From contig QPGO01000015.1 of assembly GCA_008632985.1 (NCBI GenBank), forward strand, positions 683,998 through 747,997: a stretch of DNA of 64,000 nucleotides. Reading direction: 5' to 3'. Positions 1 to 64,000 of this stretch are shown piece by piece. The stretch is from Psammoneis japonica. Lineage: Eukaryota. Position 1 is the first letter of the stretch; each line of letters opens with the position of its first letter. The notes beneath the pieces are model-generated. The model made no database searches. It was not told where the DNA came from and saw only the letters and a list, made by a program, of their open reading frames with translations. The position numbers were made by a program, and so were the translations under genes.

Positions 1-192
1 GTTTGGTGGAAATCAATCTAGTGCCTCAACGACGCCGGCGACTAACGCCACAAGCTCTGTTGTGAACGAAGCCAACATGGAACCAAAATCTGGATGAGTG
101 AAGTAACCATGTCTGGATGATAAGGCTCATCGGTTAAAGATGTGGATAGATTCAAAACTTTCTTAAAAAATCACCATATTGAATTGCTACAG

Positions 193-1605
193 TTATTCTG
201 ATCCCTCAGTCTCGGCAGGTTCCGCAGGAGGAATGTCTGCAAGCGCTCCAATGACGCATGCCGCTAAAATTACTGCACCACCAACGTATGAATTGGCGTT
301 CAGTTTCTCCTTTAGGAGCCAAGCGCTGAATATCGACGCCCAAACCGGCTCGCTGGAAAAAGTAAGCGCGGCTTCCGTGGCGTTGGCTCGTTGCAAGGCC
401 ACTCCTTGCAGAAAAATGGCGACCACAGTAGTCATGATACCCGTCCAGGCGATGGTTGCCAGTCGATGAGGCTCCAGCTAAAATTCAAGAGAAGACAAAT
501 TACAATGTGAGAGAGCTGAAGTTTGTATCAATCCATAAAGATGCTGAACAACACCCACCATGTACTCAAAGTTCGGCAAAGTTCCGTGATAATCGTACAG
601 TACCCACGCCAAGCTCAGTAAACCGACCACCACACATTCTGCAGCTGCTATTGTGATCACTCGATTCTCGACATCTTTGAACTTTTCGACGTAGTGCTCA
701 ATTCGCATGAAGCTGAAACCGAAACAGAGTGGTTGGCCAAGAGCAAGCAAGTCGCCCTTGCCTACGCCAAGAGAAGACGCAGCAGAAGCTAACCATCCCG
801 ATGATTCGGACGCTACTGAGGCTGTCGCATGCGGAGTGATGGCAGTTACAGTATCGGCAACAGCAGGCTGAATCCCCAACAAAGTAGTTACATCAATAAC
901 CCCTTCGAGTACCCCCACTCCCGACAGCGCAATCGCTGCTGTGACAAAATTGATTGGTTTGATTTCCTTTCCGAACAGCAAGGCAGAGAGTAGAGGCACG
1001 ACCACGACTGTAAGACTGCAAATAAAGGCACATTTTCCGGCGCCAATCGTTTCCAGCGCCATTGCTTGAGTGATATACCCGAACGTAATCCATAACCCGC
1101 ACTCCATTCCCCCCAAGATGACGTCCAGTCTTTGACCAATCAACAAAGGAGTGCTCACGAGGGCGGCGACACCGAATCGGGCAAATGCAGCTTCACTTGG
1201 AGGATGGGAACAAGGCGGATGAAAGCAAAGATTTTCAATATACTTGACAGCGGCAAAATTGGTCCCCCAAAGCATTGCAACAAACAGAAGCAGGCCTCTC
1301 GCCGCCCATATGCCAATCTCAGAGTTGTCCTCTCCCGACTCATTCGTCTGTGTCTTCACAGTTGGTAGGTTGAGCTCGTTGTCCTCGAAAATGACCGGAC
1401 TGAATGGTTCATCCTCCTTTCCGGAGTTCTCTGTCTCGAACACACCTTGCGGGGTTCTGTCGTCTAGTGGTGGCGGTTTCAAACTCAAGGCTAGCTTGGT
1501 CGACGTACCTGCACGACGCGAAGCCAAGTTAGGTGCAGGACCAGTAAATGCTGTCGTCGCGACGGCGAAGATCAAAGTCACCCCGAACACTGAGAGTCTT
1601 CTCAT
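193..1605 (-). CDS. EamA/DMT-family transporter, probably plastid-targeted; 2 exons (intron 478-558)
   Basis: ORFs 478..1605 and 193..435 join in frame through a GT..AG intron (PNFEYM|LEPHRLATIAWTGIMTT). It has multiple TM helices with EamA-like motifs (LWGTNF, SSEPVWASIFS..LL.E) and a signal peptide followed by TTAF, resembling the diatom ASAF plastid motif. Confidence 0.85.
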
Positions 1606-2404
1606 CTCTAATTAATTTACGGTATGATCAACTGATGACCAAAGCAAATCCAACTTGATTTGCGGCCCCTCTTTCGAAAAGGCAACTGTACGTCAATTAG
1701 ACAACCCGTCCTGTTTTCATCTAGCTTACGCTTGAGAAGGAACCAGCCACCAGCTTGTGCTTCCTGTGCTGCTTTCCTTCTTGCTTTCTCTCAAAACCAT
1801 TGATGTGGTGTGGTCTGTCGTGTGGCTGACACATCTGACGCCATGAGAAAGCGGAGTCAGTCCCGCTCCGCCACGCGTCAAAACGTCTGAGTGGATAAAT
1901 TCAGTCTTGTCTCATGTTGATTTCTACGCAGAAAACTCGACCATCTTTGATGGGATTCAAACCGCCACCAGCAGCCGCCGTGTTATTTCGCGCCGTTCGC
2001 TTGGTTGGACCAACTCGCCATGAGAGGAAAGAGTTCTCCACTGTCTATCCTGTAGCTAGAAGGGCTAAATCGACATGAAATCAAAGCTAGAGAGTCTGAC
2101 AATGAATGCAAAAGGACGAGCTGCATGGTGCATCTACGACTTGGAGAGCAACAGCAAACAAAGCACCGAATTGTATTCACGCACAATTCTGTGGTATGTT
2201 CTCCGCTTCTCAGACGGAAAATGATGCGCCCTTTAGCATCTTGCTGTTCTACTTGTAACATATTTTGTACTCTTCTACGTCATGCGAGTCAGTGCATCCG
2301 ATAATATCGACAGTTGACGCCTATAACATCCACACTGGTGACAATATACTTTACACAGTAATCCAACAGAGGATCGAGTGTATGCAAATCACTGGAATGA
2401 CCCT

Positions 2405-4777
2405 CTAGTCGTCCTTGTTCATATCGATGCCGCGTTTCCCTTCGCAACCTTTGGGTGTGAACCAGACCAAAGAGTACCGCTCTCCGCTGAACGGCATGGT
2501 CCAGTGTCGTTGCTTCCATCCATTGAACTCCGCAGGTTTGTACCTAATATCTTTCGTTTCCCCTTCAACAACCAGTTCTCCGCCTGAGTATGTTCCCAAA
2601 CCCACGATAAGGCTTATACTCTGTCCAGCACCAGCGCCAGAATCAACGTGGGGACGAAATTGAGCGTTTCTGTTTATGGCAATTGTTGAACTAGGCTCAC
2701 GATTAGGACAAAGTGAAACCTCTAACTCAAAGGCTGCTTTTACCAGTTCTGGAAACAGAGCGTTCGACTTGGGGTCATTGCTTCCACCATCGCTTGGCAT
2801 GTAGCCGACAGAGAAACTACCACTTGCGCCTCCTTCGCCTTCCGCGAAGGAATATGCAGAGGATGAATCGGTCGGCTTTGTATTCGCCTTTGCAATCATG
2901 CGCGCCATAGACAACGACATTGGTTGCTTTGAGCTAGCGGCTCCGAGTGATGTGTCATTACTGTCCGGATCGACATCGTCACGAGCAGAAGAAACCATGA
3001 CAAGCTGGCGTTTCGGAGTTGTTGATGGCCACAACCCACTTGCATTTGCTTCACGCAGCAATTTCAACACTTTCTCATATGCGACAGGAACCGTAGCATC
3101 AACCATGGAGATAGCTGTGGGCGTTAATGCCGTGGCAAGATCACTTTCGGCACATTCTTCAGCGGCGTCGGTCGTTTTCGTACCTTCGTGTTTGCCTTTT
3201 TGATCCTTCTTCCACTGTCGGTATTGCTGCAGCTGTTGGCGCGCAGTCTCCGCCCAAGGATTCAGAACATGTTCGGTCCAATGCTCCTCGGCAGATAGGC
3301 GCGCCGCGTCTGTAGGAGCTTCGTCATTTTGTGACCATGCCTTACATATTTCGCTCTGAACAGATGTTCGCCAGGCATCTACCTTCTGTAGAGTAGCTTG
3401 TGAATTCCAACCCCGATCGGCTGGATAGCGATCCGACACTCGAGGATTCAAGATTTTTTGGCACTTTCCCTCCCAGGTACCATATGCAGCGTCTCTTGCA
3501 TACAAACCAAGAGATGGGGAAGGTGGGGCTGGCACTAGATGCGGGTACTCTTCATCAAATATGCATTCGACAATGTCCGGATCAATGACGCCACGTACCA
3601 ACGCTACAAAGAGACCAATGACACGACAGGCTTGTCCATTCAAAAACAAATCCCCTGATAATCCCAAGACAAGAAAAGGTCGATCATCATGACGAAGCGT
3701 GGCAACGTGATGGAATCTATCAAGGCGCCGATACGCGAGATACTCGTGCGCCATGACGCGCGGCGTAAAGTTGTGAAAACGACGTCGCCTCAAAACGTTC
3801 TTGCCCTTTTTCGTCATTTCCTCTTCGTGTGGCTTCTTGTTTTGCTTGGCGTCTTTTTTGTCCTGTCGTTTCTGTCGCTTTTTGTCCTTGAATTGGCGTC
3901 TACGCGAGTTTCGTTTCTTTGTGTCATGGAAAGACTTCTCCATCACGGCGGCTTGATCAGAAGGATCCAGCTTGACGACACTTGTAGTGAGGGATTGCAT
4001 AATCTTCTTGAGCTTGAAGAGATAGGTAATTGTATCCAGGCTCGGCCGCTCTTTATCGTGTGTCTCGCTTTCAACATACGGAGAATCACCAGCAAAGAAA
4101 GGCAACGACTCCATAAACTCCTGGCGAGACATGGCGGAATCCTCCATGTAAAGGAAATCAGCGGGAAGAATATATTCCATTCGAACACGGGATACATCCA
4201 TTTCGGCATTGAATTTCTTCTGGGGCATTTCCAGGCAACCCAGGATTCGAATATTGCTGTTTGAGAGACGTTCAGAGACTTGCGCCATCCATTCCTCTGT
4301 CTTATCAGATTGAAAGCTTGTCTTGGGAACCTTACACATACACACTTCTGACACGGCACCGGTTCCATCGTCCTGCGCTGTGATATCAGTGCTTCGGGAA
4401 GTCGATCCGTACGAGCGATTCAGAGTTGCGCTCTCATCAGGTTTCATTCCGCATGTTTCTTGAACAGCTCGCAACATCAAACGCGCAGCATCATCGCCGT
4501 TCCTTATACTACTATGAGAGGCGTCATTGATCGGCGTGTCTTTGGAATAATCCCATACAAGGCACTCCTTGCTGGGCACATAGCCGTAGAGAAGCAAAAT
4601 CTTGATGTATTCTTTCGATTGAACGTAAAGCAAGAAGTTCTGATAGTCCTCTGCGTTGAGACACGTGCCATTTGTTTCTCGTAAATGACGAAAAACAGCA
4701 TTGCGGGAGGGGAAGTTGACCTGGCACCCATGACAGGCAACTGTGGTGTCTGGTTTCAGCGTTGCATTCGTCGTCAT
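2405..4777 (-). CDS. Fusion protein: C2H2-like zinc finger + TruA/Pus1-like pseudouridine synthase fold + C-terminal 2OG-Fe(II) dioxygenase
   Basis: 790-aa ORF. N-terminal CHGC..F.SRN..F.HL; TruA-like RRFHNFT and LSGDLFLNGQACRVIG segments; C-terminal HVD...H...RYS dioxygenase motif (FRPHVDSG, HWTMPFSGERYSLVWF). Confidence 0.65.
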   Translation of the reverse strand: MTTNATLKPDTTVACHGCQVNFPSRNAVFRHLRETNGTCLNAEDYQNFLLYVQSKEYIKILLLYGYVPSKECLVWDYSKDTPINDASHSSIRNGDDAARLMLRAVQETCGMKPDESATLNRSYGSTSRSTDITAQDDGTGAVSEVCMCKVPKTSFQSDKTEEWMAQVSERLSNSNIRILGCLEMPQKKFNAEMDVSRVRMEYILPADFLYMEDSAMSRQEFMESLPFFAGDSPYVESETHDKERPSLDTITYLFKLKKIMQSLTTSVVKLDPSDQAAVMEKSFHDTKKRNSRRRQFKDKKRQKRQDKKDAKQNKKPHEEEMTKKGKNVLRRRRFHNFTPRVMAHEYLAYRRLDRFHHVATLRHDDRPFLVLGLSGDLFLNGQACRVIGLFVALVRGVIDPDIVECIFDEEYPHLVPAPPSPSLGLYARDAAYGTWEGKCQKILNPRVSDRYPADRGWNSQATLQKVDAWRTSVQSEICKAWSQNDEAPTDAARLSAEEHWTEHVLNPWAETARQQLQQYRQWKKDQKGKHEGTKTTDAAEECAESDLATALTPTAISMVDATVPVAYEKVLKLLREANASGLWPSTTPKRQLVMVSSARDDVDPDSNDTSLGAASSKQPMSLSMARMIAKANTKPTDSSSAYSFAEGEGGASGSFSVGYMPSDGGSNDPKSNALFPELVKAAFELEVSLCPNREPSSTIAINRNAQFRPHVDSGAGAGQSISLIVGLGTYSGGELVVEGETKDIRYKPAEFNGWKQRHWTMPFSGERYSLVWFTPKGCEGKRGIDMNKDD

Positions 4778-5014
4778 GGTTGATGGCTACTGTGACCTTG
4801 CTTTTTGCTTTTGACTTTGAGGTATGCCGCGGGAGCGGGTGGGATGGACGGGCGGAGTTTCAAGGTTATGCGCCCCAAGATTTTGCGCGGGAAGAAGCTC
4901 GTGACATTACGACTCCTCCTCCTCCTCCTCGCGTGCAGAGAAGATACCGGGTAGGCCCTATGATGAACGATGCGATGAAAGACCTCAAAAGATCGACATC
5001 ACGACGTCAACACC

Positions 5015-6607
5015 ATGGCACACGACGGCCGCGAAAGTCTCGTCACACGTAGCTCAGTCGCACTTGCCAATGCCCCGCCCCGCGCCCCACCCCATGACTC
5101 GGCACATCGAAGGCTTTTGCTGGCGCTGGATCCGTCCGAGGCGGCGCTAGCACGTCATCACACACAAGAGGAGGGGAGTGACGATCGTCACCATCATAGC
5201 ATTCAAAAACATTCCATGACGCTACTGAGAAGATATCATATCGGCCCATTGAGAATGCCTCATCCGCATCTTCCGGCCGGTCCCGAGCTTGGAGATCAAA
5301 TCACCAGAGCGTTGGGTGTCATTCTCCCGTTGTCGTGGCAGAATCGTTGCCGTACGTTTACGTGCAAAAATTTCTTTGCTATGGAGCTTGGAGCTACTCT
5401 GACTAAACATTACTTCTACTTTCTTGTTCCCAAGGTGACTCTGGAGGGTTCCGTTTCATCAGCGATTGGGTTGTGACTTGCTCCGTGCCAACTCTCGCAC
5501 TGGTAAACCCGTCGGCGACTCTTCAATTCTTACGGCTGACACGAGCGCGTAAACGGATAAGATATGGCGAGCATCGAATGCATGTTCTCGATTTGTTTCT
5601 TCCCCAAAATGGTACGGAAGGAGGAGAAGAAACCCAAGGGTTGGTGTTTTTTGTGGTGCGTTTCATCTTTAGTTACCGTTGCTTGGATTGCCACATATGC
5701 GTAATGTTGCTTCTTGCAAACTCATATTTCCCCGCCTTGATTATACCAAGCACGGGGGCGCCTGGGGTTCGGGAGTCCCTTGGTTTTACAGGCTCGTAGT
5801 CTTGCCTTTTCTTGAAATGAACATGGCGGTGGCAGTCGTTGGTTATCGGACGTATCCCGACGCTGACGCCGACGGCCAGGTCAGAGATCTGGAAGAAGCA
5901 TGGTCAACCCTGAAGAGCCAATTCCCTGGCTTGTGCAAAAGTCGGAGAGAGAAGAAAGGACAAATTCGCGCAACGAAATTGGAGTTGGCCTTATTGGACA
6001 CTCATCTGGCGCTCACATTGCTCTGCTCATGCTCGTGAACCGCATCAAGGAGAGGATCGACGCGGTGACGGACCAATGTCAGAGCAGCAAAAGTTTTATC
6101 AAAATTGGCACAAAAGCACCTATAATTGATTTTGATTCCTTTGTGGGACTTTCGGGTCCTTATGACATATCTCATCATTTCGACTATGAGGCTGGTCGTG
6201 GCGTCGAAGAGCTGAGCCCAATGAAACCTGCTTGTGGGTACTCTCGTGAGGAATTCCGACGAAACTCCCCGGTGTTTCGCTTGCGCCAAGTGTTGTCAAC
6301 GTTCTCGGAAAGTGACTCCATCTGCTTGGATCGCTTTCTCCCTCCCCTTCTTTTAATACACGGTATCGAAGACAATGTTGTTCCCTTCACTGCTACGGCA
6401 GATGCTGCTCGAATGCTCCGATCCTGCGGAGCATCTAAATGCGACGAAGTCTACCTTGCACAAACAGGCCATCAGGATGTCGTAATGCATCTCATGCTTG
6501 GTGGTAAGGCTCAAGATGTTGTTGTTGAATGGATGAGATCAAGGGCGGATGATGAGGATATCGAACCTTCAGCTCGAGTGAATATGCTTGTTTCTAGTAA
6601 ACTCTGA
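5015..6607 (+). CDS. Alpha/beta hydrolase, isoprenylcysteine methylesterase (ICME)-like; spliced, one apparent frameshift near 5945; start uncertain (5015 or 5216)
   Basis: Motifs are spread across ORFs: RYGEH..HVLDLF, FFV|HGGAWGSG (across intron ~5656-5749), GYRTYP, GHSSGAH nucleophile elbow, GLSGPYDI, HGIEDNVVP, GHQD. Confidence 0.8.
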
Positions 6608-6918
6608 TGGACGCTCTTTCGTATTAGTACGCGAAGAGTCTCTTGCGACAACACACTCGATTACAATGCGCATCATGCTTGGACTGTGGTAGCAAGAGCT
6701 GATGTCTGAAGGTAGTTGAGAACAATGGTAAATGATAAGAGTGGCGCAACTACAGATCGAGTCAAGACAAAAAAAGTTATAGATATTACGGTACGGGAAC
6801 AACACATCGTTTCACCACGGAAGTGACAATTCATTTTGAATTCACAGTCCCTGTTTCGGTGCGTACATACAAAACTAAGGTAATTAATTTCTCAGTGAAG
6901 AAAAGTCGCACTAACCTT

Positions 6919-8164
6919 CTAAGAGAGGTTGTATTGAGTTTGCTCAACAAGCTCTTCTTCGTGTCCGAAGTTTCCACCTGCGAGGGCGATGAAAAGAAGA
7001 AGCGTTAGCATAAAGAGAACGAACTTTTAGTTAAAACGAACACAAGTTATGATGTGGCAACAACTTACCCTTTTTCTTCTTCGCGTAAACGAATGCTCCA
7101 ACGGCGAAAACGGCGACTAGACCTCCGAACAGTGCTGCGTAGAAGGTGCTTCCGCTACTCCATCCCATTTGGTAGGCATTGTAGCCACTGAATTCTCCAT
7201 TCTTCAGAGACTTGATAATGCTGCATCCATACTCGTCCTTGTAATAGGTGTCCAAGTTTGTCTCACACCTGGCAGCAACGTTGTAAGTTTCTTCGCAAAA
7301 CTGCGACACCTCGTCATTGTCCTCATAGTCCCCGTCGTTTTTGTTCTGAGGTTCCAAACAGGAGATGCATTCAGACTGGATAAGGGAAGTTTGAGCGTAT
7401 GGAAGCTCATCACCACCCGAGAGAAGCTCGTAGACGTATGTACCTGAGCTGTGAGCGCTCTGGCAATCCTCGTCCGTGAAGACGCCCAAGTTAATGTTGA
7501 TTCCGTCTTCGTTGCACACAGGACCAACGAAGAACTGGTATTCATCCCGTCTCTGTTGAAGCTCACGGTTGTTGTTGTTGTTATCGTCGTTATCGGGCAT
7601 CATATCCTGAATGTTTACACACTCGCCGTACCGTTCCTCTTCGCCTTGCTCCTCGGAACAGGACTTCCAGTCCATGTCTTGTTCGCCATACTCATTGAAG
7701 CAGTAGTATAGACAACCGTTGTTGTCTCCTTCACAGCCACATATTTCTCTCATTTGCTCACACTTGAAGCGAACAGCCTCCAGCTTGGACTCCATGTACG
7801 AGTCGAGAAACGTCTGAATATCAACAACGTACTCTCCATAGTAGCTGCTGGAGCAGGTCGAGCCGGAGCAGGAATCGGAGGGGCAGAGGATGTAGCGAAC
7901 GAGAGTTTGCTGCATGTATCCATTGTCGGTGTATCCGGTCTCGTTGTAGCACCCTTGGTAAATAAGGGAATGGGTAGCGACAAAGGTTTCGTCAAAGTAC
8001 CATCCGTCCTCGAGCTTACGGAGTTCGAGAGAGCTGTCCATGAGCTTCCGGGCGGCGTTCGAGTTTGCATCGAAATCATGCATCTTGAGAGTTTGGAAAC
8101 CCTTGGTACCACCAGCAGTCACACCAGCCGTAATGGCCGAAAGAGTAGTTAAACCGAGCTTCAT
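6919..8164 (-). CDS. Silicanin-1-like single-pass membrane protein (diatom silica deposition vesicle family)
   Basis: Signal peptide, RXL motifs (RKL, RKLE, RELQQ), Cys-rich acidic/Asn-rich luminal domain (FVGPVC..G..INLGVFTD..C, C.SC.E, C...Y..A..CE), C-terminal TM and basic stop-transfer. A 3' intron with a CTAAC branch site leads to a short last exon (GNFGHEEELVEQTQYNLS*). Confidence 0.7.
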
Positions 8165-8973
8165 CTTCTACTACAGTGTTTTGAACTTGAAGGAAAGAAC
8201 GATTTCAGATTAGACCACAAGAGAATGACAATTCCAAGCTAGACTAATTGACACATTTCAGAGCACTTACAACAACAAACAGGAACTTGTGACAAAAGTG
8301 AACAGATTGGATCGAAAACAAAAGCGTTCCCTAACAACTATGGCGAGCGTGGGCGAACGATAATGCCAAAAAGTTGGAGGATGGTGGGGTATTTTGTGAC
8401 GATCTGGCGATGAAGCACGGCCAACGCAAATTTTGTATCGCCATTCTACCGTTGGCGATCTGATGCTTCTATTTATCATTCGAACCTTAATACGTTTACG
8501 AATTCATATTTCTTAGGGAGGATATAGGTACCGGTATTACAGTATCAATTTTGAATGCAAAGATTGTCACACTCAAATCCTTTCCGAGCCCATTTTGGCG
8601 ATTCACCTTTATGTCATTTTTAATGATAAAGATTTATGTCTGAAAATATATATAAAATGAATTTTCGAAAATTTCGTGCATGTGATATAAGTTCAAAATG
8701 TACATGTTTTTCCATACAGTACTACATGTTACGTCTGTCCTCCGTGCAGCACTGTAAGGGCATCTCTGAGCCTCACGCACGCACATCCATCCATTTCTCG
8801 TCTGCTCTTTCCAGCAACACCCAACCCGCCCAGCCAAGAACGCTTGCTATTAGACCTAGTAGTTGGAATGTTGTTGCCTTTCAAACTCTTCAAAGTAGGC
8901 TCTTTTCTCGATAGAAAAATCAACATTTGGCAACGATAATTTACTTTTCTTTGGTGAAGACAAGTAACGAACC

Positions 8974-9756
8974 ATGCCGCAGCACGAGCATATGGAACGA
9001 CATCGCAAACTCCACGGCCGTCGCCTGGATGCCGAGGAGAGAGAGCGGAAGAAGGAAGCCCGATTAGCTCATAAGCGCTCTCACTTTGCTCAAAAGGTGC
9101 ACGGTATTCGCGCCAAGCTGTACAATGAGCGTCGGTTCCGAGAGAAGGCCACCATGCGCAAGACGATGGCTCAGCACAATGAGCGAAATAACAAGCACGC
9201 AAACGATGAGGCTGTTGCCGATGGTGCGGTTCCGGCGTACCTATTGGACCGAGAGGGCGTGAGCAGGGCGAAGGTTTTGAGCAATACAGTCAAGCAGAAG
9301 CGAAAAGAGAAGGCGGGCAAGTGGGAAGTACCTATTCCCAAGGTCAAGCCCGTAGCGGATGATGAAATGTTCAAGGTTATGAGAACTGGATCGAAGAAGC
9401 AGAAGGCGTGGAAGCGAGTGGTAACGAAATGCACATTTGTAGGAGAGAATTTCACTAGAAAAGCTCCCAAGTATGAGAGATTCATCCGACCGTCAGGTCT
9501 GCGAATGAAGAAAGCCAATGTCACGCATCCTGAACTCAAAACGAGCTTTCAGCTAGATATTCTCGGAGTCAAGAAGAATCCGAGCTCGCAATTATATACA
9601 AATCTTGGCGTCATGACCAAGGGAACTGTCATCGAAGTCAATGTAAGTGACTTGGGTCTCGTGACAACATCAGGAAAGGTCGCCTGGGGAAAGATGGCTC
9701 AAGTTACAAACAACCCAGAACTGGATGGATGCGTCAATGCCGTTCTGCTTGTATAA
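8974..9756 (+). CDS. NSA2: Ribosome biogenesis protein NSA2
   Basis: 260 aa with the conserved start [16 protein letters not shown] and end [15 protein letters not shown]. Confidence 0.97.
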
Positions 9757-9802
9757 TTGAATTTTATGGTTCTCTTTTAACATCACTTGTTGTTGGCGAG
9801 CC

Positions 9803-12800
9803 TTACAGTGTAGATATTGCTTTCCTGACGTCTTCTACAAGTCTCTCTGCGCCATCTCCATCACGACAGAGCAACCTCCACCTGTGCGTTCGTTGCAACC
9901 TGTGCTGTGGTCGAATGACAATAGTGATGGACCTGGGGTCTGCATCCGCAGCAAGGACGTCAACAACTTGGCTCAATTCAGCGGATTCCACTAGCGTCAA
10001 GCGGACATCTCCCAATTTCGTTTCGTCAGCCACTTCGTATGAACCCGTTGATCCATCTCCAACATAGTCTTCGTCCAAGAGAAACAGCCCAGAGTCGGAT
10101 ACGACGCATGCTCTTCGAACTGTGCCACGGTCGCCGTGTTTCCATCTCTGTTGCAATACTTGGTAGTGAAGCACGACGTCAACCACCTTTGGAGCGACAG
10201 CTGCGGATAGCGCATCAAGAAGTTGCTTGTCGTCATTGCCAATGATGATGGAATCTTCGACGTTATCAGTGATGCTCGAGGGCGTCGATTCCTTCACGTG
10301 CTCTTGCAGTTGGCGAAGCAGAGCTATGGTGTTGAGCTTATTGCAGGTAATGAGGACGTAGGTGAACTCCTTACGTTCAGATCCCCAGAGAAGCGAAATG
10401 GAGAGTCAGTCTCTGAAAGCCAAAGCCAATCGTTATCCTGTGCAGTAAGCTCACTGGGTGTCGTGCTACAGCATGAGGCCAAGGTGCGTCTTCGAAAAGC
10501 GCAGCCTCGGGAATTGGCAACGGAAACTGACGCTTGTTCAGTTTCTTCTGAGCTTGAATGGTTACAGCATCGTAGTCTGAAATGAGGTATATTGCCGCGC
10601 TCGAAGAGCAAAAAATCATTCTCCGTCGCTCTGAGACTGTAGCGAGCTTCCCCTGTGCAAACAAAATATCACCGTGAAAACCTCGACGTGGCGTTTTGTT
10701 GGGGGCAAGACGTGATGCAGCTAGCTTTCCACAGGCAACAACTTCTTCGCTCCAGACGTGACGAAAGCTCTCTCGAGAGTCTAGCTTGTTCAAGCCTTCA
10801 CAGAGGCGACGATCTGCTTTGCTCAACTGAATCCGAGGCATTGTGCGTAACTCGATCGCGGACGAGGCATCTTCGCTTGCTTTGTCGTACCAAGGCTGTT
10901 GCAGTGTTGCGCTCGGGTTTGGAAATACAAAGCACTGGAAGTACAGCTCAAGATTTACCAAGACATTGAGGTGGGAATATGCAACAGGTCCGTCATATAA
11001 AGAAGTTTCCTCGGCAGACCGCCACGAAAATTTGGTACTGTTGTCTTGGCTCTTACTCTTGGCACCTTTAGTAGGTGAACCTTCGTCATCCCATAAAACT
11101 TCAGGAAAATCAGTTGTTTTGAGTATCGCCCCAACAACGGTTTCATTTATCGGAGGTGCTTCTCTCGTTGCAGTTGCATCCGTGTTGATCTCCACATCTG
11201 ATTGAAATACTTCTTCGCTATTACCCCGCTCCAAATAATCGCCAGCCATTGACTCTTTGTTAAAGCTTCCTCACTCACTCCGTTGTAACCGGCGCTGCAG
11301 TATCTTGAGCTATCTTTGGCTTCTCTGTGCCATTCACGAAAGTTTTCTCTTCGCCGTTGCTGGACTTCTCGTCCGAAACGACATGCTCGTCTTCATCATA
11401 CCGATTTCCTGCACTTTCGTCATGGGATTGAACTGTTGAAAGTGAAAGCAAACTTAATTCTGCGACAGAGTCTGACTCATCACAATGTGAAAGTACTGCC
11501 TCAGAGCGTGCGTTGTCATCGATCTTCGAGGAAGCAGCTTCTAACTGAGCGGCGGTGTGAGTTGGAGGAACAGGCGCCAGACTCGCGCAAGGCTTTTCAA
11601 CCTGTCCAGCGTAGACATTAGTGACTGCTAACGCTTTTTCCTCTTCAACGAGCACGTCTGTTGGAAGAGACTCTATTGCTGTGGAGGTAGAGTTCGGGAG
11701 ACTTGAAATTACGTCCTGGACTGTGAACTTCACGAGAAAGCCTGTCCTTTCAAAACTGTTCGCGATGTCCCCTGTTTTGGTCCCTGACGAGCATATTCAA
11801 AGCGTAGAGTTGATGGAACGCTGTCTGTGTTCGTAGCATCTTCGTCAATGGACACCTTTCGACTTCGGACCTGGCGAGTTACACGACTTACGTGTTGCCT
11901 AGATGAAATGGCCCTTGAAACCACTTCAACATCGTTTGAAGGTACAGATTCAAATATAGGTTCGTTGTTGTAAGAACTTGTAGTGCCATTAATTGGAAGT
12001 GACCCCTTCGCGTCCTTGTCGCCAATCATCGGACCGTCGCCGGTTTTGCCAGCGCTGCTGATGGAGTGAAAAGTAAGATAACGTAGAGCCATCAGTTCCC
12101 TCTTGGTTGCAGCTCGGCCATCAATTGACGGTAAGATTTGAAGCAATTGTCTGTAAGTAGCATTTGCGGTTATGGAAGTGAAACGGCATTCTCGAAACAG
12201 GTTCAGAAGATCAACCCTGTACTTTTTTGGATCTAGAGGATGCGCAACAGGCGATAGAACAATCAGTCGCGGTTTGCTTCGGAAACGACAATGCGCAGCA
12301 AAGAATACAACTAAACTTACTTCCACGCTCGAGGGGTTCCCATGCAGGTCGAGAAGGGACAGCTCGGGCAGCTTCGCCAATCCGGCAACGTCAGCAAGAT
12401 CCTTTATGTTGTTGCGGTCAAGAGCTAGCTGCTCCAAGGAATACAAACGGTCAAGACCCCGAGAGCTCCTTAACCGATTCCCGGATAGCAGCAATATTTT
12501 TAAATTACCTATCATTTTGAAAGCACCATCCATGCTGAGGATATTACCGAATGAGGTGAGTGTGACAAGGTGCGTTCGGACCGAAGTTGGTCGCTTCCGT
12601 CAAAATAACTTACCAAGAAAGTCTGTTGAAGGACAAGTCTAGCTTGGAAAGATAGGGTAACGAAGCAAGTCCAGCAAATGCAGTAGGAGAAAATACAATA
12701 TCGTTGTGAGCAAGACTCAATGACACTAAATTCGTCAAGCGAGACAAGGGGGGAATCACAATCGAACGCCGCAGCGAAGGCACATCAGAATCGCCATCAT

Positions 12801-14022
12801 CTTGTTCTTCCTCTCCCATGAAAGAATCTCCATCTATTAGCACACCCATAGACTCGTCAATCGTTTCAGAATAATTTTTAGGCGTCCCAGTCAAGCCAGA
12901 GAGTTCGCCAATGACGCAACGAGAGAGCTTCATGTGCGTAAGCTTTGGAAATTTCTCGCGACGTTGCAACCGCGCCGCCGACGTTCTCACTCCGATGGGC
13001 GGTTCACTTTCATCAGAGTCATATGAATTGTCACTTTCGCTCTCACTACCAGCCTCTGCTTCGTCAGTTACTTCTTGTGGGAAGAGGAACGTGGTCAGAT
13101 CGTATATACAACCACGTTCAAGGCGAAGCAGCTCGAGAGTGTCGTTTAGCGCATTCATGTTCCGAAACCACTCTGGTGGTACTCTATCAATCAAAAGAAC
13201 AGACAAGTTTGGGAAGAGCCGCAAATCAATTGGTGGGCAGTGCCGTATCGTGTAAAAGTAATTAAGGAAATCATTTTCTTGGTCTTCCACAGAGGGTGTT
13301 TCCTGAGACATTCCCAATGATGGACGAAAAGAGAAACTCACTGACTGGTCCTGATCCACTGCTTCATCAAGAAGTTGGTCTATCGAATCCTTTCTCTTAT
13401 GAGGAAGTCTAGGTGGCCATTCATCTGAAGTTATCCTCAAATGTGTCGCCCGAGGTAGCAGATATTTGATAAGCGGCAAACGATCTCTCATTGGAATTTC
13501 CATCCACCAGTCGTCCCCATCCCCATTTCTTTCGAGTTGTAGAAAAGCATGAGTACCGTCAGGATATAAGTTCGACGAAAGCCATCCAATCGCTGATGCT
13601 GGCAATGTCAAACCTCGTTGCGGTGGCAATTCTGCATGTTCTGTAGCGGTTTCGTCAGAAGGAGGTGGCGGACAATTTGATAGGTAGTCAAAGAGTCGAT
13701 CCACCAAATCGGTAGAAGCATCCTTGAGCCGTTGAGCGAGTTTCGATGACAAATTATCTGGCTCGTGTCTTGATGTAGACCTAGATTGTGTTGTCTCTGA
13801 ATGCCATTCGCCAAGCAGCAGCTGCTGGTCATCCTCGAGTCCCGCCGACAACGACGAGGTGAAATGCTGTGCTGTCGCTGGCGCGGAATCTTCCGTGTCG
13901 TGCTCCGATACGTCTTGTATCCGATTGCATGGCGTATTCATATCTTCTGCATGGCTTGACGGAGAGTTCTTTGCTTTGGTTTCGTTGTGTGGAGCTCGGT
14001 CAGACGACGCTTCGTTCACCAT
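9803..14022 (-). CDS. Large leucine-rich-repeat protein with C-terminal PH-like region (STK11IP/nischarin-like layout); introns plus about 3 frame breaks
   Basis: LRR consensus repeats (LVSLSLAHN, LSKLDLSFNRL, LKILLLSGNRL, LEQLALDRNNI). Collinear ORFs 12610..14022, 11730..12533, 11275..11733, 10377..11249 and 9803..10297; intron 12535-12613. The frame breaks near 11780, 11260 and 10385 are not explained by introns, so this could be more than one gene. Confidence 0.6.
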
Positions 14023-14474
14023 GTTGGTGCTCTCTTGCGATTTCTGATGTTATCATCTTGAATCTGGCTGCCTGCCTGGCCTGATAAAGTCCGGAGAGCG
14101 TCTTGCTTGCGTCGCCTTTTGGTCGTTGGACGTGGGATCGCCATTTTTTGGAGGTGGCGACGGGTATCGTTGTGTGTGCGTGGTCCCACCCCTCCCACTG
14201 AATTGCACGAAAACACAAGGCTGTGGATGCCACGCGTTAATTTACTACCTGATGGTCCTCTACTAGAAGTACTCTAGAGGCTTACCGTAGATCCATCAAA
14301 GCGAAGAGTGTGGTGCATGATACATCAGGCAGTAGGAGCGGACCACCAACTGCACAAACCAAAGAACACATAACAAGTTTATAATTAGCAATTATTGTTT
14401 TGTTTTCAACGTATCGTATAGCATAAGTAGCGCTTAGCATCTCGTGTTTTCATACTACTCCCACGGCTCGTTTG

Positions 14475-15679
14475 TTATGGCAGCAAACCAATGGAATCAC
14501 CAAACCCAGGACGCGTTGTTACCTGCTCCGCCTCGACACAATAGAAGTGAGCTCTCATGTATCGTACAGTGGCGACGGGTAGGAGAAACGCAAAGAGATT
14601 GATCGCCCAATAAACCAAATTGGTCACCGCAATCCCACGGCACACATGTCCGAGCGGATCTGGCGAGAAAGCCCAGCTCCATAGTGGACCTAATCTTAAG
14701 ATGTTGTACGCAATCGGAATGAAAATGCGAAGAGTAAGCGGTGCCTAATTTCCGACAACAAGGACGCGCAGGGGGTGGATATTGTAAGGCTATCGAGAAC
14801 TACAGCAAGAAAGGGCGGAGCAAAAACATCGAGATGCTCGCTTACCATTATTCGCCGAGACGTTGCTTCGCTGACAGCTTGACAGCACAACAGAAACAGA
14901 GGTCTCGCGCATGATTTAGCTGCTTCGATTTGCTGATCAACCCCGCCAGAAACAGAGTAGCTAAGGAGCACTCCAAGCGGACCCAGCAGGCCAATTAGAG
15001 TGCCTGTGCGAAGCCACCAGCGGTACGACCTGGACCTCGTAAAAGGAATCCCCAAAGGATTCGAAACAAGCGCAGGCACATGTCCCTGAGGAGGCAACGC
15101 CGGCATTGATTCTGTTGTTCCGTTTCTTCTTGGAGACTTTGCGAAAAGCCCCAGTACCGCTGTATAGCCCGACAAAAAGCAAACCCACAACAAGTCCACA
15201 GGTTGAACAAGGTCTGCTACAAGTAGAACAATCCCGACAACTGCAGGTGATAGGCCCACGGAAGCCTCCTTTTCTTGTGGTCCTGCGGCACGTCGAAGTA
15301 GCCTGTATATTTTGCCCGGCAAACGCTTATTCCTCTGACTAGGTGTCCTAATGTTGGGGGCTTTGTCCTCTTCCGCGATTTTGTCGGCCTCTTCAAGAGC
15401 TTTCGACGCAGCATCCGGTAGTTTGCCGCCCGCAAAGGACTGAGACAAACGAATAGGTTCTTCATTGCATTCTGGCCATATTTCAGCGCCACGTCCATAG
15501 GCTGAAGATAATAAATGAGACGACTTGAATGCTTTGTTTGCTTCAACGAAAGGGTTTGTCCTTCTCAGATATGGGATTTCAGGTCGCATCCTCAACGTAG
15601 TTTGACTCTGGAAACCAAACGACGAGTAAGGCAGCAATGCAAAGAGTAGAAATAATGATGCTGAAAAGTACGGCATCAT
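14475..15679 (-). CDS. Uncharacterised multi-pass membrane protein, probably plastid-targeted; 2 exons
   Basis: Signal peptide plus SFGF and a transit-like segment. An intron after RRIM (gtaagc...ttag) leads to exon 2 APLTLRIFIPIAYNILRL...VTNLVYWAINLFAFLLP, ending at the stop at 14475. Confidence 0.7.
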
Positions 15680-16261
15680 TGTTGATGGCCTACGAATTAG
15701 AGCTCATGAAGTGTTGTCGGGCCTCTCGATCATATCGTTGAGCACAAGCGAGAAATAACAACAGGACTTTTGCAGGTATGGTTGCCTTTGCATTGAGCAT
15801 GCTGATGTGATCGCTGTCATGCAGTCATGCATCCTGGATCCTGCCATCATTATTTTTGATGTCGATACCGGTAACGGTACTGTACGTAGCGCGAGTGCGA
15901 CAAGAAAAGGCGGGAAAACTGATCTGTGTAGGTGTAGTATCACAATTAGAGTCAGTATTGTGAAACTAAGTAATATATAAGCTTATAAAACTTCTATAGT
16001 GAGGTAGTATGTAGATTCTGCTTTTATAAACTTATTCGAATATGAATAAATACTAATGTCTATATCATATATATATGCTCTTAAATAATGCAATTAAAAT
16101 GCTGAATGCTCATTTTTTCAGTCGGCCGCAGGCTCACATCAAAACCAAACGCGCCTTGCCAATCACTCTGGTGAATGCTCAAATGCGATTGCTTTTATAG
16201 CTAAGGTATTCTCTCATGCCGTCTCAACAGACTCTCAATTCCACGGGTGTAGAGCGCTAAT

Positions 16262-18914
16262 ATGAGGCGCGTATCGGTTGTTACTCGCCCAGTCTATGAA
16301 ATAATGACGATTACGTTGAATGGCAGAGTCGCGTGGCAGCTGATTTTCATTTGCCTTCTTTTGCTTTTGAATCTTCGGGTTTCGCTTGCATCGTTCCTTC
16401 CAGATCCTTCTGTCAAATGGTCGTTCAGACTAAAGGGATCGGGAGAGGATAGTGCGCGAAGCCTTCGCAAAGGAAATGCTGTTGTGACTTCGAAATATGG
16501 GGCGATTATCTTTGCTTCGGCTTACGATGGATCTCTTCACATCCTTAGCCCCGACTTGGACTATACTGCTGTATATGACCCCCCAAAGGTGACCGGTACG
16601 CTTATTGAATGCCGATCTGGTGTATCCTTGATTGAAACCGAAGATGAAGTTGTGGCAGTCTACGCAGTTATTGATGTACCGGTTGCAGCCGAGGTTTCAT
16701 TTGACGCCGAAATTCCCAACCAGACCAAGTCTGCCGCAGAACTTACGAGGTGAGAAATCATGAGGCACCGTATCGTCGATCCGTTTCTTCGTAATTGAAT
16801 CTAAATGATATGTCTTTTATTTACACGTGAAGCCGTATTATTGCGGTGAATATCAATGGCGTGCAACTTTGGTCCATGGTTGTCAACGGTGTTGTTTCTG
16901 GAACACCAATCGTCGGAAGGGATGGAAAGACAATCTATGGGTCTGTCAACCGCCCCGTCATCGAGAGTAACGGACAAGCGGTTCTTGAAGGGAGAGTGGT
17001 TGTGATTGTCGCAAGCAATGGAAAGCCCACTGTAGCAGCTGAGATTTTCCCGTCTACCGGAGCCGCTCCGTTTGGCCCTTTGCGGCTTGGTCCAATCAGA
17101 ATTCATGACATTGACGCGGATCTAGTGGTTATCGCCGAGAGTCACGAAGATGGTTTTGCTGAGAATGGTCGATTACATTATCTTGTTCCGTCAAAAAATT
17201 ATACTCAGAATGGAGGGATTGGTACAAACTCCTATGATATGAAAATGTTCAGTGACTGGGGTCTGTCATCCATTACCAGACCCACAGTAAGTGCGGATGG
17301 CCAAGGCCTGTGGACCGGAGGAGCTGGATCGGTGGTTGCAGGGTGGCTGGAGTTTGCAGAAACGATTGGCGATGAAACAGCAAAGTTGCCCGTTGACTTT
17401 GACTGGGAGACGTTGGTCCCTCCGAGCGAGCGGAATGTTTCTCAACGTGAGTGTTTCCTGCACAATCTTTGCCACACGTATCTTTCAGCTACCATACGAC
17501 GGGCTCATTCTTGACTTGTTCCCCATATTCTTACAGCCCTGATGAATGCACCGGTTGTTTCCGAAGACAACCAACACCTTTATATCACCACACTTACGAA
17601 CGAGATAGTTTGTCTTGACGCACGCTCGGGCGAGCTTGTGTGGTCGAACGACGACGGCGCAAGCACGTACTTATCCGAACCAAAAGTTAGCTCGGTTGGA
17701 GGTTATTCGATGCTCTACACAATCGAGGTAAGATCAGCTTCGGAATGCTCTCATAAATGACGACAGGACATCAAGCTCATTTTTTTTTTTACATGTTACT
17801 CTATACTTAACACAAGATGTTGGGTGGCCGGGTGCGGCAGCATGACGCGTCGAATGGATGGCGCAACTGGGAATTTGATTGCTCCAGTAACATTTCTGAT
17901 GTTTCATTTTGTCAAAATAGCGTGGAAGCAGAGTTTTGTATCTCACCAAGCGGAAACGAATTGTATTATGGTGATTTTTTTGGGAACATCATCGCATTGC
18001 AAGTTGCAGAGTTTAAACCAACTCCGTCACCGACTACTTCTGCTCCCGTCAAACCGACGGCCGCAAGTAGCGAATCACCCACAATCTCGCCAAATCAGCC
18101 AGAAGCGCCGTTTGGCCCAAGTGACGAACCTACCGCTAGTCCGCCATCGTCAAACAAGACTGATGCTGTACTTGTATCAGTCGTCGTCGTCACGGTGATG
18201 ACTGCGGCGATTGCGGTTTTGTTTTTCCTCTGTAAGAATCGTCGAACAAAGATGAGAGAAACAGCACAAGCTCGAGAAGAGGAAGATGACAGACGTTGGA
18301 AGCTAAAGCAAATGGCATGGGAGGACTCATGTCGCAGGGAGGAACAAGCAACAATATCAGAGATCAACAGAGAACGGGTTCATCAAAAATTTGAACAACC
18401 GATGCGAAAATCTGCAAAATCGCACTCTTTGCATTCACCTCGAGCCCCAGCGCTATTGGCGCCTATACAAGAAGTTGACGATGAATGGTCTGTAAGTACC
18501 GAGCTCTCAAGGCCCAAGCGGGTCGCAAACCCGTCAAATCTACCGCACTCTCTGGTCAAGTCGAACTTTCAGGAGAAGAATCCAGCTATCCGTGAGGGGA
18601 TTCCCCGCCAATTCCATTCTAGCCCAGATGAGGACGTCGTCGGCATGCCTAACGATGAGCCTCCATCTAGCGGTGGACGCGACGAGAAAAACAGCAGCTC
18701 CTCACCCGAATACGAAGACGAGCACACCGAAGGGAGCTTTGATGACGAAGACATCGAAGAGAGTTGGTCCATCAGAGATGATCAGGCTTCAGAGCTCTCA
18801 GCACGTCGCCATCGAAATGATGATGATCCTGGTGTTTACGACGACACGTCTGAAACTGGAAATAGTGACAGGCCTCAGCCACCGCAAGCGCAGCATCCAC
18901 CTCCAATTTCTTAA
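16262..18914 (+). CDS. Secreted/type I membrane beta-propeller (PQQ-like repeat) protein with a P/S/T-rich stalk, TM and acidic tail; 4 exons
   Basis: ORFs 16262..16753, 16846..17514, 17542..17760 and 17817..18914 are separated by GT-AG introns. Repeated W..-type propeller blades (CLDARSGELVW); TM VLVSVVVVTVMTAAIAVLFFLC. Confidence 0.7.
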
Positions 18915-19058
18915 CGTGACTAGCGGAAGTCAAGCACGGTATAGCTCAAGCTGTCTAATCTCTTTTACATTACTCTGTTCCATCTTGTAAAATACTGTGC
19001 TGGATACATTGAACATGAGGAAACCTACCAGGTTCGCTTATTCTCCGGCAACTGCCAA

Positions 19059-20260
19059 TCAATCTTTCTTGGTGTCAGTTGTGAAGACGCTTGCAGCTTT
19101 GGACATCACCCCGCCACGCAAATTTGCGGGAATCTTTTTCTCCATGTCCCTTTTCACCAAGTACGTGTCATGAAGTAACATATTCTCATACTGCCCGGAG
19201 AGCGGTACCAGCACGTTTCGAAAGACAGCGTTTGCTCCCTAAAACATTGGTAGAAAGAGATAAACAGTACAAACCAGGCAAATACTGTAGAAGCCACGGA
19301 TATGCCCAACAAAGTTCTCAAGGTAATCCATCATGATGAAGAGAATTGAGAAGCAACACCAGTAGGTCAGCCAATATGTATCATCAATGCCGGAATCGAT
19401 TCCGGTCTGTGTGGAGATGGCCACAGTGCTAGCTGCTATAGGGTAAATCGTGCCAACAGCTACAACAACAAATCGTCGCGCCTCTTCAGGTAAGCTCATG
19501 AAAGTGAACCACACAATGTAGATGTACGAAGTATTGACAACCGTCATCAGAAGGCCAATCCATCCTTCCACCTTGCTCGACAGTTTCTTCGCCCCTGGAG
19601 CTATGTACTTCGCTGTGAATTGGTCATGTATCACCGCTGCACCGTCGGTGAATGGGAGTACAAGCCAGAGCGTAACAAGGAATTCGAACTCATACCAATG
19701 ATCGCCAGAGAATGGTAAGATGTGAGTTATTTCATCCATAAATTCTGTTGCGTAGGAGAACGATGCACTCGTCACCCAAAACTGCAGCCAGGCAGTATCG
19801 TCTTCTTCACCAACTAAGTTCCCGGTCAGAGTAGATTGAGAGGGCGGGTTTAGATCACAGGACCAACCAACAACAGCTGGATTAAAAACAACATGCATCA
19901 CTTACCACTGCATACGGCTGCAAGAAACGATGCGGAAAGACCAAGTATCGTGTGAGTTTCCATCAAAAGTCGGGAATATTGCCAAAGCCAAATCAACTTA
20001 CCCACAATACTCTCATATATTGGGAGAAGTGTACCAATGATAAGAACGCCAAATTTGGAAAAGAAAATGTCTTTCATTGATTCAGGGAAGAGAAAGACGG
20101 AGAGCAACGAGCAAGCGAGAAAGATCAAGTGATATAAAATGTTCTTTCCCCTCGTCCTAGGCACCCGACTGAGAATCGGGATCATGATGACCACGCCAAG
20201 GACAGCGGCACCATACTCAAGGTTCTTGACCCAGTCATTGTCCTCTGAGTCCTCCGCCAT
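19059..20260 (-). CDS. HVA22/TB2-DP1 (REEP-like) protein with two repeats; in-frame TAG at 19239-19241
   Basis: Two HVA22 units (PIYESI.A...DDTAWLQFW...LWLVLPFTDGA and YPIAAS..A...DDTYWLTYW...YLFLPMF*GANAVF). The reading frame continues 59 codons past the TAG to a TGA at 19059. Confidence 0.8.
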
Positions 20261-20805
20261 CGTTCACTTCAGTGTTGTTCACACCGGGACCCGGTACCGG
20301 ATTTTTTGTGTGATGTAGTCGTCGTCCGTCGTCTTTGCATGCCTCGGCGGCAGGTTTGGGATCTTGAAAATCTGTCATCATATCAAAATATTCAGAAGTG
20401 AAGCTTTTGCAATCAGCGATTGTTGAAGTTGCGATGCCAGACGATCTCCGCTCCGATCCGATCGTTGATCCTGTATCCTTGTCAGTGTGAAATACTGTCG
20501 GGATCACTAGCTAGAGAGTAGAGAGTAGTTATTGAAAAGTAGAGAATAAGGTGCGCCAAATTATCAATGAAGGCTGGCAAACCTCCTCATTCAACTTCTG
20601 ATGAATAGCTACCAGAAAGCTCTCCACCAGCATGTAGAGAGTAGTAAGCAATCCAAAGAATATCCGAGCAGAATGGCACTATGATTTGGTTCGAGCACCG
20701 AGCACGGCACAAGTTATCGTAAGGATCGACAGACCTAGCTACAGCCGCTTTACTACCTCGAGCAACTCTCAAGTCCAGACATGATGCAAGTACAACGCTT
20801 CCTTC

Positions 20806-23201
20806 CTATTCAAACTCCCCAGCCTTCCGAGATTTACCGTTTTGGTCATTTTTCGACAGTTCTTCGAGATGACTGCATACCCTTTCGATGAGGTCGTCTT
20901 TCTTGCCCGACAACTTTAGATCGTTTTCTTTCAAATACTTCTTCAACAGAGGCACGGTGCACTCTGAAAGAGAGTTAGTTTTGTATAATTCGAGCCAGTC
21001 ACATTCATCATTGACCCCTCTCTTCCGTTTTAGGCTTTTTGTCGCCACTACATCTTCCGGTAAAAGACAACGTAAGGCTTCAATCTGTTCCCCGGCCACG
21101 TCTTTGACAGTTGCATATTCGACTTCAGTTTCATCGTGCTCGCTTTTAAGAGTTGTGTCGATAGCTACACTCTCAATATAACCCCAAAAACGAGATAATG
21201 CTGCGTTGTCGTAGCTATAGCCAAACTCAATTCCGTCAAGATTTTGGCTTCGAACCAAGTCCGTTGCAGCATCCAAGGCAGATTTCTCCTTCGCTGCCTT
21301 CGGATCAGTCTCTCTGCCTGGCTCATCGGATGGTGCAGCCCCGAGATCCACATCGACTGCGCGAACATCATCCTCAAACGGCAACTGCACCAAAACGATA
21401 CCAGGGGGGGTCACTTGCCTGTCACTAGTTCCTTCTGAAGAGCCCACAACCTCATGCTCCTCTTGTTGCGGGTAAAGAGCCACTAGTCTCGATGTCGTTC
21501 CGACTCGTTGCAGCAGCTCCCCAATGGCTGCTACTCGTTTCTCAACCATGGCAGCGTGCAAGTTCGCAAAGGCGGCTTTGGATCCTTTCACAACATCATC
21601 GTTAGGATAGACCAAGAAGGACCGATCAATTCGATGCATCGTTGACAACGAGTCCATCGGCTTGAATCCAAGCAGTATAAGGCTGGCCTTATCCGCGGCA
21701 CTAGATTGTTTCTTTATGGTCGCCAATTCGTCAGCACTAAGTGGCACTAGGTCATCACCAAACTTTGCAAAGGTTCGAATTCGATCCACCGATGAAGTGT
21801 CCACTGTTCCAGCCTTTTTGCTTCTCGAGTCAGAAACGATCTCCCCTGTTACTTTGTCAATGACTTGTGTCACTTTTTCTGTCATTCTGTATTACAAGAA
21901 GGTGACAAGAATAGAAATGAGGGAGGAACGAGCAAATTGTAGAAGGTACATACACGCATTGTACTCGCTTACTTGTTGGTGAGCTGGTGGATGGTGACCG
22001 ACTGTGGCTTCTTCTGCACCTGCACAATCCCAAACAGGTCAACCATGATCCCCGGGTCGTCCAGACGGTCTCTCCAATCCGGAAGCAACAATGGAACAGC
22101 GGCAACCCTCCGAACTTTTTTCCACTGCCGTGAAACGTTTTCGAGCATTTCTTCTAAGTCAAAGGTCCAAGGTTCTTCGCTGTCACTCGCAGGCGCCGCC
22201 ACAATCTTGTCGTAAAACAATTCGCGCGAAAAGGCCACACCATCCGCACGGGGCAATGGCCATACCTGCATCGTGACACCGTTTTCCTTGACATCCTTGG
22301 CAACGACAAGAACGAGTTTCTCTTCGTCCCTGTTTCCATCGCAAGGATTATCGTGGTTTGTAAAGACCCAAATCGTTTTGGAATCAGCAGGAGTCTTCGA
22401 GGTGGTTGCACTCTTCCTGACACACTTTGCACCAAGAAAGGCTTTTCCCGCTTCATAGAGAGCCGAACGAAGCGGGCCTGAGCATGGATAGATAACAGAG
22501 TGAGCCGTCCGGTAGTGTGAGCGCCATTGACCTAGACTCCTGAGGATAGACTTTCAGACTGACTTACACAATGTTTTGTGCCCCATACTCTGAGCAACAT
22601 TCGAAGGTTGTGCTTCTTTGTTTGTGTCTCCATACTCTTCTTCCAAGTCTCGCTTTCGTGGCAAACCTCGATCTCGATCTGGAAGACAATCCCGTAGGCT
22701 TCGAATCTGTTGAATTCCGGGAGGAGTAATATCGAGCAAGGTATGAGTCGAGGATAACGGAGAAGCCGAGTCTTCTTCATCGTGATCCTCCTCTTCCTCG
22801 TCAGATTCATTATTGTCAGATTCTTCATTATCCGACTCGTCCTTCTTGCCCGTTTCTGCAGCTTCTGTAGTTGTGTCGGCTTCGGCGATGGGACGCTGCT
22901 TTGTACCGTACAAAAGAATTCCCACGCCGTCGCGTTTGCCAGTCTTGGAAGTGGCGACATGGTGAACTCTCAGCCGAAGCAATTTTTCACAAGCAATCAA
23001 TGCTGCATCAAACGCTGAAATCATGACTGATTCCTCTCCTTCGCTCTTTGTGTTTTCTTCTTCTTCTTCCTGCACCAACGGAATACAGGGATTAAACATG
23101 GACGGGCGACAATCAATCAAGACGAGAATGTGATGAGCACCAAACCCACCAAGCCCATCAGCGCTTTGTGAAGGACCTTCATCGCTTTCCCCGTCTTCCA
23201 T
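20806..23201 (-). CDS. KU70: Ku70 DNA end-binding protein; 3 exons
   Basis: vWA region (ILVLIDC, DGVGILLYGT, IWVFTNHDNP), core LILLGFKP, F..LHAAM, PPG..L..LPFEDDVR, and C-terminal SAP domain (TVPLLKKYLK...L..SGKKDDLIERV). Confidence 0.92.
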
Positions 23202-23781
23202 GTCCTCGCGGGCCCACGCCGGCTATCAACACGAAAAGACACTGTTAATCCGCCACGCGTTTGATTCAATGCTGCTCTAAATTACGCAGCCTTTCTCTCA
23301 CCTCCTCTCCCCACGGGTCTTCGTCGTCAAAGTCCATTGCTTAAAAATGAGTGGTGAACGTAGTCACAAAGCAAACACCAAACACCAACTCAAACTACGG
23401 CGATCTCGTTCTTGCTTCAGCCATGGGATCGATTTTGCTTTGATGTCGCACGAGCACGAGCACCGGCACCGCGCGCCCGCTCACAGTCGCGCCAAATGGT
23501 TGTCTTTATGAGTCCGGCTGATAGATTCATTTTTGTCTGTGCAGTGCCAGATCAGAATCGCCTTTGTCTGTGCGTCGATGTTTTTCGCGCCATTTTTTGT
23601 AGTACAAAGAGCGCGTAGAATCCACGTCCGAGACGAAAGCAACCACTTTCACACACTTCCACCGCACCGGGCGACACTCACTCCGTCGTGCTCAGTGCTC
23701 TCACAGCATCCACAGCCCACAACACTCCGACGGTGTTGCTGTTGTTTTCGTCGTTGCTGTTTACTTACCATAGTCTTTACC

Positions 23782-26700
23782 ATGGCCATCACAGTGGAAC
23801 TCCTCGATGCTCTACTATCGCCTGCTCCCGCTTCTGCGCTTGGCGGTGCTTCTCCCCGTCAACAGGCCGAGGCCCATCTGCAGACTCTTTCGGCTCCGGA
23901 TCGAGCACGGGGCTTGCTGTCCTTGTTGCTGCAGCTCTCAGGCTCTCAGCCTCCTCACGCCGGTCGCATCATGATGGCGTGTGTGTTGTTGAGGAGAGAT
24001 ATTGCCAATCTTGGGGGAAATGGTGATATCGGGTTACTCAAGGAAATGGTGGAGCCGACGCTATCCTTGTTTGCGAATCTACAGTGCTGTCGTCGTCAAG
24101 TAGGGCATTGTGTTGCCGAGATTTGTGCCAGTCTCTCTATACTCTCCGCACCAGACAGTGACGAAACTGTAGCGGCTATTTTGACGAGAATCTCTGAAGC
24201 GGTGAGTTTGGTCCTTACAGCATGCGTTTCAGATGGGTTCTGACATAAGTTGTTCATAAGTTCTTACATGCTGTTGTCGTCGATTTCTGCACCATACGTG
24301 TTTTTTTATTTTATAGTGCGGAAAAGCCGACGTAGAATCTCTTCGTCTATTGGCAAGCATGGCGGAAAGAGCTCCCATTCCTCTATGGAGAAGTGCTCAA
24401 ACGATACCAAACACGATTCTCGCTGCCCTCCAAGTCCTACAGTCAACCAATTCAGTCGAAATTGCCGAAGCTCTCTGCGACGCTATTGTCAATCTGGGAA
24501 TCGCCGGCCAAGTGGCGACTAGTGGGATTTCAGACGCTTCTACGTTGTTATTGGGAGCGACGGTAAGTTGATATGTTGACGTTTTCAAGAGTCATCTTCA
24601 ACATCTCCCTGCTCACATTTTCCATATTGACACGCAGGATCGACCGGAATCGTTGAAACTAGACCCGGGTTCTCCCGTCACACAGCTCGGCAGCAACTGC
24701 CTCCCTCCTCTCTTGGAAGTTCTTTCTCGATCTCTCGACGAATCCATGAGTGATGCGCTGTGCAAGTGTATGCAGCACCTGTCGCATGGAGCTTCTGCTT
24801 GTCCTTCCCTTTTGGCTGGCGACGTCAATACCTTTGCTGCACTTGTGCGGTGCTGCATGTTGTTGGCGTGCAACCACGGTGATTCTACGGTTAGACTGGC
24901 TTGTCTGGAAGTGCTTGCTTCCATTTGCCAAGTGGACGACGTCAAGAGGGGAAGGCTGTCGCCGTCCAGCCAAGAGGGTTTGCAGTTGCGAAACATGCTA
25001 CTTTTGGGGGAGGGGCTCGGACAGGATGCCAAGGGGGTCATTCGCATTTGTGCGGAAGTCCTTGTCACGGGTGTCGACAATGATGTTGAGGCATGGGCCG
25101 CAGATCCGGCGACATTGGTGGTGAGTACTTGCTCGAAGAGTCTGAACCAGTAGATGAACTGCTTGTCTCACGTTGCTTCCTTTGATTGTGTAGGACGATG
25201 CTGGCTGGGATCTTGACGATGATGCAATGTATGCGGAATCTCTCATGCAACTGTTTCTGCACAACGTCGGGGGCGGAGTGAACTCGCTTCCTGTGGTTTT
25301 GCCGCTCGTAGAGACGCTTCTTGCGGATACTCAGTGGACGCACCATCGAGCTGGATTGTCGATTCTCGAGTGCTGTCTTCACGCAGCTCCCGTGACGTTT
25401 GCGCAGCACGTACCGGTGGCCATGGAAACTGCTCTTAAATTTTCATCCAGCGATTCGGTTCGGGTTCACTATCAGGCTATGAATCTTTTGGGAGTTCTCT
25501 GCGAAGCTGATTCGGCTATCGGTGCTCCTGTAAGGCAGCAGTATGGCTCACGTATTTTAGACGCCGCTTCCATCTTGGTCCAGTCACAGTGCACCAAGGT
25601 TTCTGCAGTGGCGTGTCTTGCCATTGTCTCGTATTGCCGCGGGGGTGATCGATCTGGTTCTGGAAACGGAGAGTCGCTCGTCGTGCCGTATTTGGAGCAG
25701 GTCTTGTCGGCGCTTGTATCGGGCCCTCTCTCTTGGGATGTGAATCCCGATGGTGTGGTTGCTGTCAAAGTCCGAGCGATTGGAGCTGTTGCGTGCTTGG
25801 CAGAAGCAGCAGGAGAAGCGTTTCTTCCCTTTTACCGTCGCGTCATGCCCGGCCTCATTGGATGTGCGCAACTGCAACCCTCCACTGCGTCCAACGGCCA
25901 TGAACTCTCCATACTGCGTGGTTCGTCGATGGAAGCGGCCACAATCGTGGGTCAGGCGATTGGAGAATCCAATCGTAAGTTGTGTCGCAAAAACTACGAT
26001 TGGTTTTCGACTGCTCGTGTGCCTTACCATTTTCATTGCCTGGTTGTTTTCTCTAAAGGCAACATCTTTGTCGGTGATGCCGAACAAATCATGAAACTCG
26101 CTATCCCCGCTCTAAGTGACGATTCGGCAATGATCCCAATGGATCAACTCCTTGCAGCCTGTGCACGCATTGCTTGCGTTATGGGGGAAGCCTACTCCCC
26201 GTTTGTTGGGTCCGTTCTACCACACCTGATCAGCCGAGCTGCGGAACCAGCAGATGTGTCCATTACGGTAAGCACCACCCAAAGTGACGGGAATCTGGAA
26301 AAGTGTTTTATCTCAATCTCACCTTTTCATAAAAAAACTAGGACGGTAACGAAGCAAGCTTTGAAGCTTCTAAGCGAGGAGAATACGAGATTGATGATGA
26401 CGAGGGTACCGAAAGCATGACTGTAGCATTGCCTGGCAAAGGCTTGAAGAAAGTGACTATCAATACTACAAAAATCCAAGAGAGGTCGCTCGCCTGTCGA
26501 GCACTGTACGAGCACGCAGCTGCTTTGGGTGCTGCATTCGGTCCTCATGCAGAGGTAAGTCGTGTTGTGATACACACTTACTCGATTGATGACAAAGTTT
26601 CATTTACTCTAATACTGCCTTCATTGTCATGCTTTCAAAAGGCTACCTTGGATGCATTCATGCCGTTGGTGACATTTCCATATTCATCCGAAGTGCGTTC

Positions 26701-27955
26701 TACAGCCGCTCAAGCTCTGTCTGCTGTTTTTGAATCTTCTTGTTTGTTCGAAGGAGAATCTCTCCAGACACCGCAAAAGTATCTTTCTTCGCTGACGAAG
26801 TCTCTTTCTTCACAGATCGCCAACGAAGAAACGAATGACCAGGAGGTTCTCTTTGCGCTGGCAGATTCCCTCAGCGAAATTTACTATTCGGTATATAGTA
26901 GATCGAAGGACGCAAAAGCAAAAGCGAATTTGATTGCTGGCTTGTCCTTTCAAGAGGCCAGCAACAGTGTCAAGCTTCTGATGCAGTCGTTATCGGCTTG
27001 TTTAACGCGTCGATCGAAGATAATTCGAACCATGCAAGGCTACGACGGCGCGCTCACAGGTGAAGACGAGCTCGAAGAATACAAGGAAATGCTTCAGAGT
27101 GAACAAAATTTGTTGACGCCGCTCGTGGATAGCGTCGGATACACGCTCAAGCTGTTCGAGGAGAATTTTACGCCGATTTTCGACGCTGTAGTAGCTCCAG
27201 TTCTCGGACCCCAGTTAGGATCGAGAGGCAGTTCAGACATCAGGGCTCGTCTCGCGGCCGTGTGTCTTTTCGACGACTGCGTGGAGCACTGTGGACGCGC
27301 TGCTGCAGCAAAGCACGCTCCAGCTCTAGCTGAGGGTGTCATATCCGGTATTGATAACCAGGATTCCGAGCTCAGAGTAGTTTCTGTCTACGGCATTGCT
27401 CAGATTGCTCGGAATGCTCCTAAAGAGGTATTGGCGCCTCACGCACAGTCCATTATTGACAAACTGTTCACGATCTGCAATGTGCGCAAGAATGAAGCTG
27501 ATGATGTTACTCTTTTGGAGTATTCGGTGTCTGCCCTTGGTTCCTTGACGCTCTATGGAAATGCTCCGTTTGGAAACATCAAAGTCAGAGACTCAATCGC
27601 CAAGACGTTCCTCAATCATCTCCCTATCCTTGAAGACTACGACGAAGCAAAAGTTTGTCATGAGGGACTTTGCGAAATGATTGAGAAAAAACATTTCAAC
27701 GTGGTTGCGGAAGCCTCGGCTTTGCTCAGAGCCATTGGGGATATCCTTGCTTGCGTAGCTGATGGAAATGATGTAGTCACACCGGCTACGTGCTCTCGTC
27801 TAACAGACGCTCTCTTTAAAATGCAACGAGATGTCCCGGCTGACGAAATGAATCACGCTTTTTCCTGTATGCCCGTTCAAAGCCAGAGCGTCATAAGTTC
27901 GGCTATGGAGCATCACCACCACCGCACCACCTGTTCAAACGTGGTAACCCCGTGA
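23782..27955 (+). CDS. Importin-5/karyopherin beta-3-like HEAT-repeat protein; multi-exon
   Basis: HEAT-repeat ORFs linked by GT-AG introns. Importin-5-like motifs: RQQAEA.L, MACVLLRR, W..HRAGL, LRG.SMEA.TIVG.A.G, INT..IQE, AVCLFDDCVEH, FL..LPI..D..EA. Confidence 0.85.
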
Positions 27956-28026
27956 TGAAAAATGTACGACTTATTGACAGCACGTATTACCATTGAATTG
28001 GTCTTGTAAGATAGGTGTTTCGAATG

Positions 28027-28746
28027 TTATATTGCGTCATAGTATGATGATCGTGGTGACCATTCCGACGGAGGAGGCCCCAGAGTGTTTTCGGGGAAAC
28101 TTTTTACAGGAATGGGGTTGTATATTGCTCCATGCACTTCGTTTTTGCTTGCTGTGTCATTTTCACAGTGACCGGTCTCGCCCACACACGAAGCACTTAA
28201 AGAGTTGTCAAGGAATGCCTCAGCAAGAATGCTTGCCGTGTTCTCGTCCAGAAAAAGCCCCGACTCTCTGCGTCCCGAAGAGACGGCTTTTCGTTTCATA
28301 TGGACCTCTTGTAGTGCTGGACAATCTGCTTCTTTCCTTTTCTTCCTGCTCTGTGCTCTCTTTCGTGCTCCAATTGCGTCTCGCAAACAATGCCCCACTT
28401 TCTCCCTAGCGCGTACATCGCCAATGTCTATGTAACCTTTCTCGTCCCTTTTCACAAAACGACAAGAGGGTGGACCTTCTCGAATGTGTTCCACAATTGA
28501 AAGAACGAGCAGAGTTTTGTCCAACTTCGTTTCCGCTCGTTGATATTGATCTGCATTTGCGGCGATAATAGAGCGGAAGAGTTTGTTGCCATCATGATTG
28601 TGAAGTTGTTTTCCGCGACCGCAAATAATGTCAAAGCTCGATGGTACGTAGCCTTGTGGTAGCCGATGCTCTGGACGTGGCGCGCCAATCTTGTGGAACG
28701 CAAGAATCGGTACGGGTGCCAGTAGTTGTGTGTCGCTTTGGTTCAT
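28027..28746 (-). CDS. DUF6824-type domain protein (diatom-expanded family)
   Basis: DIICGRGK...H.GN..FR......Y...KLDK.....IV..IR....RFVK......GD..AREKVGH.LRD. Confidence 0.8.
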   Translation of the reverse strand: MNQSDTQLLAPVPILAFHKIGAPRPEHRLPQGYVPSSFDIICGRGKQLHNHDGNKLFRSIIAANADQYQRAETKLDKTLLVLSIVEHIREGPPSCRFVKRDEKGYIDIGDVRAREKVGHCLRDAIGARKRAQSRKKRKEADCPALQEVHMKRKAVSSGRRESGLFLDENTASILAEAFLDNSLSASCVGETGHCENDTASKNEVHGAIYNPIPVKSFPENTLGPPPSEWSPRSSYYDAI

Positions 28747-29252
28747 TCGCCGCTTCAAGTTGCTGTGAACTATTGTTTTTGTAAGTGGACGCTGCGTGTC
28801 TGCTACAATATTTTTTCAATTTGTGAGAGCGCATTGCAACTCAAACTGCCTGTGCAATCCGAGCTGACGCAAGATTCGTGGTCGCGCGGAAACACCGAGC
28901 TCGCCACGCTCACATGCTGATAGAGCTTTTGGTCGCATTTTAATCGACAGTTCACTCTGTTCTGTCAGCACGGGGTTCGTGCAATGAGCGAGTCCCAGGC
29001 TCGACTTCTCTCTCTCTCTCTACCGGTACTCTAGGGCTCTACGTTAGAAAATGGAAAATTGATGAGTGATAGAAATACATGATGCTGACTGTACGGTATT
29101 TACGCGTTGTCCCATGCATGGTACCGTGCTGCGTTTAGGTTTGATGAAAACGTAGTTCAGTTTTTCCTCGCTTAAAACCTTTAACACTAATTGATTCTGG
29201 TTTAGGAGACACATTCCACAACCATCTGCAGAAATGTGCCAACGTTTAGCTG

Positions 29253-30074
29253 CTAGTGTCTGCTGTGCTGATCGTAGTGTTGTTTTGTTCTATCACCTGG
29301 CCTTTTTGTCTGTTTGAACGCTGACATCCCCGCAACCCCACCCCCAGGCTCATGAGTTCTTGCTGAGTTATCATTGGATCGCTTCCCAAGAAACGTATCA
29401 ACTACAAAATCGGTGAAGAATTCGTCGCAGAGAGTGTCATCGTCATCAGCGGTGTCATGAGATTTTAGTCGTTTTGGCTGTTTTTCAGAGTTATCCTCTT
29501 GTTTCGATTTATCATCTTTTCTTCTCCTTTTCTTGTATCCCGCGATCAAATCCCTTAGTGCATGCCCGACTTATCAGGTGTGAGCGACAACAGTGAGTAA
29601 GATTCATATCGAGTTGAGCGTGTCCCGCATTTGTTCTCAAGCAAAATTACTACCGTAGATGGCACTTTCCAGTGCCCGAGCAGCTCCCTTACCTTTCTCT
29701 TTTGCCAATGCATCTCCCAGCTCGTAGTACCTCCCAGTTATCTCGTCTTTTTTCACGAACCCTCCGCCTGGCGACAATGCACGAACTTCGTTGACGATTG
29801 ACGTCACAATGCTTGATTTCTCCATTTTCGTAGTCGCCGACAAATATCTTTCCGCGTTGGACGCAATTGTTTTACGGAATCGCTTATTGCCGATGTGGGC
29901 ATGACTCTCTTTGCCTCGTCCACATAGAACGTCGTTTTCGGAGGGAACAAAATCGTCCGCAAGCGGTATTTTTTTCTGTTGTCGTTCAGCTCGACCTGAC
30001 CCTTGAACATCATTTTCACTGCTGCGGGCAGCCGTCCTGTTATGATTGGGTATTTGCTTGTTCATTCTTTTCAT
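29253..30074 (-). CDS. DUF6824-type domain protein, tandem paralogue; 2 exons
   Basis: DVLCGRGKE...H.GNKRFR...GGGFVKK...LAKEK, then an intron (gtaagg...ataag) and VGHALRDLIAG. Confidence 0.8.
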
Positions 30075-30477
30075 TTCTTTGGCGGCTAGCCAAGGTAGTC
30101 TGCTTTACCATTCGTGTTCTTCGAGCCTGTGGAGGAGGGGGCGGCAAAAAGCGATGCTTCTCAAAAAACTGCGCCGCCAAGGAGTTTTTAGTCCCGAGTC
30201 TTGATGTCATTATGCTGATCAATCGTGTGAAATTTGTCAAAAATTTGTTCTTATGCTCATGCGCCACCAACTCATGCTTCAGTCGTGGTTTCTTTTCGAG
30301 ATGATGCTTCCGGAAGCGTTCTCATCTACATGTAAAAGACAATGCAACAACGGGAGTCTCAACCCACGCGGTTTCACCGCCAACGCATGTAACAGAGAGC
30401 ATTTCATGGCACTGGTGCAAACTCTCAAACCCCGAGAGAGCTTGTTTGGTTGCTTCTTGTTGCTTTTTGCGGCTGGG

Positions 30478-31520
30478 CCACCTGTCTTGGCTTCGAAAGA
30501 ACCACTCATTTGGACAAGGGTCAGAGTGGCATGTCTGTCTCAGGTGCTGCTTTTTCACTCTGATTGATGATGCAATCACTTTGTTCTTTCAAAAAAGGAA
30601 CAAAGAGCAGAGCAAGAGGTGTGGTTGTTGTGACCAGGATGTGATGAGGCAGGCAAAACAGACCTGAAAAAGCTGTTTGTGTCACCCCACATGTCTTTGA
30701 AGCAGCCAGGATGAAAAGCCAGCTGAAGCTGCTTTGCTTCCACAGACTGCCAGCAGAACTCTGGCTTTGACAAAGATCACACCAGAGAGCCACTGCTGCC
30801 TTTGGCTGTGCTTGTCTGCTTGCAGCTGTTTTGACAGTCGGGGCCTGCCACCACGCAAGAGATGTGCCCAAGAGAGTTGACAACAATCGCAAGCTCTTTG
30901 TGGAAGAATTTGAGTTGAGAGGCAGAATTTGCCAAATTTTCTAGATCTGCCCTGAAGTGCTTCCACATGAGTTTGATGGTGTGTCACACACAGCATCATT
31001 GACAGAGATGACACAAGCGCAAGGGGTTTTGTGGGTCAGGGTGGCAGAGAAACAGAGTGGAAGAAACAAAAAGGGGGTGCAACAAGCCTGAGCAAAAAAC
31101 ATGAGAACAAAGTGCATTGGAAAGAGGAGCATCTTCCTGGCATGAAAAGTGATTTACAAGTGAAGCTGTCATGCTGTGCGTTGTGCAGAGCTGCAGCAGC
31201 AAGGAAGCTGCCGGCGCCAGCTTTGCAGATCTGTCAGTTTTTCAAGTCAACCACAACCAAACTCTGAGATGAGAAATGGGGGTCATCAGGGTGATGCCTC
31301 TGACAATGAGAGCTGCAAAGAACCCTGTTGGTTGCACAGCTGCCTGTGCCAAAACACAAAAAGCTGAAAAACAAGACAAGCTTGCCACCACCTGCCTTGT
31401 CTTCTCTTGTCAACACAAAGTGTGAATCTTTTGATGACAAAGTTTGCAAAACAGCAGGAGAGGAGAAGAAAGAAACAACAAAGAAAGCCAAGTCCTCCAA
31501 TGGCAAAACTGGTGAAGCAC
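30478..31520 (+). pseudogene. Decayed duplicate of FAN1 upstream region and 5' coding sequence (part 1)
   Basis: Aligns by eye to ~37760-38760. Examples: ctgtcttggcttcga, tttgtggaagaatt and ctgtcagtttttcaagtcaacc; translation KLKNKTSLPPPALSSLVNTKCESFD vs KLKNDTNLPPPAASSLVNKKCESLD. Confidence 0.9.
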
Positions 31521-33949
31521 AGCAGAAAGGAGAAGAAAGAAGCAGAGGAAAAAGCTGGGGTTGATGGTTTGACACTCACTGGCCAGGCATCTGCAACATG
31601 TTTTGGTGCTTGCCTTGTTAAGAATGAAACTTGTCAAGAAACAAAATTGTTGCATGTGGGCTGTCTCTGTCCACCAATCTTCGATTTTCTCACTTGTCAA
31701 TTGTGCATTCTCACAAACATTTTAATTTGATTGTGAAACTCACCAACAAACAAAATTGTCACAAACACGCCAACTCTGTCCAGTTGTTAATCATGCATTT
31801 GTGCAAACGTTAAGTCACAAATGATTTGACCATTTTTTGCCTGCGTGGCCCGATTTGCAGTCGGCTGACACACACATTTTTTCACACCACACCACACACC
31901 ACATTGATGCCAACAGCCGCAATGATGTGATTCATGCATTTCAACTCTTCTGATGACTCCCTTTGCTGGTGTCGACTCACCACAGTCACAAAAGGTGTCA
32001 CATGTCTTGGGTGTGTTGTGGGTGGGGGCTTTGTTGAGAAACATCGTTCTCTCATGTTGACAAGAAACACCAAAAAACATGGAATTGACATGACCCATGC
32101 TTTGATGTGTGTTCATTCAATGCATCTCCTCTCTTGTGCACCATTGCTGTCATCTCTTCATCATAGATGCAAAAAGTGTCCCCCATCTTGTTTGTGCTGT
32201 GTGCTTGATTTGTGGTGAGAAATGTTGGTCTCACACTTGTGTGGTCTCGCATCAGCCATTTGTGATTGTTGCTGACCCATGCTTTGATGTTTGTTTGCCC
32301 ATTTTGTTTCTTTGCTCACACTTCTTTTTTCTTGTCTCTTCTTTGTAGTTTCGAAAAGATTGTTTTGTCTTGTGTTTGCTTTTGGTGGGGTCTGTGAAGA
32401 GAAGGATCCATCATGCCAACTGAGGCATGCACCGAAATTTTCTCCTGGCTTTCCCAGCTGTTGTGGCAATGCACTTTTCAACCGAGGTGGTGGGCATGTT
32501 GGAAGCCAAGAACTGGGATCTCAAGCATGTGGAGAGTGCATTTTCTTTGTCAGGTGTCCACTGCCAATGTGGGGAGCACACCTGAGATGGCAGCATCAGT
32601 GATGACCATAAGATCCAGTGCAAGGCAATCAACAAGGCACTCAAGGTTCTGGGCCACAAAGCTTGGAACTGTGGGTGCAAGAGTGGGGAGCAATGCAATG
32701 AAATGACAACAACAATTGAAGTGGCTAAAGAAGCTTCTGGATGCTACAAATTGAAGTGCAAGACGATCATCAAGTGGTTTCAACACTGTCTTCAATTCGG
32801 AGAGACACCGGCCGAAGGAGTGTGGTGCATGATGCTGCCAATGAAAATGAGGAAGCAACAGCTTCAGATGACAGAAGAGTTTGTTTGGCATCACCATTCT
32901 GTTTCACAACTCAATTGGTGTCCAACAGATTGGATGAGTGGGAAAGATGTGTTCTCAGAAGTGAGGACAGTGCATGTGAGAAAGGCACTTGGTGGCACTG
33001 TGCCTGCTGCTCTGCTGGAACTGCTGCTTGGGACTGTGGTGAGGTGGTGTGTTTTCCGCCAAATTGACAACATTGACATTTGTTGGCAGAAACACCCCAT
33101 TCTCCACCCATGGAATGTCGAAGGTGCCAAACAGGGCTTGTGCCGCATGCGTGCTCCTGACACCATCTGATGCCGACGGTTGGCTCAATTGCTGTGACAA
33201 TGGATTGAGTCTGGATGTCAAGTTGGAAGATGTCTCACAAATGACATGGTTTGTCCTGCACAGGACCTGGTTTGCAATTGCCGTCCATCATTTTTGTCCA
33301 TGTGCTGTTGGATTTCCACTGAGCACTGCAGCTGGGTGTCGTGCAGCCTGAACCAGCTTGCTGCTCTCTGCTCCAGCTGGCTGACAGGTGCTTGCTGCAC
33401 AGAGTGAAAGGACAGTGGCTAAAACAGGTCAAGCAACATCTCAGAGCACATGCAGGGCTGCATGTGATGTCAGCCTGACCATTTTTGCAGATGGCGGCAA
33501 TGGGCATTTTGGGATTTGCCGCCTCAGCAAGAGCCCTGCATTGACTGATCGGTCCACATCATCCTGCTTCTTCTTGTTTGACATTTTCTTGACTCTCCAA
33601 AGACATTTTCAAAGGCATCTCCAGTGCTCTTCTTTCTCCATTTTGGCCTGAACCCTGACAATGACTTTGGCAAGCACACCCCCCGCCCAGCACTGCAGGA
33701 AGAGAAGCACTGGGAAGAGCAGGAAGAGTTGCACAGATTTAAACTTGCCAAGGCATTGTCTTTGCATCTCATGAAGCAAGCAACAGCACCACTGCTTGGA
33801 AAGCCATTGCCAGATGACAGAGACCAGAAAAATGTCTCATCTTCTTCCCTCTTGCCATTGCCGCAAATGAAGACAATGGCCAGAGTTTGTCGGCCACACA
33901 TCCTCAGTTCCCAAGGGGTTCACTCTGGTGGCAAGTTTGATGAGATGTC

Positions 33950-35900
33950 TTGCTGGTGTCTCCAGTTGTTGGAGCAACAAACTTGCTGGGGGGGGATGGT
34001 GCATGATGCACAGGCCAGTGCCACTTGAGAAACTAAAATGGAGCATGTGGTGGTGCTCCAGATCATCATCATCACCATCAATGCAAAATGGTTTGAGTTG
34101 CCGCCTGCATGACATGCACCCCAAATGCACTCAGCCTGCATTTGTTGAGTGGGTTCTTGGCCCAAGTGTGGTGTCTTTGCAATCTTGATTTGGGAAGCTG
34201 CAAGCCATGTCTTGGGCAGCAGCAGCAGCCCAAGGCATGATTCCTCCACACAAGAAGATGCCCAGCTTCACAAGGTGTGAAAGCACCGCGCCCACAGATG
34301 TGGCACAAAGAAGGAGGTTCACAGCTGTCTTGGGATGGCATTGGAGGACTCCAGTGGGTCCCAGAGGATGCAACAACAACAATGGTTGGGAAGCAAAGGC
34401 TTTTTCTTGTGTCCACACAGCCCTTTGTCTCTCTGACATGACCGGGCTTCTTGGCCCAGCCGCCACACCTGCAAAAACAAGAAAACCATCTGTGCGACAG
34501 TGCAAGTGCTCTGTTGTCTTGGGGTGGCCTTGGATGACTCAATCGGGTCCCAGAAAATGCAACAACAACAACGGATGGGAAGCAAAGGCCTTGTCTTGTG
34601 TTGGTGCGGCACCTTGTCTCCCTGGCATGACTGGGTTTGGCCCAGCAAAGAACCGTCCTGCTGCAAAAGAAAGACAAGGGAACTGTCTGTGTGACAGTGC
34701 AAGCACTCCATGTTGTCTTGGGACATTTGCAAGAGACTCCATTGGGTCCTCAAGGAGGCAACAACAACAGTGGTTGGGAAGGAAAAGCCTTGTCTGGTTG
34801 TGAGTTTGGTTGCATGTCTTGGTGTCTCTAACTGGAGCAACAGGCTTGCCAAGGGGTGCACGGCACATGAATGGTGCACAGGCCAAGGCCACTCAAGAAA
34901 CTGAAGTGGAGCATGCAGTGGTGGTGCCCCCATGTTCCAGCAAACATTTGCCAAATGCCAAGCCAGATCATCATCATCATTGTCAATGCACATTGGCTTG
35001 AGTTGCTGCCACCTGCATCATGACATGGACCCCAAAGAATGCACTCAGCCTGCATTTGTTGAGTGGGTTCTTGGCCCAACTGTGGTGTTTTTGCACTCTT
35101 GATTTTGGGAGCTGCAACAGCCCCTTGCATGATTCCTCCACACAAGAAGATGCCCAGCAGCACAAGATGTGGAGGCACCAGCCAACCTGCAGAGAAAAGG
35201 GAACCATCTGTGTGATGGTGTGAGCACTCCGTTGTTTCAGGATGGCTTTTGGCAACTCAACACCTGCAAGAAAGACAAGGGAGCCATCTGTGTGACAGTG
35301 CAAGCACTCTGTTGTCTCAGGTTGGCTTTTGGTGGCTCAACCTGCAAGAAAGACAAGGGAGCCATCTGTGTGACAGTGCAAGCACTCAGTTGTCTGGGGA
35401 TGGGCACCACAAGAGACTCTGTTGGGTCCAGGAGGAGGCAACAACAACGGCGGTTCTTGGGAAGGAAAAGCCTTGTCTTGGGCCAGTGCAGCCCCTTTTC
35501 TTTCTGATGTGATCGGCTTGCTTTGGTGACCAAGCCACCATCCCACCTGCAAAGGCAAGGGAGCTTTCTGCAGACAGCGCAAAAGTGCCCAGATGTCTTT
35601 TGCTGGCCTTGGGTGATTCCATTGTGTCCCAGGAGAGCCAACAACAACAACCTTGGTTGGGGAGCAAAGGCTTGTCTTGTGTCAATGTTGCCCCTTTTCT
35701 TTCTGACATGACTGGTGGCTTCTTTGGTCCAGCCAACACACCTGTGCAAAGATCATCATCGAGCCATCTGTGTGAAAGCACAAGTGACCAGTTGTCTTGG
35801 GATGGCTGTGGGAGGAGACTCCATTGGGTGCCAGGGCATGCAACAACAATCATGGGAATTTGGTGCCGGTGCATGAGAAATTCAAGATTTTTGGTTGCAA
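33950..35900. repeat. Degenerate tandem repeat array (~190-bp unit with a (CAA)n core) plus higher-order duplication
   Basis: The unit gttgtcttggg...gactccattgggtcc...caacaacaac..ggttgggaag.aaaggccttgtctt recurs at ~34325, 34513, 34712, 35390, 35600 and 35790. Block ~33955-34280 repeats at ~34820-35170 (shared gcactcagcctgcatttgttgagtgggttcttggcccaa). cctgcaagaaagacaagggagccatctgtgtgacagtgcaagcactc occurs twice, 79 bp apart. Confidence 0.85.
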
Positions 35901-36105
35901 TGGCTGGAGAGTGCTGCGGGCCCAAATTGACATGGTGCGCAGTGGCTTTGTCATTGTGGAGGCAGCAGCAGTGGTGGCAGTTGCTGGGTTTGGACCATTG
36001 GCTGGCACTGCAGCAGCTCCAGCAGCAGAGCCTTGGTTTCTCTGAGAGCTCCTGCTGTCGAGCTCTTGTGGCTGAGATTGAGCTTGAGATTTGCCAGCTC
36101 AACCT

Positions 36106-36222
36106 GCACAGCAAGACTGTGAAAATTTGCATCTTTACAAGAACACATTGACATGATGAAAACTGTGCAGCAAGACTGTGAAAATTTGCATCTCAACAAG
36201 AACACATCAACACAATGAAAGA
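36106..36222. repeat. 59-bp tandem duplication
   Basis: cagcaagactgtgaaaatttgcatct..acaagaacacat..aca..atgaaa appears twice in tandem. Confidence 0.85.
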
Positions 36223-36714
36223 TGAGAAATTGACCGACTGCCAACACACATGTGAAACCTCAATGACTGGATGATTCATCAAGTCATTTCAAATCATTCA
36301 AACCTTCAAAACTGAATGTGAGCATGGAATTTTAAAACAAAATTGTCACTCAAAAATGATGCCAACAGGAATCACCAGGCAGACAGGCTTGACATTGCTG
36401 CAAAAACACGAACCATCATTTCCTCACAAGACACAAAACACAAGGCTCGTCAAACATCGTGGCAGTGACATCAGAAGCAAGGGAAGGCAACAGAAGAGCA
36501 CCAGGGGGGAGGAGGACAGTGCAAAACACAAGGCAAGAGAGAGGCAGGAACTGAGTTGGTGAGTGCATGGAGCTTGGGCAACAATGCAAACAACTGATGC
36601 TTTTGCCAATCTTTCAACTCAGACATGATTTTGATGACATGCGAGGGGAGCCAGAAGGGAAGACGGCCCTGCAGGGGCCACACAAAGGTGGGCAGAAACA
36701 GCGTTTGCACCAAG

Positions 36715-36952
36715 CACATTCAAAACAATGCAAACACAATGCTCTCATCTGTTGCATGCTCTTTTCTCTTCTTTGCAGGCGATGCTTTGGCAAACTGATG
36801 CGAAACACGAAAGAGACATGGTCGCATGCAAAGGTGAGCAAAAGCTCGCTGTTTTTGTCAAGACAAGCCCACTCAAAAAACAAAACACATGCAATGCTCT
36901 GATCTGTTGCAAGCTCTTTTCTCTTCTTTGCAGGAAAAGCTTTGGCAATCTG
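36715..36952. repeat. ~80-bp direct repeat pair
   Basis: caatgctct.atctgttgca.gctcttttctcttctttgcagg...gctttggcaa at ~36737 and ~36892. Confidence 0.8.
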
Positions 36953-37585
36953 GCATGATGAGCAAAAGAGACAAGGTCACGACACAGAACGAACAACGGG
37001 ATTGTGCGTGGCAAGCAAGAGCGGATGCAAGGGGGTCAGCAAAATGAGCAAAGCATCATGCCATCACTGTGGCATGGGAGAACCGGCAGGAGACAGGAAC
37101 AAGCCAAGGAGGGAAGAGCAGGAAACAGGAAGCAAAAACACATTCACACTGCAGAAATGACAAAACACAGCTGGCACAATCACATTGCAAGGAACACACA
37201 GCCAATGCACGAGCATCTTGGTGCTGCAAATGAGTGTTGCAGTTGTCAGAAATGAGCAATGTTGCAAAGCAGTCACAATTGCACCCTTGTTAAGAAGTTT
37301 CATTGACAATTGTTTCCTGCTTGAAAGGTCGCATTAATTGTGAATGCAGCAAACTGAACAATTTCAGGGTCATTGTGGTCGCAATCTTGTGCAAAGATTG
37401 AATGAAGAATTAGAGTCATTTTCATCAAGTGTCAAGTCCTGCTTGGAATGTTGAAACAATTGTTAAAATTGGTTCACACATGATCAATGAGCACTTGTTG
37501 AGAACACAGGATTCTTGACAAGAGCAAAACGAGTTCTGAACAAGAGCCATGACATTTTCCAGACCAGCTTGCTTCTTTGGGCGAT

Positions 37586-37715
37586 CTTGCACGACAGAAT
37601 GTGGAGAACAGGGGCCAACAATGCCAGACTGTGTTGAAAGGCAGGAGGCAACAATCTGAGTGCTGTTCACCACATCTGCCAACTGCATCTGCCAGAGCAG
37701 CAAAAAATCTTGGTT
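37586..37715 (+). pseudogene. Decayed duplicate of FAN1 coding sequence (part 2)
   Basis: Matches ~38819-38937: ttgcacgacagaa..tggaga and caccacatctgccaactgcatctgccagagcagc vs ttgtacgacagaagatggaga and caccacatctgccaattgtatctgccagagcagc. Confidence 0.9.
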
Positions 37716-38284
37716 TGTTGGATGAAAACAAACAACATCTCAGTGCACTCTTTCTCTGGACCACTGTCTTGGCTTCGACCAAACCATTCATCAAGACAAT
37801 GACCCAAACAGCATCTCTCTGTCTCAGCTTCTGTGTTCTTCATTGCAGTGGAGTGCTCCTTCAAAATGATGAATGAAGAGGAGCAAGGTGATGAGGCAGG
37901 GCAGGCAGGCAGCCAGTGCAGATCTCAAGTGTCTGTCTGTCCCCCCATCATGACTTTGAAGCAGCCGGAATGAACAAGCCAGCCGAAGCTGTTGTGCCTG
38001 CTGCCGTGCATGGAGTCGACTGCATCCTGGATGAAAATCACAATTGGCCCTGCCACTCTACCATCTTAGAAAGCAGCTGCCAGCTGCCGCCTTTGGCTGC
38101 GTCTTATCTGCCACAGTTGTTGTGACGGTCACGAGCTATTTGTGGAAGAATTCGAGCTACGGCGGCATTTTTTCCATTTGCCCCCGGGAGTGCATTTTGG
38201 AATTTGCCCAAGATTTGCCCCCCAAAATCTTCGCTCACGGACACAAAATGTTTGCATCGACATACTGTAAATGACAAGGAATTT

Positions 38285-41200
38285 ATGGATCAACTGATGG
38301 AGGAAGGAAACAGAAACAACGACAAGGACGCAACAAGCTCGAATGAAAGACACGAGAACAAAGTACGTCCAAACGAGGGGCATCTTGCTGGCACTAGAAG
38401 TGATTTATCAAGGGACTCGTCATACCGTGCTTCCTACAACCGCAGTAGCGCGGAAACCGGTACCAGCTTCCTACCTGTCAGTTTTTCAAGTCAACCGCAA
38501 TCAAACTCTGAGGTACGAAACGGGGGTAGTCGGTTTGATTCTTCTGACGATGAGCCTGAGATCCTGTTGGTTGTGCAGCCGCCTACGCCGAAACGTCAGA
38601 AACTGAAAAATGACACAAACTTGCCGCCACCTGCCGCATCTTCTCTCGTCAATAAAAAGTGTGAATCTTTGGATAACGAAATTGGCGAAACAGTGGGGGA
38701 GGAGAAGAAAGAAACAGAGAAGAAAACAGACTCTCGGTCAGCAACCACTGATTCGCCTCAGTATAGTTGCCAAACATCCGCCTACGTGCAAAATCTTGCG
38801 GAGATTTGCTACACCATATTGTACGACAGAAGATGGAGAGTAGGCGCCAATAACGCCAGATTGTTGGAATGGGGGAGAGGCGACGATCTAAGCGCTGTGC
38901 ACCACATCTGCCAATTGTATCTGCCAGAGCAGCGAAAGAGCGAAGTCCAACAAAAGAGAGAACGATGCCGATGCCTGCTATGCCGATCAAACAAGGAGAA
39001 GCAGCCACTTCTCGACGAAATTCAGTCCCAAAGTAACGCACAGGGAAAAGGTTTACCAGTATCTATTGAGAATGTCAAGGGGACAGCTGGTGAACTTGAC
39101 GAAATGGCTGATGATGATGTTCGTGCACTCCACCTTTACTGCCGTCTCTTTTATCGGAAGGGTCCCTGGTTTCGCCTCGATGACTTATATGCACGCTATT
39201 ACGCTCCCAAGAATGAGAGAATTCGAGATGGCTCTACATTGTCATCTTCATCTGAAAGCAGCAATGATAGCGCGAATGACGCCACAGCATCGACGGAGTT
39301 CTTCCTGCCAAAGAAAGCAGGAAGAAAGAGCCCAAGTGTGATCGACGTTGAGATAGATGATGAAGTTTATGAGGCCGTCGCCTTGCTGTGTCGTGATGTT
39401 TCTCGCCTTCATTCTCTAGGGATGATTCGATCATTTTGCAGCGAAGAAGAGTGCGGAAAGACGGTTGGTGAGGTGTCGGGCGACGGAAAATGGGCTTTTT
39501 TCACTGCGGAAGAGCGTCGCACAATATTGTCCAAACTTGGCGGCGGGTCCAAAACGTCTGCTACTCACCAATCGAAGCGAACACCTTCAATGCCGGATAA
39601 AGGTGGAGGAAACATGAGCAGGAGGAACGAAAATTTAGTGTGGAGACAAATGCGTCGACAGCACTCCATTGTTGGACAAATCAGCAAGAACGAGGACCGT
39701 CGAGTCCTGTTGCCTGTGAGACGCCACGTTAACGAGTTATTGTATCAGAAGCTTGCCGCAAAAGCGGTTCTCTCTTCCAATTCTGATAACAAGAAATCTG
39801 CATCGATTATTCGGGAAAGAGTGACGGAAGCAAGAACTGCCATTCTTCGCCGCATTGAAGACGACCACATTGGGTTGGACATGTGTATTCGCCTCCGCGA
39901 GGCTCCCCTCCTTAGCTTACGTCGTTTCACTCGATTATATCTTTGCGCGTCACATGGTCCTGGCAATATGCGAGGCGATGGGTCAAATGGGTGGATGAGC
40001 TTGAAGGACCCGCTTGCCTTGCACAAAGATGTGCCAATGCAGAATTTTGTTTCCCCTCCCGGCTCTCATAGGTGGCATAGCATTTCATACCCTGCACTGA
40101 TGCATCGTTTCGGCATGAATACTTGCGCCTTTGCGAATTCCTTTCAGACGTTGCCGATGATAGATGGAAGTTCTCATCAATTCGGACAGGAAGAACACAT
40201 CTATCGGGGGTTACGAACTTCTGATATGGAACGTGTCTTCACCAACCATAGTGACTTTCTTATTTGGGAGCTGTGTGCTGAAATTCGAGCAAATGTCGAC
40301 TATCTCATCGAGGTGAATGATTTAACACATTATCATGCTAGGCGGCAAGCTCGCCAGGGAAATGAAGCATGCGGAGATGATAATAATTCCGGGGTTACGA
40401 ACGAGAGCTCACGCCCGCCTGAAATGTCACCTGCGAGTAACCTATCCATGTCATGCCATGTCGATTTTCTCGACCTACTGACAACAGCTGGAAGGCTAGA
40501 CATGCTGCGGAGCTTGATGGTATGGTGCGACCACGACGAACGCGTTTCGGATTTTGCGGACGTCATTTCTGAAGTTCAGAAAAAAGTAGAAAGCGACGTC
40601 TTGGCGCTTGGTGTCACGGTGAAAGTAGCAAACGAATCTCCTTCAGGGACCACGATTTTGCCTACTGCAGTTTCCGGTTTGTGCACCGAAGATGTTGCAA
40701 GCTGCTTCAAGAACGAATACGAAATGATTTTAGGGGTTGTTGCCGTGGTTTCTATGCATGTTCTGAGTTTTCGACATCGCCGTGTGTCACCGCTCGACGT
40801 TTCATTGAGAGTTGCCAGACCTTGGCTCCGACATTTGTGGTGGGACGGGAATCTGGCTTATGTGCTCTGGGATTGCATCCCAGTTCTGGAGAAGCGAGGA
40901 TACTACGGGCTGGCCTCTCGGGCTCTGGAAGTGCTGCTATTCGGCTCTTTCAAAGACCAACAAACAATAGAGGTTTCTGTCCCAGGCGAAGCTATCCGGC
41001 AAAATATTATGCCACCCTCAGCACCGTATGCCGCACTGCTGATATCCAGAAGAGCCCGTGGTAAAGCCTTTGAACGACTCGTGATTGACTACACGCATAT
41101 TCTTCGGACACGATCCAAAGAAGTGAAACCGAAACACGCGAAAGGTCGCAGAGCTGAGAAACAGACGCAGAAAAAGGTCACCCCGAATCATGTAGCTGCT

Positions 41201-42673
41201 GTGGTGTGCAATGAAATATTGAAGAGTGTAGTTTCTAAGGGTTCCATACCGTTCTCGGCCATAAGATCCCTTGCCAAAAGATTAAAAAGGCCGTTGGATG
41301 AAATTCTTGTAGGAGAGCGGTGTATGGAAGCACTCGACTTGGGCATCCGACTGGACAACCCGATAAGATGGGGCGAGAGGGAACTTTCGACGGACGAGAA
41401 AACCAAAACTAGAGGTTACGAAGATTGGACTCCCGTGACGGATTATGCCGTTGCCAATTCCATTGAGGGCGAGACGTCTGAATTGGGAAAACGATGCAGC
41501 TACGTGGGCTTCGAGGACGAAAACAGCGCTCCTGCTAATCCGGCTTCATTGAACGTTGAGGAGTTGGCGATGGAATTCTATAGAACAGGGAGACTCGGTC
41601 CGGTAGGGCCCAGTGAACCTCGAGGAGGTTGGGTGGGCTGGCACGACGAGGGAGGCCATTTAAGGGCTCTCTTTCGAATCCTTTGTTCCAGCAGTCTCTT
41701 AGGTGTAGACGGTGGTTGCAGCAACCAAACTATGAGCGCTATGATGGCCATAGAGAACGCAACGGTCTTCTTGACACCCTACCAAGGTGCCCCAGGCGAT
41801 TTACACGTGGGTCACGCAATCATGAATGGCACATCCAATACGGAAGACGGTCAAGATAATGGTGAAGTGTTTGTTCGAGGTTTCTATAGACGGCATCAAG
41901 CGAGAATCACCGAGTTTCTTTCCCTGTTGGAGAGGCTGGGAAAAGAAGAGCTTGTTGACCTCGTCTATGAATCTGTTGCAGAAAGGTCAAGGTTTCTAGG
42001 CACAAGAGCTGACAAAGATCCCGCGTTGCAGCGAGACTTCCAAATGATTCGCACTCTTTCAGTGCTCGCTGCCGGTTTTGGCGGCAAACTTCTGTCCGCA
42101 ATGTTTCGGTGCCTTTTATTTGATTACCGCCACTATAGTGGTGGATTGCCGGACTTGTTGCTTGTCCGGGCTCTATATGACGTGGAAGAGGCGCACAATG
42201 ACGAGGAAAGCGCTCTTTCAAACAGGCTTGTTGATTTAGGCGAGTGGGTTGGCGAAGGCTTTTTCAGAGAAAGACAGGAAGAAAAGGAGATGTCGAAAGT
42301 TGCGAGTTTTCTTGTTGACCAGGACGAGGAATTCTTGGGATGCAGCAAAGTGGGTGATTCTGGCGCAGGTCAATCATCCGGGCGATGGGGAGGTGGAAAA
42401 CGCCGACGTGCAATGCAACATCGGGACTCGTCGCAAGAGGATGAGTCTGGAAAATTTTCCACAAGTAATCTGCCCGAGAAGCTAAGTCTCCTCCATGGGA
42501 ATCGGAAAGTTGATGTGCAATGCATGTTTGTTGAAGTGAAGAGCTCCAACGACCGGTTGGATCCGAGGCAAGAAGATTGGTTAAACATTCTTGATAGATT
42601 TGGTAATGCAAGAGTTTGCAAGGTTGGCAGCGGAAAAAAGAAAACCCGAAAGTCTGCTATCAACAAGAAATAA
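38285..42673 (+). CDS. FAN1: Fanconi-associated nuclease 1-like (VRR-NUC domain)
   Basis: Intronless ORF with first in-frame ATG at 38285. Motifs LYCRLFYRKGPWFR, RGKAFERL.ID..H, VEELAMEFY, GW.GWHDEG, DYRHYSGGLPDL and FVEVKSSNDRLDPRQEDW. Confidence 0.92.
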   Translation: MDQLMEEGNRNNDKDATSSNERHENKVRPNEGHLAGTRSDLSRDSSYRASYNRSSAETGTSFLPVSFSSQPQSNSEVRNGGSRFDSSDDEPEILLVVQPPTPKRQKLKNDTNLPPPAASSLVNKKCESLDNEIGETVGEEKKETEKKTDSRSATTDSPQYSCQTSAYVQNLAEICYTILYDRRWRVGANNARLLEWGRGDDLSAVHHICQLYLPEQRKSEVQQKRERCRCLLCRSNKEKQPLLDEIQSQSNAQGKGLPVSIENVKGTAGELDEMADDDVRALHLYCRLFYRKGPWFRLDDLYARYYAPKNERIRDGSTLSSSSESSNDSANDATASTEFFLPKKAGRKSPSVIDVEIDDEVYEAVALLCRDVSRLHSLGMIRSFCSEEECGKTVGEVSGDGKWAFFTAEERRTILSKLGGGSKTSATHQSKRTPSMPDKGGGNMSRRNENLVWRQMRRQHSIVGQISKNEDRRVLLPVRRHVNELLYQKLAAKAVLSSNSDNKKSASIIRERVTEARTAILRRIEDDHIGLDMCIRLREAPLLSLRRFTRLYLCASHGPGNMRGDGSNGWMSLKDPLALHKDVPMQNFVSPPGSHRWHSISYPALMHRFGMNTCAFANSFQTLPMIDGSSHQFGQEEHIYRGLRTSDMERVFTNHSDFLIWELCAEIRANVDYLIEVNDLTHYHARRQARQGNEACGDDNNSGVTNESSRPPEMSPASNLSMSCHVDFLDLLTTAGRLDMLRSLMVWCDHDERVSDFADVISEVQKKVESDVLALGVTVKVANESPSGTTILPTAVSGLCTEDVASCFKNEYEMILGVVAVVSMHVLSFRHRRVSPLDVSLRVARPWLRHLWWDGNLAYVLWDCIPVLEKRGYYGLASRALEVLLFGSFKDQQTIEVSVPGEAIRQNIMPPSAPYAALLISRRARGKAFERLVIDYTHILRTRSKEVKPKHAKGRRAEKQTQKKVTPNHVAAVVCNEILKSVVSKGSIPFSAIRSLAKRLKRPLDEILVGERCMEALDLGIRLDNPIRWGERELSTDEKTKTRGYEDWTPVTDYAVANSIEGETSELGKRCSYVGFEDENSAPANPASLNVEELAMEFYRTGRLGPVGPSEPRGGWVGWHDEGGHLRALFRILCSSSLLGVDGGCSNQTMSAMMAIENATVFLTPYQGAPGDLHVGHAIMNGTSNTEDGQDNGEVFVRGFYRRHQARITEFLSLLERLGKEELVDLVYESVAERSRFLGTRADKDPALQRDFQMIRTLSVLAAGFGGKLLSAMFRCLLFDYRHYSGGLPDLLLVRALYDVEEAHNDEESALSNRLVDLGEWVGEGFFRERQEEKEMSKVASFLVDQDEEFLGCSKVGDSGAGQSSGRWGGGKRRRAMQHRDSSQEDESGKFSTSNLPEKLSLLHGNRKVDVQCMFVEVKSSNDRLDPRQEDWLNILDRFGNARVCKVGSGKKKTRKSAINKK

Positions 42674-42746
42674 AGATAAACTGTAGCTCTCGCAATTTAA
42701 TCTCTTGACATAGAGTACTGGAACTGGGGCGAAGGAGAGTACAGAA

Positions 42747-43817
42747 TTATATCCGAGGTATTGTGGCTAGTGCGTCAAGCTCGCTCTGTTCGTCGGCACT
42801 TAGTTGTTGTCTTTGCTGTAACCCTACTTTCCCCCTCCAATCATCTCGAAGTTTGCCCATTCGGTTATAGTATGTGTCGTGAAAGTCGCCTTCACTCTTT
42901 GGATTGTATGTCAAGAAGACGGCACGACGAGGAAATGGAGATGCATTTGCGGCGGATCGATGAGGTGCCCATCCATTGAAACACGCAACTCGCCCACCTT
43001 TGCAGCAGATGGGTTCAAACTCCAGTGATTCGGCAACATGTGCGGGGATAGCACCAGCACGTCCATCACCATCAGGATTGTCACCGCTGGGCTCTATCAC
43101 TGCGCAATGTTGTTCTTGAGACCAAGCACCTTTACACACTCGTAAGCATCCATTCTTCTCGGTCATATCGTCAATAGCTACCATCACAGTGACAAAAGTT
43201 TTTGGTCCCGATTCACCAAGTGCTACTCGAAGAGATGGTGTGTCTAGGTGTGGCGCAAAACCGCTTCCACCCGAAGGCTTCATATTTAGCTTTTCTTTAA
43301 ACAACACCATTTCTTGTCCAACTAGTGAAGACACACATCGAGCCAAGTGTCCGTGACATAGTTCTTTCCACGCATCGTGATGATTGACAAAATTCTCCAG
43401 TCTAGTCAAAGTACGTCTTTCTTCTGTCACGCCTCGCTTCCAAACTTTTATCGTTTCGTAGGTTTTATCGACACATCCTCCTCGAACACAATCGTCCCTC
43501 CGCGCCCAGACCAATTCATCAGTGATGCGCCTCATTACATGAACCGGAACGCCCAATTCCTCTGGGAGTATGCAAATTGACTCTGACTCATACAATCTTG
43601 TAAGATCCATTGATTTGACAATTGTAGTGATTGAATGAAGGGATAAATGCCGCGCTTCTACAGATCTCTGTGACGGGCAAGCAGAGGGCCGGTCTGAGGA
43701 GTCGTCGGCATTCTCGTCATGTCGATTCTTCAAATTGTCGATCGACGTCAACCCCAACATTTCACACAAGGCCTCATCCGAGCTGTCCATTTCTTCTTCT
43801 TCGATGTCGTTTCCCAT
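42747..43817 (-). CDS. PhyH-family 2OG-Fe(II) dioxygenase (PhnY/phytanoyl-CoA dioxygenase-like)
   Basis: LFKEKLNMKPSGGSGFAPHLD, AIDDMTEKNGCL and PHRSAAN.S..PRRAVFLTYN; first ATG at 43817. Confidence 0.85.
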   Translation of the reverse strand: MGNDIEEEEMDSSDEALCEMLGLTSIDNLKNRHDENADDSSDRPSACPSQRSVEARHLSLHSITTIVKSMDLTRLYESESICILPEELGVPVHVMRRITDELVWARRDDCVRGGCVDKTYETIKVWKRGVTEERRTLTRLENFVNHHDAWKELCHGHLARCVSSLVGQEMVLFKEKLNMKPSGGSGFAPHLDTPSLRVALGESGPKTFVTVMVAIDDMTEKNGCLRVCKGAWSQEQHCAVIEPSGDNPDGDGRAGAIPAHVAESLEFEPICCKGGRVACFNGWAPHRSAANASPFPRRAVFLTYNPKSEGDFHDTYYNRMGKLRDDWRGKVGLQQRQQLSADEQSELDALATIPRI

Positions 43818-43994
43818 GGTGCTTGATGCGACGCAACGGCGAGCGAGATGTAAGTTCCCCAAAGTTGGAAGTTCGAAGTCGCACGCATGCACAGACCTCA
43901 GACCGATTGCACAGACCGACAGACACACGGACAGAGACCGTTTTTTTCATTTTTCTCCAGATTTTTCTCTCAGTTTTTATGCGGTACAAACACC

Positions 43995-44645
43995 ATGCAA
44001 CGAACAGCCGCTGGAGAAACCGTCATTGTCCCTCGTAACTTCAAGCTGCTGGAGGAGTTGGAGCGCAGTGAGAAGGGCTTAGGAGAGATGGCGATATCTT
44101 TCGGGCTTGTGGACTCGGGCGATACATTCTTGAGCAATTGGAATGGGGGTATCCTCGGGCCTGCTGGGGTGAGTTTTGCTTATTCATAATTGCAAATTTT
44201 ATATTCATGTATTGCTCAAGAATATAAAAATGAAACTTTCCTAGGAGGGTGGAGAAAGACTCTCTAGCTAGCTACTAGAGAGTGCTTTTTCTGCTATTTT
44301 CCGCTTACTCCATGCTAACCAATATTCTTTTCGCGATTGTTTCTCAACGTACGTACTCCTTGGAATGTAAATTCTCAGACGCAACACGACGGTCGCTTTT
44401 ATGAACTTCGCATTCATGCTCCTGAAAAGTACCCTGCTGTTCCCCCTGACGTTCGATTCATTTCCAAGATCAATATGAATTGTGTTGATTCCAAGACGGG
44501 CGTCGTTTTGCCCAACAAGCTTCCTGCCATGAAGAAATGGAACCGAAATATGGGAATCGAGCAAGTGCTTTTGTCAATTCGCCATGAGATGTTTTCCGAC
44601 GCAAACCGTCGCTTGCGTCAACCCGCGGAGGGCCTTACATTCTAA
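43995..44645 (+). CDS. MMS2: Ubiquitin-conjugating enzyme variant MMS2/UEV1; intron 44169-44378
   Basis: VPRNFKLLEELE..EKG, WNGGILGP|THDGRFYEL-like, YPAVPPDVRFISKINM and LRQPAEG. Confidence 0.93.
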
Positions 44646-44781
44646 AGAAGGACCAGACTTTGGTCGTAGTGAGAGTCATCATAGTTCTTGTTGGTCTCAT
44701 TGCTGGTTTTGTCCGAGGCAATGTGTCTATTTGAGCGATAGCATAAATTTTAGCTGTCACTCTGCAACCATTACGATTTAT

Positions 44782-45783
44782 TCACTGCCTTTTATCGCCA
44801 TCACCATTGGTAATGCCATGTCGTTGAAAATATCGAATTCGAGCTTGTTCAACCTTTTCTTCACGAGCTTGTCGAATCCTGACACGTTTTGATTCCTCCG
44901 TTTCTTCTTGATCAGCGACTTCAGATGCTGCAGCTTCGAGCGCACTTGCTTGTGGCGATTCTTCGCGATCCTCATCTGCTTCGGTCGTTTCGGCTTTTTC
45001 AAAACCTTCCAAAAAAGACATCCCACCGCCGAAACTCGTTCGTGGCTGCACATCATCAATTGTTTCTGCTGGATCGGCGGGATCATCAGCCGCCTTCTCT
45101 TCCTTTGCGGATACTCCTCCGCCTACCGCTACATTTCGACTAAAATTCCCATAAAAACTTGCAAGCGCCTTCCCATCTGTCTTTTTGGAAACATCCTCTT
45201 CTTCCTCCTTCCGACGCTTCTCTTCTTCTTCTTTCGCCCATAATTCTCGTTCAGCTAGTTTTCTTTTGTAAGCTTTCGTCACAAACTTTTCTTTGCCCTT
45301 GAATTCTTCGTTTTCTAATTCTTCTTGCTGCTGTTCCTTCGCTAGTTTCCGCTCATAAATGATATCCCGTTCTCGTTCGCGATTTTTAGCCGCCTGGAGC
45401 AAGTCGGACACATATCGACTGCTACGGTCTTTGCTTTTCTCCTGCGCCTTCTGTTTCTCAGACTCTCGTCGAGATTGGATGGAGTCATAAACCCCGTCAT
45501 AATCATACTCCTCACTCTTGCTTGAGCTAATAGCTGCTTGTGCACGCTTTCGTAGCGCAGCCTGTTCTGCCGCAATGCTACGATTCACCTCGTCTCGCCC
45601 GCCATTTCCAGACTCTCCCTGATCCGAGTTGTCATCAGAAGCTGATTCGTCGTCGTCAAACACTGACTTTGCTGCTCTCCCGCCACGTTTGTTTAACCCA
45701 TACGACACACCGCTGTTATCAAGAGGGTTCTTAGGACCTTTACGCTTCTTGCTTGCTGCCGCTGCGGATAAGTTGATGTTCAT
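44782..45783 (-). CDS. Nuclear speckle splicing regulator NSRP1/CCDC55-like coiled-coil protein
   Basis: YDYDGVYDSI, SRYVSDLL.AA..R..E, F.GKEKFVT.AYKRKL.E and C-terminal ARIRYFQR. Confidence 0.85.
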   Translation of the reverse strand: MNINLSAAAASKKRKGPKNPLDNSGVSYGLNKRGGRAAKSVFDDDESASDDNSDQGESGNGGRDEVNRSIAAEQAALRKRAQAAISSSKSEEYDYDGVYDSIQSRRESEKQKAQEKSKDRSSRYVSDLLQAAKNRERERDIIYERKLAKEQQQEELENEEFKGKEKFVTKAYKRKLAERELWAKEEEEKRRKEEEEDVSKKTDGKALASFYGNFSRNVAVGGGVSAKEEKAADDPADPAETIDDVQPRTSFGGGMSFLEGFEKAETTEADEDREESPQASALEAAASEVADQEETEESKRVRIRQAREEKVEQARIRYFQRHGITNGDGDKRQ

Positions 45784-46076
45784 GGTGCTGCTTGCTGCTT
45801 CGCTTAGCTTTGGCTTGATAGACGGCGTGGAGAGAAAAAGGGCAGGTTAGACGGTCGACGGTCACACGAGCATGACACGCACCACCTGGCCTGCCTGGCT
45901 GAATGACAGCAAGCTCTATGGTAACCTTAGTTGAGAGCGACGGGGCGTTCCTACTTCGAACTCGATGTTTCTTCTACGGTAGCAAGTGGGTGGTCAGAGA
46001 TATGACAATGACGCCTTTACGAATTTAGGCTCATGGTCGTTGTGATAGCAGGTGCCAGGAGTTTGGAGTTTCGATA

Positions 46077-47465
46077 ATGAGAGAACCCGAGACCGACATT
46101 CCCTCATCATCGAAAAAATGTACGGTTCGTTCTCAGTCTGGTGATGCCTCTACTGATCTTGCATCTACTGATGATATGTTGACAACCGAAAGCGTAGTTG
46201 ATACTGTGTTGCAGGGAGAGGATGATGAATATAGAGGAGTCGATGAATCAGCTACTTTCTCTACTACTCGTACACCGTCTCTTTCGCTTGGGGCTTTTGT
46301 TGATGTCTTTTCGGGGTGGTTGAAGAAACAAATACAGGATGAGAGTCCTCAGACAACTATGGATGCAGACAAAGCAATCCGTCCAGTGCATCGTTCCATT
46401 GAATTCCTCTCGACCACAAAAGAAGATCTTCTGCAATTCCAGAATGCGGTAGACCTTTTGCTTAGTAGAAGTTCAACAGAGCAAGACGCTTATTCAGAGA
46501 GAAGTTCGTCGACAAATCCCCACCAGTACACTCGAATACCTCATTGCCAGCAACTTGACTCATGGGATTGTGGTGAGATTATTAGTTTTTACATTTTAGC
46601 ATATCTCCCGGTGCAAATAATGTATCTTCATTCTCACTTCCTGTCGGTTGTACTCTCAGGAATTGCATGCGTTCAAATGATTCTTCGGTGGCTGAGGGAG
46701 GATCAAGTCGAAGGGCCAATCCGAAAGCTGACAGGTTCTGAGTTAATGGAACGGGATCGGATGCTAGAGATCATCGGTACAGAATCGGTGTGGACAATCG
46801 ACTTGGTTCTGTTACTCGAAAAGATTGCTGGAACTCGCAGCCATGCGGCCGATTGCAAGGACGTTGACGACTCATTGTCGTTGTTGGGTAACGAAGCGAC
46901 TTTGTCTTACTTATTTTGTTCCACTCATTTGGGAGTTGATGCTAACTACACTGGCTTTGGATACTATCGCCACGCTTTTGAAGACGACCAGCTGCGGGTG
47001 AATCAACTGTTTCAAGAAGCACAAGAGATGCAGCTTCCCATGTTGTGTGTCAAGCATTTGGGTTTATCGGAGGTTGTCTCATTGGTATCGCTTGAAAATT
47101 GTGTCGCCATTGTCTTAGTAGACAATTCCATTCTGTTGGATAGAAAGAGAATGGCATCCATGGATCGAAGCAAGTTTGCGATTCCAATGTGGACCACCCA
47201 AGTAGAAATCCAGGACCCTTCCGACGCATACATGGGTCATTACATTGTACTCTGTGGCGTGAGCTTCAACCCAGTACATGTTGCACAAGCGCGTGCAAGA
47301 GACCCGTCTGATGTATGCAGAAGGGCAGAGAAGGAAGCATACTGTTTGGTAATCAAAGACCCAGCATGGAGTACGGCGGAAGAGTTCATTTCTCCCTTTC
47401 TTTTCGAGAAGTCACGGCAAGCTGATGGGACGGATGAAGATATTATCTTCTTTGCTAAGAGCTAG
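46077..47465 (+). CDS. GUCD1-like protein (C39 peptidase-like fold); probable in-frame intron ~46573-46659
   Basis: H.QQ..SWDCG|IACV.M.L, SVWTIDL, YMGHYIVLCG and R.ADGTDEDIIF. Confidence 0.85.
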   Translation: MREPETDIPSSSKKCTVRSQSGDASTDLASTDDMLTTESVVDTVLQGEDDEYRGVDESATFSTTRTPSLSLGAFVDVFSGWLKKQIQDESPQTTMDADKAIRPVHRSIEFLSTTKEDLLQFQNAVDLLLSRSSTEQDAYSERSSSTNPHQYTRIPHCQQLDSWDCGEIISFYILAYLPVQIMYLHSHFLSVVLSGIACVQMILRWLREDQVEGPIRKLTGSELMERDRMLEIIGTESVWTIDLVLLLEKIAGTRSHAADCKDVDDSLSLLGNEATLSYLFCSTHLGVDANYTGFGYYRHAFEDDQLRVNQLFQEAQEMQLPMLCVKHLGLSEVVSLVSLENCVAIVLVDNSILLDRKRMASMDRSKFAIPMWTTQVEIQDPSDAYMGHYIVLCGVSFNPVHVAQARARDPSDVCRRAEKEAYCLVIKDPAWSTAEEFISPFLFEKSRQADGTDEDIIFFAKS

Positions 47466-48089
47466 AGAAAGTGACGTGGTTTTTCACTCTTTCTTCAGGC
47501 GACATCAAGAAGGAGAGCGTTACATCTCCGAAATCTTATGTGGGACCAACAAGACAGCTTGGAAACGACCAAGAGAGGTGCTCTCTCTTCATTCACCAGC
47601 GCTGGAGTCTAACTTGACTACCAAGTACTACTTGTAGCTAATAGAACATACCTGGCAGAGTGATGCTCTTACCTTAGACGCGACGTTGAAATGTATGAAT
47701 TGAGGACTAAAAGAAAAGCACAATAGTCTAATATGCATAATACTTTTTATTCCTTTTGATGAATTTTGAATCAAAATATGATATATAACCTCAGTTTTTG
47801 AATACAAATATAATATGCTGTAATCCCCGATATTCAGAATGTATAATTTCATAAAAAATCTGTCCGAACACAGCAAAAAACGCGAGAGACGACACTCAAC
47901 ACTCATCACGCTCATCAATGACCGGCAAGCCGTCGTAAACGTTGTTCGTTGTTCGCTCCCACAATCACCTTATTTGCACCCTTGTTTTCGCCTTAATTGT
48001 CACTGTTGAAAATACTTTCCAAGCTGTCAAAACGGGTTCGGCGGCGATCCCCTCAATCGATCGCTGATACGACATCAAGTCAGCGCGAG

Positions 48090-49851
48090 ATGTTGACAAC
48101 AGATAAGGACGGGGCTCCTGTTCTTGCGCCCATTGAAGCAATCACGTTGCAGCCCATGACGCCGTCGCAGTCCCTCTTAAACGAATTATGGATATCTACA
48201 GAACTGGTGTTTCAGGGGAAATTAATGTGGCTTCTGGTTTTAGGACCGGTGGCTTTGTTGGGTGACGCTACGGGGTACCTGCCAGAAGCGGCATGTTTTG
48301 CGTGTTCAGGGATTGCGTTGATTCCGTGCGCTGAACGATTATCCTTTGTGACTGAGCAGGTTGCATCACATACCAATGGTACCATTGGAGCTCTCTTGAA
48401 CGCTACCTTTGGAAACGCTCCCGAATTGTTAATTTCGACGGCTGCGCTTCGTGCTGGGTTTTATCGTGTTGTACAACTAGCCATGCTCGGATCCATGTTG
48501 ACCAATATGCTTTTTGTCTTTGGAGCGGGGTGCTTGGTGGGAGGTCTTCGTTGGCAGGTACAGGAGCTGCGCATCACGAGTGGAAACGTATCGGTTCTTA
48601 TGTTACTTGCGGCTACTGCAGGTTCGTTGCTTCCTGCGGCGCTCAGCTACAGCGGAGAAATGAGACACGAGCATGCGGATGATTCAACAGACACCTCGGA
48701 TGCAAACACGTATGATGTCCCTACCCGTGACGAGTTAAGATTTTGTCGCGCAAACGCCGCAATCATGATGATTTTGTACTTGTGCTATCTTGTGTTTCAG
48801 CTTGGCACGCACAAGGAGGAGTTCGATGAAGGAGAGAACGTTGTCGAAGCAAATGGACAGTTGCTTCTACTGTCACCGCACTTTACATCTCGAAATGGAA
48901 GAACGGCACGACGGAACAAATTTTGTCTTCCTTACTTCTGTTGGAAATCCGAGGACAGCACCAACATGGAATACAAGCAACTGCGAAAGTCTTCGGAATA
49001 CAATATGAATATCGACATTGAGCTGACCAATGGTTTCGATCAGTCGAGTTCCAACAGTTCCATCGATGACCTGGACTCAAAAGTAACATCCTTTTCCCAA
49101 CCAGATGATGTAGGTTCGTCATCGTTTCGTAAGTTGGATTCACAGACGTCGGCTGATAACATCAAACACCGTCGAAATCCTGAGGAGCCCATTTTGCCGC
49201 AACGCTCCAATGCAGCTGCTGCTCGAATCAAGTCTCACGATGGTGCGTACAGCTCAACTTTTGTGGTCTTGGTTCATTATTTTTTGAAACGCTTACAGAT
49301 TATTTTCGACCGTGTCTTGAATAGTAGAATCGCACACCATGTCACTACGATCGGGCGTGCTTTGGCTATTGATTGTCACGTTATGCATCTCTGCCATGAG
49401 TGATATTTTGGTGGAAACCATCGAAGGCTTTGCTTACACATTTAGAATCAGTGAAGTTTTCACGTCCATGGTGATTATCCCATTTTTCTCGAACATTGCC
49501 GAACAAGTCAGCGCCATCATTTTCGCCTACCACAACAAGATGGACTTGTGCGTAGGAGTTACAGTTGGCAGCGCCATTCAAATAGCCATGTTTGTCCTTC
49601 CTGGATGTGTCTTGATTGGTTTGGTGGTCGATCGATCCATGACTTTGTACTTCAAAGGATTCGAAACATGTTGTTTGTTCTTTGGTGTTATTTGCGTAGC
49701 AGCGGTTCTGCAAGGCGGTACCACCAATTGGCTGGTCGGAACGACATTGATTGGCATATACTTTATGGTTGCTACTGGTATTTGGTTCCACGAACTGGAG
49801 GATTTGTCGACGGACGCAGAGTTGGCGATTCAAAACAAGACGCTGACGTGA
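48090..49851 (+). CDS. Ca2+/H+ exchanger (CAX family); intron near 49242-49325
   Basis: Alpha-1 repeat GALLNATFGNAPEL...LGSML.NML and alpha-2 repeat IIPFFSNIAEQ...KMDL..GV.VGSAIQIA.FV.P. Confidence 0.92.
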
Positions 49852-50158
49852 CGTTGTTGGCCTATGGGTGTGGCATTTTTTTGTGTTCGAGAATCGGAAG
49901 GGAAACTGGAATTCCATACGTTTGATTGGAACGGCTTACGAAATGACGCGCGACATTTTGCAGTTGCTTTGAACAAAGGATTCAATCACGGATACAGCGA
50001 TGACGACTCCATCTGGCTGTGTCCGTCAAATCGCATCGTGGGTTGACCGTAGATGAGGGTGACCATCCTTGGATTGAGGTAGCAAACACTCACAATTTAA
50101 ACTACATAGAGAAATGTAGATAACGTGAAATACCTTAAATGTCCTAACAACTTCTATT

Positions 50159-51413
50159 TTATGTAGTGCTCTCATTGTCTTCTGAAGGCTTTTGCAGGGA
50201 CACCCCTACGCGATAGCGTTGCTTTGCTCCACGGTATTCTCTTTTGTATTGAATTTCCTCTCGTGATTGACAAAAGTTTGCATATCGGGCTGCGCAGAAG
50301 AAAAAGTCTGATAAGCGGTTCAAGTATCGCACTGTATTTGGATCACAAACGTCTTCCCCGAGCAACACGACACGCCTTTCAGCCCTACGACAGACAGTTC
50401 GAGCAACGTGCAATTGCGCAGCAGCCTTGGAACCAGTCGGAAGAATAAAGGATGTCAGCTCTGGAAGCTGCTCTGTCATGTTGTCTATCCAATCTTCCAA
50501 AATGTCAACGTGGGCTGCATGAAACCCGCCTCCGACTCCGTCTGCAATAAACTCTCTAGATGTTTCATCATCGTCACCATCAACAGTTCGCTTCTGTGGT
50601 TTTGCAACGTGGCTACCAATGTCAAAGAGACGACTCATGATATCTAGTATCCATTCTTCCAGCTCCCCATAATCGTGATTCGAATCCGTAAGTTCAGCAT
50701 GTGCCACCCCGACAACAGAGCACAATTCATCAACAGTACCCATCGCTTCAAACGCATCATCCGTTTTCGACCGTCTTTCCCCCGTCAACAACTGTGAAGT
50801 ACCTTTATCACCACCGCGTGTATACGGTACGTTTTTTAGACGTAAGCCGACCACCCTTTCTACCCCCTTTTCCAGGAGTGTTGTCGTGCGACATTTTCTC
50901 GAACGAATCACCCGTGCTTGCCGTGGAATTCGTGTTCGTGTCTACTATTTGCTGGATAAGCAACTGGGCCGCTTGAGTGTCACCACTTGCAAGCTTTGCT
51001 TCTCTGAACTCGCTTGTATTCCGTACATTCGACCATCCGTAGGGACAATGGCGACACTGGTTGCCACAGCACGTGGTTCTTTTCAAGTGTGCAAGTTCTG
51101 TAAACACGTTGAAGCCGGTGGCAGGGTCCTTGTACGTCATCGACCCTTTGGAGAGAGCATCTTGATGCAGCTCTTCAATATCCACAAGTGGCGGAACCGA
51201 TGCATCCCTCTTCTTGGATGCGTTGCAAGGAGGCTCGACATTCTTGGATGCGTTGCAAGGAGGCTCGACAAACCATGACTGCTCCGCGGTACTTTCTGTC
51301 ATTCTTTGTTGAACAAACGCGGATGAAAAAGGTATCACTGATGAAGAAGCGAAAGGAGCCTTGGATGGATAAACCAACCGTTTGGCGAAAACGATGACTG
51401 AAGAGTGCAACAC
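50159..51413 (-). CDS. PduO/MMAB-type cob(I)alamin adenosyltransferase with an N-terminal Cys-rich DUF5522-like domain; one frameshift in an A6 run at ~50835; start uncertain
   Basis: [51 protein letters not shown] and [10 protein letters not shown]. Upstream is Y.DPATGF.VFT...H..R..CCGN.CRHCPYG. Removing one A joins the two ORFs ([12 protein letters not shown]). Confidence 0.88.
51211..51270. repeat. Perfect 30-bp tandem duplication within coding sequence (VEPPCNASK x2)
   Basis: ttcttggatgcgttgcaaggaggctcgaca appears twice back to back. Confidence 0.95.
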
Positions 51414-51681
51414 GGTGGTGGAAATCTCTTGAAGAAGTTAATCGACAATTCTCTTCTTTTATTCTTTCCTTTGATGGTTGGGTTATCGTGTTCTTTTTTT
51501 GTTTTTGCTTCCTCTTTTTGGTTGGCGACGCGAAAAATGCGCGCGAAAAAGCTCACGTGCTTTGCAATACCAACAAAGCGCGTATAGATCGTAGTATGTA
51601 GAATTTGTATTGACTCTACGCCTAGCATGTAAAGCAGTGGTATAGACGCAACCTGTTTCGCGCTGCGCGGCTGAATTGCTG

Positions 51682-52048
51682 TGCACTATGCTCGAAGAAC
51701 GAGTGTAAACGAAAGTAGAATAGTGTACGAAAAGTGGAAATTATAAGATTAAATTTTGCTCTGTGATTTTTGGTTTCTCCGAACGAGTTCTCAATGGCCT
51801 AAAGCTTCTGTGCTGCTTCTACAGACAAAAGGCCTTTCGGAGAATACATTCGTGACAACAGATTGTCCGGACACGATTGCTGTTGACACGCAAGATGTCA
51901 ACATCGTCAATCGATCGTATTTGCAATTCTCGACATCCGATCAACTCTGTGTGATCGTTCTGTCCTTTGCACGCATCCACGACTGTGGTGCGATTGACAC
52001 ATGAATGGTGTGCAATCACAAACATGTGTGTGACAGTCGCACACTGCA
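51682..52048 (-). repeat. 3' LTR
   Basis: Ungapped match to 56040-56406; adjacent to the PPT. Confidence 0.93.
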
Positions 52049-55000
52049 TTCGCCTCCCCAATTGCACATTAGAGTCATTTGTAAGTGGATCATTCGACGG
52101 ACATCGACAGTGTCAACAATGTCTCCACTTTCACTGCATTGTGCCATTGGCAATGACTGTTGTTGTTTTGTACAGGCAACACAGGGCCGTTCCAATTTCC
52201 GAATGTCTTTTGAGAGTGACATTGTTTGTTTCTCACTTAACATGTGCACACATGGAATTACGTCGAGCATTCTCATTGACGTTCTTGTTGACATGAACAC
52301 AAGGACTAATTGTCCTGGAGTGAGTGTTTTTCCTGATGTCGATTGCACATGGCATCGTGCCCAGTGCTTAATGTGTGCTCTTAATTGTGGCGTTCACTTG
52401 CTTGCTTGTGGATTTCATGCAGTTTGGCGGGCTTGCTTTACACGCCACATTGCTCTGCTGCACTGCCACGTTTCACAAGCAACAACAAACGATGGTCAAA
52501 GATGTTGTGACCATTTCGTCTTGATGATCAATCCTGTGATTGTTATGAATTCCATTGTGGATTTTTTTTTGCACTTCAACCATCCATCAGTTGGATTTTA
52601 ATCGTCATTTGGACGTTTCTTTCTGACATGCCGGTGTCATTTTGTCATTCCGAAGGCACTGGTTTCGTGCACTAAGTGGATGAATGTCCATTTTTCTTTT
52701 CTTTTTCTAGATCTTTGGCACATCTCGTGTGTCGACATGATGCACATTTTAATGTCTTGCCTCGTACATTGTACAATACAACCGTACGGGTGTTGTGAGA
52801 TTGTCTTTTGCCAGTGTGAAGTGGATGCGTATAATGTATGCCAATCTGTCACTGTTTTTTCCTAAATCGTCCTTTAAAAAGGCGATTTTATCCTTGTGAC
52901 ATGAGCATTTTTCGATCTCGCTCGCCTCCACGAAAAGTGTTCGTATGATATGTCGCGTCCGACAATTTGGAGGGAATGTCTTTATCCCGTTTTAACGGTA
53001 GGACATTGTCGTAGGATTCAATTTTCTATAGTAAGTCGGCTGATCGCGTCTATCGCGACGATGTTCGCCTTGCCCTCGTTGTATTCTAATTCGGGACTGA
53101 AGTTGTCAACGTATGACTTTGTCCGTTGTGTCTTATGATCCGTGTATGTATAAATCTGTTGGCCAAACAGTATATTTCGGAATTTTATAAGTGTTTTCAC
53201 TATGGACAGAAGTTCTTTTTTCCGTTGTAACATGTGTTGTTGAAATCCGTGTATGATAACAATATAGTTTTTGATTTGATACGCTCCACATTTTCGGAGA
53301 CTTTTCGTTCCGTACTTGTACTTTTGCCGTTTGACCTTTGTTGAGGTGAATTTGGCTAGTATTGTACAGGAGATCGTTGAGACTACATGTCTCGATAATA
53401 GTAACGTATGACAACGAGATGTCGTAGTGTTCTTTACGTTTTTCTCGTGTTGCGATTGCTTAAATCGCCTCCATTTTCTTTGTAATCGATTGCATGTCGT
53501 TACGTATGGAAGTCTTGATAGTTTATTTCAAGTTAAATAGTGAAGGACTTTTGTTGTTAACCTTCTAAGCAACTGTTCTAGTCGTTTGAATGCCGCATTA
53601 AGCTGTTACTTGTACAGGTGATATTTTGAAGTTACTTTTGTCAGGCACAAACGATCACATATAGTCGTTCTGACAACTTCAAACCTGTTATGAGTTCACT
53701 CAAGTGTTGTATAAAAATGTCTGGGGCTCTATAGATTCTCATTGGAAGTCCACAGTGCTCATTTTCTCCCCACGGCATGATTTTCGTGTGAGCACGACGT
53801 GTGCTTTTTTTATTTGACATGGTGGCATTCCATGTTTGAATCAAATAGATTACATATATGAAACGTTCTTGCTTCAACAGTATTTCCTGAACATTGGGTA
53901 AAGGACACACCACCTGTATGAACCTTGTGCTGAGCTTCTGAGTGTCGGATGCGGTCGAACTCGACCTGTTTTCTTTAGACAATGAGTCTCAGAGCGACTC
54001 ATTCAGAGCAACTTCATTCTTAAGACTTCAATCTTTCATAATAGGTCAAACTCCTTTTGATTGGACGCCTCCAAAGACTGTGACAGGAGAAGGTTCTCAC
54101 GCGTCGTGGAATCGCGTCAGATTTTCCACGATGAGATCCACTGATGCTTCCCACACATTCGTCTGAGGAACTTTTCAAAACGATTTCAACCTCTTAAGAA
54201 GAAGATTGAGTTGGTTGTGTTCATTTGGGTTAGATGCATCGCCGTAGTTGTCACTTGATTAAGATCGATGGCGTGACAATGTGAGTCGAGGACCATTGGT
54301 TCCGTCATTGACTCTGTTCACGGCGTCACATTTTTCAATGTGATCGGTTTTCAGCTTGAAAACATCGGCATCGAAGAGTGTGTGAACATTCTTCATAAGG
54401 CAATTGCTTCTTCCCATTAGATTTCTTCATTTGCGTAGTCCAGTGTGACTTGTAGGACTGGACATTAAGTCGCGTCCCATGATCACATCATTTGAACCTG
54501 AAGAAAATTTGGTGTTTTCAACACACACTGTTTGCATGTCAGCATGCCTTAAATTTCGCACAGTGAGAACTGAATTCGGTGTTTACTGTCAGTTGTAAAG
54601 AGCTCACCCTTGGTTTCCCAAGTTTTTGGTGGCGGATTCTTGTGTTCTCAACTTTCGCACGAATTTGCGCAAAATTGTGGTTGACGATGTTCCGTTGTCG
54701 ACAGGAACACGCAGATGCTTTTTTTCTCTCCTTTCCCAAGGAAGTGTTCATATAAATGATGACTCCTGGACCAGTGTGAATTATTTCTGCCTTTTTTCTA
54801 GGCTTCCTAACATCCAGCAAAGCATGTGATTCGTGAATGGACCAAAATTGTTCTTCGGATTCAGTCTGGATCATCCGATCAAATTGGTGTTTTTCTTCAC
54901 TGAGGGCACCAGAATCTGATTCTTTGCCCTTGTGCTCTTTTTCTTTGTTCAAGGAACTCGCTTTGAGCATTTTTTGAACCGCCTGATCAATCATGACGTT

Positions 55001-56039
55001 CATCTCTTTTTTTTTGCGAGCGGCATTTTCGTCATCGCGACGCGACCGCGTGCGATTGCCATTTGAACGGCGCATTTTTGGGTCTCTTTCAGAGTCACCC
55101 TTGCACTCTTTTGCTAGTTCATTTTTAGAATGGCTTCAATCCGTGATGCAGGTATTCTTTTTTCAAAGACAAGACCTTGCATTCACTTTGGATTGTTCTG
55201 GTACCATGCAGGAGACCATTTTTGGAACCAAATTTGGAACCTTTTTTATTTTGGAACCAACTGCGCCATCAGAGCCTGAGTTGACATGTTTTTTCGTCAC
55301 GGACGTCATGAACGACCTTTAGATGACTCAAAACTTAATCAGCTCATCAAGGATGAGTTGCAATGGTTGATTGTTTTGGACAGTAGACTGATGCTGCCAT
55401 CCTTGCGGTGCGAGTGACAGCTGATAAATCAGCGCTCGGTTTCCCGCTAGATTCGACTTAGAATCCATCTGAGGGTCGCACAGACTCTCATCATTGACCT
55501 CTTGGGTCTAACAGAGGCTTTCTTGCTGTCAAGCAGCTCTGGTTTCTTCAGATCGTCTTGAAAATGACAATTCTGATTCTGAAGTGCAATTCTTGGAAAG
55601 ACATGAGACATGAGACTCTTGAGGTACTTTCCAACGGTTCCATCTTGCTCTTGGACTCAAGGCTCGTTGATTCGGTCTCCAAAAACTCTCCAACAGTCTC
55701 TCCTTGCATGCCAGACGCATTTCTCGGACCTGATCGACTCGGAACTTGCATTCTCTGCAACCATGACTTGGTGTAGATTTTTTTGATAATGCGGTGTACT
55801 TGAGAGCCCTTGATCCTTGGGTGCTTGGAACAGACCGCATTAAAGCGAATCCTCTTGTCTGGCAGACGAAAAACAGCGTCCCATCTTGAGGTGCTGCTCG
55901 GCTTGAGCTTCTTCCGCTCGGAAATCGATTCCAGCAGAACTGGTGCGATTCGTTCCTGTTTGTAGAAGAATTTGCAAAGGCACATTAGTTAAAATTTTCA
56001 TTTTCCGTGCTTTTTACCTTCTGTGGTGTGTATGCACAA

Positions 56040-56406
56040 TGCACTGTGCTCGAAGAACGAGTGCAAACGAAAGTAGAACAGTGTGCGAAAAGTGGAAATC
56101 ACAAGATTAAATTTTGCTCTGTGATTTTTGGTTTCTCCGAACGAGTTCTCAATGGCCCAAAGCTTCTGTACTGCTTCTACAGACAAAAGGCCTTTCGGAG
56201 AATATATTCGTGACAACAGATTGTCCGGATACGATTGCTGTTGACACGTAAGATGTCAACATCGTCAATCGATCGTATTTGCAATTCTCGACATCCGATC
56301 AACTCTGTGTGATCGTTCTGTCCTTTGTGCGCATCCACGACTGTGGTGCGATTGACATGTAAATAACATGTAATCACAAATGTGTGCACAACAGTCGCAT
56401 GCTGCA
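56040..56406 (-). repeat. 5' LTR
   Basis: Ungapped match to 51682-52048; upstream of the gag-like region on the minus strand. Confidence 0.93.
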
Positions 56407-56767
56407 GCTGTGACACCTTCGAACCTCCACAGCCAGAATTTTTTTACCACGACATAACCACGGCCGCTAGCGACATCCTCTTTTGATGTTGCCACTGTTC
56501 AACAAGAAGCTTGCTCTCGCCGACACCACTTGCGCTCTCAACAATGGAAACTAAGAGATTTTTGTCGGGTGAGTCACATCCTTTATCGTGCACTTTCCAC
56601 GGGCTCAGGAAGTGTCGGCACCAACCCATTTTTTTCTCTTCAGCTCTCATTGCGGCTCGACCCATCCCAACCTACCCGAAGACGTGTGTCTCCGTTACCG
56701 TCAACAGGAGCCCGTCACCACTGGCGCCTCCATCAGTTCTGGGCTTGCCATGCCCACTGTAGCGACC

Positions 56768-57510
56768 ATGACCATCGACAACCCACATCTTGACATTGTG
56801 CACCGGCCCGAGTTTGACATGATCGACGACAAACCCAAGAACAATTTGTCGCAACTTAGAGGAGAAACGGCTGCAATTGACGTGTCCATTCCTCTTTACA
56901 AGATCCTCCTCGACCCAACAGCGGCAAGGCAAGTGCATGCCTCACCAAAGAAGACACCTGTTGGTCAAGCAGCAAAACTTTTGGTGCAGCGTCACAACAG
57001 ACTTTACAAACAAAACGGCATTGAAGCCGTGCACGTTTTTGACGGCGCTCACAACCCGCTCAAATGGCGAACTGATGCAAAGCGTAGAGCCAGAAAAAGA
57101 CCTGTTGAAGACAGGACATTGTTTCTTCTTCAGTGGAACCGGCCAGAACAAGATAGACTCGAGGTGCTGAACAGGTGGAAAAGCATTGTTTGTCCAAGAG
57201 GTGACATCATGCTCCTGATCAAGAAAGCATTCGACCGAGAAAGAATCCCGTGTGTTCAAGCTGCCATTGAAGCTGAAGCGCAGTGCGTGGAGATGCAAAA
57301 TTCGGGGGTTGTCACACACATAGAATCTGAGGATGGTGACGTGCATGGGCACAACGGTGAGAAATGGATCACCAACTTAAACCCCCACAATGGCGACTGC
57401 TGCATGTTGGTGGCGGCTGATGTCGATGCTCATGAGATGCTGGAGGTGGCCGTTGGAAGGATTTCAAGTGTGCCACTCCTGCTTTTTGTGGTTGTGACTA
57501 CAATGTCAAG
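56768..57510 (+). pseudogene. Transposon-borne Exo1/FEN1/XPG-family 5' nuclease, truncated
   Basis: XPG-N motifs (LSQLRGETAAIDVS, GIEAVHVFDG...PLK..T..KRR) and XPG-I motifs (IPCVQAAIEAEAQC, IESEDGD), with FCGCDY in a shifted frame at ~57484-57501. Confidence 0.8.
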
Positions 57511-58750
57511 CCAGACAGTTTGCCTTTTTCAGAGACGATGGAAGGATGCGCAAATGCGACTGACAAGAAAAAGTTTCTCGCGGACATTGAAACAGGTGAT
57601 TGTCCATGAAGTCCAAATCGAGCATGGACATGCAAAGCCCCACTTTTCCAAGACGAGGCATCCACATCTGTGCTGTCCGTGGAAGCCAGCTGTTGCCTTC
57701 ACGATGCCATGTCGACCCCAAAGTTGCCACCCGACAATCCCGGTGCATTGTCATTGCACATGTCAGCACCTCTTCGACCGCCGTGAATCGCTCCTTTCCC
57801 ATGCCGTGTCTTTCCTCTGCATCAGGAAACCAAACCTTGGTGACACAGCAGATGGTTTCCTTGAATGTGCCTGGTCCCCAAAGATGCTTCGCCATTCTGT
57901 CATGATCCTCACGCCACTTGCCGCTCGTCAGATTCTCCCTGCTCAGTCCACCCATCGCTTCAATCTCATCCTCCCGCTCCAAGCACACTTTCAACTTTTG
58001 AGCCTTGTCTGCCAGCTCTGACGATGCTTTGTCGGCTCTTTTCAATGCAATTTGAAGCAACTCATTCACACGCTCAAGCTCCACTCGCAACCTGACATTC
58101 TCCTTTCCCGCTCCGTCTGGATCAAATGCGGCGTTCCTCTGTGCTGCTGCAACTTTTCGGACTGTTGGCGGTGGACGAGGCAAGTCTCTTGCATGGTCTT
58201 CCTCATCAAGATAAACTCCAATGGGGTCCAATGATGCGCGGGCTGACTTAGCATCTCGCTGACAATCTTTCTTGGTGCAGTTCGGCGCCGGGCAGTGTGA
58301 CATTTTTCCGTTGCTCCGATCTCTTGCGTCACTTTTGTGAAAGCACAGCAATTCTCACGTCTCACAGTCCACATTTTCCAAAGGACCTTTGTTGTCCTCT
58401 TTTAAAACAGCAGGATGGAAATGATTGAATCCGATGTGTTCATAATTGCCAGCAGGTTCCGGTGGCACACAAGAGTTCCCAACAAGATGCCGATGCGCCA
58501 CGACTCTCATGTTGTTGTCACTTGCATTGCCGCTTCCATGTGGCCTTCTTTTGCTGGCGCAGGGAAGGTGGCAGCAACCACACCTTTTTTTGTCACCAGC
58601 ATCAATGAAGTCCTTTGTGCTCTGCTTGCACTCTTCCTTGTCACGGCAGATGCAAGGGCAGAGGGTAGAGTCGCACACCTTTGTGATGGTTTCTCTGGGG
58701 ATCTCGCTTGCGTTTGGGAGACGCCGCCGCAGATGATTCTTCTGTCATTG
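57506..58750 (-). pseudogene. N-terminal part of an ISL2EU/Harbinger-like transposase (Cys/His zinc-binding region, coiled coil, HTH); catalytic core absent
   Basis: Starts just inside the right TIR. Cys-rich segment ending HFH (THAP-like), coiled coil, then FTAVEEVLTCAMTMHRD...LG..W...W.PRL resembling the HTH that precedes DDE_Tnp_4 domains. Frameshifted. Confidence 0.55.
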
Positions 58751-59351
58751 TTGCAGCAGGCAGAGGAACGCCAAGTCTGACAGATGCACCAGTGGTGACG
58801 GGCTCCTTTTGACGGTAATGGAGACACACGTCTTCGAGTGGGGTGTGATGGGTTGAGCTGCAGCGGGAGCTGAAGAGGAAAAAATGGGTCAGTGCCGATG
58901 ATTCCTGAGCCCGTGGAAAGCGCACGATAAAGGACACGACTCACCCAAAATGAGGCTCTTAGCATCTGTTGTTAAGAGCGCAAGTGGTGTCGGGGAGAGT
59001 AACCTTCTTGTTGCACAGTGGTGATGTCAACAGAGGAGGTCGTCAGAGGCCGTGGTTTTGTCGTGGTAAAAAAATTCTGGCTCCGGAGGGTCACAGCAAT
59101 TCAGCGTCCGGGTTCCGTCTATGGAGAGACGATCAAAGGAATTGGGAATTTCACCTCTCCGCTCTTGTTTGAAACATGCATCCGTCCCGAGCGAGCTGAA
59201 ACTCCAAACTCCATCCGACAATACAGCATAGCCGACAAAACAAGAATCCAGGGAAAAAATGAGAGCCACCCAAAACATTTGCGAGTGAATCAGTTTGCTC
59301 CAGTTTCTACTCTCTAGAGTAGAGAGTAGAGCCCTACTACTAGAGAAGACC

Positions 59352-60410
59352 ATGTTGAAGAACGATACCTCGTCAGATAGAAAGGAAGACGGATCGGAAG
59401 CTGTTTCTCATGCGACGAACAACGACCCCAGAGCTGATGATTCCTCTTCCGCGGAAGAAGAAGAAGACGACGACGATCTCGTGCTAGAGGGTGTTCTGGT
59501 TAGAAATCCTGAAGCGCCCTCCTCGTCCGATGATGAAGTGAGTAGCGAAAGTGAGGGTGAGCAAGAAAAAAGCACTAAACCGCGAGCAAGCGCGGCAACG
59601 AAACTAGTAGGCTCGAAGCGGCGGGGAGACGAAACACCCGAAGCTAACAAAGGAGAATCAAACAAGGGCGCAAAACATAAAAAGAGAAAAACAGAACCAA
59701 AAGACAAAGAACCCGAAGTCATTAATGTGGACTTTACCTTTTGTGACATGCACGAAAAATACTTTCATGGCATCAAGACACAGTTAGGTTCTAGCAGTAA
59801 CATTTATGCTCCCCATTCATCGTCCTTGGCCGATACCATGATTGAGAACGTTTCGGTCGGCACAGTCATTTCAACGGACGGTGACGAAGAGGGAAACGTT
59901 TATGGGTTTGCTTCTGTTTTGCCCGTCAAAACGGAAGGTCCAGCTATTGAATACTACAAGGAACTCTGTTTAAAGCATTGCCCAGATCAACACAAAAAAG
60001 AGCTTGAGGTCGTCCTTTCCGCCAAGACGCGGCGACCAGCTGGGTTTCTCCTTCACGGACGAATGATTAATTTGCCTTTAGAGATTGTGGAAGTTCTTCA
60101 TCAACAGCTTGTCTTGGATATGGATTGGGCAGTGCTTCATGCAGAAGGCGGAGAAGACGAGAGGAAGTCGTTGGATTTTGGAGCCTTCGTACGGATAGCG
60201 CCGTCCTTTCCTTCTGATGGTGGTGGTTCTCCAGTCTACAAGTATTTTGATGACGACATTTTTGCATCGCACGCTGAGTTTGTTTACACATTTAGTGCAC
60301 CCAAAGGTTCTGCCAGTGAAGAAAAGCAGCTCTGTAGTGTGATTGTCATGACAAAGACCGGACACCGAGACAGCATGAAAGATCTTGCAAAATTCATAGC
60401 TAAAAGATAG
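59352..60410 (+). CDS. BCP1: BCP1/BCCIP family protein
   Basis: Acidic N-terminus, then INVDFTFCD...YFHGIK..L, VGTVI, VYGFASVL, GFLL..RMINLP.E and Y.YFDDDIF. Confidence 0.85.
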   Translation: MLKNDTSSDRKEDGSEAVSHATNNDPRADDSSSAEEEEDDDDLVLEGVLVRNPEAPSSSDDEVSSESEGEQEKSTKPRASAATKLVGSKRRGDETPEANKGESNKGAKHKKRKTEPKDKEPEVINVDFTFCDMHEKYFHGIKTQLGSSSNIYAPHSSSLADTMIENVSVGTVISTDGDEEGNVYGFASVLPVKTEGPAIEYYKELCLKHCPDQHKKELEVVLSAKTRRPAGFLLHGRMINLPLEIVEVLHQQLVLDMDWAVLHAEGGEDERKSLDFGAFVRIAPSFPSDGGGSPVYKYFDDDIFASHAEFVYTFSAPKGSASEEKQLCSVIVMTKTGHRDSMKDLAKFIAKR

Positions 60411-60448
60411 GACATGCCCAGAGTACAAGAACAAACTGTAGGCTATTC

Positions 60449-62103
60449 CTATGTCACCCCCTTCCTTTCAGGCATGTTTTGCAGTCGATGGTATGCTGTG
60501 TCGCAATCCACGAGCCAAGGACATTCTTCGTGCAGAATATCCCACGCGTCGTGGCCTGCGTCCACTGTTGCCGCCTCTGACATGGCACTGAGTAACTTAT
60601 ACCGCTTGTCATCGTTTTCACGGATTCTGTATACCGCTTCGACAAATGAACGAAGACGTGGGAGAATAACGTTTGTCCAATTCTGCCTATGCTGCATAAC
60701 AGGATCGTCTAGCGCGACTCTGGTTACCACGATGCTGATTTCTGCCTTTCTCTCACGTTCTCGGCCTTTCTCCACTTCTTTCCCTTCGCCCTTTTGCACA
60801 TTTTCTGTTCCCTCGGTTGAGATTGGCACAGTATCCGATGAGGATTCTAGACCAGGAGATTCGACGGAGGTGCGCGAGGCCGGGCCAAGGTTAAGGCCTC
60901 TGATTTCTCATGGCGGCCAGATAAAGGCGATTTCTCGCTTACCACATCATTTGTACCGGTGTCCGTTATGGTTTCTGCTCCTTCCCTATTTCGATTTGTC
61001 AGTGTAGAAGGCTCCGCAGCCTTCCTCATAACCTGCACAATATCTGAGAATTGTACACCCTGCATAAGACAGTAGGCAGTTGCTTGGATCTGGTCGTACA
61101 GAGGGGGTGGGACCTTGGCGGAATTTATGCGGTGTTTGCATTCGACAACGACACGCCGCATACGCCATCCGTCCCAATGGGGAGAATGTTGTTCACCTGG
61201 TCGAGGAGATTCGTACCAAAGTTCCTCTAGTATTCCATCTACCGACCCAAGAATCATAAAAAAGGGAGCAACAGAACTCGACTGCGCAGAACCGTCGCAG
61301 ACAATCTCTCCTTGCGCATCTTGTGCGTTGCTGCTCTCTGCTTCTGAGGATTTTCGAGGAGCCTCGGTTCTCAATCTTTTCACCTCTCGGTACACGGATC
61401 TGACGCCTTCCAAGTTTACAACAGTTTCCTCTTGTTCAAAATCGACACCAATCGCTTTTACCTTTGACTTATCTGCATCTGCTTGACGAACATACGGTAT
61501 CGCTTCACTCAATGGTATCACGGTGGGCGTTGACGTTGCAGTTTGATCAACAGTGTCGGCCTTAGTGAATGGCCAAGACAGGACATGTTCGTTTCGTTCT
61601 TTAATCTCCCACCCGCATTGCTTCGCATACATGTCCAGTGCGTCTTCTTCGTGAGAAACACCGAAGCCGGTGTTGACGCTATGTCTTACACCCTCTGTAA
61701 GAATTCTCAACTCGTCAATCGACAATTTCTGACTTTGTGTTGCTTCCCGGAGTACCTTCTCTTTGATTTCATTAGCTCCTTCACTAGTATGTACCTTCTT
61801 CGTCCCCTTCTTCACGTTGAGAGCTGATTGGAGTGCTTTTCGAGTGGATGCTCCGGCTCTCGAAGCAAGCTCCATCAGAATTTCTTCGTCAGTCGCAATC
61901 TCTAGGTCCAGCAACTCGCAATCATGACGATGGAGCTCTCGGCCTATCGACCCTTGATAAACCAATTCCATGAGTAGTTTTGGAAGACAGGCAAAGGGGT
62001 GAAAACCTGACATTGCGGCGATCGAAGAAGCGGCGAGTCGAAGCGAGTCATGTTTCTGTTGGAAGCGCCTTAATCGAAGGAGCTTTGCGTCGTCTTCCTC
62101 CAT
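60449..62103 (-). CDS. YqaJ/lambda-exonuclease-like PD-(D/E)xK nuclease; frame break near 60900
   Basis: ASSIAAMSG.HPF, GFGVSHEEDAL..Y, ILGSVDG, VVECKHR and YDQIQATAY; the C-terminal W..VILPRL..FV..V segment lies in ORF 60449..60829. Confidence 0.75.
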
Positions 62104-62632
62104 GTCCTCATCAACTATGGATGCTTCATAAGATTGAAAATTATGGATCTGTCACAAGCTCACAAGCTCGGGCCGCCATGCGGGGAGCGTACTTTTGAAG
62201 TCAACCGAAAATCTACATACATAATACACAACAACTAATATAATAAATTGCGGGGGCAAGAATTTGAAATCTCCGCTCCTGCTCGTGGCTCGTGGCCCCA
62301 ATAAATCCGAGGAAATGGTTTTAGTCAAACTTCATAATCAATCGATGCTAATAAGCTGTCCCCTTTCATCAACCTGATGGCTAGGATAACGAAAAGGAAC
62401 ACGGTGCTAAAACCTTGATCGTGGCGCACTTGATTGAGGACGACCTCCGTGCTTCGCTACCCTTTTATGATGATCTGCGATGATATCAATATGGCCGTGA
62501 CAACTCCTACTGCTTCCTCCTGCTTACGACAGCCACACGTCACTCGTCAACATTAACCCACGCTACGAGTACTACCTCGTATTCTGCATAAGTCGTTGGA
62601 TCCTTCACCTCACTTCAATTCTTAATCAGTCT

Positions 62633-64000
62633 ATGAAAGCCATGCTTCGACTTTCCTTTGCTCTCTGGGGTCTTGGGCTCGCCCTTGTTACCAATGTTCG
62701 TCTCTCGTGCGCATTCCAACCAGAGGTATTGTGGCGACGTCAACTGCCTCAGAGCGGGAGCATTCAAGGACCAGGGGTCCGAAAAGGCAACGGTGAGCAC
62801 GACAGCTTTCCTCTTTCGTCTTCGCCCTAAATATCGCTCACATTGTCATGTTTGTTTATTCTATCGCTGTATCACCTTTCTAGGCGTGGTGGCCTCCGCG
62901 GACGGCAGAACATTGTGGGTCACAAATGATTCTGGTTCTTTATTTGTATATGACTTGCAGAGTTCTGAACCAAGCGAGCCCGTGGAGTACAAAGCCCCTC
63001 CCTTGAGCAACCGAGACACGGAGTGCCGCTCAGCTGTGTCTCTCTTCGAATCAGACGCTGGTGTGACGTATGCCGTTTTTGCTGTAGTTGACATTCCGAA
63101 AGCCACTGAAGATATACCCATCAGCAGGTAAGTCTCATTGTCGGGTCAACTTATCCGGTAACCATTATTCTCACGAAATTTATCCCTTTTTCTCCGTCGT
63201 CAGCCGCGTCTTTGCCGTCAACGGAAATGGTGAAGAGCTCGGGTCACGTCGGTGGAAACGAACAGTTTCTGGAATTGCCGTAGGAACGCCTATTATTAGC
63301 TCGGACGGAAAGAGAGTGTATGTCAGCCACAACAAGAACAATACCGGTACGGGTTCGTTGAGCTGTATAAGTGATGAGGATGACGGAAACATCACATACA
63401 CAACTTCCGAGCACACCGAAATTCCATACGGCCCACCTACTCTGACACTGTTCGACGGTATTGAACACGTGGTCTGGGGAGAATTCACGGATAACGGATA
63501 CTCTGGGAGTGGTCGAATTCATTCGCTAGTTGGCGCGCCCAACGCAGAATCCACTCAGAGTGTAGGGCACTTCATTCAAAGCGCTACTACCGTGGCACCG
63601 ACTTTTTCGTCAGACAGATTATCCATGTGGATGGCAGGCAAATCTTCCACGATATACGGTTGGAGTGCCGCTAATTTCGGCAAAATCCCTCTATGGAAGA
63701 CCCAGCTACCAGTGAGCCTACGAAATGAATCCTATCGTACGTTTCTCGTCAAACACCTTTGGAGAACTCACCAAATGTAGCCCTCTGAGTTCTGACCTAT
63801 TTCTATTGTTCGTCCTCGATTCAGCAATCGTCAACCGCATCGTTGCAAGTGAAGATGACTCGCGCCTTTTTGTTGCTTCAGCGTCGAGATCGTTTCATTG
63901 TCTAAATGCAACAAACGGAAGTGAGATTTGGACGACAGAAAATGGCACCAGTGTTTTCATGACTGCAGCGCGATATTCCCGTAACAACAATGTGGTGTAT
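62633..64000 (+). CDS. Secreted beta-propeller (PQQ-like) protein, paralogue of the gene at 16262; runs off the window end
   Basis: Signal peptide; VRKGN|GVVASADG, ECRSAVSL.E, YAVFAVVDIP and V.GTPIIS.DGK all match the 16.3-kb gene; GT-AG introns. Confidence 0.7.

Follow-up and report, generated by a model that had tools for sequence, protein, structure and literature searches.

In fungi, RIP is an in-place hypermutation by transitions at a specific dinucleotide; it degrades mobile DNA and may extend into unique neighboring sequences. It depends on duplication, mutates both copies, and runs from CpA to TpA, thereby enriching TA and creating stop codons. The restriction of retroelements and viruses by APOBEC and ADAR enzymes is likewise a deaminase-driven hypermutation of mobile or viral nucleic acids: APOBECs work on single strands, where they convert C to U in strand-coordinated runs, and ADARs act on double-stranded RNA, favoring a 5' U. 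Another palindromic pyrimidine-purine step, CpG, is turned into TG or CA by decay of its 5-methylcytosine, and LTR elements of diatoms are reported to be CpG-methylated (PMC2806351). The closest described system comes from the chlorarachniophyte Bigelowiella natans (Rhizaria), for which a preprint of April 2026 reports that integrated DNA of giant viruses and virophages undergoes TpA to TpG/CpA hypermutation (Mettrop et al., bioRxiv 10.64898/2026.01.13.699255). In mutation-accumulation lines its hypermutable regions yielded 231 de novo mutations, all but one of them A to G or T to C, and these all at TpA (bioRxiv 10.64898/2026.01.13.699255). The low-TpA coding sequences of B. natans are described as enriched in reverse-transcriptase and DDE transposase domains, and the ADAT2/TadA family is the candidate proposed there (bioRxiv 10.64898/2026.01.13.699255). 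A natural eukaryotic enzyme that deaminates both A and C in DNA has been characterized in amphioxus: BjADAT2 prefers A in GAA and C in TCG, favors hairpin or single-stranded substrates, and the same source describes base editors as broadly context-tolerant for A (PMC10354150).

Here we analyze a 64-kb window from the pennate diatom Psammoneis japonica (Stramenopiles), in which the B. natans signature recurs. The initial annotation had seen in it a reversal of RIP for which no pathway was described; with the same TpA to TpG/CpA hypermutation published for B. natans, the process is not new in kind, and our literature searches found no report of TpA hypermutation in diatoms. In both algae the changes are almost exclusively A to G or T to C, all at TpA, on both strands and within sharply bounded foreign or integrated regions; TpA is lost as CpA and TpG are gained, and the process is patchy or episodic. 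The targets differ, being integrated viruses in B. natans and an LTR retrotransposon, an inverted-repeat element, a high-copy repeat and a dead host-gene fragment in the diatom. So does the depletion, which is near saturation in the diatom (observed/expected ratio, o/e, of 0.04) as against a Rho of 0.45 given for the B. natans NCLDV region. CpG decay accompanies the process in the older diatom blocks, whereas CpG receives no mention in the main text of the preprint; sparing of TTAA is a feature of the diatom blocks. A shared signature in such unrelated algae suggests that a widespread DNA-editing process may be aimed at foreign DNA.

Within the window, the process is confined to two transposon-filled intergenic domains between divergently pointing genes. 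The first (30391..38058) is flanked by two genes pointing away from each other. Its 7668 bp hold 21 TA, exactly the number counted by eye in the initial annotation, against 289.5 expected, and 91 CG against 450.9 expected, when the host o/e values are applied. The o/e of TA is 0.04 in this block versus 0.57 in the rest of the window and that of CG 0.20 versus 1.01, and TG and CA (862 and 846 occurrences) each stand at 1.79 versus 1.13-1.15. The combined deficit of TA and CG (628.4) is approximately balanced by the surplus of TG and CA (623.5). All 29 of the 500-bp windows within the block have a TA o/e of at most 0.11 and a TG/CA value of at least 1.59, whereas the extremes among 190 host windows of that size are 0.27 and 1.47, respectively. 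The edges are sharp, the last and first TA at host density lying at 30390 and 38059. On the right side there is no TA from 37464 to 38059, and CG density returns from 37966, about 90 bp ahead of TA; at both edges the TA-free zone is about 100 bp wider than the CG-poor zone. Much of the block consists of an insertion (31487..37583) that splits a dead copy of a FAN1-like gene. It has internal repeats (at 34.0-35.9 kb) and was recognized as a high-copy repeat, of no assigned class, from the summed word depth of contigs from a sequencing run, X1, which rises from ~60 to 340-3000 within it, the repeated portion spanning ~31730-37534. None of 39 ORF pieces tested from this insertion matched Pfam at the curated cut-off. 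Between the internal repeats of block 1 TG-versus-CA is the commonest adjacent double mismatch (16 cases, the next having 5), and the same alternation is seen among genomic copies of the high-copy repeat at 35999/36000, 36253/36254 and 37350/37351, among the 40 of 491 difference places listed. The unique, non-repeated spacer of the block is likewise free of TA.

The second domain is depleted of TA too, as had been claimed, if unevenly, and contains two elements. The first is an LTR retrotransposon (51682..56406; TA o/e 0.43, CG 0.99) with a minus-strand RNase H remnant (53018-53527; PF17917, E = 9.8e-6), a 5' LTR (51682..52048, plus strand) and a 3' LTR (56040..56406, plus strand). An unaltered patch at ~52750..53735 retains about one TA per 12 bp, that is 15-21 per 250 bp versus 2-9 elsewhere in the interior. 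The second is an element with 339-bp inverted repeats (56421..59092; repeats at 56421-56759 and 58754-59092), in which TA loss is strong (o/e 0.17) and CG loss mild (0.73).

The LTRs of this young retrotransposon provide the cleanest record of the process. Their alignment has 29 mismatch columns, 14 of which are TA in one copy and TG or CA in the other and a further 14 (seven steps) TG versus CA; the last is another transition. There are no transversions and no changes at the 21 CpGs. Five TA steps survive in both copies and 14 in one copy; seven have become TG in one LTR and CA in the other. Counted as step-copies, 28 of 52 TpA have changed as against 0 of 42 CpG, bearing out the view that decay of methylated CpG, which removes no TA, cannot explain the TA loss. 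Set against one change in 2 x 273 other sites, the TpA rate is ~420-fold higher, a rough ratio that rests on this single non-TpA change; by this comparison of sequences, the process runs at TpA some 400 times as fast as mutation elsewhere, and well ahead of CpG decay. The corresponding figure for B. natans is ~1000-fold over background, derived from de novo mutations instead of sequence comparison.

Since the two LTRs of one insertion were identical at integration and now differ at 21 TA steps, they contradict the idea that transposon transcripts were A-to-I hyperedited by an ADAR- or ADAT-like enzyme, then reverse-transcribed and inserted as edited copies. Animals do have hyperedited retroelement copies, and the 5' U favored by ADAR would suit a TpA context. 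The point is also made in the Discussion of the B. natans preprint (bioRxiv 10.64898/2026.01.13.699255). This route is nevertheless very improbable, as a non-mobile gene fragment and a unique spacer are also altered, as is the inverted-repeat element, whose ends are typical of DNA-moving transposons, and as both strands are affected about equally, with TG:CA outcomes of 12:16 in the LTRs, 6:6 in the FAN1 comparison and 862:846 in block 1. The diatom process further differs from APOBEC and ADAR action in that chromosomal DNA is altered after integration, on both strands and without strand-coordinated runs.

The direction of change can be read from the FAN1-like gene. The live ORF (38126..42673, plus strand; 1515 aa, VRR-NUC domain, PF08774, E = 5.8e-11) has normal TA and CG content and served as the unmutated reference. 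The first part of the dead copy, promoter and 5' coding part (30482..31486, plus strand), matches 37764-38725 with 75-83% identity, and the second (37584..37705, plus strand) matches FAN1 positions 38816-38937 with 80% identity. As the initial annotation had it, the comparison points to TA becoming TG or CA: of 18 TA steps in the live gene, 12 are TG or CA in the dead copy (six each), one is kept and five are otherwise changed. CG steps fare similarly, 23 of 30 being TG or CA and two kept. Transitions at A/T bases affect 14 of 36 bases in TpA versus 19 of 215 elsewhere (odds ratio 6.6, p = 1.7e-5), in a comparison that is noisy, with 516 aligned bases and ~20% other divergence. As TA still stands in the live gene at places where the dead copy shows TG or CA, and unmutated relatives of an XPG-like ORF in the second domain lend the same polarity support, the direction is evidently TA to TG/CA. 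Together with the divergence of the LTRs at TpA, this polarity indicates a DNA-level process specific to TpA that acts in place, on chromosomal DNA, after insertion. The proposed A:T to G:C change at TpA, on both strands of the two repeat-bearing blocks and with the flanking genes unchanged, is thus upheld. The least probable reading of the blocks is that they arrived as foreign DNA already poor in TA and CG, or that TA was selected against in them. Many viruses and some mobile elements do avoid UpA and CpG; however, a host-gene copy and host spacer within the block are equally depleted, the LTRs diverged at TA after insertion, and dead, fragmented sequence offers no obvious selection against TA.

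The letters themselves appear to be sound. X1 contigs, built with a different assembler from exact words at a depth of ~60, match 29400-31729 and 37535-39400 with 0 differing letters, and an X2 contig matches 38227-39400, also with 0 differing letters; X1 possibly derives from the same sample as the window assembly and so is not fully independent. Because both edges of block 1 are reproduced without a difference, the base-calling artefact against which the initial annotation had warned is unlikely. Such an artefact would consist of modified bases in silent DNA being miscalled, 5mC as T and a modified A as G, and kept in the consensus. Long-read base-callers do err systematically at methylated motifs, but at a palindromic step, where both strands would be miscalled, the reads would be expected to disagree and to leave a mixed consensus instead of a clean TG or CA. 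The dead FAN1 copy also carries indels besides its ~20% other divergence, and the XPG-like ORF shows a matching amino-acid shift. With the X1 agreement, these points leave the artefact little more than a slim chance.

The notion that the process is restricted to repeats does not hold. The TA-free zone takes in the unique spacer and ~300 bp upstream of live FAN1 (37764..38058, plus strand, within the stretch without TA from 37464 to 38059), whereas the FAN1 5' part in its live duplicate is untouched from 38059 onward, and the 5' LTR is unaltered over its first 119 bp. Further into the 5' LTR, alteration sets in from position 130; in the 3' LTR it affects the initial 119 bp and the final 80 bp, with the middle largely spared. 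Accordingly, all seven single changes at LTR positions 6-119 lie in the 3' copy and all seven at 130-332 in the 5' copy (P = 2/3432). That identical LTR stretches and FAN1 5' copies fare differently by location indicates targeting by position, not homology. In these respects, and in removing instead of enriching TA, the diatom process is unlike RIP.

We favor, at a probability of about 0.55, an in-place TpA process on silent or foreign DNA, most likely by adenine deamination, combined with separate CpG decay. A base would be enzymatically converted directly to a fully miscoding one, most likely adenine deaminated to hypoxanthine, which templates as G; the pure transitions favor a miscoding base over an abasic-site route. 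Such an enzyme would have TpA as its target step, and what draws it in would be the chromatin state of the silent or foreign DNA rather than repetition as such. The CG loss of block 1 and the inverted-repeat element is probably accounted for by CpG decay, a separate and slower process in the older blocks through 5-methylcytosine deamination in methylated transposons. No natural DNA adenine deaminase with a TpA preference is known to us. The diatom context is strictly TpA and TCG is not preferentially lost, making up 26 of 91 surviving CG in block 1 versus 32.5% in the host. In contrast, BjADAT2 prefers GAA and TCG, so that the suggested 5' T preference of TadA-type deaminases is not borne out for adenine in DNA by the one natural ADAT2 tested (PMC10354150).

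The data are symmetric: A to G on one strand cannot be told by sequence from T to C on the other, and the FAN1 and LTR results fit both. A TET/JBP-type oxygenase might therefore hydroxylate T at TpA in silent DNA to 5-hydroxymethyluracil, 5-formyluracil or a base-J-like derivative, which sometimes pairs with G. Kinetoplastids mark silent repeats by thymine modification, and 5-hydroxymethyluracil of dinoflagellates reportedly favors TpA, for which our literature search found no paper. This alternative is unlikely, if the strongest of the competitors. Modified thymines miscode only weakly, and their removal by glycosylases should also give transversions; the 29 LTR differences include no such change. 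Telomeric base J is placed at the second T of TTA, whereas T-TA is spared here: TTAA makes up nine of the 21 TA surviving in block 1 (43%; P = 9.5e-9) versus 3.3% of TA in the host, and 13% and 11% in the LTR and inverted-repeat elements.

Changes in patches of ~0.1-1 kb might instead reflect error-prone synthesis: silent DNA that is methylated or damaged would be repaired again and again, drawing in a low-fidelity eta/iota-type polymerase that places G opposite T at TA. Polymerase eta errors favor A in WA, A to G being the commonest, and polymerase iota inserts G opposite T. A WA bias should erode AA and TT, yet these stand at o/e 1.23 and 1.27 in block 1 versus 1.15 and 1.14 in the host. Likewise, 28 of the 29 LTR mismatch columns fall at TA steps, the remaining one being a transition, whereas these polymerases also give A to T and A to C. 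As the LTR CpGs are intact, deamination-triggered repair is not evident there. We therefore regard patch synthesis as improbable, and less probable than thymine modification.

If the TpA process has a defense function, which is our conjecture, it would operate differently from RIP, since TpA to TpG/CpA cannot create stop codons. Any silencing would come through missense changes at Tyr codons, every one of which contains TA, and through lost TA-containing signals. The initial annotation had pointed to Tyr changing to His or Cys in conserved transposon motifs; no YXDD-type motif was found in this check, and the claim was assessed on the XPG/FEN1-like nuclease ORF of the inverted-repeat element (56573..58021, plus strand; 482 aa; XPG_I E = 1.1e-10, XPG_N E = 3.6e-8), where support for it is weak. 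Two of its five Tyr-majority columns are otherwise occupied, one keeps Tyr, and one each has become Cys and His. The ORF is also rich in Cys, its His content is 6.0% versus a family median of 2.25%, and its Tyr content of 0.6% is the lowest among the 151 family members compared.

Block 1, the hypermutated domain at 30391-38058, is sharply bounded: per-kb counts followed by exact positions place the final TA of host density at 30390 and the return of dense TA at 38059. It contains 21 TA in 7668 bp, exactly the figure (~21) that the initial annotation had given by eye. The observed/expected (o/e) ratio of TA is 0.04 in this block as against 0.57 in the rest of the window, that of CG 0.20 as against 1.01, and those of TG and CA 1.79 each as against 1.13-1.15. 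At host o/e ratios 289.5 TA and 450.9 CG would be expected, and the joint deficit of TA and CG (628.4) is balanced by the surplus of TG and CA (623.5), which implies that these two palindromic pyrimidine-purine steps were turned into TG or CA. All 29 of the 500-bp windows of block 1 fall beyond the range of 190 host windows, both on TA (block maximum 0.11, host minimum 0.27) and on TG/CA (at least 1.59 in the block and at most 1.47 in the host). A scan of the full window at this size found the signature only in windows starting at 30251-37751, 51751-52251, 54251-54501 and 56501-58501, and none outside block 1 and a second block at 51682-59092 (block 2). The counts and the scan confirm the original observation that the two blocks are stripped of TA and the host genes are not. 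Host DNA outside the blocks is itself moderately low in TA (0.57), with CG at 1.0.

Depletion in block 2 is uneven. Its LTR retrotransposon (51682-56406) has a TA o/e of 0.43 with CG untouched (0.99), and the adjoining inverted-repeat element (56421-59092), with inverted ends of 339 bp, has a TA o/e of 0.17 and a CG o/e of 0.73. Within the retrotransposon TA density is normal or high in a patch at ~52750-53735. This 1-kb stretch, depleted on both sides, has wholly escaped and contains the element's sole recognisable domain, an RNase H; it may be shielded from the process, or the process may just not have reached it so far.

The cleanest evidence comes from the two 367-bp LTRs of this element (51682-52048 and 56040-56406), which align without gaps and with 29 mismatch columns. 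At 14 of these, one LTR has TA where its partner has TG or CA; at another 14 (seven steps) TG faces CA, and the last is some other transition; hence 28 of the 29 lie at TA steps, and all 29 are transitions with no transversion. The LTRs were identical at integration, and the TpA changes therefore arose after insertion, in the chromosome and on DNA. A TG-versus-CA step needs either TA or CG as its ancestor, and since no CpG carries a single change (21 of 21 are the same in both LTRs), that ancestor was TA. This puts the number of ancestral TA steps at 26 or more; of their 52 copies 28 have been altered, against a single change in 2 x 273 sites outside TpA; the resulting TpA/other ratio of ~420 is rough, as it rests on one event. 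Decay of methylated CpG converts CG alone to TG/CA and can be rejected as the cause of the TA loss, because in the LTRs TA changed and CG did not. The outcomes, 12 TG and 16 CA, are interleaved, which indicates that both strands were hit within one stretch. RNA editing of the ADAR type, fixed by reverse transcription, would instead predict hyperediting of one strand before integration; it is ruled out by an LTR pair that differs at 21 TA steps, and non-mobile DNA is also affected. TG-versus-CA also leads the adjacent double mismatches between internal repeats of block 1, with 16 cases as against five for the next class.

A second comparison is provided by a FAN1-like gene with a VRR-NUC domain, whose ORF occupies 38126-42673 on the plus strand. 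Its promoter and the first ~800 bp of its coding part have been tandemly duplicated, the upstream copy being broken by a repeat insertion. This dead copy lies in block 1 at 30482-31486 and 37584-37705, matches 37764-38937, and is interrupted by 6.1 kb of inserted DNA. Over 516 aligned bases, limited to live sequence outside block 1, the 18 TA steps of the live gene correspond in the dead copy to one TA, six TG, six CA and five other steps, and of its 30 CG steps two are kept and 23 are TG or CA. Transitions affect 14 of 36 A/T bases in TpA as against 19 of 215 elsewhere (odds ratio 6.6, p = 1.7e-5), and 23 of 60 C/G bases in CpG as against 20 of 185 elsewhere. This comparison supports a change from TA to TG or CA, but is noisy owing to a background divergence of ~20%. 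Together with the LTR pair it gives the direction that supports the initial proposal of an A:T to G:C conversion at TpA. Decay of CpG accounts for the CG loss in this gene pair (the 23 of 30 steps) and not for the TA loss. The loss of CpG seems to reflect a distinct and slower process, and is graded from none in the young LTR element through moderate in the inverted-repeat element to strong in block 1; a report of CpG methylation in diatom retrotransposons (PMC2806351) fits this gradation.

The same two loci point to a targeting that would follow position rather than homology. Single changes at LTR positions 6-119 all fall in the 3' LTR (7/7), whereas those at positions 130-332 all fall in the 5' LTR (7/7), a split with a chance probability of P = 2/3432 by our arithmetic from the listed changes. 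Mutation spared the initial 119 bp of the 5' LTR, which adjoin a gene at the outer margin of block 2, and hit the identical stretch of the 3' LTR deep within that block. Likewise, the TA-free zone of block 1 takes in a non-repeated spacer and ~300 bp upstream of live FAN1, whereas in the live duplicate of the 5' part of FAN1 TA is normal from 38059 onward. The description of the process as restricted to repeats hence does not hold, unique DNA having been hit and duplicated DNA spared. Fungal RIP differs on this count, as it is triggered by duplication and mutates both copies, whereas here live FAN1 is spared and identical LTR stretches differ; its C-to-T change at CpA also enriches TpA, the opposite of a TA o/e of 0.04 with CA and TG enriched. 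Each block occupies the gap between a minus-strand gene on its left and a plus-strand gene on its right, the left neighbour of block 1 being evidenced by a spliced contig of sequencing run X2 (joint 29569/29693). The TA-free zone of block 1 overreaches its CG-poor zone by ~100 bp at either edge (30391-30494 and 37966-38058); these strips have no TA where ~4 and 3.5 are expected, and retain two and four CG, which suggests different footprints for the TA and CG processes. A domain-wide state, such as silent chromatin, could account for the positional pattern.

The missing TA could in principle reflect base-calling errors at modified bases. Contigs of another sequencing run, X1, assembled from exact words at a depth of ~60, show no other letter over 29400-31729 and 37535-39400, and so span both TA-free edges and the dead gene copy; X1 is the sole run found with this stretch, no RNA run being listed for it, comes from one study and is possibly the sample behind the assembly. 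Miscalls would not be expected to yield word-exact contigs at such depth, and on the two strands of a palindromic step they would probably clash rather than give a clean TG or CA. The X2 run covers 38227-39400, and parts of block 1 without X2 cover were not counted as evidence. The intervening ~31.7-37.5 kb belongs to a high-copy family, with a summed X1 contig depth of up to 3000. Copies of this repeat in the X1 contigs differ from the window at 491 places, 383 with transitions and 108 with transversions; among the 40 of these places that are listed there are at least three TG-versus-CA sites (35999/36000, 36253/36254 and 37350/37351).

The comparisons thus show a DNA-level process acting in place, exclusive to TpA, on two strands, in patches and in dependence on position. 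The initial annotation knew of no described pathway of this kind, but a bioRxiv preprint of April 2026 (10.64898/2026.01.13.699255) reports TpA to TpG/CpA hypermutation in integrated viral DNA of the rhizarian alga Bigelowiella natans. In mutation-accumulation lines of this alga 231 of 302 new single-nucleotide mutations lay in two integrated viral regions, and all but one of the 231 were A to G or T to C, these all at TpA; the hypermutation ran at ~1000x background, in some lines only, and reverse-transcriptase and DDE domains were over-represented in 324 coding sequences low in TpA (10.64898/2026.01.13.699255). The main text of this preprint mentions neither diatoms nor CpG. The two cases share near-exclusive A-to-G/T-to-C transitions (29/29 in the LTR pair), their location at TpA with TpG or CpA as the outcome (28 of the 29 LTR columns, along with FAN1), TpA depletion with CpA and TpG enrichment in clustered windows (29/29 in block 1), and confinement to integrated foreign sequence, here transposons and enclosed host fragments, where the rate is locally raised. 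The mutations of B. natans were seen de novo in lines; those of the diatom are read from standing sequence. This preprint is the one earlier description of the TpA signature, and our literature search found no report of it in diatoms, diatom transposon papers included. The host genes of the window are nearest to those of pennate diatoms, the best named matches being Synedra-like, Bacillariaceae, Pseudo-nitzschia, Seminavis, Fragilariopsis and Fistulifera at 60-76% identity. The present case therefore extends a very recently described kind of hypermutation to diatoms, and adds a record with near saturation and a clean before-and-after in the LTR pair.

The contexts in which TA survives may help in recognising the agent. 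Nine of the 21 TA left in block 1 are TTAA, as against 3.3% of host TA (P = 9.5e-9); eight others are preceded by T or followed by A, and four lack both, as do 61% of host TA. From the 3.3% of the host, the share of TTAA among TA goes up to 13% and 11% in the LTR and inverted-repeat elements respectively, and to 43% in block 1. Loss is hence fastest for TA without flanking T or A and slowest for TTAA, and this sparing is a fingerprint of the agent that is open to test. Strand-coordinated runs of TG versus CA do not exceed the host level (z = -1.8; host segments -0.3 to -3.1). There is no erosion of AA and TT, which speaks against error-prone polymerases of the WA type.

That the changes are purely transitions and the conversion is nearly complete suggests a fully miscoding base that escapes processing through abasic sites. 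The simplest candidate chemistry, we infer, is the conversion of adenine to hypoxanthine, which would be copied as G. The B. natans preprint puts forward ADAT2 as the enzyme (10.64898/2026.01.13.699255); the one natural ADAT2 tested on DNA, however, favoured GAA for A and TCG for C (PMC10354150). The TCG-specific CpG loss expected of a BjADAT2-like enzyme was not seen here. A route through a modified thymine would yield the same symmetric pattern as adenine deamination; we regard it as improbable. A literature search found no paper on 5-hydroxymethyluracil at TpA in dinoflagellates. We know of no natural deaminase specific for adenine at TpA in chromosomal DNA. Such an enzyme figures in a wider reading, to which we assign a probability of roughly 0.3 as a whole: diatoms and chlorarachniophytes may share an old, chromatin-guided DNA-editing defence, in which a natural TpA-specific adenine deaminase would act on chromosomal DNA in bursts on silent or foreign sequence, without depending on cytosine methylation. 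On this reading elements would be disabled via erased Tyr codons and TA-containing signals, not via stops. Defence is a putative role of the TpA hypermutation itself. A natural TpA adenine editor of chromosomal DNA would, if real, be a new kind of genome-defence effector, and would hold practical interest for base editing.

These observations bring a striking process to diatoms, together with a clean natural record of it there. The process is not confined to one species and may be widespread in the large assemblage to which diatoms and rhizarians belong, and its targets comprise transposons and enclosed host DNA besides viruses. The enzyme can be searched for by comparing gene sets of lineages with and without the signature, and could possibly be tested in genetically modifiable diatoms.

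A change of TA to TG or CA makes no new stop in any frame, as TAA becomes TGA or CAA and TAG becomes TGG or CAG. Per kb, block 1 has 3.4 TAA, 1.3 TAG and 45.6 TGA, as against 16.0, 16.6 and 38.2 in the host, and the scarcity of TAA and TAG leaves 51 open frames of at least 90 aa on its two strands. Transposon and viral proteins in such genomes will be hard to recognise, as they will contain little Tyr and much His and Cys and lack TAA and TAG stops, which calls for caution in annotation. The sole recognisable gene of the inverted-repeat element encodes an XPG/FEN1-like nuclease (56573-58021, plus strand); its ORF begins within the left inverted repeat and is open over 482 aa. We know of no transposon class with such a nuclease. 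Tyr makes up 0.6% of its residues, the lowest among 151 family members compared (median 2.75%), and His and Cys stand at 6.0% and 3.7% as against 2.25% and 1.92% in the family. Five alignment columns that are mostly Tyr in closer relatives have in this protein Tyr, Cys (TGT), His (CAC), Leu and Ala, one each, and more His or Cys opposite Tyr is visible in the alignment. These data agree, on small numbers, with the proposed change of Tyr to His or Cys in transposon proteins. A conversion of the reverse-transcriptase motif YXDD to HXDD or CXDD was absent from the six frames of either element in block 2. A word-based homologue search with the XPG/FEN1-like ORF gave no match, and a full HMMER scan recovered 160 relatives. 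Its relatives in metagenome contigs comprise four distant loci (L001-L004) at 27-32% identity, on contigs with a GC content of 22-40% and normal TA content, and have no bearing on diatoms.

None of 39 ORF pieces from the insertion in block 1 (31487-37583) matches Pfam above the curated cut-off, and no terminal repeats were found in it apart from a 12-bp direct repeat. This word, CCTTGTTAAGAA, lies near both ends of the insertion (31613-31624 and 37285-37296), each copy with one surviving TTAA, and may have arisen as a target-site duplication or serve as an end motif; by our own arithmetic ~0.02 such matches between the two end segments are expected by chance. The region 34058-35850 is an irregular array of internal repeats of 64-290 bp at 66-94% identity, where several long frames are open on both strands because TAA and TAG are gone. 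Short X2 contigs match 31992-32400 only loosely, and the abundant TA and CG in their unmatched ends hint at a relative elsewhere in the genome that is unmutated and possibly expressed.

Follow-up and report, generated by a model that had tools for sequence, protein, structure and literature searches.

The window, i.e. the whole stretch of DNA analysed here (64,000 nucleotides from the stramenopile alga Psammoneis japonica), contains a hypermutated block (30400..38040) whose edges, at ~30400 and ~38040, fall between a DUF6824 gene and an intact ORF of 1515 aa that carries a C-terminal VRR_NUC domain (FAN1-like nuclease; 38126..42673, plus strand). This ORF displays ordinary TA and CG contents and was used as the unmutated reference copy for comparisons. 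To judge from its sequence, the block appears to be silent duplicated DNA, made of a broken first tandem copy of the 5' end of the nuclease gene, a 6-kb insert and 280 bp located upstream of the intact copy. The mutated copy (upstream region and first part of the gene; 30480..31555, plus strand, ~75% identical to 37764-38727) is split by the ~6 kb insert (31556..37583) and continues at 37584..37705 (plus strand, 80% identical to 38816-38937). It is followed by the upstream region of the intact copy, which is included in the mutated block (37764..38040, plus strand), the last depleted stretch ending 86 bp ahead of the intact ORF. The insert carries tandem repeats of 189-202 bp and of ~900 bp (33924-35860), and none of the 60 ORFs of at least 80 aa found in 30524-37924 had a Pfam match above threshold. 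A candidate TTAA target-site duplication, CTTGTTAAGAA, common to 31619 and 37291, was rejected, as the shared word is an 11-mer and chance alone would give ~7 matches of this kind in a sequence of 7.6 kb.

The block is almost devoid of TA. Calculated per kb over 31001-38000, its observed/expected ratio (o/e) is 0.00-0.07, versus 0.36-0.79 in ordinary parts of the window, and 93% of all TA have been erased, i.e. the loss is near saturation. The CG o/e is also low (0.13-0.31, ~0.2 for the block), those of TG and CA reach 1.7-2.0 (~1.8 for the block), and AA (1.12-1.31) is normal and AT little changed. The sites lost, ~269 TA and ~358 CG, are matched by 617 extra TG or CA words. The comparison of the mutated and intact gene copies gives the same changes, TA>TG/CA and CG>TG/CA; 62 of their 88 mismatches are transitions, older pairs carrying other changes too.

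Three other zones of the window are affected: zone D (51800..52700; 15 TA including 4 TTAA) and zone C (53900..56600; 61 TA including 9 TTAA), both partly TA-depleted, and zone B (56600..59300; 25 TA including 3 TTAA), which is TA-depleted but largely keeps its CG. An LTR element is delimited by LTRs at 51682..52048 and 56040..56406 that are 92% identical, and harbours an RT_RNaseH remnant (53021..53527, minus strand) in a stretch that is not TA-depleted. Inverted repeats of 316 bp that share 83% identity (56421-56736 and 58777-59092) flank zone B, which carries an ORF of 482 aa with XPG_N and XPG_I domains (56573-58021). These two elements house the three zones. No relative of this XPG-like ORF was found among proteins of 265-844 residues, and metagenome contigs provided neither a relative of the RT_RNaseH ORF nor a match to an exact 34-base LTR word. 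The LTR family is very abundant, 4873 contig pieces of the public run X1 matching 52049-58770. The affected DNA includes a tandem duplicate, an element bounded by inverted repeats and an abundant LTR family. Duplicated sequence occurs in all four zones, yet the intact gene has its coding part untouched, and duplication as a trigger cannot be told apart from transposon insertion or silencing.

The two LTRs offer the clearest view of the changes. All of their 29 mismatches are transitions, and 28 of the 29 mismatched columns lie at TA, TG or CA steps (5 TA/TG, 9 TA/CA, 7 CA/TG) and none at CG. As these two LTRs belong to a single element and TA steps on either strand distinguish them, the changes postdate its insertion, and as this young pair displays no CG change, the CG decay is a separate and slower process. 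In the contigs of run X1, copies of the family likewise vary between TA and TG/CA. In particular, the second LTR differs from the other genomic copies at 56100 and 56102, where every other copy in these contigs reads T and the window reads C; among the 40 variant places listed out of 725, these contigs provide two that discriminate between the strand rules compared below.

The few TA that remain in the block are not a random sample. A sequence-only reading of this DNA had counted about 21 of them, split 9/8/4 according to their flanks, and had proposed that TTAA is protected. An exact recount gives 21 TA: nine TTAA, at the positions previously listed (word starts 31618, i.e. 31618..31621, 31722, 31787, 31810, 33739, 36332, 37290, 37334 and 37463), three TTAB (TTAC at 31155 and 36136, TTAG at 37411), five VTAA (ATAA at 32609, CTAA at 32726, 33420, 34034 and 34829) and four with neither flank (CTAG at 30942, ATAG at 32164, GTAG at 32346 and CTAC at 32745). 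By chance, TTAA would indeed be a small minority of TA: it accounts for 63 of the 1860 TA found elsewhere in the window (binomial p 1.2e-8 for the block), for 27 of 849 outside long ORFs and for 7 of 82 within the unmutated interior of a transposon, and the base composition of the block alone predicts 6.7%. Over these four backgrounds (3.2-8.5% of TA), the probability of nine or more TTAA among 21 TA ranges from 6.9e-9 to 2.7e-5. The TTAA density, 1.18 per kb in the block versus 1.31 per kb in the background, is at background level; therefore, TTAA has not been lost from the block, whereas all other TA classes are down 5-fold to more than 40-fold. Survival, relative to expected counts that derive from gene-rich background and not from the ancestral sequence of the block, is 0.91 for TTAA, 0.22 for CTAA/TTAG and at most 0.08 for each remaining class. 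The excess is replicated in the other TA-depleted zones (51800-52700 and 53900-59300), where 16 of 102 TA are TTAA (p 3.6e-7).

Survival thus depends on the neighbouring bases, and the dependence is graded. A binary rule, in which a flanking T or A protects, is preferred to uniform survival of the NTAN words both in the block (p 2.5e-9) and in the independent zones (p 2.5e-7). The division into T and not T (V) suggested by the sequence-only reading is nevertheless too coarse, as a model with four flank levels is better still (p 0.003 in the block, 1e-4 over all zones). With T set at 1, the fitted rates are 0.78 for C, 0.36 for G and 0.033 for A in the block, and 0.60, 0.41 and 0.00, respectively, in zones B-D, i.e. 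a discrimination of at least 30-fold. The intermediate levels are visible in the counts, since CTAA/TTAG survive at 5 of 22 expected sites versus 3 of 81 for GTAA/TTAC and ATAA/TTAT taken together (Fisher p 0.011). The effect extends to the second flanking base, where A is likewise protective: it is present there in 0.39 of cases among survivors versus 0.26 in the background (p 1e-4). A single TTAA/TCAA difference is seen in the inverted-repeat pair; either the immunity of TTAA may be incomplete or this TTAA has newly arisen. The neighbour preference is real and enzyme-like. As the earlier reading had anticipated, a specific enzyme is a much better explanation than compositional drift, in view of the neighbour-dependent survival, the discrimination of at least 30-fold and the LTR pair, with 28 of its 29 mismatched columns at TA-derived steps.

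These data are probably best explained by two processes acting on silent duplicated DNA. A fast, TA-specific A:T>G:C transition process, which hits both strands, would work on each of them independently at a rate set by the base pair that adjoins the mutated one, and a slower CG>TG/CA decay would be superimposed on it in the block. On the strand of the mutated A (marked by an asterisk), the target would be 5'-T-A*-N, with relative rates of 1 when N is T, ~0.7 for C, ~0.4 for G and at most 0.03 for A, and an A one step further out would lower the rate again. TTAA, which has a protecting neighbour on both strands, would be immune, so that its background density would be kept while 93% of TA are erased. 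The second process, with its CG depletion, resembles what would be expected from CpG methylation and deamination in silenced repeats.

This target, T-A*-B, is the mirror of the one inferred by the sequence-only reading, V-T-A*, in which a non-T two bases upstream is needed and the protecting base is not adjacent to the mutated pair. The survivors alone give the same prediction for both; they fit V-T-A* as well as T-A*-B, and the discrimination must come from the products. The block lost ~96 TTAB and ~160 TCGB sites, and V-T-A* predicts at least 96 extra VTGA from TA alone, but only 42 extra are seen (247 versus a background of 205 +/- 10), whereas TTGB is up from 271 +/- 6 to 466. With the CG products split evenly between strands, -logL, which overlapping words make approximate, is 69.5 for T-A*-B versus 116.8 for V-T-A*; with the split tied to CG survival in a joint fit, the values are 93.6 and 119.1, i.e. 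25 log units, and still 84.5 and 99.2, i.e. 15 log units, after removal of the tandem-repeat quarter. Only if the CG process had a T-C*-G bias of 100-fold would V-T-A* be rescued, and such a bias is contradicted by ACGT, which is depleted more than any other CG word (2 seen, 51 expected). Other data are less decisive. Among 13 discriminating sites of a scripted copy comparison, eight fit T-A*-B and five fit V-T-A* (e.g. TTAT>TCAC at 56100, ATAA>ATGA and CTAA>CTGA), a non-significant difference (p 0.58), as is the 7 versus 2 obtained with unchanged flanks (p 0.18). In the less mutated zones B-D, which do not reject V-T-A*, product words are evenly split (+34 versus +34) and the two targets come out level in the joint fit (103.5 versus 104.0). 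The previous strand assignment looks reversed and V-T-A* seems unlikely; a deciding flank that directly adjoins the mutated pair is tentatively favoured, and the V-T-A* wording would hold if the attacked base were T (V-T*-A).

An equally unlikely explanation is that the flanks act on the whole site, for example through local DNA shape or a dimeric reader of the palindrome, TTAA being simply a poor binding site without any per-strand rule. The near-even copy comparisons (8:5) and the even product words of zones B-D speak for it, and, when the CG split is left free, a symmetric TA process with an extreme T-C*-G bias and T-A*-B describe the block equally well (64.7 versus 65.5), although the ACGT depletion contradicts such a bias here too. 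However, the symmetric model lies 17 log units behind T-A*-B in the block when CG is split evenly and, with equal numbers of parameters, a multiplicative model does worse than an additive per-strand one (-logL 13.2 versus 10.7 in the block, 71.1 versus 66.1 over all zones).

It is very improbable that the TTAA are not survivors at all but arose by later C>T or G>A changes of TCAA or TTGA, or that they were kept by selection or by a factor that binds or methylates TTAA. The many TTGA and TCAA of the block (102, both strands combined) and the TTAA/TCAA difference mentioned above speak for this reading, but TTGA/TCAA account for only 102 of 1701 NTGN words (6%), so that about 6% of new TA would be TTAA and not 43%. 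Furthermore, the TTAA density equals that of the background and does not exceed it, and a TTAA-specific protector leaves the graded series through CTAA, GTAA and ATAA unexplained. Just as improbable is an origin without any targeted enzyme (RNA A-to-I editing followed by reverse transcription, GC-biased gene conversion among repeats, error-prone polymerase patches or sequencing artefacts at modified bases): the affected DNA is repeated and partly retrotransposon, and the oldest block has lost CG together with TA, but the two LTRs of the element carry TA changes that hit both strands, postdate its insertion and come without any CG change, a non-transposon gene fragment and a gene upstream region are affected too, the normal AA o/e is unlike both general AT>GC conversion and the WA hotspots of polymerase eta, and the contigs of the public run repeat the variation among copies.

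The agent of the TA process is probably an enzyme that reads sequence and is targeted to repeated or silenced DNA, and a DNA adenine deaminase of the TadA/ADAT kind would be the leading candidate because the tRNA substrate of these enzymes reads U-A*-C; the base hit could instead be T (V-T*-A). That this alga possesses a natural repeat-directed editor of double-stranded DNA, converting A:T to G:C solely in 5'-T-A*-(T/C>G, never A), is a tentative proposal about which we are slightly more doubtful than confident; as such an editor would never act before A, TTAA would be the sole TA word that it could not erase.

Quantitative neighbour-base rules are the kind of fingerprint that revealed the AID/APOBEC and ADAR activities in other systems. 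Here, the fingerprint consists of TAA spared at least 30-fold, TAG intermediate, TAT and TAC fastest, and a further effect one base out. If the proposal is true, this would be a genome defence similar to RIP but operating in the opposite chemical direction, and a fingerprint of three to five bases could single out the enzyme among the genes that diatoms and chlorarachniophytes have for deaminases or for thymine modification. The rule offers a direct assay, for example on TAT versus TAA oligonucleotides, would make the process recognisable in other genomes, where leftover TA should be TTAA, and would correct transposon ages estimated from LTR divergence in genomes of this kind. Research on base editing would likewise be interested in an A:T>G:C editor that acts naturally on genomic DNA.

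Among known systems, RIP, described in Neurospora and other ascomycetes, converts CpA to TpA and enriches DNA in TA. The process described here resembles RIP in being a region-wide transition hypermutation of duplicated sequence at the DNA level, with a dinucleotide preference, which can spread over the DNA between copies and leaves neighbouring genes intact. However, TA is erased instead of enriched, contrary to the C:G>T:A (CpA>TpA) signature of RIP, and the GC content rises. ADAR enzymes produce A>G changes on double-stranded RNA, preferring U 5' and G 3' of the edited A. A>G changes with T/U 5' of the changed A are common to both, but the best 3' neighbours are T and C here (flank rates T > C > G >> A), and DNA is changed on both strands after insertion, which is not expected from a one-strand RNA origin.

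The TadA/ADAT wobble deaminases convert A into inosine, read as G, in tRNAs that have U directly 5' of the target (U33-A34), and the bacterial TadA substrate has C after the target A, a context that resembles the T-A*-Y of the window. Base editors derived from TadA are DNA-editing relatives of this enzyme. Eukaryotic ADAT2/3, for its part, accepts A after A34 in tRNA, whereas TAA is the sole spared context in the window. The amphioxus BjADAT2 can edit A as well as C in DNA and favours a T 5' of C (TCG), but its reported adenine preference on DNA is GAA (PMC10354150), unlike the TA read by the window process.

To date, a single 2026 preprint, on the distant alga Bigelowiella natans, has reported TpA-directed hypermutation; there, it is restricted to TpA in integrated giant-virus and virophage DNA, and an ADAT2-like adenine deaminase was proposed as the agent (Mettrop et al., bioRxiv 10.64898/2026.01.13.699255). 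Our literature search retrieved no paper joining TpA hypermutation with TTAA and, by title or abstract, nothing on topic for diatom TpA and transposable elements. As the main text of the preprint does not contain the words 'context', 'TTAA' or 'trinucleotide', the flank rule is not described there, and its supplementary Table S2 (mutations) may hold contexts. What would be expected of TpA hypermutation was found in the window: almost purely A:T>G:C transitions (29/29 in the LTR pair, 28 at TA-derived steps), changes confined to TpA (TA o/e 0.00-0.07, TG and CA ~1.8) and regional confinement with untouched neighbouring genes. Both systems display A>G/T>C changes at TpA, giving TpG or CpA depending on the strand, confined to foreign or repeated regions, and TpA-depleted clusters enriched in CpA and TpG mark older targets (bioRxiv 10.64898/2026.01.13.699255). 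The organism is a different one, with a stramenopile-like genome poor in introns. Unlike in B. natans, the TA loss is near saturation (93%) here and is accompanied by CpG decay, and the targets are a gene duplicate and transposons instead of viral inserts.

In the TA-poor hypermutated block at 30400-38040, the surviving TA sites are biased towards TTAA, and this bias is replicated in three further depleted zones. Indeed, the block retains exactly the 21 TA tallied in the sequence-only reading: 9 are TTAA (31618, 31722, 31787, 31810, 33739, 36332, 37290, 37334 and 37463), 8 are one-sided (3 TTAB and 5 VTAA, where B is not A and V is not T) and 4 have neither flank. The 1-kb bins of the block (31001-38000) display observed/expected ratios of 0.00-0.07 for TA, 0.13-0.31 for CG and 1.7-2.0 for TG and CA, whereas those of ordinary window DNA reach 0.36-0.79 for TA and about 1 for CG. 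Both limits are abrupt: on the left, ordinary TA and CG end at 30390 and 30384, and on the right they resume at 38059 and 38088. TTAA represents 63 of the 1860 TA in the rest of the window, 27/849 outside ORFs of at least 250 aa, 7/82 in an unmutated transposon interior and an expected 6.7% from the base composition of the block. It is thus a small minority by chance under all four backgrounds (three observed shares and composition), as had been assumed, and the probability of 9 or more TTAA among 21 ranges from 6.9e-9 to 2.7e-5. TTAA density is 1.18 per kb in the block vs 1.31 in the background. Relative to background, survival is 0.91 for TTAA, 0.22 for CTAA/TTAG, 0.08 for CTAG, 0.05 for GTAA/TTAC, 0.04 for CTAC/GTAG, 0.03 for ATAG/CTAT, 0.02 for ATAA/TTAT and 0 for ATAC/GTAT, ATAT and GTAC. 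TTAA is also the top survivor in each of the zones 56600-59300, 53900-56600 and 51800-52700 (pooled, 16/102 TA; p 3.6e-7).

This neighbour dependence was modelled by Poisson fits on the ten strand-symmetric NTAN classes, with expectations from the ordinary DNA of the window. Flat survival loses to the binary rule "V = not T" of the sequence-only reading (p 2.5e-9 for the block and 2.5e-7 for the other zones), but this rule is itself too coarse, as a four-level flank model is better (p 0.003 in the block, 1e-4 in all zones) and also outdoes a purine/pyrimidine rule (p 0.007 and 4e-5, respectively). Here the flank is the nucleotide 3' to the mutated A, which amounts to the complement 5' to the mutated T; relative per-strand rates are 0.033 for A, 0.36 for G, 0.78 for C and 1 for T in the block, and 0.00, 0.41, 0.60 and 1 in the other zones. 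Survival is better described by a model that adds the rates of the two strands than by one that multiplies flank effects over the whole site (-logL 10.7 vs 13.2; 66.1 vs 71.1). Furthermore, a second flank matters: A at +2 is found in 0.39 of survivors vs 0.26 of the background (p 1e-4), an effect that persists inside every +1 class.

The block is, from its identities, the first copy, now truncated, of a tandem duplicate that an insert of about 6 kb interrupts, since 30480-31555 (about 75% identical to 37764-38727) and 37584-37705 (80% identical to 38816-38937) both match the second, intact copy, a 1515-aa ORF at 38126-42673 (+), over its upstream region and initial 800 bp; this ORF carries a C-terminal VRR_NUC nuclease domain. 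Compared with this intact copy, the block displays TA>TG or CA and CG>TG or CA changes; by both-strand word counts, about 269 TA and 358 CG lost are matched by 617 TG words gained. CG survival depends on context, from ACGT (lowest, 2/51 expected on both strands) to CCGG (least depleted, 12/29). No Pfam match was found among the 60 ORFs searched in the insert. Six tandem repeats of 189-202 bp (33924-35860; 65-94% identical), nested in a duplication of about 900 bp, are probably non-coding because most of their periods are not divisible by three. On the left, the block adjoins a local gene pair, two neighbouring minus-strand ORFs with DUF6824 (28027-28815, E 5e-24; 29637-30104, E 3e-23) and ordinary TA and CG content. 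On the right, it covers 280 bp at the start of the upstream region belonging to the intact copy; the mutated state enters this region (37764-38126) and ends 86 bp before the ORF, in line with either selection preserving the coding sequence or a limit imposed by transcription.

TA loss is a process distinct from CG decay: it is fast, operates at the DNA level and affects both strands. The LTRs of the element 51682-56406 (minus strand; RT_RNaseH remnant at 53021-53527) share 92% identity, and 28 of their 29 mismatched columns are TA/TG (5 steps), TA/CA (9) or CA/TG (7), with no CG change among the 29. As the two LTRs of an element are identical at insertion, these changes arose afterwards. TA loss is patchy within the element, 52701-53900 being untouched and the DNA on either side of it depleted. 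Contigs of the public sequencing run X1 were placed on 52049-58770 as a sample of other copies: the LTR family is very abundant (4873 pieces, depth peaking over the LTR), 596 of 725 variant places are transitions and, among those listed, the window has C at 56100 and 56102 where all other copies have T. The neighbouring 2.7-kb unit (56421-59092), which carries 316-bp inverted repeats at its ends (83% identity), is TA-depleted and largely retains CG. It includes a 482-aa open frame (56573-58021) that matches XPG_N and XPG_I weakly and for which a search of proteins of 265-844 residues found no relative. Further copies occur in X1, among them a 600-bp piece with 27 differences. Four CTAT/CTAC sites (56749, 56784, 58082 and the inverted-repeat pair), among the places listed, became CCAT/CCAC where other copies have TA; the strand with G after A changed despite T or C on the other, which, on this small count, speaks against a strict T/C-first order. 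Globally, loss rises from the young element (TA survival 0.3-0.5, CG near intact) through zone 56600-59300 (25 TA vs about 103 expected) to the old block (TA 0.07, CG 0.2).

The sequence-only reading assigned the change to V-T-a (mutated base in lower case). Survivors fit this rule and its mirror, T-a-B, alike, so product words were used to separate them: V-T-a predicts VTAA>VTGA and TTAB>TCAB, T-a-B predicts VTAA>VCAA and TTAB>TTGB. The block lost about 96 TTAB/VTAA and 160 TCGB sites and, against 19 background chunks, contains 247 VTGA vs 205 +/- 10 and 466 TTGB vs 271 +/- 6. T-a-B fits better than V-T-a with CG losses divided evenly (-logL 69.5 vs 116.8), with the CG split linked to CG survival (93.6 vs 119.1) and when the tandem-repeat quarter is also omitted (84.5 vs 99.2). 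A symmetric TA process combined with a 100-fold T-c-G bias fits the block equally if the CG split is fully free (-logL 64.7), but the most depleted CG word, ACGT (2/51), lacks TCG on either strand; product words suggest a mild T-c-G>T-T-G excess. The three other zones are neutral (-logL 103.5 for T-a-B, 104.0 for V-T-a). Copy comparisons cover 30 events, of which 13 sites discriminate, 8 in favour of T-a-B and 5 of V-T-a (p 0.58), or 7 vs 2 with unchanged flanks. Therefore, V-T-a remains compatible with the survivors but the product words of the block side with T-a-B, which is favoured, not proven, because the other zones, the copy comparisons and the free CG split do not separate the rules clearly.

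The pattern among surviving TA is genuine and amounts to an enzyme-like context rule, within a kind of hypermutation described only recently. A single preprint reports TpA hypermutation, and a word search of its main text found no "context", "TTAA" or "trinucleotide" (bioRxiv 10.64898/2026.01.13.699255). A full-text literature search found nothing linking TpA, hypermutation and TTAA, and the papers retrieved on diatom, TpA and transposable elements are unrelated, judging by titles and abstracts. The graded rates, replication, second-flank effect, additive form and strand-assignment test are contributions of this analysis.

The suggestion of an enzyme in the sequence-only reading is supported: discrimination between TAA and TAT of at least 30-fold, separate action on each strand and sharp regional limits point to an enzyme reading T-a-N (or V-t-A) and directed to repeated or silenced DNA. 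Thymine-directed chemistry could be an alternative agent. Bacterial TadA acts on U33-A34-C35, which resembles T-a-Y here. Eukaryotic ADAT2/3 tolerates A after A34, which counts against a simple ADAT assignment. So does amphioxus ADAT2, which on DNA, according to passages of one article, prefers GAA for adenine and TCG for cytosine (PMC10354150). An ADAT2-like adenine deaminase is proposed as the agent in the main text of the preprint, which concerns B. natans (bioRxiv 10.64898/2026.01.13.699255); here, several points disfavour a simple assignment, and an ADAT-type deaminase would be a candidate agent.

Follow-up and report, generated by a model that had tools for sequence, protein, structure and literature searches.

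Two processes of transition, each specific to a sequence context and both ending in TG or CA, have rewritten a block of 7668 bp at positions 30391-38058 of the 64-kb window, the whole stretch of DNA that was analysed. The DNA is nuclear and comes from a raphid pennate diatom. The block, an island depleted in TA and CG and rich in TG and CA whose edges were taken from lists of TA and CG positions, holds a dead partial duplicate of a predicted FAN1 gene and, splitting this duplicate, a multi-copy repeat. The reading to which we give slightly more credence than doubt is a fast, repeat-associated hypermutation of TpA to TpG or CpA (A:T to G:C) accompanied by a slower decay of CpG; the evidence for it comes from this one 64-kb window.

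At the background densities of the window (TA 38 per kb, CG 59 per kb), 291 TA and 450 CG would be expected in the island, where 21 and 91 were counted; TG plus CA amount to 1708 versus 1087 expected. The deficit of 270 TA and 359 CG (629 in total) stands beside a TG plus CA surplus of 621, and the strands are balanced, with 862 TG and 846 CA. Per kilobase, the observed/expected ratio (O/E) in the island is 0.00-0.07 for TA and 0.13-0.31 for CG, versus 0.36-0.79 and about 1, respectively, in the window outside it. Of the 21 surviving TAs, 9 are in TTAA, versus only 62 of 1852 background TAs (OR 22, p = 2e-8); ATAT, ATAC, and GTAC have no survivors in the island at all. The left edge is no more than 82 bp away from where the duplicate starts, midway in 1.7 kb of sequence free of ORFs of at least 150 aa (none between 28746 and 30400). 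On the right, the island ends abruptly some 235 bp upstream of the FAN1 start codon.

The intact FAN1-like gene is an open ORF of 1462 aa on the forward strand (38285-42673). It specifies a C-terminal VRR_NUC domain (Pfam, E = 5e-11) and has 84 diatom homologues with 32-42 % identity and up to 97 % query coverage, several of which are named Fanconi-associated nuclease in their sources; many invariant columns are present in an alignment of 21 diatom sequences. With this domain and the full-length similarity to named FAN1 proteins, the predicted product is FAN1. Codons 1-218 (38285-38940) lie inside the duplicated unit. The 234 bp of the proximal upstream region (38051-38284, forward strand) are of normal composition, as their 7 TA and 11 CG are close to both background densities. 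The distal upstream region (37756-38050, forward strand), the 295 bp with which the intact duplicate unit begins, is part of the island: it contains 0 TA, 5 CG, and 63 TG plus CA and is 67 % identical to 30473-30735, with 4 TG/CA doublets between the two. Synonymous-type TA sites and their products stand at 16:35 within the 218 codons that were duplicated and at 89:191 in the remaining 1244 (OR 0.98, p = 1.0); for CG sites the ratios are 30:36 and 155:208, respectively (OR 1.12, p = 0.69). This comparison, which the preliminary description had proposed, supports its claim that the coding copy is unscathed. The additional claim made there, that only one copy was hit, holds for the coding part of FAN1, where synonymous sites are normal, but not for the 295 bp at the start of the intact copy, which lie within the island.

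Two duplicate segments were detected by blastn, one matching 37756-38725 to 30473-31486 (64.7 % identity over 1038 columns, E = 4e-89) and one matching 38816-38937 to 37584-37705 (80.5 % over 123 columns, E = 5e-25). Based on blastn and further alignments, part a of the dead copy (30473-31520, forward strand) shares homology with the FAN1 upstream region and with approximately the first 147 codons; it retains 2 TA and 8 CG next to 222 TG plus CA. Part b (37584-37705, forward strand) is homologous to codons 178-218 and contains no TA and a single CG; its translation carries a stop, and conserved residues have been substituted. The dead copy, a genomic duplicate in tandem with the gene, takes in upstream sequence and lacks retrocopy features. 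The pair is old: gene and copy are 67-78 % identical and differ by 139 transitions and 70 transversions, and also by indels. All 10 pairs of gene and copy strings quoted earlier were retrieved at homologous offsets (7239-7251 bp in segment 1, 1232 bp in segment 2), including the pair ccggtacc/ccggcgcc, located at 38457/31211.

The direction of change was read at the protein level in the conserved block 38816-38937, the best FAN1 relatives being 40-42 % identical in protein. In this block, gene and copy differ in 12 codons, at 7 of which the majority of 44 other diatom FAN1 proteins has the residue of the gene, and at none that of the copy. Summed over the 12 codons, 253 outgroup residues side with the gene and 13 with the copy. 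Examples of changes from gene to copy are V(GTA) to T(ACA), Y(TAT) to H(CAT), D(GAC) to N(AAC), and D(GAT) to N(AAT). As the outgroup proteins agree with the FAN1 gene, the loss of TA and CG is derived. This supports the preliminary description on the derived state of TA loss; the outgroup does not share TG/CA with the copy, and the change of TA to TG/CA is more frequent than other transitions.

The fates of individual TA and CG sites were followed in three well-matched blocks of gene and copy, together 765 aligned positions. Only 1 of 18 gene TAs was retained in the copy (7 became TG, 6 CA, 1 CG, and 3 had other fates), as were 3 of 35 gene CGs (14 CA, 13 TG, 5 other), versus 411 of 698 other dinucleotides (Fisher p = 4e-6 for TA and 3e-9 for CG). 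An A in TpA had undergone a transition in 15 of 36 cases versus 43 of 334 for A elsewhere (p = 7e-5), and a C in CpG in 27 of 70 versus 45 of 301 for C elsewhere (p = 3e-5). The excess hazard in the FAN1 pair alone is about 10-fold for TA and 7.6-fold for CG. A-to-G changes were observed at 11 of 15 TAC sites but at 0 of 8 TAG sites.

The insert that splits the dead copy (31521-37583) has a core, at approximately 31730-37535, that belongs to a multi-copy family of dispersed repeats, and it contains internal repeats of 59-200 bp; a tandem repeat finder reported only arrays of 78 bp and 59 bp in the insert. It holds 19 TA, 75 CG, and 1365 TG plus CA. Reads from three DNA runs of one sample in one study, possibly the sample that was also used for the assembly, were employed to examine copy number. 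In read contigs, the summed word depth is 340-4190 over the insert versus about 60 on either side. Over the whole of 29001-41000, 1284 contig pieces of at least 85 % identity were counted, and the summed depth was raised only over the insert. Part a of the dead copy is single copy in the reads, with a depth of about 60 and one contig over 29001-31729 without differences. Among the 1284 contig pieces, 385 transitions versus 109 transversions were found, the copies of the insert differing mainly by transitions, and the 40 rows displayed included four adjacent TG/CA pairs. No Pfam match below E 0.01 was obtained for the 17 longest stop-to-stop frames in the island, and Rfam gave 0 matches over the whole 64-kb window.

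A young direct repeat of 368 bp on the forward strand, with copy A at 51681-52048 and copy B at 56039-56406, separates the two processes. All 30 mismatches between the copies are transitions, with 0 transversions, and 28 of them fall in the 52 bases of TA-type sites versus 2 in the other 316 (OR 183, p = 2e-25). The CpGs are identical at 21 of 21 positions, without a single-hit CG. The YR sites comprise 5 TA/TA, 14 TA versus TG or CA, 7 TG versus CA, and 21 CG/CG. These classes fit independent hits on an ancestral TA (p of about 0.6 per copy) and cannot be obtained from C-to-T change alone. TA-type changes are present in both copies, with both polarities in each. The 300 bp upstream of copy A contain 15 TA, which is normal, and depletion starts at the repeat edge. 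Mutation of both copies from the repeat edge is what targeting of a homology type predicts.

Downstream of copy B lies an element (56421-59092) bounded by inverted repeats of 339 bp that are 81 % complementary. It carries a decayed frame for an XPG-type nuclease, with matches to XPG_N (E = 4e-8) and XPG_I (E = 1e-10). The element is TA-poor (O/E 0.0-0.3) and mildly CG-poor (O/E 0.57-0.92), and its arms differ by 8 TG/CA doublets. In 10 repeat-pair alignments, a count that leaves out one alignment at 50 % identity, 37 TG/CA doublets were found versus 1 TA/CG doublet, where independence of the sites would give about 10 double transitions in total over the two kinds. Every repeat family detected in the window sits in TA-poor DNA. 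Beside the direct repeat, the TA-poor stretch 52049-52750 is not repeated within the window. Also between the two copies, 52751-53750 is a transposon remnant with a match to RT_RNaseH (E = 1e-5). It has a normal TA content and, therefore, not all mobile-element DNA is affected.

The following series of events is proposed. A piece of 1.18 kb, with the FAN1 upstream region and the first 218 codons, was presumably duplicated in tandem, and the truncated upstream copy would later have taken in a member of the multi-copy repeat family of about 5.8 kb. Repeated DNA may then be recognized and marked, a repeat-triggered targeting with the logic of repeat-induced point mutation (RIP). In the marked tract, an enzyme would alter the T or the A of TpA so that replication reads it as C or G, candidate chemistries being thymine oxidation of the TET/JBP type or adenine deamination. 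The quick process turns TpA into TpG or CpA on either strand about equally, in both repeat copies and from the repeat edge, leaving TTAA and eliminating all RTAY. The slower process changes CpG into TpG or CpA about as strongly as deamination of 5-methylcytosine would be expected to in silenced repeats; cytosines in the tract may be methylated. The data show the duplication, the direction and context of change, its strand symmetry and association with repeats, and that the steps at TA and CG can be separated, whereas the sensing of homology, the chemistry of the enzyme, cytosine methylation, and any timing in the life cycle are inferred. The functional FAN1 gene has been spared from about 235 bp upstream of its start codon, which may be due either to selection, which would purge alleles that were hit, or to active chromatin, which would bar the mark. 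The coding part of the intact FAN1 copy is unhit, and a strictly homology-driven process acting on two copies needs selection to fit this.

The same data have been weighed against other explanations. A chromatin domain alone, in which silent, methylated chromatin is nucleated at the multi-copy insert and extends some 0.5-1.1 kb into the flanks, appears rather unlikely. The TpA and CpG transitions would then be by-products of marks on this chromatin, homology between the two FAN1 copies would be irrelevant, and the active FAN1 promoter would act as a barrier. Such a domain would account for a coding copy that is clean even at synonymous sites, for the sharp right edge about 235 bp before the start codon, for the multi-copy repeat at the centre of the island, and for an island that runs 295 bp into the intact unit whatever the identity of the copy; the stretch 52049-52750, TA-poor yet unrepeated within the window, is also in its favour. 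However, no gene or evident barrier is present at the left edge, at most 82 bp from the duplicate start, and the spread was not halted by the FAN1 promoter region that the dead copy also contains. Moreover, copy A of the direct repeat is depleted from its edge, beyond which 300 bp contain 15 TA, and the patch with normal TA at 52751-53750 lies within the second TA-poor domain. The suggestion in the preliminary description that chromatin state rather than homology directs the process is not established: the intact copy was hit in its upstream 295 bp, the dead copy makes an unclean test since it is split by a multi-copy repeat, and the 368-bp pair was hit in both copies. In addition, tract-wide bursts of mutation combined with selection on whole alleles would also keep synonymous sites clean, and therefore a precedence of chromatin over homology does not follow. 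The FAN1 pair on its own, with an excess hazard of only about 10-fold for TA and 7.6-fold for CG, is compatible with slow context-dependent decay; it has diverged at all kinds of sites, with 70 transversions and about 13 % transitions outside TA and CG. TA is, furthermore, under-represented throughout the window (O/E 0.36-0.79). Ordinary neutral decay of old, unconstrained DNA under a species-wide spectrum favouring the loss of TA and CG is nevertheless very unlikely. The 28 TA-type versus 2 other changes in the 368-bp pair, with 0 of 21 CpGs changed, amount to an excess in TA rate of two orders of magnitude, which genome-wide would strip synonymous TAs, while those of FAN1 are normal. Other stretches of the window without long ORFs also hold CG at an O/E of about 1 and TA at 0.4-0.96.

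A route through RNA, in which transcripts are hyperedited from A to I in an ADAR-like manner, reverse transcribed and inserted, is highly improbable. The dead FAN1 copy lies in tandem with the gene as a genomic duplicate, includes promoter DNA that is presumably not transcribed, and has none of the features of a retrocopy. Both polarities are equally represented, in the island (TG 862, CA 846) and among the fates of gene TAs (7 TG, 6 CA), and both occur in each copy of the direct repeat. No inverted repeats of at least 30 nt were found in 29-40 kb, and the products TG and CA are mixed along the dead copy (12 runs versus about 15 expected by hand count, not significant). These points outweigh the change from A to G after a 5' T (15 of 36 versus 43 of 334), even though adenosine deaminases prefer a 5'-U, and the reverse-transcriptase remnant nearby. 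Differences between TA and TG/CA that are not polarized can in principle be read either way, and modified bases can disturb some base callers. A classical C-to-T process of the RIP type, with TAs as the derived state, or an artefact of assembly or sequencing with TG/CA miscalled from modified bases would build on this but is extremely improbable. TA and CG are ancestral at FAN1 sites according to the outgroup, TA has been lost and not gained in the island, and TG/CA doublets in the absence of single-hit CGs are unattainable by C-to-T change alone. Read contigs (depth of about 60, possibly from the same sample) agree with the assembly with 0 differences over 29001-31729 and 37535-41000, and the copies differ by indels and transversions as well.

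The favoured reading, repeat-associated TpA hypermutation with slower CpG decay, resembles RIP of Neurospora and other ascomycetes in that repeats are full of transitions in one dinucleotide context, both 368-bp copies were hit, from the repeat edge, and the copies are dead. RIP also affects sequence between or next to repeats, and sequence beside the repeats is affected here too. The hit on both copies is seen in the 368-bp pair, while in the FAN1 pair the intact copy was hit in its first 295 bp only. RIP itself takes place before meiosis and requires methyltransferases of the RID or DIM-2 type. Unlike in RIP, where C:G is changed to T:A at CpA and TpA is created, A:T is changed to G:C at TpA and TA is destroyed, so TAA and TAG stops are erased instead of created; the host is a diatom, and the functional duplicate escaped. 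No report of RIP in diatoms was found in the literature searched. As far as could be judged from the available part of the source, diatom transposons are CpG-methylated via DNMT5a, and diatoms carry a RID-related DNMT4 of unknown function (PMC9998398). As in the decay of methylated CpG in vertebrates and plants, CG has changed to TG or CA on both strands (27 of 32 lost CGs, 13 to TG and 14 to CA), in repeat DNA only and with a hazard about 7.6 times that of other C transitions, where such decay typically gives about ten-fold. Such decay does not explain the loss of TA, which is quicker and separable from it, with 28 TA-type changes versus 0 of 21 CpGs in the 368-bp pair.

Oxidized thymine, in the form of 5-formyluracil, can miscode as C. 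In dinoflagellates, a TET/JBP enzyme makes 5hmU, which is enriched at repeats, replaces T preferentially in TA and TC, and has been linked to transposon silencing, according to the accessible sections of the source (PMC11572971). By analogy, modification of T in TA at repeats followed by miscoding as C would yield CA or TG; the dinoflagellates are another lineage, unlike the diatom, and those sections describe no mutational outcome (PMC11572971). Context-dependent transitions of the deaminase type that inactivate mobile elements are also known from ADAR hyperediting, TadA/ADAT, and APOBEC3, and the change of A to G after T is shared with these. These enzymes act on RNA or on one cDNA strand and leave strand-pure clusters, whereas here the strands are equal and upstream DNA that is presumably untranscribed is included. 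Natural deamination of adenine in chromosomal DNA is not known to us. Eukaryotic 6mA of the AMT1 pathway shares with the present case a palindromic A/T dinucleotide and a symmetric mark. In the part of the source consulted, it is located at ApT and not TpA, in active genes after the transcription start, and neither ApT depletion nor an obvious mutagenic effect is described (bioRxiv 10.1101/2024.10.28.620566). Deamination of 6mA was set aside as a cause for these reasons, namely its known position at ApT, its location in active genes and the lack of a compositional effect in that source.

In the main texts of the literature searched, including papers on diatom transposons, no description of TpA-to-TpG/CpA mutation of repeats was found, and in the diatom transposon papers examined, dinucleotides, deamination, and point mutation are never mentioned. 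Among 47 metagenome loci of other diatoms that carry FAN1 (362 kb), no 500-bp window had a (TA+CG)/(TA+CG+TG+CA) ratio below 0.12 or a TA O/E below 0.12; metagenome contigs rarely carry repeats, and this negative therefore has little weight. The process may be restricted to a lineage, or such repeats may fail to assemble. Short tandem repeats at the FAN1 loci of other diatoms gave no clear signal, with 15 of 46 transitions at TA-type sites.

To our knowledge, point mutation directed at repeats as a genome defence occurs in fungi only and is always from C to T. Diatoms, or at least this lineage, might possess a mirror image of RIP, a proposal that we advance tentatively and rate somewhat below probable. 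A defence that senses duplicated DNA would rewrite TpA to TpG or CpA on both strands, erasing Tyr codons together with TAA and TAG stops and raising GC content, with CpG decay to follow; chromosomal DNA would thereby have its first natural hypermutation system of the A:T-to-G:C type. If true, a major lineage of algae would have arrived at the same strategy through a different chemistry, an A:T-to-G:C counterpart specific to TpA. This would also imply that chromosomal DNA is modified at A or T by an enzyme, and a natural DNA editor of adenine or thymine would be of interest for base editing. The FAN1 duplicate is a rare polarized internal control for the direction of change. In genomes of this kind, ages of LTRs or other repeats estimated from divergence would carry a severe bias. 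In TA-free DNA, TGA is the sole stop, which leads to many long false ORFs; the 7.6 kb of the island contain 51 stop-to-stop frames of at least 90 aa.

The FAN1-like open reading frame at 38285-42673 (1462 amino acids) carries a VRR_NUC domain at its C-terminal end, as revealed by a domain search. Its 84 homologues, with 32-42 % identity, come from diatoms or from metagenome and assembly records; several of them, in Phaeodactylum, Fragilariopsis, Seminavis, and Cylindrotheca, are named Fanconi-associated nuclease at source. Together with the neighbouring gene, which carries DUF6824, these homologues were taken to place the window in the nuclear genome of a raphid pennate diatom without close kin among the proteins searched. 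Using blastn, 30473-31486 was matched to 37756-38725 (64.7 % over 1038 columns, E 4e-89) and 37584-37705 to 38816-38937 (80.5 %, E 5e-25). All ten string pairs quoted in the preliminary description were found, at homologous offsets. The truncated upstream duplicate, the dead copy, comprises part a (30473-31520) and part b (37584-37705), which are separated by a 6.06-kb insert (31521-37583), and a filler of 50 bp lies between part b and the intact unit (37756-38940, continuing into FAN1). This order indicates that the upstream region and the first 218 codons of FAN1 were duplicated in tandem and that an insertion later split the upstream copy.

Gene and dead copy were compared over three well-matched blocks with 765 aligned positions in total. 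The dead copy has kept 1 of the 18 TA dinucleotides of the gene (fates: TG 7, CA 6, CG 1, other 3) and 3 of its 35 CGs (CA 14, TG 13, other 5), while 411 of 698 other dinucleotides were kept (Fisher p 4e-6 for TA and 3e-9 for CG). This confirms the earlier observation that TA and CG in the gene correspond to TG and CA in the dead copy. With strands folded, transitions were seen at 15 of 36 A residues in TpA versus 43 of 334 in other contexts, and at 27 of 70 C residues in CpG versus 45 of 301. The pair, which differs by 139 transitions and 70 transversions, is old and by itself yields an excess hazard of only ~10-fold for TA, a minimum given the saturation of TA, and 7.6-fold for CG. The direction of change was polarised at the protein level, using codons 178-218 (38816-38937), which belong to a part of FAN1 that is conserved among diatoms. 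At the 12 codons in this block where the amino acid differs between gene and copy, the residue most common among 44 other diatom FAN1 proteins equals that of the gene at seven and that of the copy at none; summed over the 44 proteins, 253 residues are gene-like versus 13 copy-like. Among the changes polarised in this way are V(GTA)>T(ACA), Y(TAT)>H(CAT), D(GAC)>N(AAC), and D(GAT)>N(AAT), while Y(TAC)>H(CAC) is one TA site that is uninformative for polarity. The corresponding block of the dead copy, 37584-37705, also has a stop and an indel. The residues support the proposal in the preliminary description that the gene represents the ancestral state and that the loss of TA and CG is derived.

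The duplicate lies in a larger island with sharp edges (30391-38058) that is poor in TA (21 versus 291 predicted from the background density of the window) and CG (91 versus 450) and rich in TG+CA (1708 versus 1087). The TA+CG deficit of 629 matches the TG+CA excess of 621, and TG (862) and CA (846) are balanced. Among the surviving island TAs, 9 of 21 lie in TTAA, compared with 62 of 1852 background TAs (OR 22, p 2e-8), and another 5 of 21 in CTAA/TTAG, while none survived in ATAT, ATAC/GTAT, or GTAC. The 3-mers ATA and GTA amount to 0.01-0.02 of their background level, and TGCA and CACA show a three-fold enrichment. In blocks 2 and 3 of the FAN1 comparison, A-to-G changes were found, in small numbers, at 11 of 15 TAC, 2 of 5 TAA, 2 of 8 TAT, and 0 of 8 TAG. 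Of the CGs that survive, ACGT holds the smallest share relative to background (0.19) and CCGG the largest (2.0). The TA and CG steps both seem to prefer purine-YR-pyrimidine contexts. No strand runs of the products were evident along the dead copy (12 by hand count versus ~15 expected).

The single-copy flanks of the insert, 29001-31729 and 37535-41000, are each covered by one read-derived contig at a depth of ~60 without differences; no heterozygosity is therefore visible over this ~6.2 kb. Between 31.7 and 37.5 kb, the summed depth of the read contigs is 340-4190. For the whole 12-kb stretch 29001-41000, 1284 contig pieces of at least 85 % identity were counted, among which 385 transitions versus 109 transversions occurred, and the 40 contig rows shown contained four adjacent TG<->CA pairs. 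From the depth, the transition excess, and these pairs it follows that the core of the insert is a member of a multi-copy family of which the copies were converted independently. The core contains internal repeats of 59 to 200 bp. No coding remnant was recognisable in the insert among 17 frames tested, Rfam gave no match for it, and no inverted repeats of at least 30 nt were present in 29-40 kb.

The TA-specific process is seen most cleanly in a young pair of 368-bp direct repeats, copy A at 51681-52048 and the other at 56039-56406. All 30 differing positions are transitions, 28 of them in the 52 TA-type bases and 2 in the remaining 316 (OR 183, p 2e-25), while all 21 CpGs are identical between the copies. 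The site classes (TA/TA 5, TA versus TG or CA 14, TG versus CA 7) fit independent hits on ~33 ancestral TAs with p ~0.6 per copy, predicting 15.7 single and 12.3 double hits, on the assumption of equal TG and CA outcomes and with 7 inferred invisible same-direction double hits. A reading in which C-to-T changes created TA, with CG as the ancestor of the TG/CA doublets, is not credible, because it needs seven CpGs changed in both copies, 21 in neither, and none in one only. In 10 alignments of repeat pairs from the window (one alignment, of 50 % identity, was dropped), 37 TG<->CA doublets were counted versus 1 TA<->CG doublet; with independent sites, double transitions of the two kinds would be expected to total ~10. 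As the young pair shows, the TA process outpaces other substitutions by at least two orders of magnitude, affects both copies and both strands, and comes before any CpG loss. As 15 TAs are present in the 300 bp outside copy A, the change begins at the repeat edge.

This pair lies in a second TA-poor domain, 51.7-59.25 kb (observed/expected ratios of 0.0-0.4 for TA and 0.6-1.2 for CG), which is an intermediate stage. The domain also holds an element (56421-59092) bounded by 339-bp inverted repeats that are 81 % complementary. Its TA ratio is 0.0-0.3 and its CG only mildly low, and it carries a decayed XPG-type frame that contains the nuclease domains XPG_N and XPG_I and, beyond approximately residue 290, breaks down into sequence rich in His and Cys. 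The element represents either a gene duplicate in decay or a mobile element of an unfamiliar type. On the minus strand, 53021-53527 contains a remnant of a reverse-transcriptase RNase H (Pfam E 1e-5), in a patch of normal TA and CG (52751-53750) flanked by TA-poor stretches; the patch either was inserted later or is part of a transposon that has escaped the process.

Two separable, context-specific, strand-symmetric transition processes operate in the window, confined to repeat-containing tracts. Fungal RIP follows the same logic, but the chemistry by which RIP is defined, C-to-T change at CpA with TpA as the product, was looked for in the window and not found, and RIP was rejected as the identity of the process. 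For the TpA step, the chemistry might be thymine oxidation, since oxidised thymine may miscode as C, or deamination of adenine by an enzyme that prefers a 5' T, with properties like those of the deaminases ADAR and TadA. In dinoflagellates, a TET/JBP enzyme is reported to make 5hmU, which takes the place of T with a preference for TA and TC, is enriched at repeats, and silences transposons (PMC11572971). 6mA was set aside as a cause, because eukaryotic 6mA is described at ApT, on active genes, and without a compositional trace (bioRxiv 10.1101/2024.10.28.620566). The CpG step would be deamination of 5-methylcytosine; diatom transposons are reported to be CpG-methylated through DNMT5a, and many diatoms to possess DNMT4, a relative of RID with unknown function (PMC9998398). 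Mutation of repeats from TpA to TpG/CpA was not found described in the main texts of the literature searched, for diatoms or elsewhere, nor in the diatom transposon papers examined, and similar tracts were absent from 362 kb around the FAN1 genes of other diatoms, a repeat-poor sample. The process would be a form of repeat-associated point mutation, a known kind, and would count as a kind of its own if it is carried out by a dedicated enzyme that modifies A or T.

The preliminary description held that only one copy was hit, which is right in part, and suggested targeting by chromatin state or purifying selection rather than by homology pairing alone, an interpretation that is supported in part. 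The coding part of the live copy is indeed untouched: in the comparison proposed in that description, the ratio of synonymous-type TA to transition products is 16:35 for the 218 duplicated codons and 89:191 for the other 1244 (OR 0.98, p 1.0), and the corresponding CG counts stand at 30:36 and 155:208 (OR 1.12, p 0.69). The intact unit has, however, 0 TA, 5 CG, and 63 TG+CA in its first 295 bp (37756-38050), which so lie inside the island; from 38051 onward the composition is normal (TA 7 and CG 11 in 234 bp). The clean coding part excludes gradual site-by-site mutation filtered by selection, and is compatible with tract-wide bursts in which whole hit alleles may have been lost. Its escape, and the sharp right edge of the island ~235 bp upstream of the FAN1 ATG, favour a chromatin barrier or selection sparing the live copy. 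Two edges coincide with repeat ends, namely the start of copy A and the left edge of the island, which lies within 82 bp of the duplicate start in a 1.7-kb stretch without an ORF of at least 150 aa. These two coincidences favour repeat-delimited recognition, and repeat-triggered targeting would rank first, ahead of chromatin-only spreading, although the single 64-kb window from which this evidence comes does not separate the two.

Between 30400 and 38050, 51 overlapping stop-to-stop frames of at least 90 aa were found on both strands, as well as two ATG ORFs of 224 and 248 aa, without a Pfam match for any of them. Since TA is nearly absent, only TGA stops are left here, and TA-depleted tracts will yield false gene calls.

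Follow-up and report, generated by a model that had tools for sequence, protein, structure and literature searches.

The closest described parallel to the sequence reported here comes from the chlorarachniophyte B. natans. Mutation-accumulation lines of this alga carried 231 mutations in two integrated viral regions; 230 were A>G or T>C, every one of them at TpA (Mettrop et al., bioRxiv 10.64898/2026.01.13.699255). As described in the main text of that preprint, TpA mutation arises de novo in culture at about 1000-fold the baseline rate, and a deaminase recruited to silent chromatin was proposed for it; the same main text makes no mention of LTR, retrotransposon, CpG, context, flanking, TTAA or diatom (bioRxiv 10.64898/2026.01.13.699255).

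Other known systems share part of the picture. RIP, in ascomycete fungi, also produces transitions at a single dinucleotide, is aimed at transposons and repeats, can run near completion and leaks in tracts, but it changes C:G to T:A at CpA and so increases TA and reduces GC, which is the opposite direction and target to those seen here. RIP makes stop codons, whereas a change of TA to CA or TG cannot turn a sense codon into a stop and removes TAA and TAG. ADAR and APOBEC in animals leave clustered deaminase-type transitions in retroelements; they act on RNA or reverse-transcription intermediates and are strand-biased, unlike the changes here, which are symmetric, appear to be post-integration and reach DNA that is not retroelement-derived. 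Methylation-driven CpG decay of transposons is also relevant, as diatom LTR retrotransposons are described as CpG-methylated (PMC2806351). Older repeats here have likewise lost CpG to TpG/CpA, but that decay leaves TpA alone and is much slower here.

The window, by which we mean the whole stretch of 64,000 nucleotides analysed, encodes genes most like those of pennate diatoms, among them a Na/Ca-exchanger ORF that matches pennate diatoms at 62-76% identity. It contains an LTR retrotransposon whose features, overall, are best explained by regional TpA to CpA/TpG hypermutation that acted patch-wise after insertion, a reading to which we give a probability of about 0.8. The process and its direction, from TA to CA or TG, we hold to be very likely. 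As in the main-text description of B. natans, the changes are almost solely A:T to G:C transitions, restricted to TpA, yielding TpG or CpA according to strand, in regions of foreign origin. In contrast to B. natans, the host is a diatom-like lineage, the evidence is comparative instead of coming from mutation accumulation, and the targets are an LTR retrotransposon, an inverted-repeat element and a 7.7-kb tract instead of viral insertions.

The retrotransposon and its LTR pair

The element is a degraded Ty3/Gypsy-type LTR retrotransposon of 4725 bp (51682..56406) with its coding strand on the minus strand, recognised by an LTR pair and by remnants of reverse transcriptase and then RNase H. The low-coordinate LTR (51682..52048, minus strand) is the 3' LTR in element orientation, and the high-coordinate LTR (56040..56406, minus strand) is the 5' LTR. 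Their termini read TGCA...TGCA, in keeping with Ty3/Gypsy LTRs, and they are flanked by a 4-bp target-site duplication, GCTG (51678..51681 on the left, 56407..56410 on the right), indicated both by the LTR alignment and by an empty-site joint: contigs joining 51683 to 56423 (two in run X1, one in run X2) represent a paralogous surrounding repeat without the element. A purine-rich run beside the 3' LTR (52049..52059), read from the sequence, is polypurine-tract-like on the minus strand.

In minus-strand order, the reverse-transcriptase remnant (53239..53985; about 25% identity to ten Gypsy pol proteins) precedes the RNase H remnant (53027..53221; 43-53% identity, Pfam RT_RNaseH E 9.8e-6). The integrase region gave weak matches alone (52989-52684, E 0.033, and 52126-52031, E 0.001), and neither gag nor protease was recognised in the element by domain search. 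The longest ORF is at most 198 aa, and the minus-strand frames hold 65, 61 and 43 stops.

Composition divides the element into parts. TA-poor tract A (51812..52750; TA O/E 0.23, CA/TG O/E 1.80, CG O/E 0.86) comprises the inner part of an LTR and the region where integrase is expected, which is barely detectable there. It is followed by a TA-rich core, apparently unconverted (52751..53750; TA O/E 0.83, CA/TG 1.05, GC 0.39), in which lie the element's only recognisable pol domains, namely the RNase H remnant and most of the reverse-transcriptase remnant, together with all four retained conserved Tyr codons. TA-poor tract B (53751..56158; TA O/E 0.29, CA/TG 1.32, CG 0.86) runs from the edge of the reverse transcriptase into the high-coordinate LTR, where it takes in the initial 119 bp, and includes a conserved Tyr changed to His (CAC) at 53757. 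Within the core, a conserved Trp has become a TAG stop at 53385, a G-to-A change; ordinary decay is present too.

The two LTRs aligned without gaps over 367 columns, with 29 differing sites, all 29 of them transitions and none transversions. TA in one copy stands opposite CA at nine sites and TG at five, 14 in all, and CA stands opposite TG at seven sites, which account for 14 differences, so that 28 of the 29 differences belong to the TA/CA/TG class; the sole exception, at LTR position 327 (G/A), is an A-to-G change outside TpA. Both LTRs hold the same 21 CpG, none of them changed, and five TA, and no site has CG in one LTR and TG or CA in the other. These results reproduce what an earlier note had read by eye: a gap-free alignment, 14 and seven sites of the two kinds, one other difference and about 21 shared CpG. 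When 20,000 sets of 29 random transitions were placed on the low-coordinate LTR, the TA/CA/TG class averaged 7.4 and never exceeded 17; 28 was reached in 0 of 20,000. The conversion products number 16 CA and 12 TG, without strand bias (p 0.57).

Events amount to about 0.64 per TpA per LTR and 0.0017 per other site. The note's proposal that such changes outpace CpG deamination holds against 0 of 21 CpG changed, and so does its warning about LTR ages, which would be inflated about 29-fold because divergence falls from 7.9% to 0.27% once the TA class is disregarded.

The changes are not scattered. The high-coordinate LTR lacks TA at seven sites, all within LTR positions 7-119, and the low-coordinate LTR lacks it at seven others, all within positions 131-332, while all seven CA/TG sites fall within positions 289-362; the separation into blocks is perfect (p = 0.0006). 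Thus TA is kept at 1-119 and converted from about 131 onward in the low-coordinate LTR, and converted at 7-119 and 289-362 and kept at 131-332 in the high-coordinate one. The earlier claim that changes arose after insertion, independently in each LTR, stands as to timing and direction, but not as to site-by-site action, since the changes form tracts, and the assignment of changes to one LTR or the other hinges on correct assembly of a family with very many copies.

A block-wise layout is also expected if family copies truly vary among TA, CA and TG and the contrast between the LTRs was made by assembly or polishing that mixed those copies. Read evidence consisted of contigs from runs X1, X2 and X3, all from one sample. 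The family is highly repeated, with 5149 matching X1 contigs and a summed depth of 150-380 times that of the flanks (which is not a copy number), and the X1 contigs on it carry 714 transition and 154 transversion places. We nevertheless consider such a mosaic unlikely, as small X3 contigs match distinctive parts of the element (one other letter in 122 at 51689-51810, none in 58 at 56170-56227) and the LTR blocks pass without a break into TA-poor tracts of the internal sequence next to them; hypermutation itself would still stand.

Direction of change

An independent-site model was fitted to the LTR site classes with either TA or CG as the ancestor. The TA-ancestor model fits (observed 5/14/7, expected 4.4/15.1/6.4, at 0.63 conversions per TA per LTR), and the CG-ancestor model is rejected (observed 21/0/7, expected 15.1/11.7/1.1, chi-square 44). 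An ancestral CG at the CA/TG sites, which had been left as a formal possibility, fails with that model. This result bears on methyl-CpG deamination, under which the seven CA/TG sites would be former CpGs changed on opposite strands in the two LTRs, with TA arising from second hits. Older repeats of the window (an inverted-repeat pair, the 7.7-kb tract and a gene duplicate) do show change of CpG to TpG/CpA, but the LTR pair keeps its 21 CpG, with 0 sites of CG versus TG/CA where 11.7 were expected, and each of the seven CA/TG sites falls in a part that is converted in both LTRs. At LTR positions 309 and 331, in the overlap zone, where the LTRs share TG, other contigs of the family have TA at 32-50% of depth, and not CG, among the best-supported 40 of 912 variant rows. 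Methyl-CpG deamination as the source of the LTR differences is highly improbable.

The same best-supported 40 of 912 rows include 29 inside the LTR element or the repeat that hosts it. Other contigs have TA where the window has CA or TG in 17 of these 29, and the reverse in two; two are CpG-type and eight are of other kinds.

Polarity could also be read from a gene. A diverged duplicate of the 5' part of a neighbouring FAN1-like gene (31079..31486, plus strand) lies in the TA-free 7.7-kb tract, and the gene copy of normal composition (38330..38725, plus strand) lies inside an ORF (38126-42673) with a VRR_NUC domain at its C-terminus. Across 12 TA sites of the gene, the duplicate has TG at six, CA at two, TA kept at one and another state at three; across 24 CG sites, it has TG at nine, CA at ten, CG kept at one and another state at four.

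A further comparison was made with 78 related Gypsy loci from metagenomes. Their medians (TA O/E 0.75, CA/TG 1.11) are like those of the core (0.83 and 1.05) and unlike those of tracts A (0.23 and 1.80) and B (0.29 and 1.32). Conserved-Tyr columns read His or Cys in 17 of 21 cases in locus L075, 6 of 14 in L063 and 7 of 19 in L071, and in at most three in any of the other 75 loci; control residues in L075 are kept at 0.78.

Where an outside reference gives the polarity, changes are thus almost only A>G or T>C (8 of 12 gene TA sites, 17 of 21 tyrosines in L075), in line with the 29 of 29 transitions in the LTRs, for which polarity is inferred. The LTR sites themselves are polarised by the three-state argument, by composition and by analogy with their neighbours. 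The earlier proposal of an ancestral TA resolved to CA or TG is supported by the model fit, the gene duplicate, L075 and the FEN1-type tyrosines described below.

A RIP-like C-to-T process (CpA to TpA), with CA/TG ancestral and TA the mutated state, would share with these data that all differences at TA/CA/TG steps are transitions in a repeated family, and the TA-rich core has borderline RIP indices in 53001-54000 (TpA/ApT 0.86, (CpA+TpG)/(ApC+GpT) 0.95) besides its one Trp-to-TAG stop. It is excluded at the seven CA/TG sites because CA to TA cannot leave one LTR with CA and the other with TG. The window's extreme tracts are, moreover, free of TA and not rich in it (TA O/E 0-0.3), TA is the earlier state in the normal gene copy and at conserved tyrosines, and it is the TA-rich part that contains the recognisable pol domains, with intact relatives at a TA O/E of about 0.75. 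C:G to T:A change at CpA that raises TpA was not found, and we regard a RIP-like origin as having almost no chance of being correct.

TA-poor DNA beyond the element

The element was inserted into a host repeat (56407..59123, with its first 41 bp at 51641-51681) that has inverted terminal repeats of about 350 bp. This repeat is TA-poor, with 27 TA in 2686 bp and a CG O/E of about 0.7; its inverted-repeat pair differs by CG/CA at eight sites and CG/TG at four. Within it lies a FEN/XPG-like ORF of 482 aa (56573..58021, plus strand) in which both FEN1-conserved Tyr positions are His (CAC). Tyr accounts for 3 of its 483 codons, or 6 per 1000 as against 24 in seven normal ORFs, and His for 60 as against 26.

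Also converted is a TA-free tract of 7.7 kb (30391..38058), with 21 TA in all, about 0-8 CG per 250 bp (11-25 outside) and nearly doubled CA+TG. About 80% of its CpG have been lost, and the TA and CG losses have the same borders. It holds Tyr-free ORFs that overlap on both strands and had no Pfam match. Composition changes sharply at both borders of this tract (about 30.39 and 38.06 kb) and also where the host repeat begins and ends, and neighbouring genes have a TA O/E of about 0.4-0.8, so that the depletion is confined as in B. natans. The gene copy at 38330-38725 is unmutated although its mutated duplicate is 7 kb away, which selection on the gene could explain, and the affected elements are repeated; from this copy and the single-copy target in B. 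natans, repeat pairing is probably not the trigger here.

The same TA signature, present in an inverted-repeat element of non-retro type as well as in a gene fragment, bears on editing before integration, by an ADAR-like enzyme on RNA or by a deaminase on the reverse-transcription intermediate, uneven between the LTRs. Under the reverse-transcription scheme, RNA edits would pass to both LTRs alike, but the LTRs differ, and edits identical in both LTRs on one strand, the ADAR-type pattern, were not found. Nor is there the strand bias that such editing would leave, and the converted tracts cross the borders between LTR and internal sequence, one of them continuing into the flanking host repeat. 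The B. natans changes, as the preprint's main text presents them, arise de novo in integrated single-copy DNA (bioRxiv 10.64898/2026.01.13.699255). In favour of such editing, A-to-G change with a 5' T/U neighbour fits the known preference of adenosine deaminases, ADAR included, for a U just 5' of the edited A, as given in the Discussion of the preprint (bioRxiv 10.64898/2026.01.13.699255), and vertebrate LTR elements are described as marked by APOBEC cDNA editing (PMC4866542). We judge editing before integration very unlikely.

Surviving TA are not a random sample of contexts. RTAY makes up 0 of 21 in the 7.7-kb tract and 0 of 27 in the host repeat, against 30% (548/1834) in the background, and 3 of 68 survivors in L075, against 27% (p 3e-6). 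TTAA accounts for 9 of the 21 survivors in the 7.7-kb tract (OR 21); its sparing was significant in the tracts of the window and not significant in L075 or L063. CpG decay differs in degree: the young LTR pair shows none, it is moderate in the host repeat, which is older, and in the 7.7-kb tract it has gone almost to completion.

The shared borders of the TA and CG losses in the 7.7-kb tract would suit a different chemistry for the same process, in which a TET/JBP-type dioxygenase oxidises the thymine of TpA to 5-hydroxymethyl- or 5-formyluracil and mispairing of the product with G leads to a T-to-C change, while the same enzyme acts on 5-methylcytosine in CpG. Each target is a 5-methylpyrimidine with a purine on its 3' side, the two forming a self-complementary step. 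Thymine oxidation is rather improbable, as CpG is untouched in an LTR pair in which 64% of TA per LTR have been converted, and the main text of the B. natans preprint reports no CpG component, the term "CpG" being absent from it (bioRxiv 10.64898/2026.01.13.699255).

Proposed process and its reach

Our preferred reading, regional hypermutation, would change TpA to CpA or TpG, that is A:T to G:C on either strand, in this diatom-like genome. Its substrate would be DNA that is already integrated, and it would be limited to transposons and to other DNA that is silenced or foreign, acting in patches that measure about 0.1 to several kb and in which the majority of TpA are changed. Conversion would begin with RTAY sites and spare YTAR, most clearly TTAA in the tracts of the window. 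The LTRs would have been identical at insertion and later covered by different patches over different parts of each; a hit in one LTR would leave TA against CA or TG, and hits in both on opposite strands would leave CA against TG. CpG decay would be a separate, slower process. The likeliest chemistry may be conversion of adenine in TpA to hypoxanthine by a deaminase, whether of the anticodon-loop type (TadA/ADAT-like) or of another, that is brought to silent chromatin, as proposed for B. natans; we put adenine deamination at about an even chance.

Sequence comparison supports the presence of TpA hypermutation in a second lineage besides B. natans; literature searches found no report of it in diatoms. 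The LTR clock, the post-integration tract structure, the order of RTAY before YTAR and the lag of CpG decay are additions because the main text of the preprint does not name them, and the absence of stop creation also goes beyond that text. A process so far described in one preprint on one alga would then extend to a distant, ecologically dominant lineage, opening the search for the enzyme to comparative genomics. More tentatively, diatoms and chlorarachniophytes might share, or have separately acquired, a chromatin-directed defence that amounts to a natural DNA adenine base editor, recognising RTAY in DNA that is silenced or invading and laying down processive A-to-G patches on both strands, a "reverse RIP" that scrambles proteins and TA-rich regulatory motifs without truncating them. 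If so, this base-editor defence would erase Tyr codons along with TAA and TAG and would never make a stop.

Several consequences follow for genome analysis and biochemistry. Dating by LTR divergence fails in such genomes, where elements hit at TA look far older than they are. Long ORFs overlap on both strands of converted DNA because TAA and TAG are removed and stops are never made, and gene finders may mistake them for genes; such ORFs lack Tyr and abound in His, Cys, Trp and Gln. Base-editing work would have an interest in an enzyme able to change A:T to G:C in TpA, here in RTAY, on chromosomal DNA, and the context rule together with patch-wise action gives a specific prediction for a biochemical assay. 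The same mark in 3 of the 78 metagenomic Gypsy relatives suggests that the process may be widespread among marine protists.

The LTR pair and its element

The two LTRs, at 51682-52048 (the low-coordinate copy) and 56040-56406 (the high-coordinate copy), align over 367 columns without gaps and differ at 29 sites, 100% of which are transitions. TA stands opposite CA at nine sites and opposite TG at five, CA stands opposite TG at seven (14 of the 29 differences), and a G/A difference at LTR position 327 is the only one outside this TA/CA/TG class; 21 CpG and five TpA are unchanged in both copies. This reproduces exactly the counts made by eye in the earlier note and confirms its observation on the pair. 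Simulating 20,000 sets of 29 random transitions on one LTR placed a mean of 7.4 and at most 17 in the TA/CA/TG class, compared with the 28 differences observed.

The classes of difference are separated along the LTR (p 0.0006). The seven sites lacking TA in the high-coordinate copy lie at positions 7-119 and run on from tract B, a TA-poor subregion of the element, the seven lacking TA in the low-coordinate copy lie at positions 131-332 and run on from TA-poor tract A, and the seven CA/TG sites occupy positions 289-362, a zone in which both LTRs are converted. Because the differences track the TA-poor tracts, the process works in patches, regardless of the border between LTR and internal sequence. 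At window position 52008, which is LTR position 327, the low-coordinate LTR has gone from TAA to TGG (A to G), and all other contigs there show A, as does the other LTR; a second A adjoining a converted A may sometimes also be taken by the process.

The presence of GCTG on both flanks of the element, together with contigs from X1 and X2 (runs of one sample) that join 51683 to 56423 and represent element-free paralogues of the surrounding repeat, indicates that the LTR pair belongs to a single insertion. Searches with ten Gypsy-type pol proteins (tblastn) located two remnants on the minus strand, first of reverse transcriptase (RT; 53985-53239, ~25% identity) and then of RNase H (53221-53027, 43-53% identity), with weak matches in the expected integrase region. 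A Pfam scan of the element, covering 34 stop-free segments, found RT_RNaseH on the minus strand and no other domain. Many stops occur in all three minus-strand frames, and the element has no ORF longer than 198 aa. The LTRs, the RT and RNase H remnants and the stops in these frames point to a degraded Ty3/Gypsy-type LTR retrotransposon. On the minus strand, a purine run adjoins the low-coordinate LTR. The element's family is very abundant; 5149 X1 contigs match the stretch, at a summed depth 150-380x that of the flanks, a ratio that is not a copy number. Self-comparison found no additional copy of the LTR family within the 64-kb window. The closest metagenomic relatives share ~42-50% amino-acid identity with the window RNase H, and are therefore no substitute for a family consensus.

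TA-poor domains and their coding capacity

The window is gene-dense and rich in long ORFs. For one ORF, a Na/Ca exchanger, pennate diatoms supply the top matches, with identities of 62-76%, none reaching 90%. X2 contigs leave out 44168-44377 (210 bp) and 46572-46658 (87 bp), both with GT..AG ends; these are spliceosomal introns of two genes, the shorter belonging to a guanylylate-cyclase-domain ORF (46029-47465), and such joints within genes make X2 look like RNA.

A 1-kb dinucleotide profile and a 250-bp map of the window showed that the mark seen in the LTRs is confined to three domains, and that it is stronger in the surroundings than in the LTRs themselves. Within the LTR element, tract A (51812-52750; TA O/E 0.23, CA/TG O/E 1.80) and tract B (53751-56158; 0.29 and 1.32) flank a TA-rich core (52751-53750; 0.83 and 1.05). 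The host repeat that carries the element (51641-51681 and 56407-59123, ~2.76 kb) contains 27 TpA over its 2.7 kb, with CpG at an O/E of ~0.7. It is bounded by inverted terminal repeats of ~350 bp, with the LTR element located inside the left one; its summed contig depth is 3-9x that of the flanks, and contigs of the RNA-like run X2 cover it. The third domain, a 7.7-kb tract at ~30391-38058, has sharp borders on both sides, 21 TpA left and nearly doubled CpA+TpG, with ~0-8 CpG per 250 bp vs 11-25 outside. The tract is repetitive within, with units 68-78% alike at ~34.0-35.9 kb.

By the genetic code, no sense codon becomes a stop through a change from TA to CA or TG, and such a change erases TAA and TAG. 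The 7.7-kb tract has 1.7 TAA and 0.65 TAG per kb, vs 8.0 and 8.1 in the background, and TGA is still found at ~20 per kb. It is because TAA and TAG are erased and no stops are created that long ORFs, with 0-0.5% Tyr, overlap on both strands of this tract, and that an ORF of 482 aa is intact in the host repeat. Pfam returned no match for 29 ORFs of the tract or for two ORFs of the host repeat.

Evidence for TA as the earlier state

The earlier note had proposed that ancestral TA became CA or TG, and this direction is supported by a gene duplicate, conserved FEN1 tyrosines, contig variants, the domains in the core and the element's relatives, several independent lines that agree on TA as the earlier state, and for the LTR pair by the fit of a conversion model. 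For the LTRs, a TA ancestor with independent conversion in each copy predicts 4.4, 15.1 and 6.4 sites at which conversion is visible in none, one or both, and the observed 5, 14 and 7 fit. We infer this direction for each individual LTR site, and likewise which of the two LTRs carries each change, a matter that depends on the assembly. Two other ancestries for the LTR sites were rejected: a CG ancestor gives 21, 0 and 7 observed against 15.1, 11.7 and 1.1 expected (chi-square 44), and a RIP-like change of CA to TA is unable to yield CA opposite TG.

In neighbouring DNA and in relatives the direction can be read directly. A 396-bp stretch of normal composition in a FAN1-like gene (38330-38725) has a 75%-identical duplicate at 31079-31486, in the TA-free 7.7-kb tract. 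Where the gene has TpA (n = 12) the duplicate reads TG six times, CA twice, TA once and other dinucleotides three times, and where the gene has CpG (n = 24) it reads TG nine times, CA ten, CG once and other four. The gene is an ORF at 38126-42673 with VRR_NUC at its C-terminus, its duplicated 5' part lying 7 kb upstream, and it is unconverted despite starting ~70 bp past the tract border. In a FEN/XPG-like ORF of the host repeat (56573-58021), the two positions where FEN1 structures conserve tyrosine, in the FYRT and VYVFDG motifs, both read His (CAC). Of the ORF's 483 codons, 3 are Tyr; set against seven normal ORFs, it has 6 vs 24 Tyr codons and 60 vs 26 His codons per 1000.

Contigs from one sample were also compared with the window. 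Among the best-supported 40 of 912 contig variant rows, 29 fall inside the LTR element or the host repeat, and in 17 of these the contig has TA where the window has CA or TG, with two the reverse, two of CpG type and eight other. The TA-rich core holds RNase H and most of RT. Homologues align mostly there, which leaves a test of conserved residues across the element with low power: seven conserved Tyr could be followed (four kept, one His, one Asn and one Phe); all four kept codons are in the core, and the conserved Tyr at 53757, just inside tract B, is His. Across 78 related metagenomic Gypsy loci, the median O/E is 0.75 for TA (range 0.41-1.07) and 1.11 for CA/TG, values that resemble those of the core, not those of the tracts.

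Timing, known systems and relatives

By the scheme of reverse transcription, the LTRs of one insertion are copies of one template, so their differences date from after integration, and the pair is a built-in clock for post-integration action. The conversion products are 16 CA and 12 TG (p 0.57), which indicates that strand bias is absent, and the same mark is found on DNA that reverse transcription did not produce, namely a gene fragment and an inverted-repeat element. Editing before integration was rejected on these three grounds, and the earlier proposal that the changes arose in genomic DNA after insertion is upheld by them. On the TA-ancestor reading there were ~0.64 conversions per TpA per LTR, vs 0.0017 changes for each site of any other kind, and the 42 CpG positions per LTR did not change at all, in agreement with the claim that the process outpaces both CpG deamination and background mutation. 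Inflated LTR ages had likewise been foreseen, and divergence is 7.9% raw vs 0.27% without the TA class. CpG decay is confined to older repeats: the inverted-repeat arms have eight CG/CA and four CG/TG differences, and ~80% of CpG is lost from the 7.7-kb tract. This decay fits ordinary deamination of methylated CpG, and diatom LTR elements are reported to be CpG-methylated (PMC2806351).

The overall interpretation first offered for the LTR pair, in its direction, timing and rates, is thus supported, and the evidence favors a very recently described process, TpA-targeted A:T-to-G:C hypermutation that acts on mobile or foreign DNA, here in a diatom-like genome; the chemistry of the conversion is one that we infer. 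A 2026 preprint on Bigelowiella natans reports the same signature as that of the window: two integrated viral regions took up 231 of the 302 nuclear mutations of its mutation-accumulation lines, and 230 of the 231 were A>G or T>C, every one at TpA, at ~1000x the baseline rate and in only some lines (10.64898/2026.01.13.699255). Its authors propose an ADAT2-like DNA adenine deaminase, and its main text makes no mention of LTRs, retrotransposons, CpG, flanking context, TTAA or diatoms (10.64898/2026.01.13.699255). In literature searches outside subscription journals, with two diatom papers (PMC2806351 and PMC12718438) examined by term search, the B. natans paper was the sole one on TpA hypermutation and no report in diatoms came up. 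Among older analogues fungal RIP comes nearest, but it runs in the opposite direction and creates stops, and ADAR/APOBEC editing acts before integration with a strand bias, whereas the process in the window acts after integration without one.

For the 78 metagenomic loci we scored columns covered by six or more of ten reference proteins and with Tyr in at least 70% of the proteins covering them. Such columns read His or Cys in 17 of 21 cases in locus L075, 6 of 14 in L063 and 7 of 19 in L071, and in at most three in each of the other 75 loci. The fraction of control conserved residues kept in L075, 0.78, lies inside the range seen across the other loci, and none of its conserved columns is a stop. 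This mark in three of 78 relatives means that the process also occurs in organisms besides the source of the window. The pol alignment of L075 is uninterrupted over 144-2744, and within L063 (2-3500) a 1.5-kb tract at 2001-3500 is TA-poor and CA+TG-rich with normal CpG. As a control, 13 terminal-repeat pairs of metagenomic loci had at least five differences; all 13 contained transversions, and in none did the TA class make up most of the differences (6 of 17 at the highest), in metagenome assemblies that are possibly imperfect.

Survival of TpA in converted tracts is non-random. RTAY makes up 30% of background TpA (548/1834), but it is absent from the survivors of the 7.7-kb tract (0 of 21) and of the host repeat (0 of 27); it accounts for 3 of 68 in L075 (p 3e-6) and 1 of 20 in the L063 tract (p 0.023), vs 27% in the 75 other loci. 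YTAR is over-represented among survivors. In the 7.7-kb tract TTAA supplies 9 of 21 (odds ratio 21, p 2e-8), at 0.91 of background density; in L075 and L063 the sparing of TTAA fell short of significance. Relative to core density, the tracts of the LTR element retain 14% of RTAY, 23% of RTAR+YTAY and 82% of YTAR, which gives the context order of conversion. As to whether position -2 or +1 drives this preference, comparison of the product classes RCAR+YTGY and RTGR+YCAY depends on the ancestral composition of each tract, and nine informative LTR sites, counted by eye, split 6 to 3.

In five other metagenomic Gypsy loci (L049, L041, L011, L033 and L017), CpG is nearly absent from the pol match (O/E 0.03-0.14) and TpA is normal. 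Their hosts presumably undergo heavy decay of methylated CpG, and the loci make a useful contrast to the TA-specific pattern.
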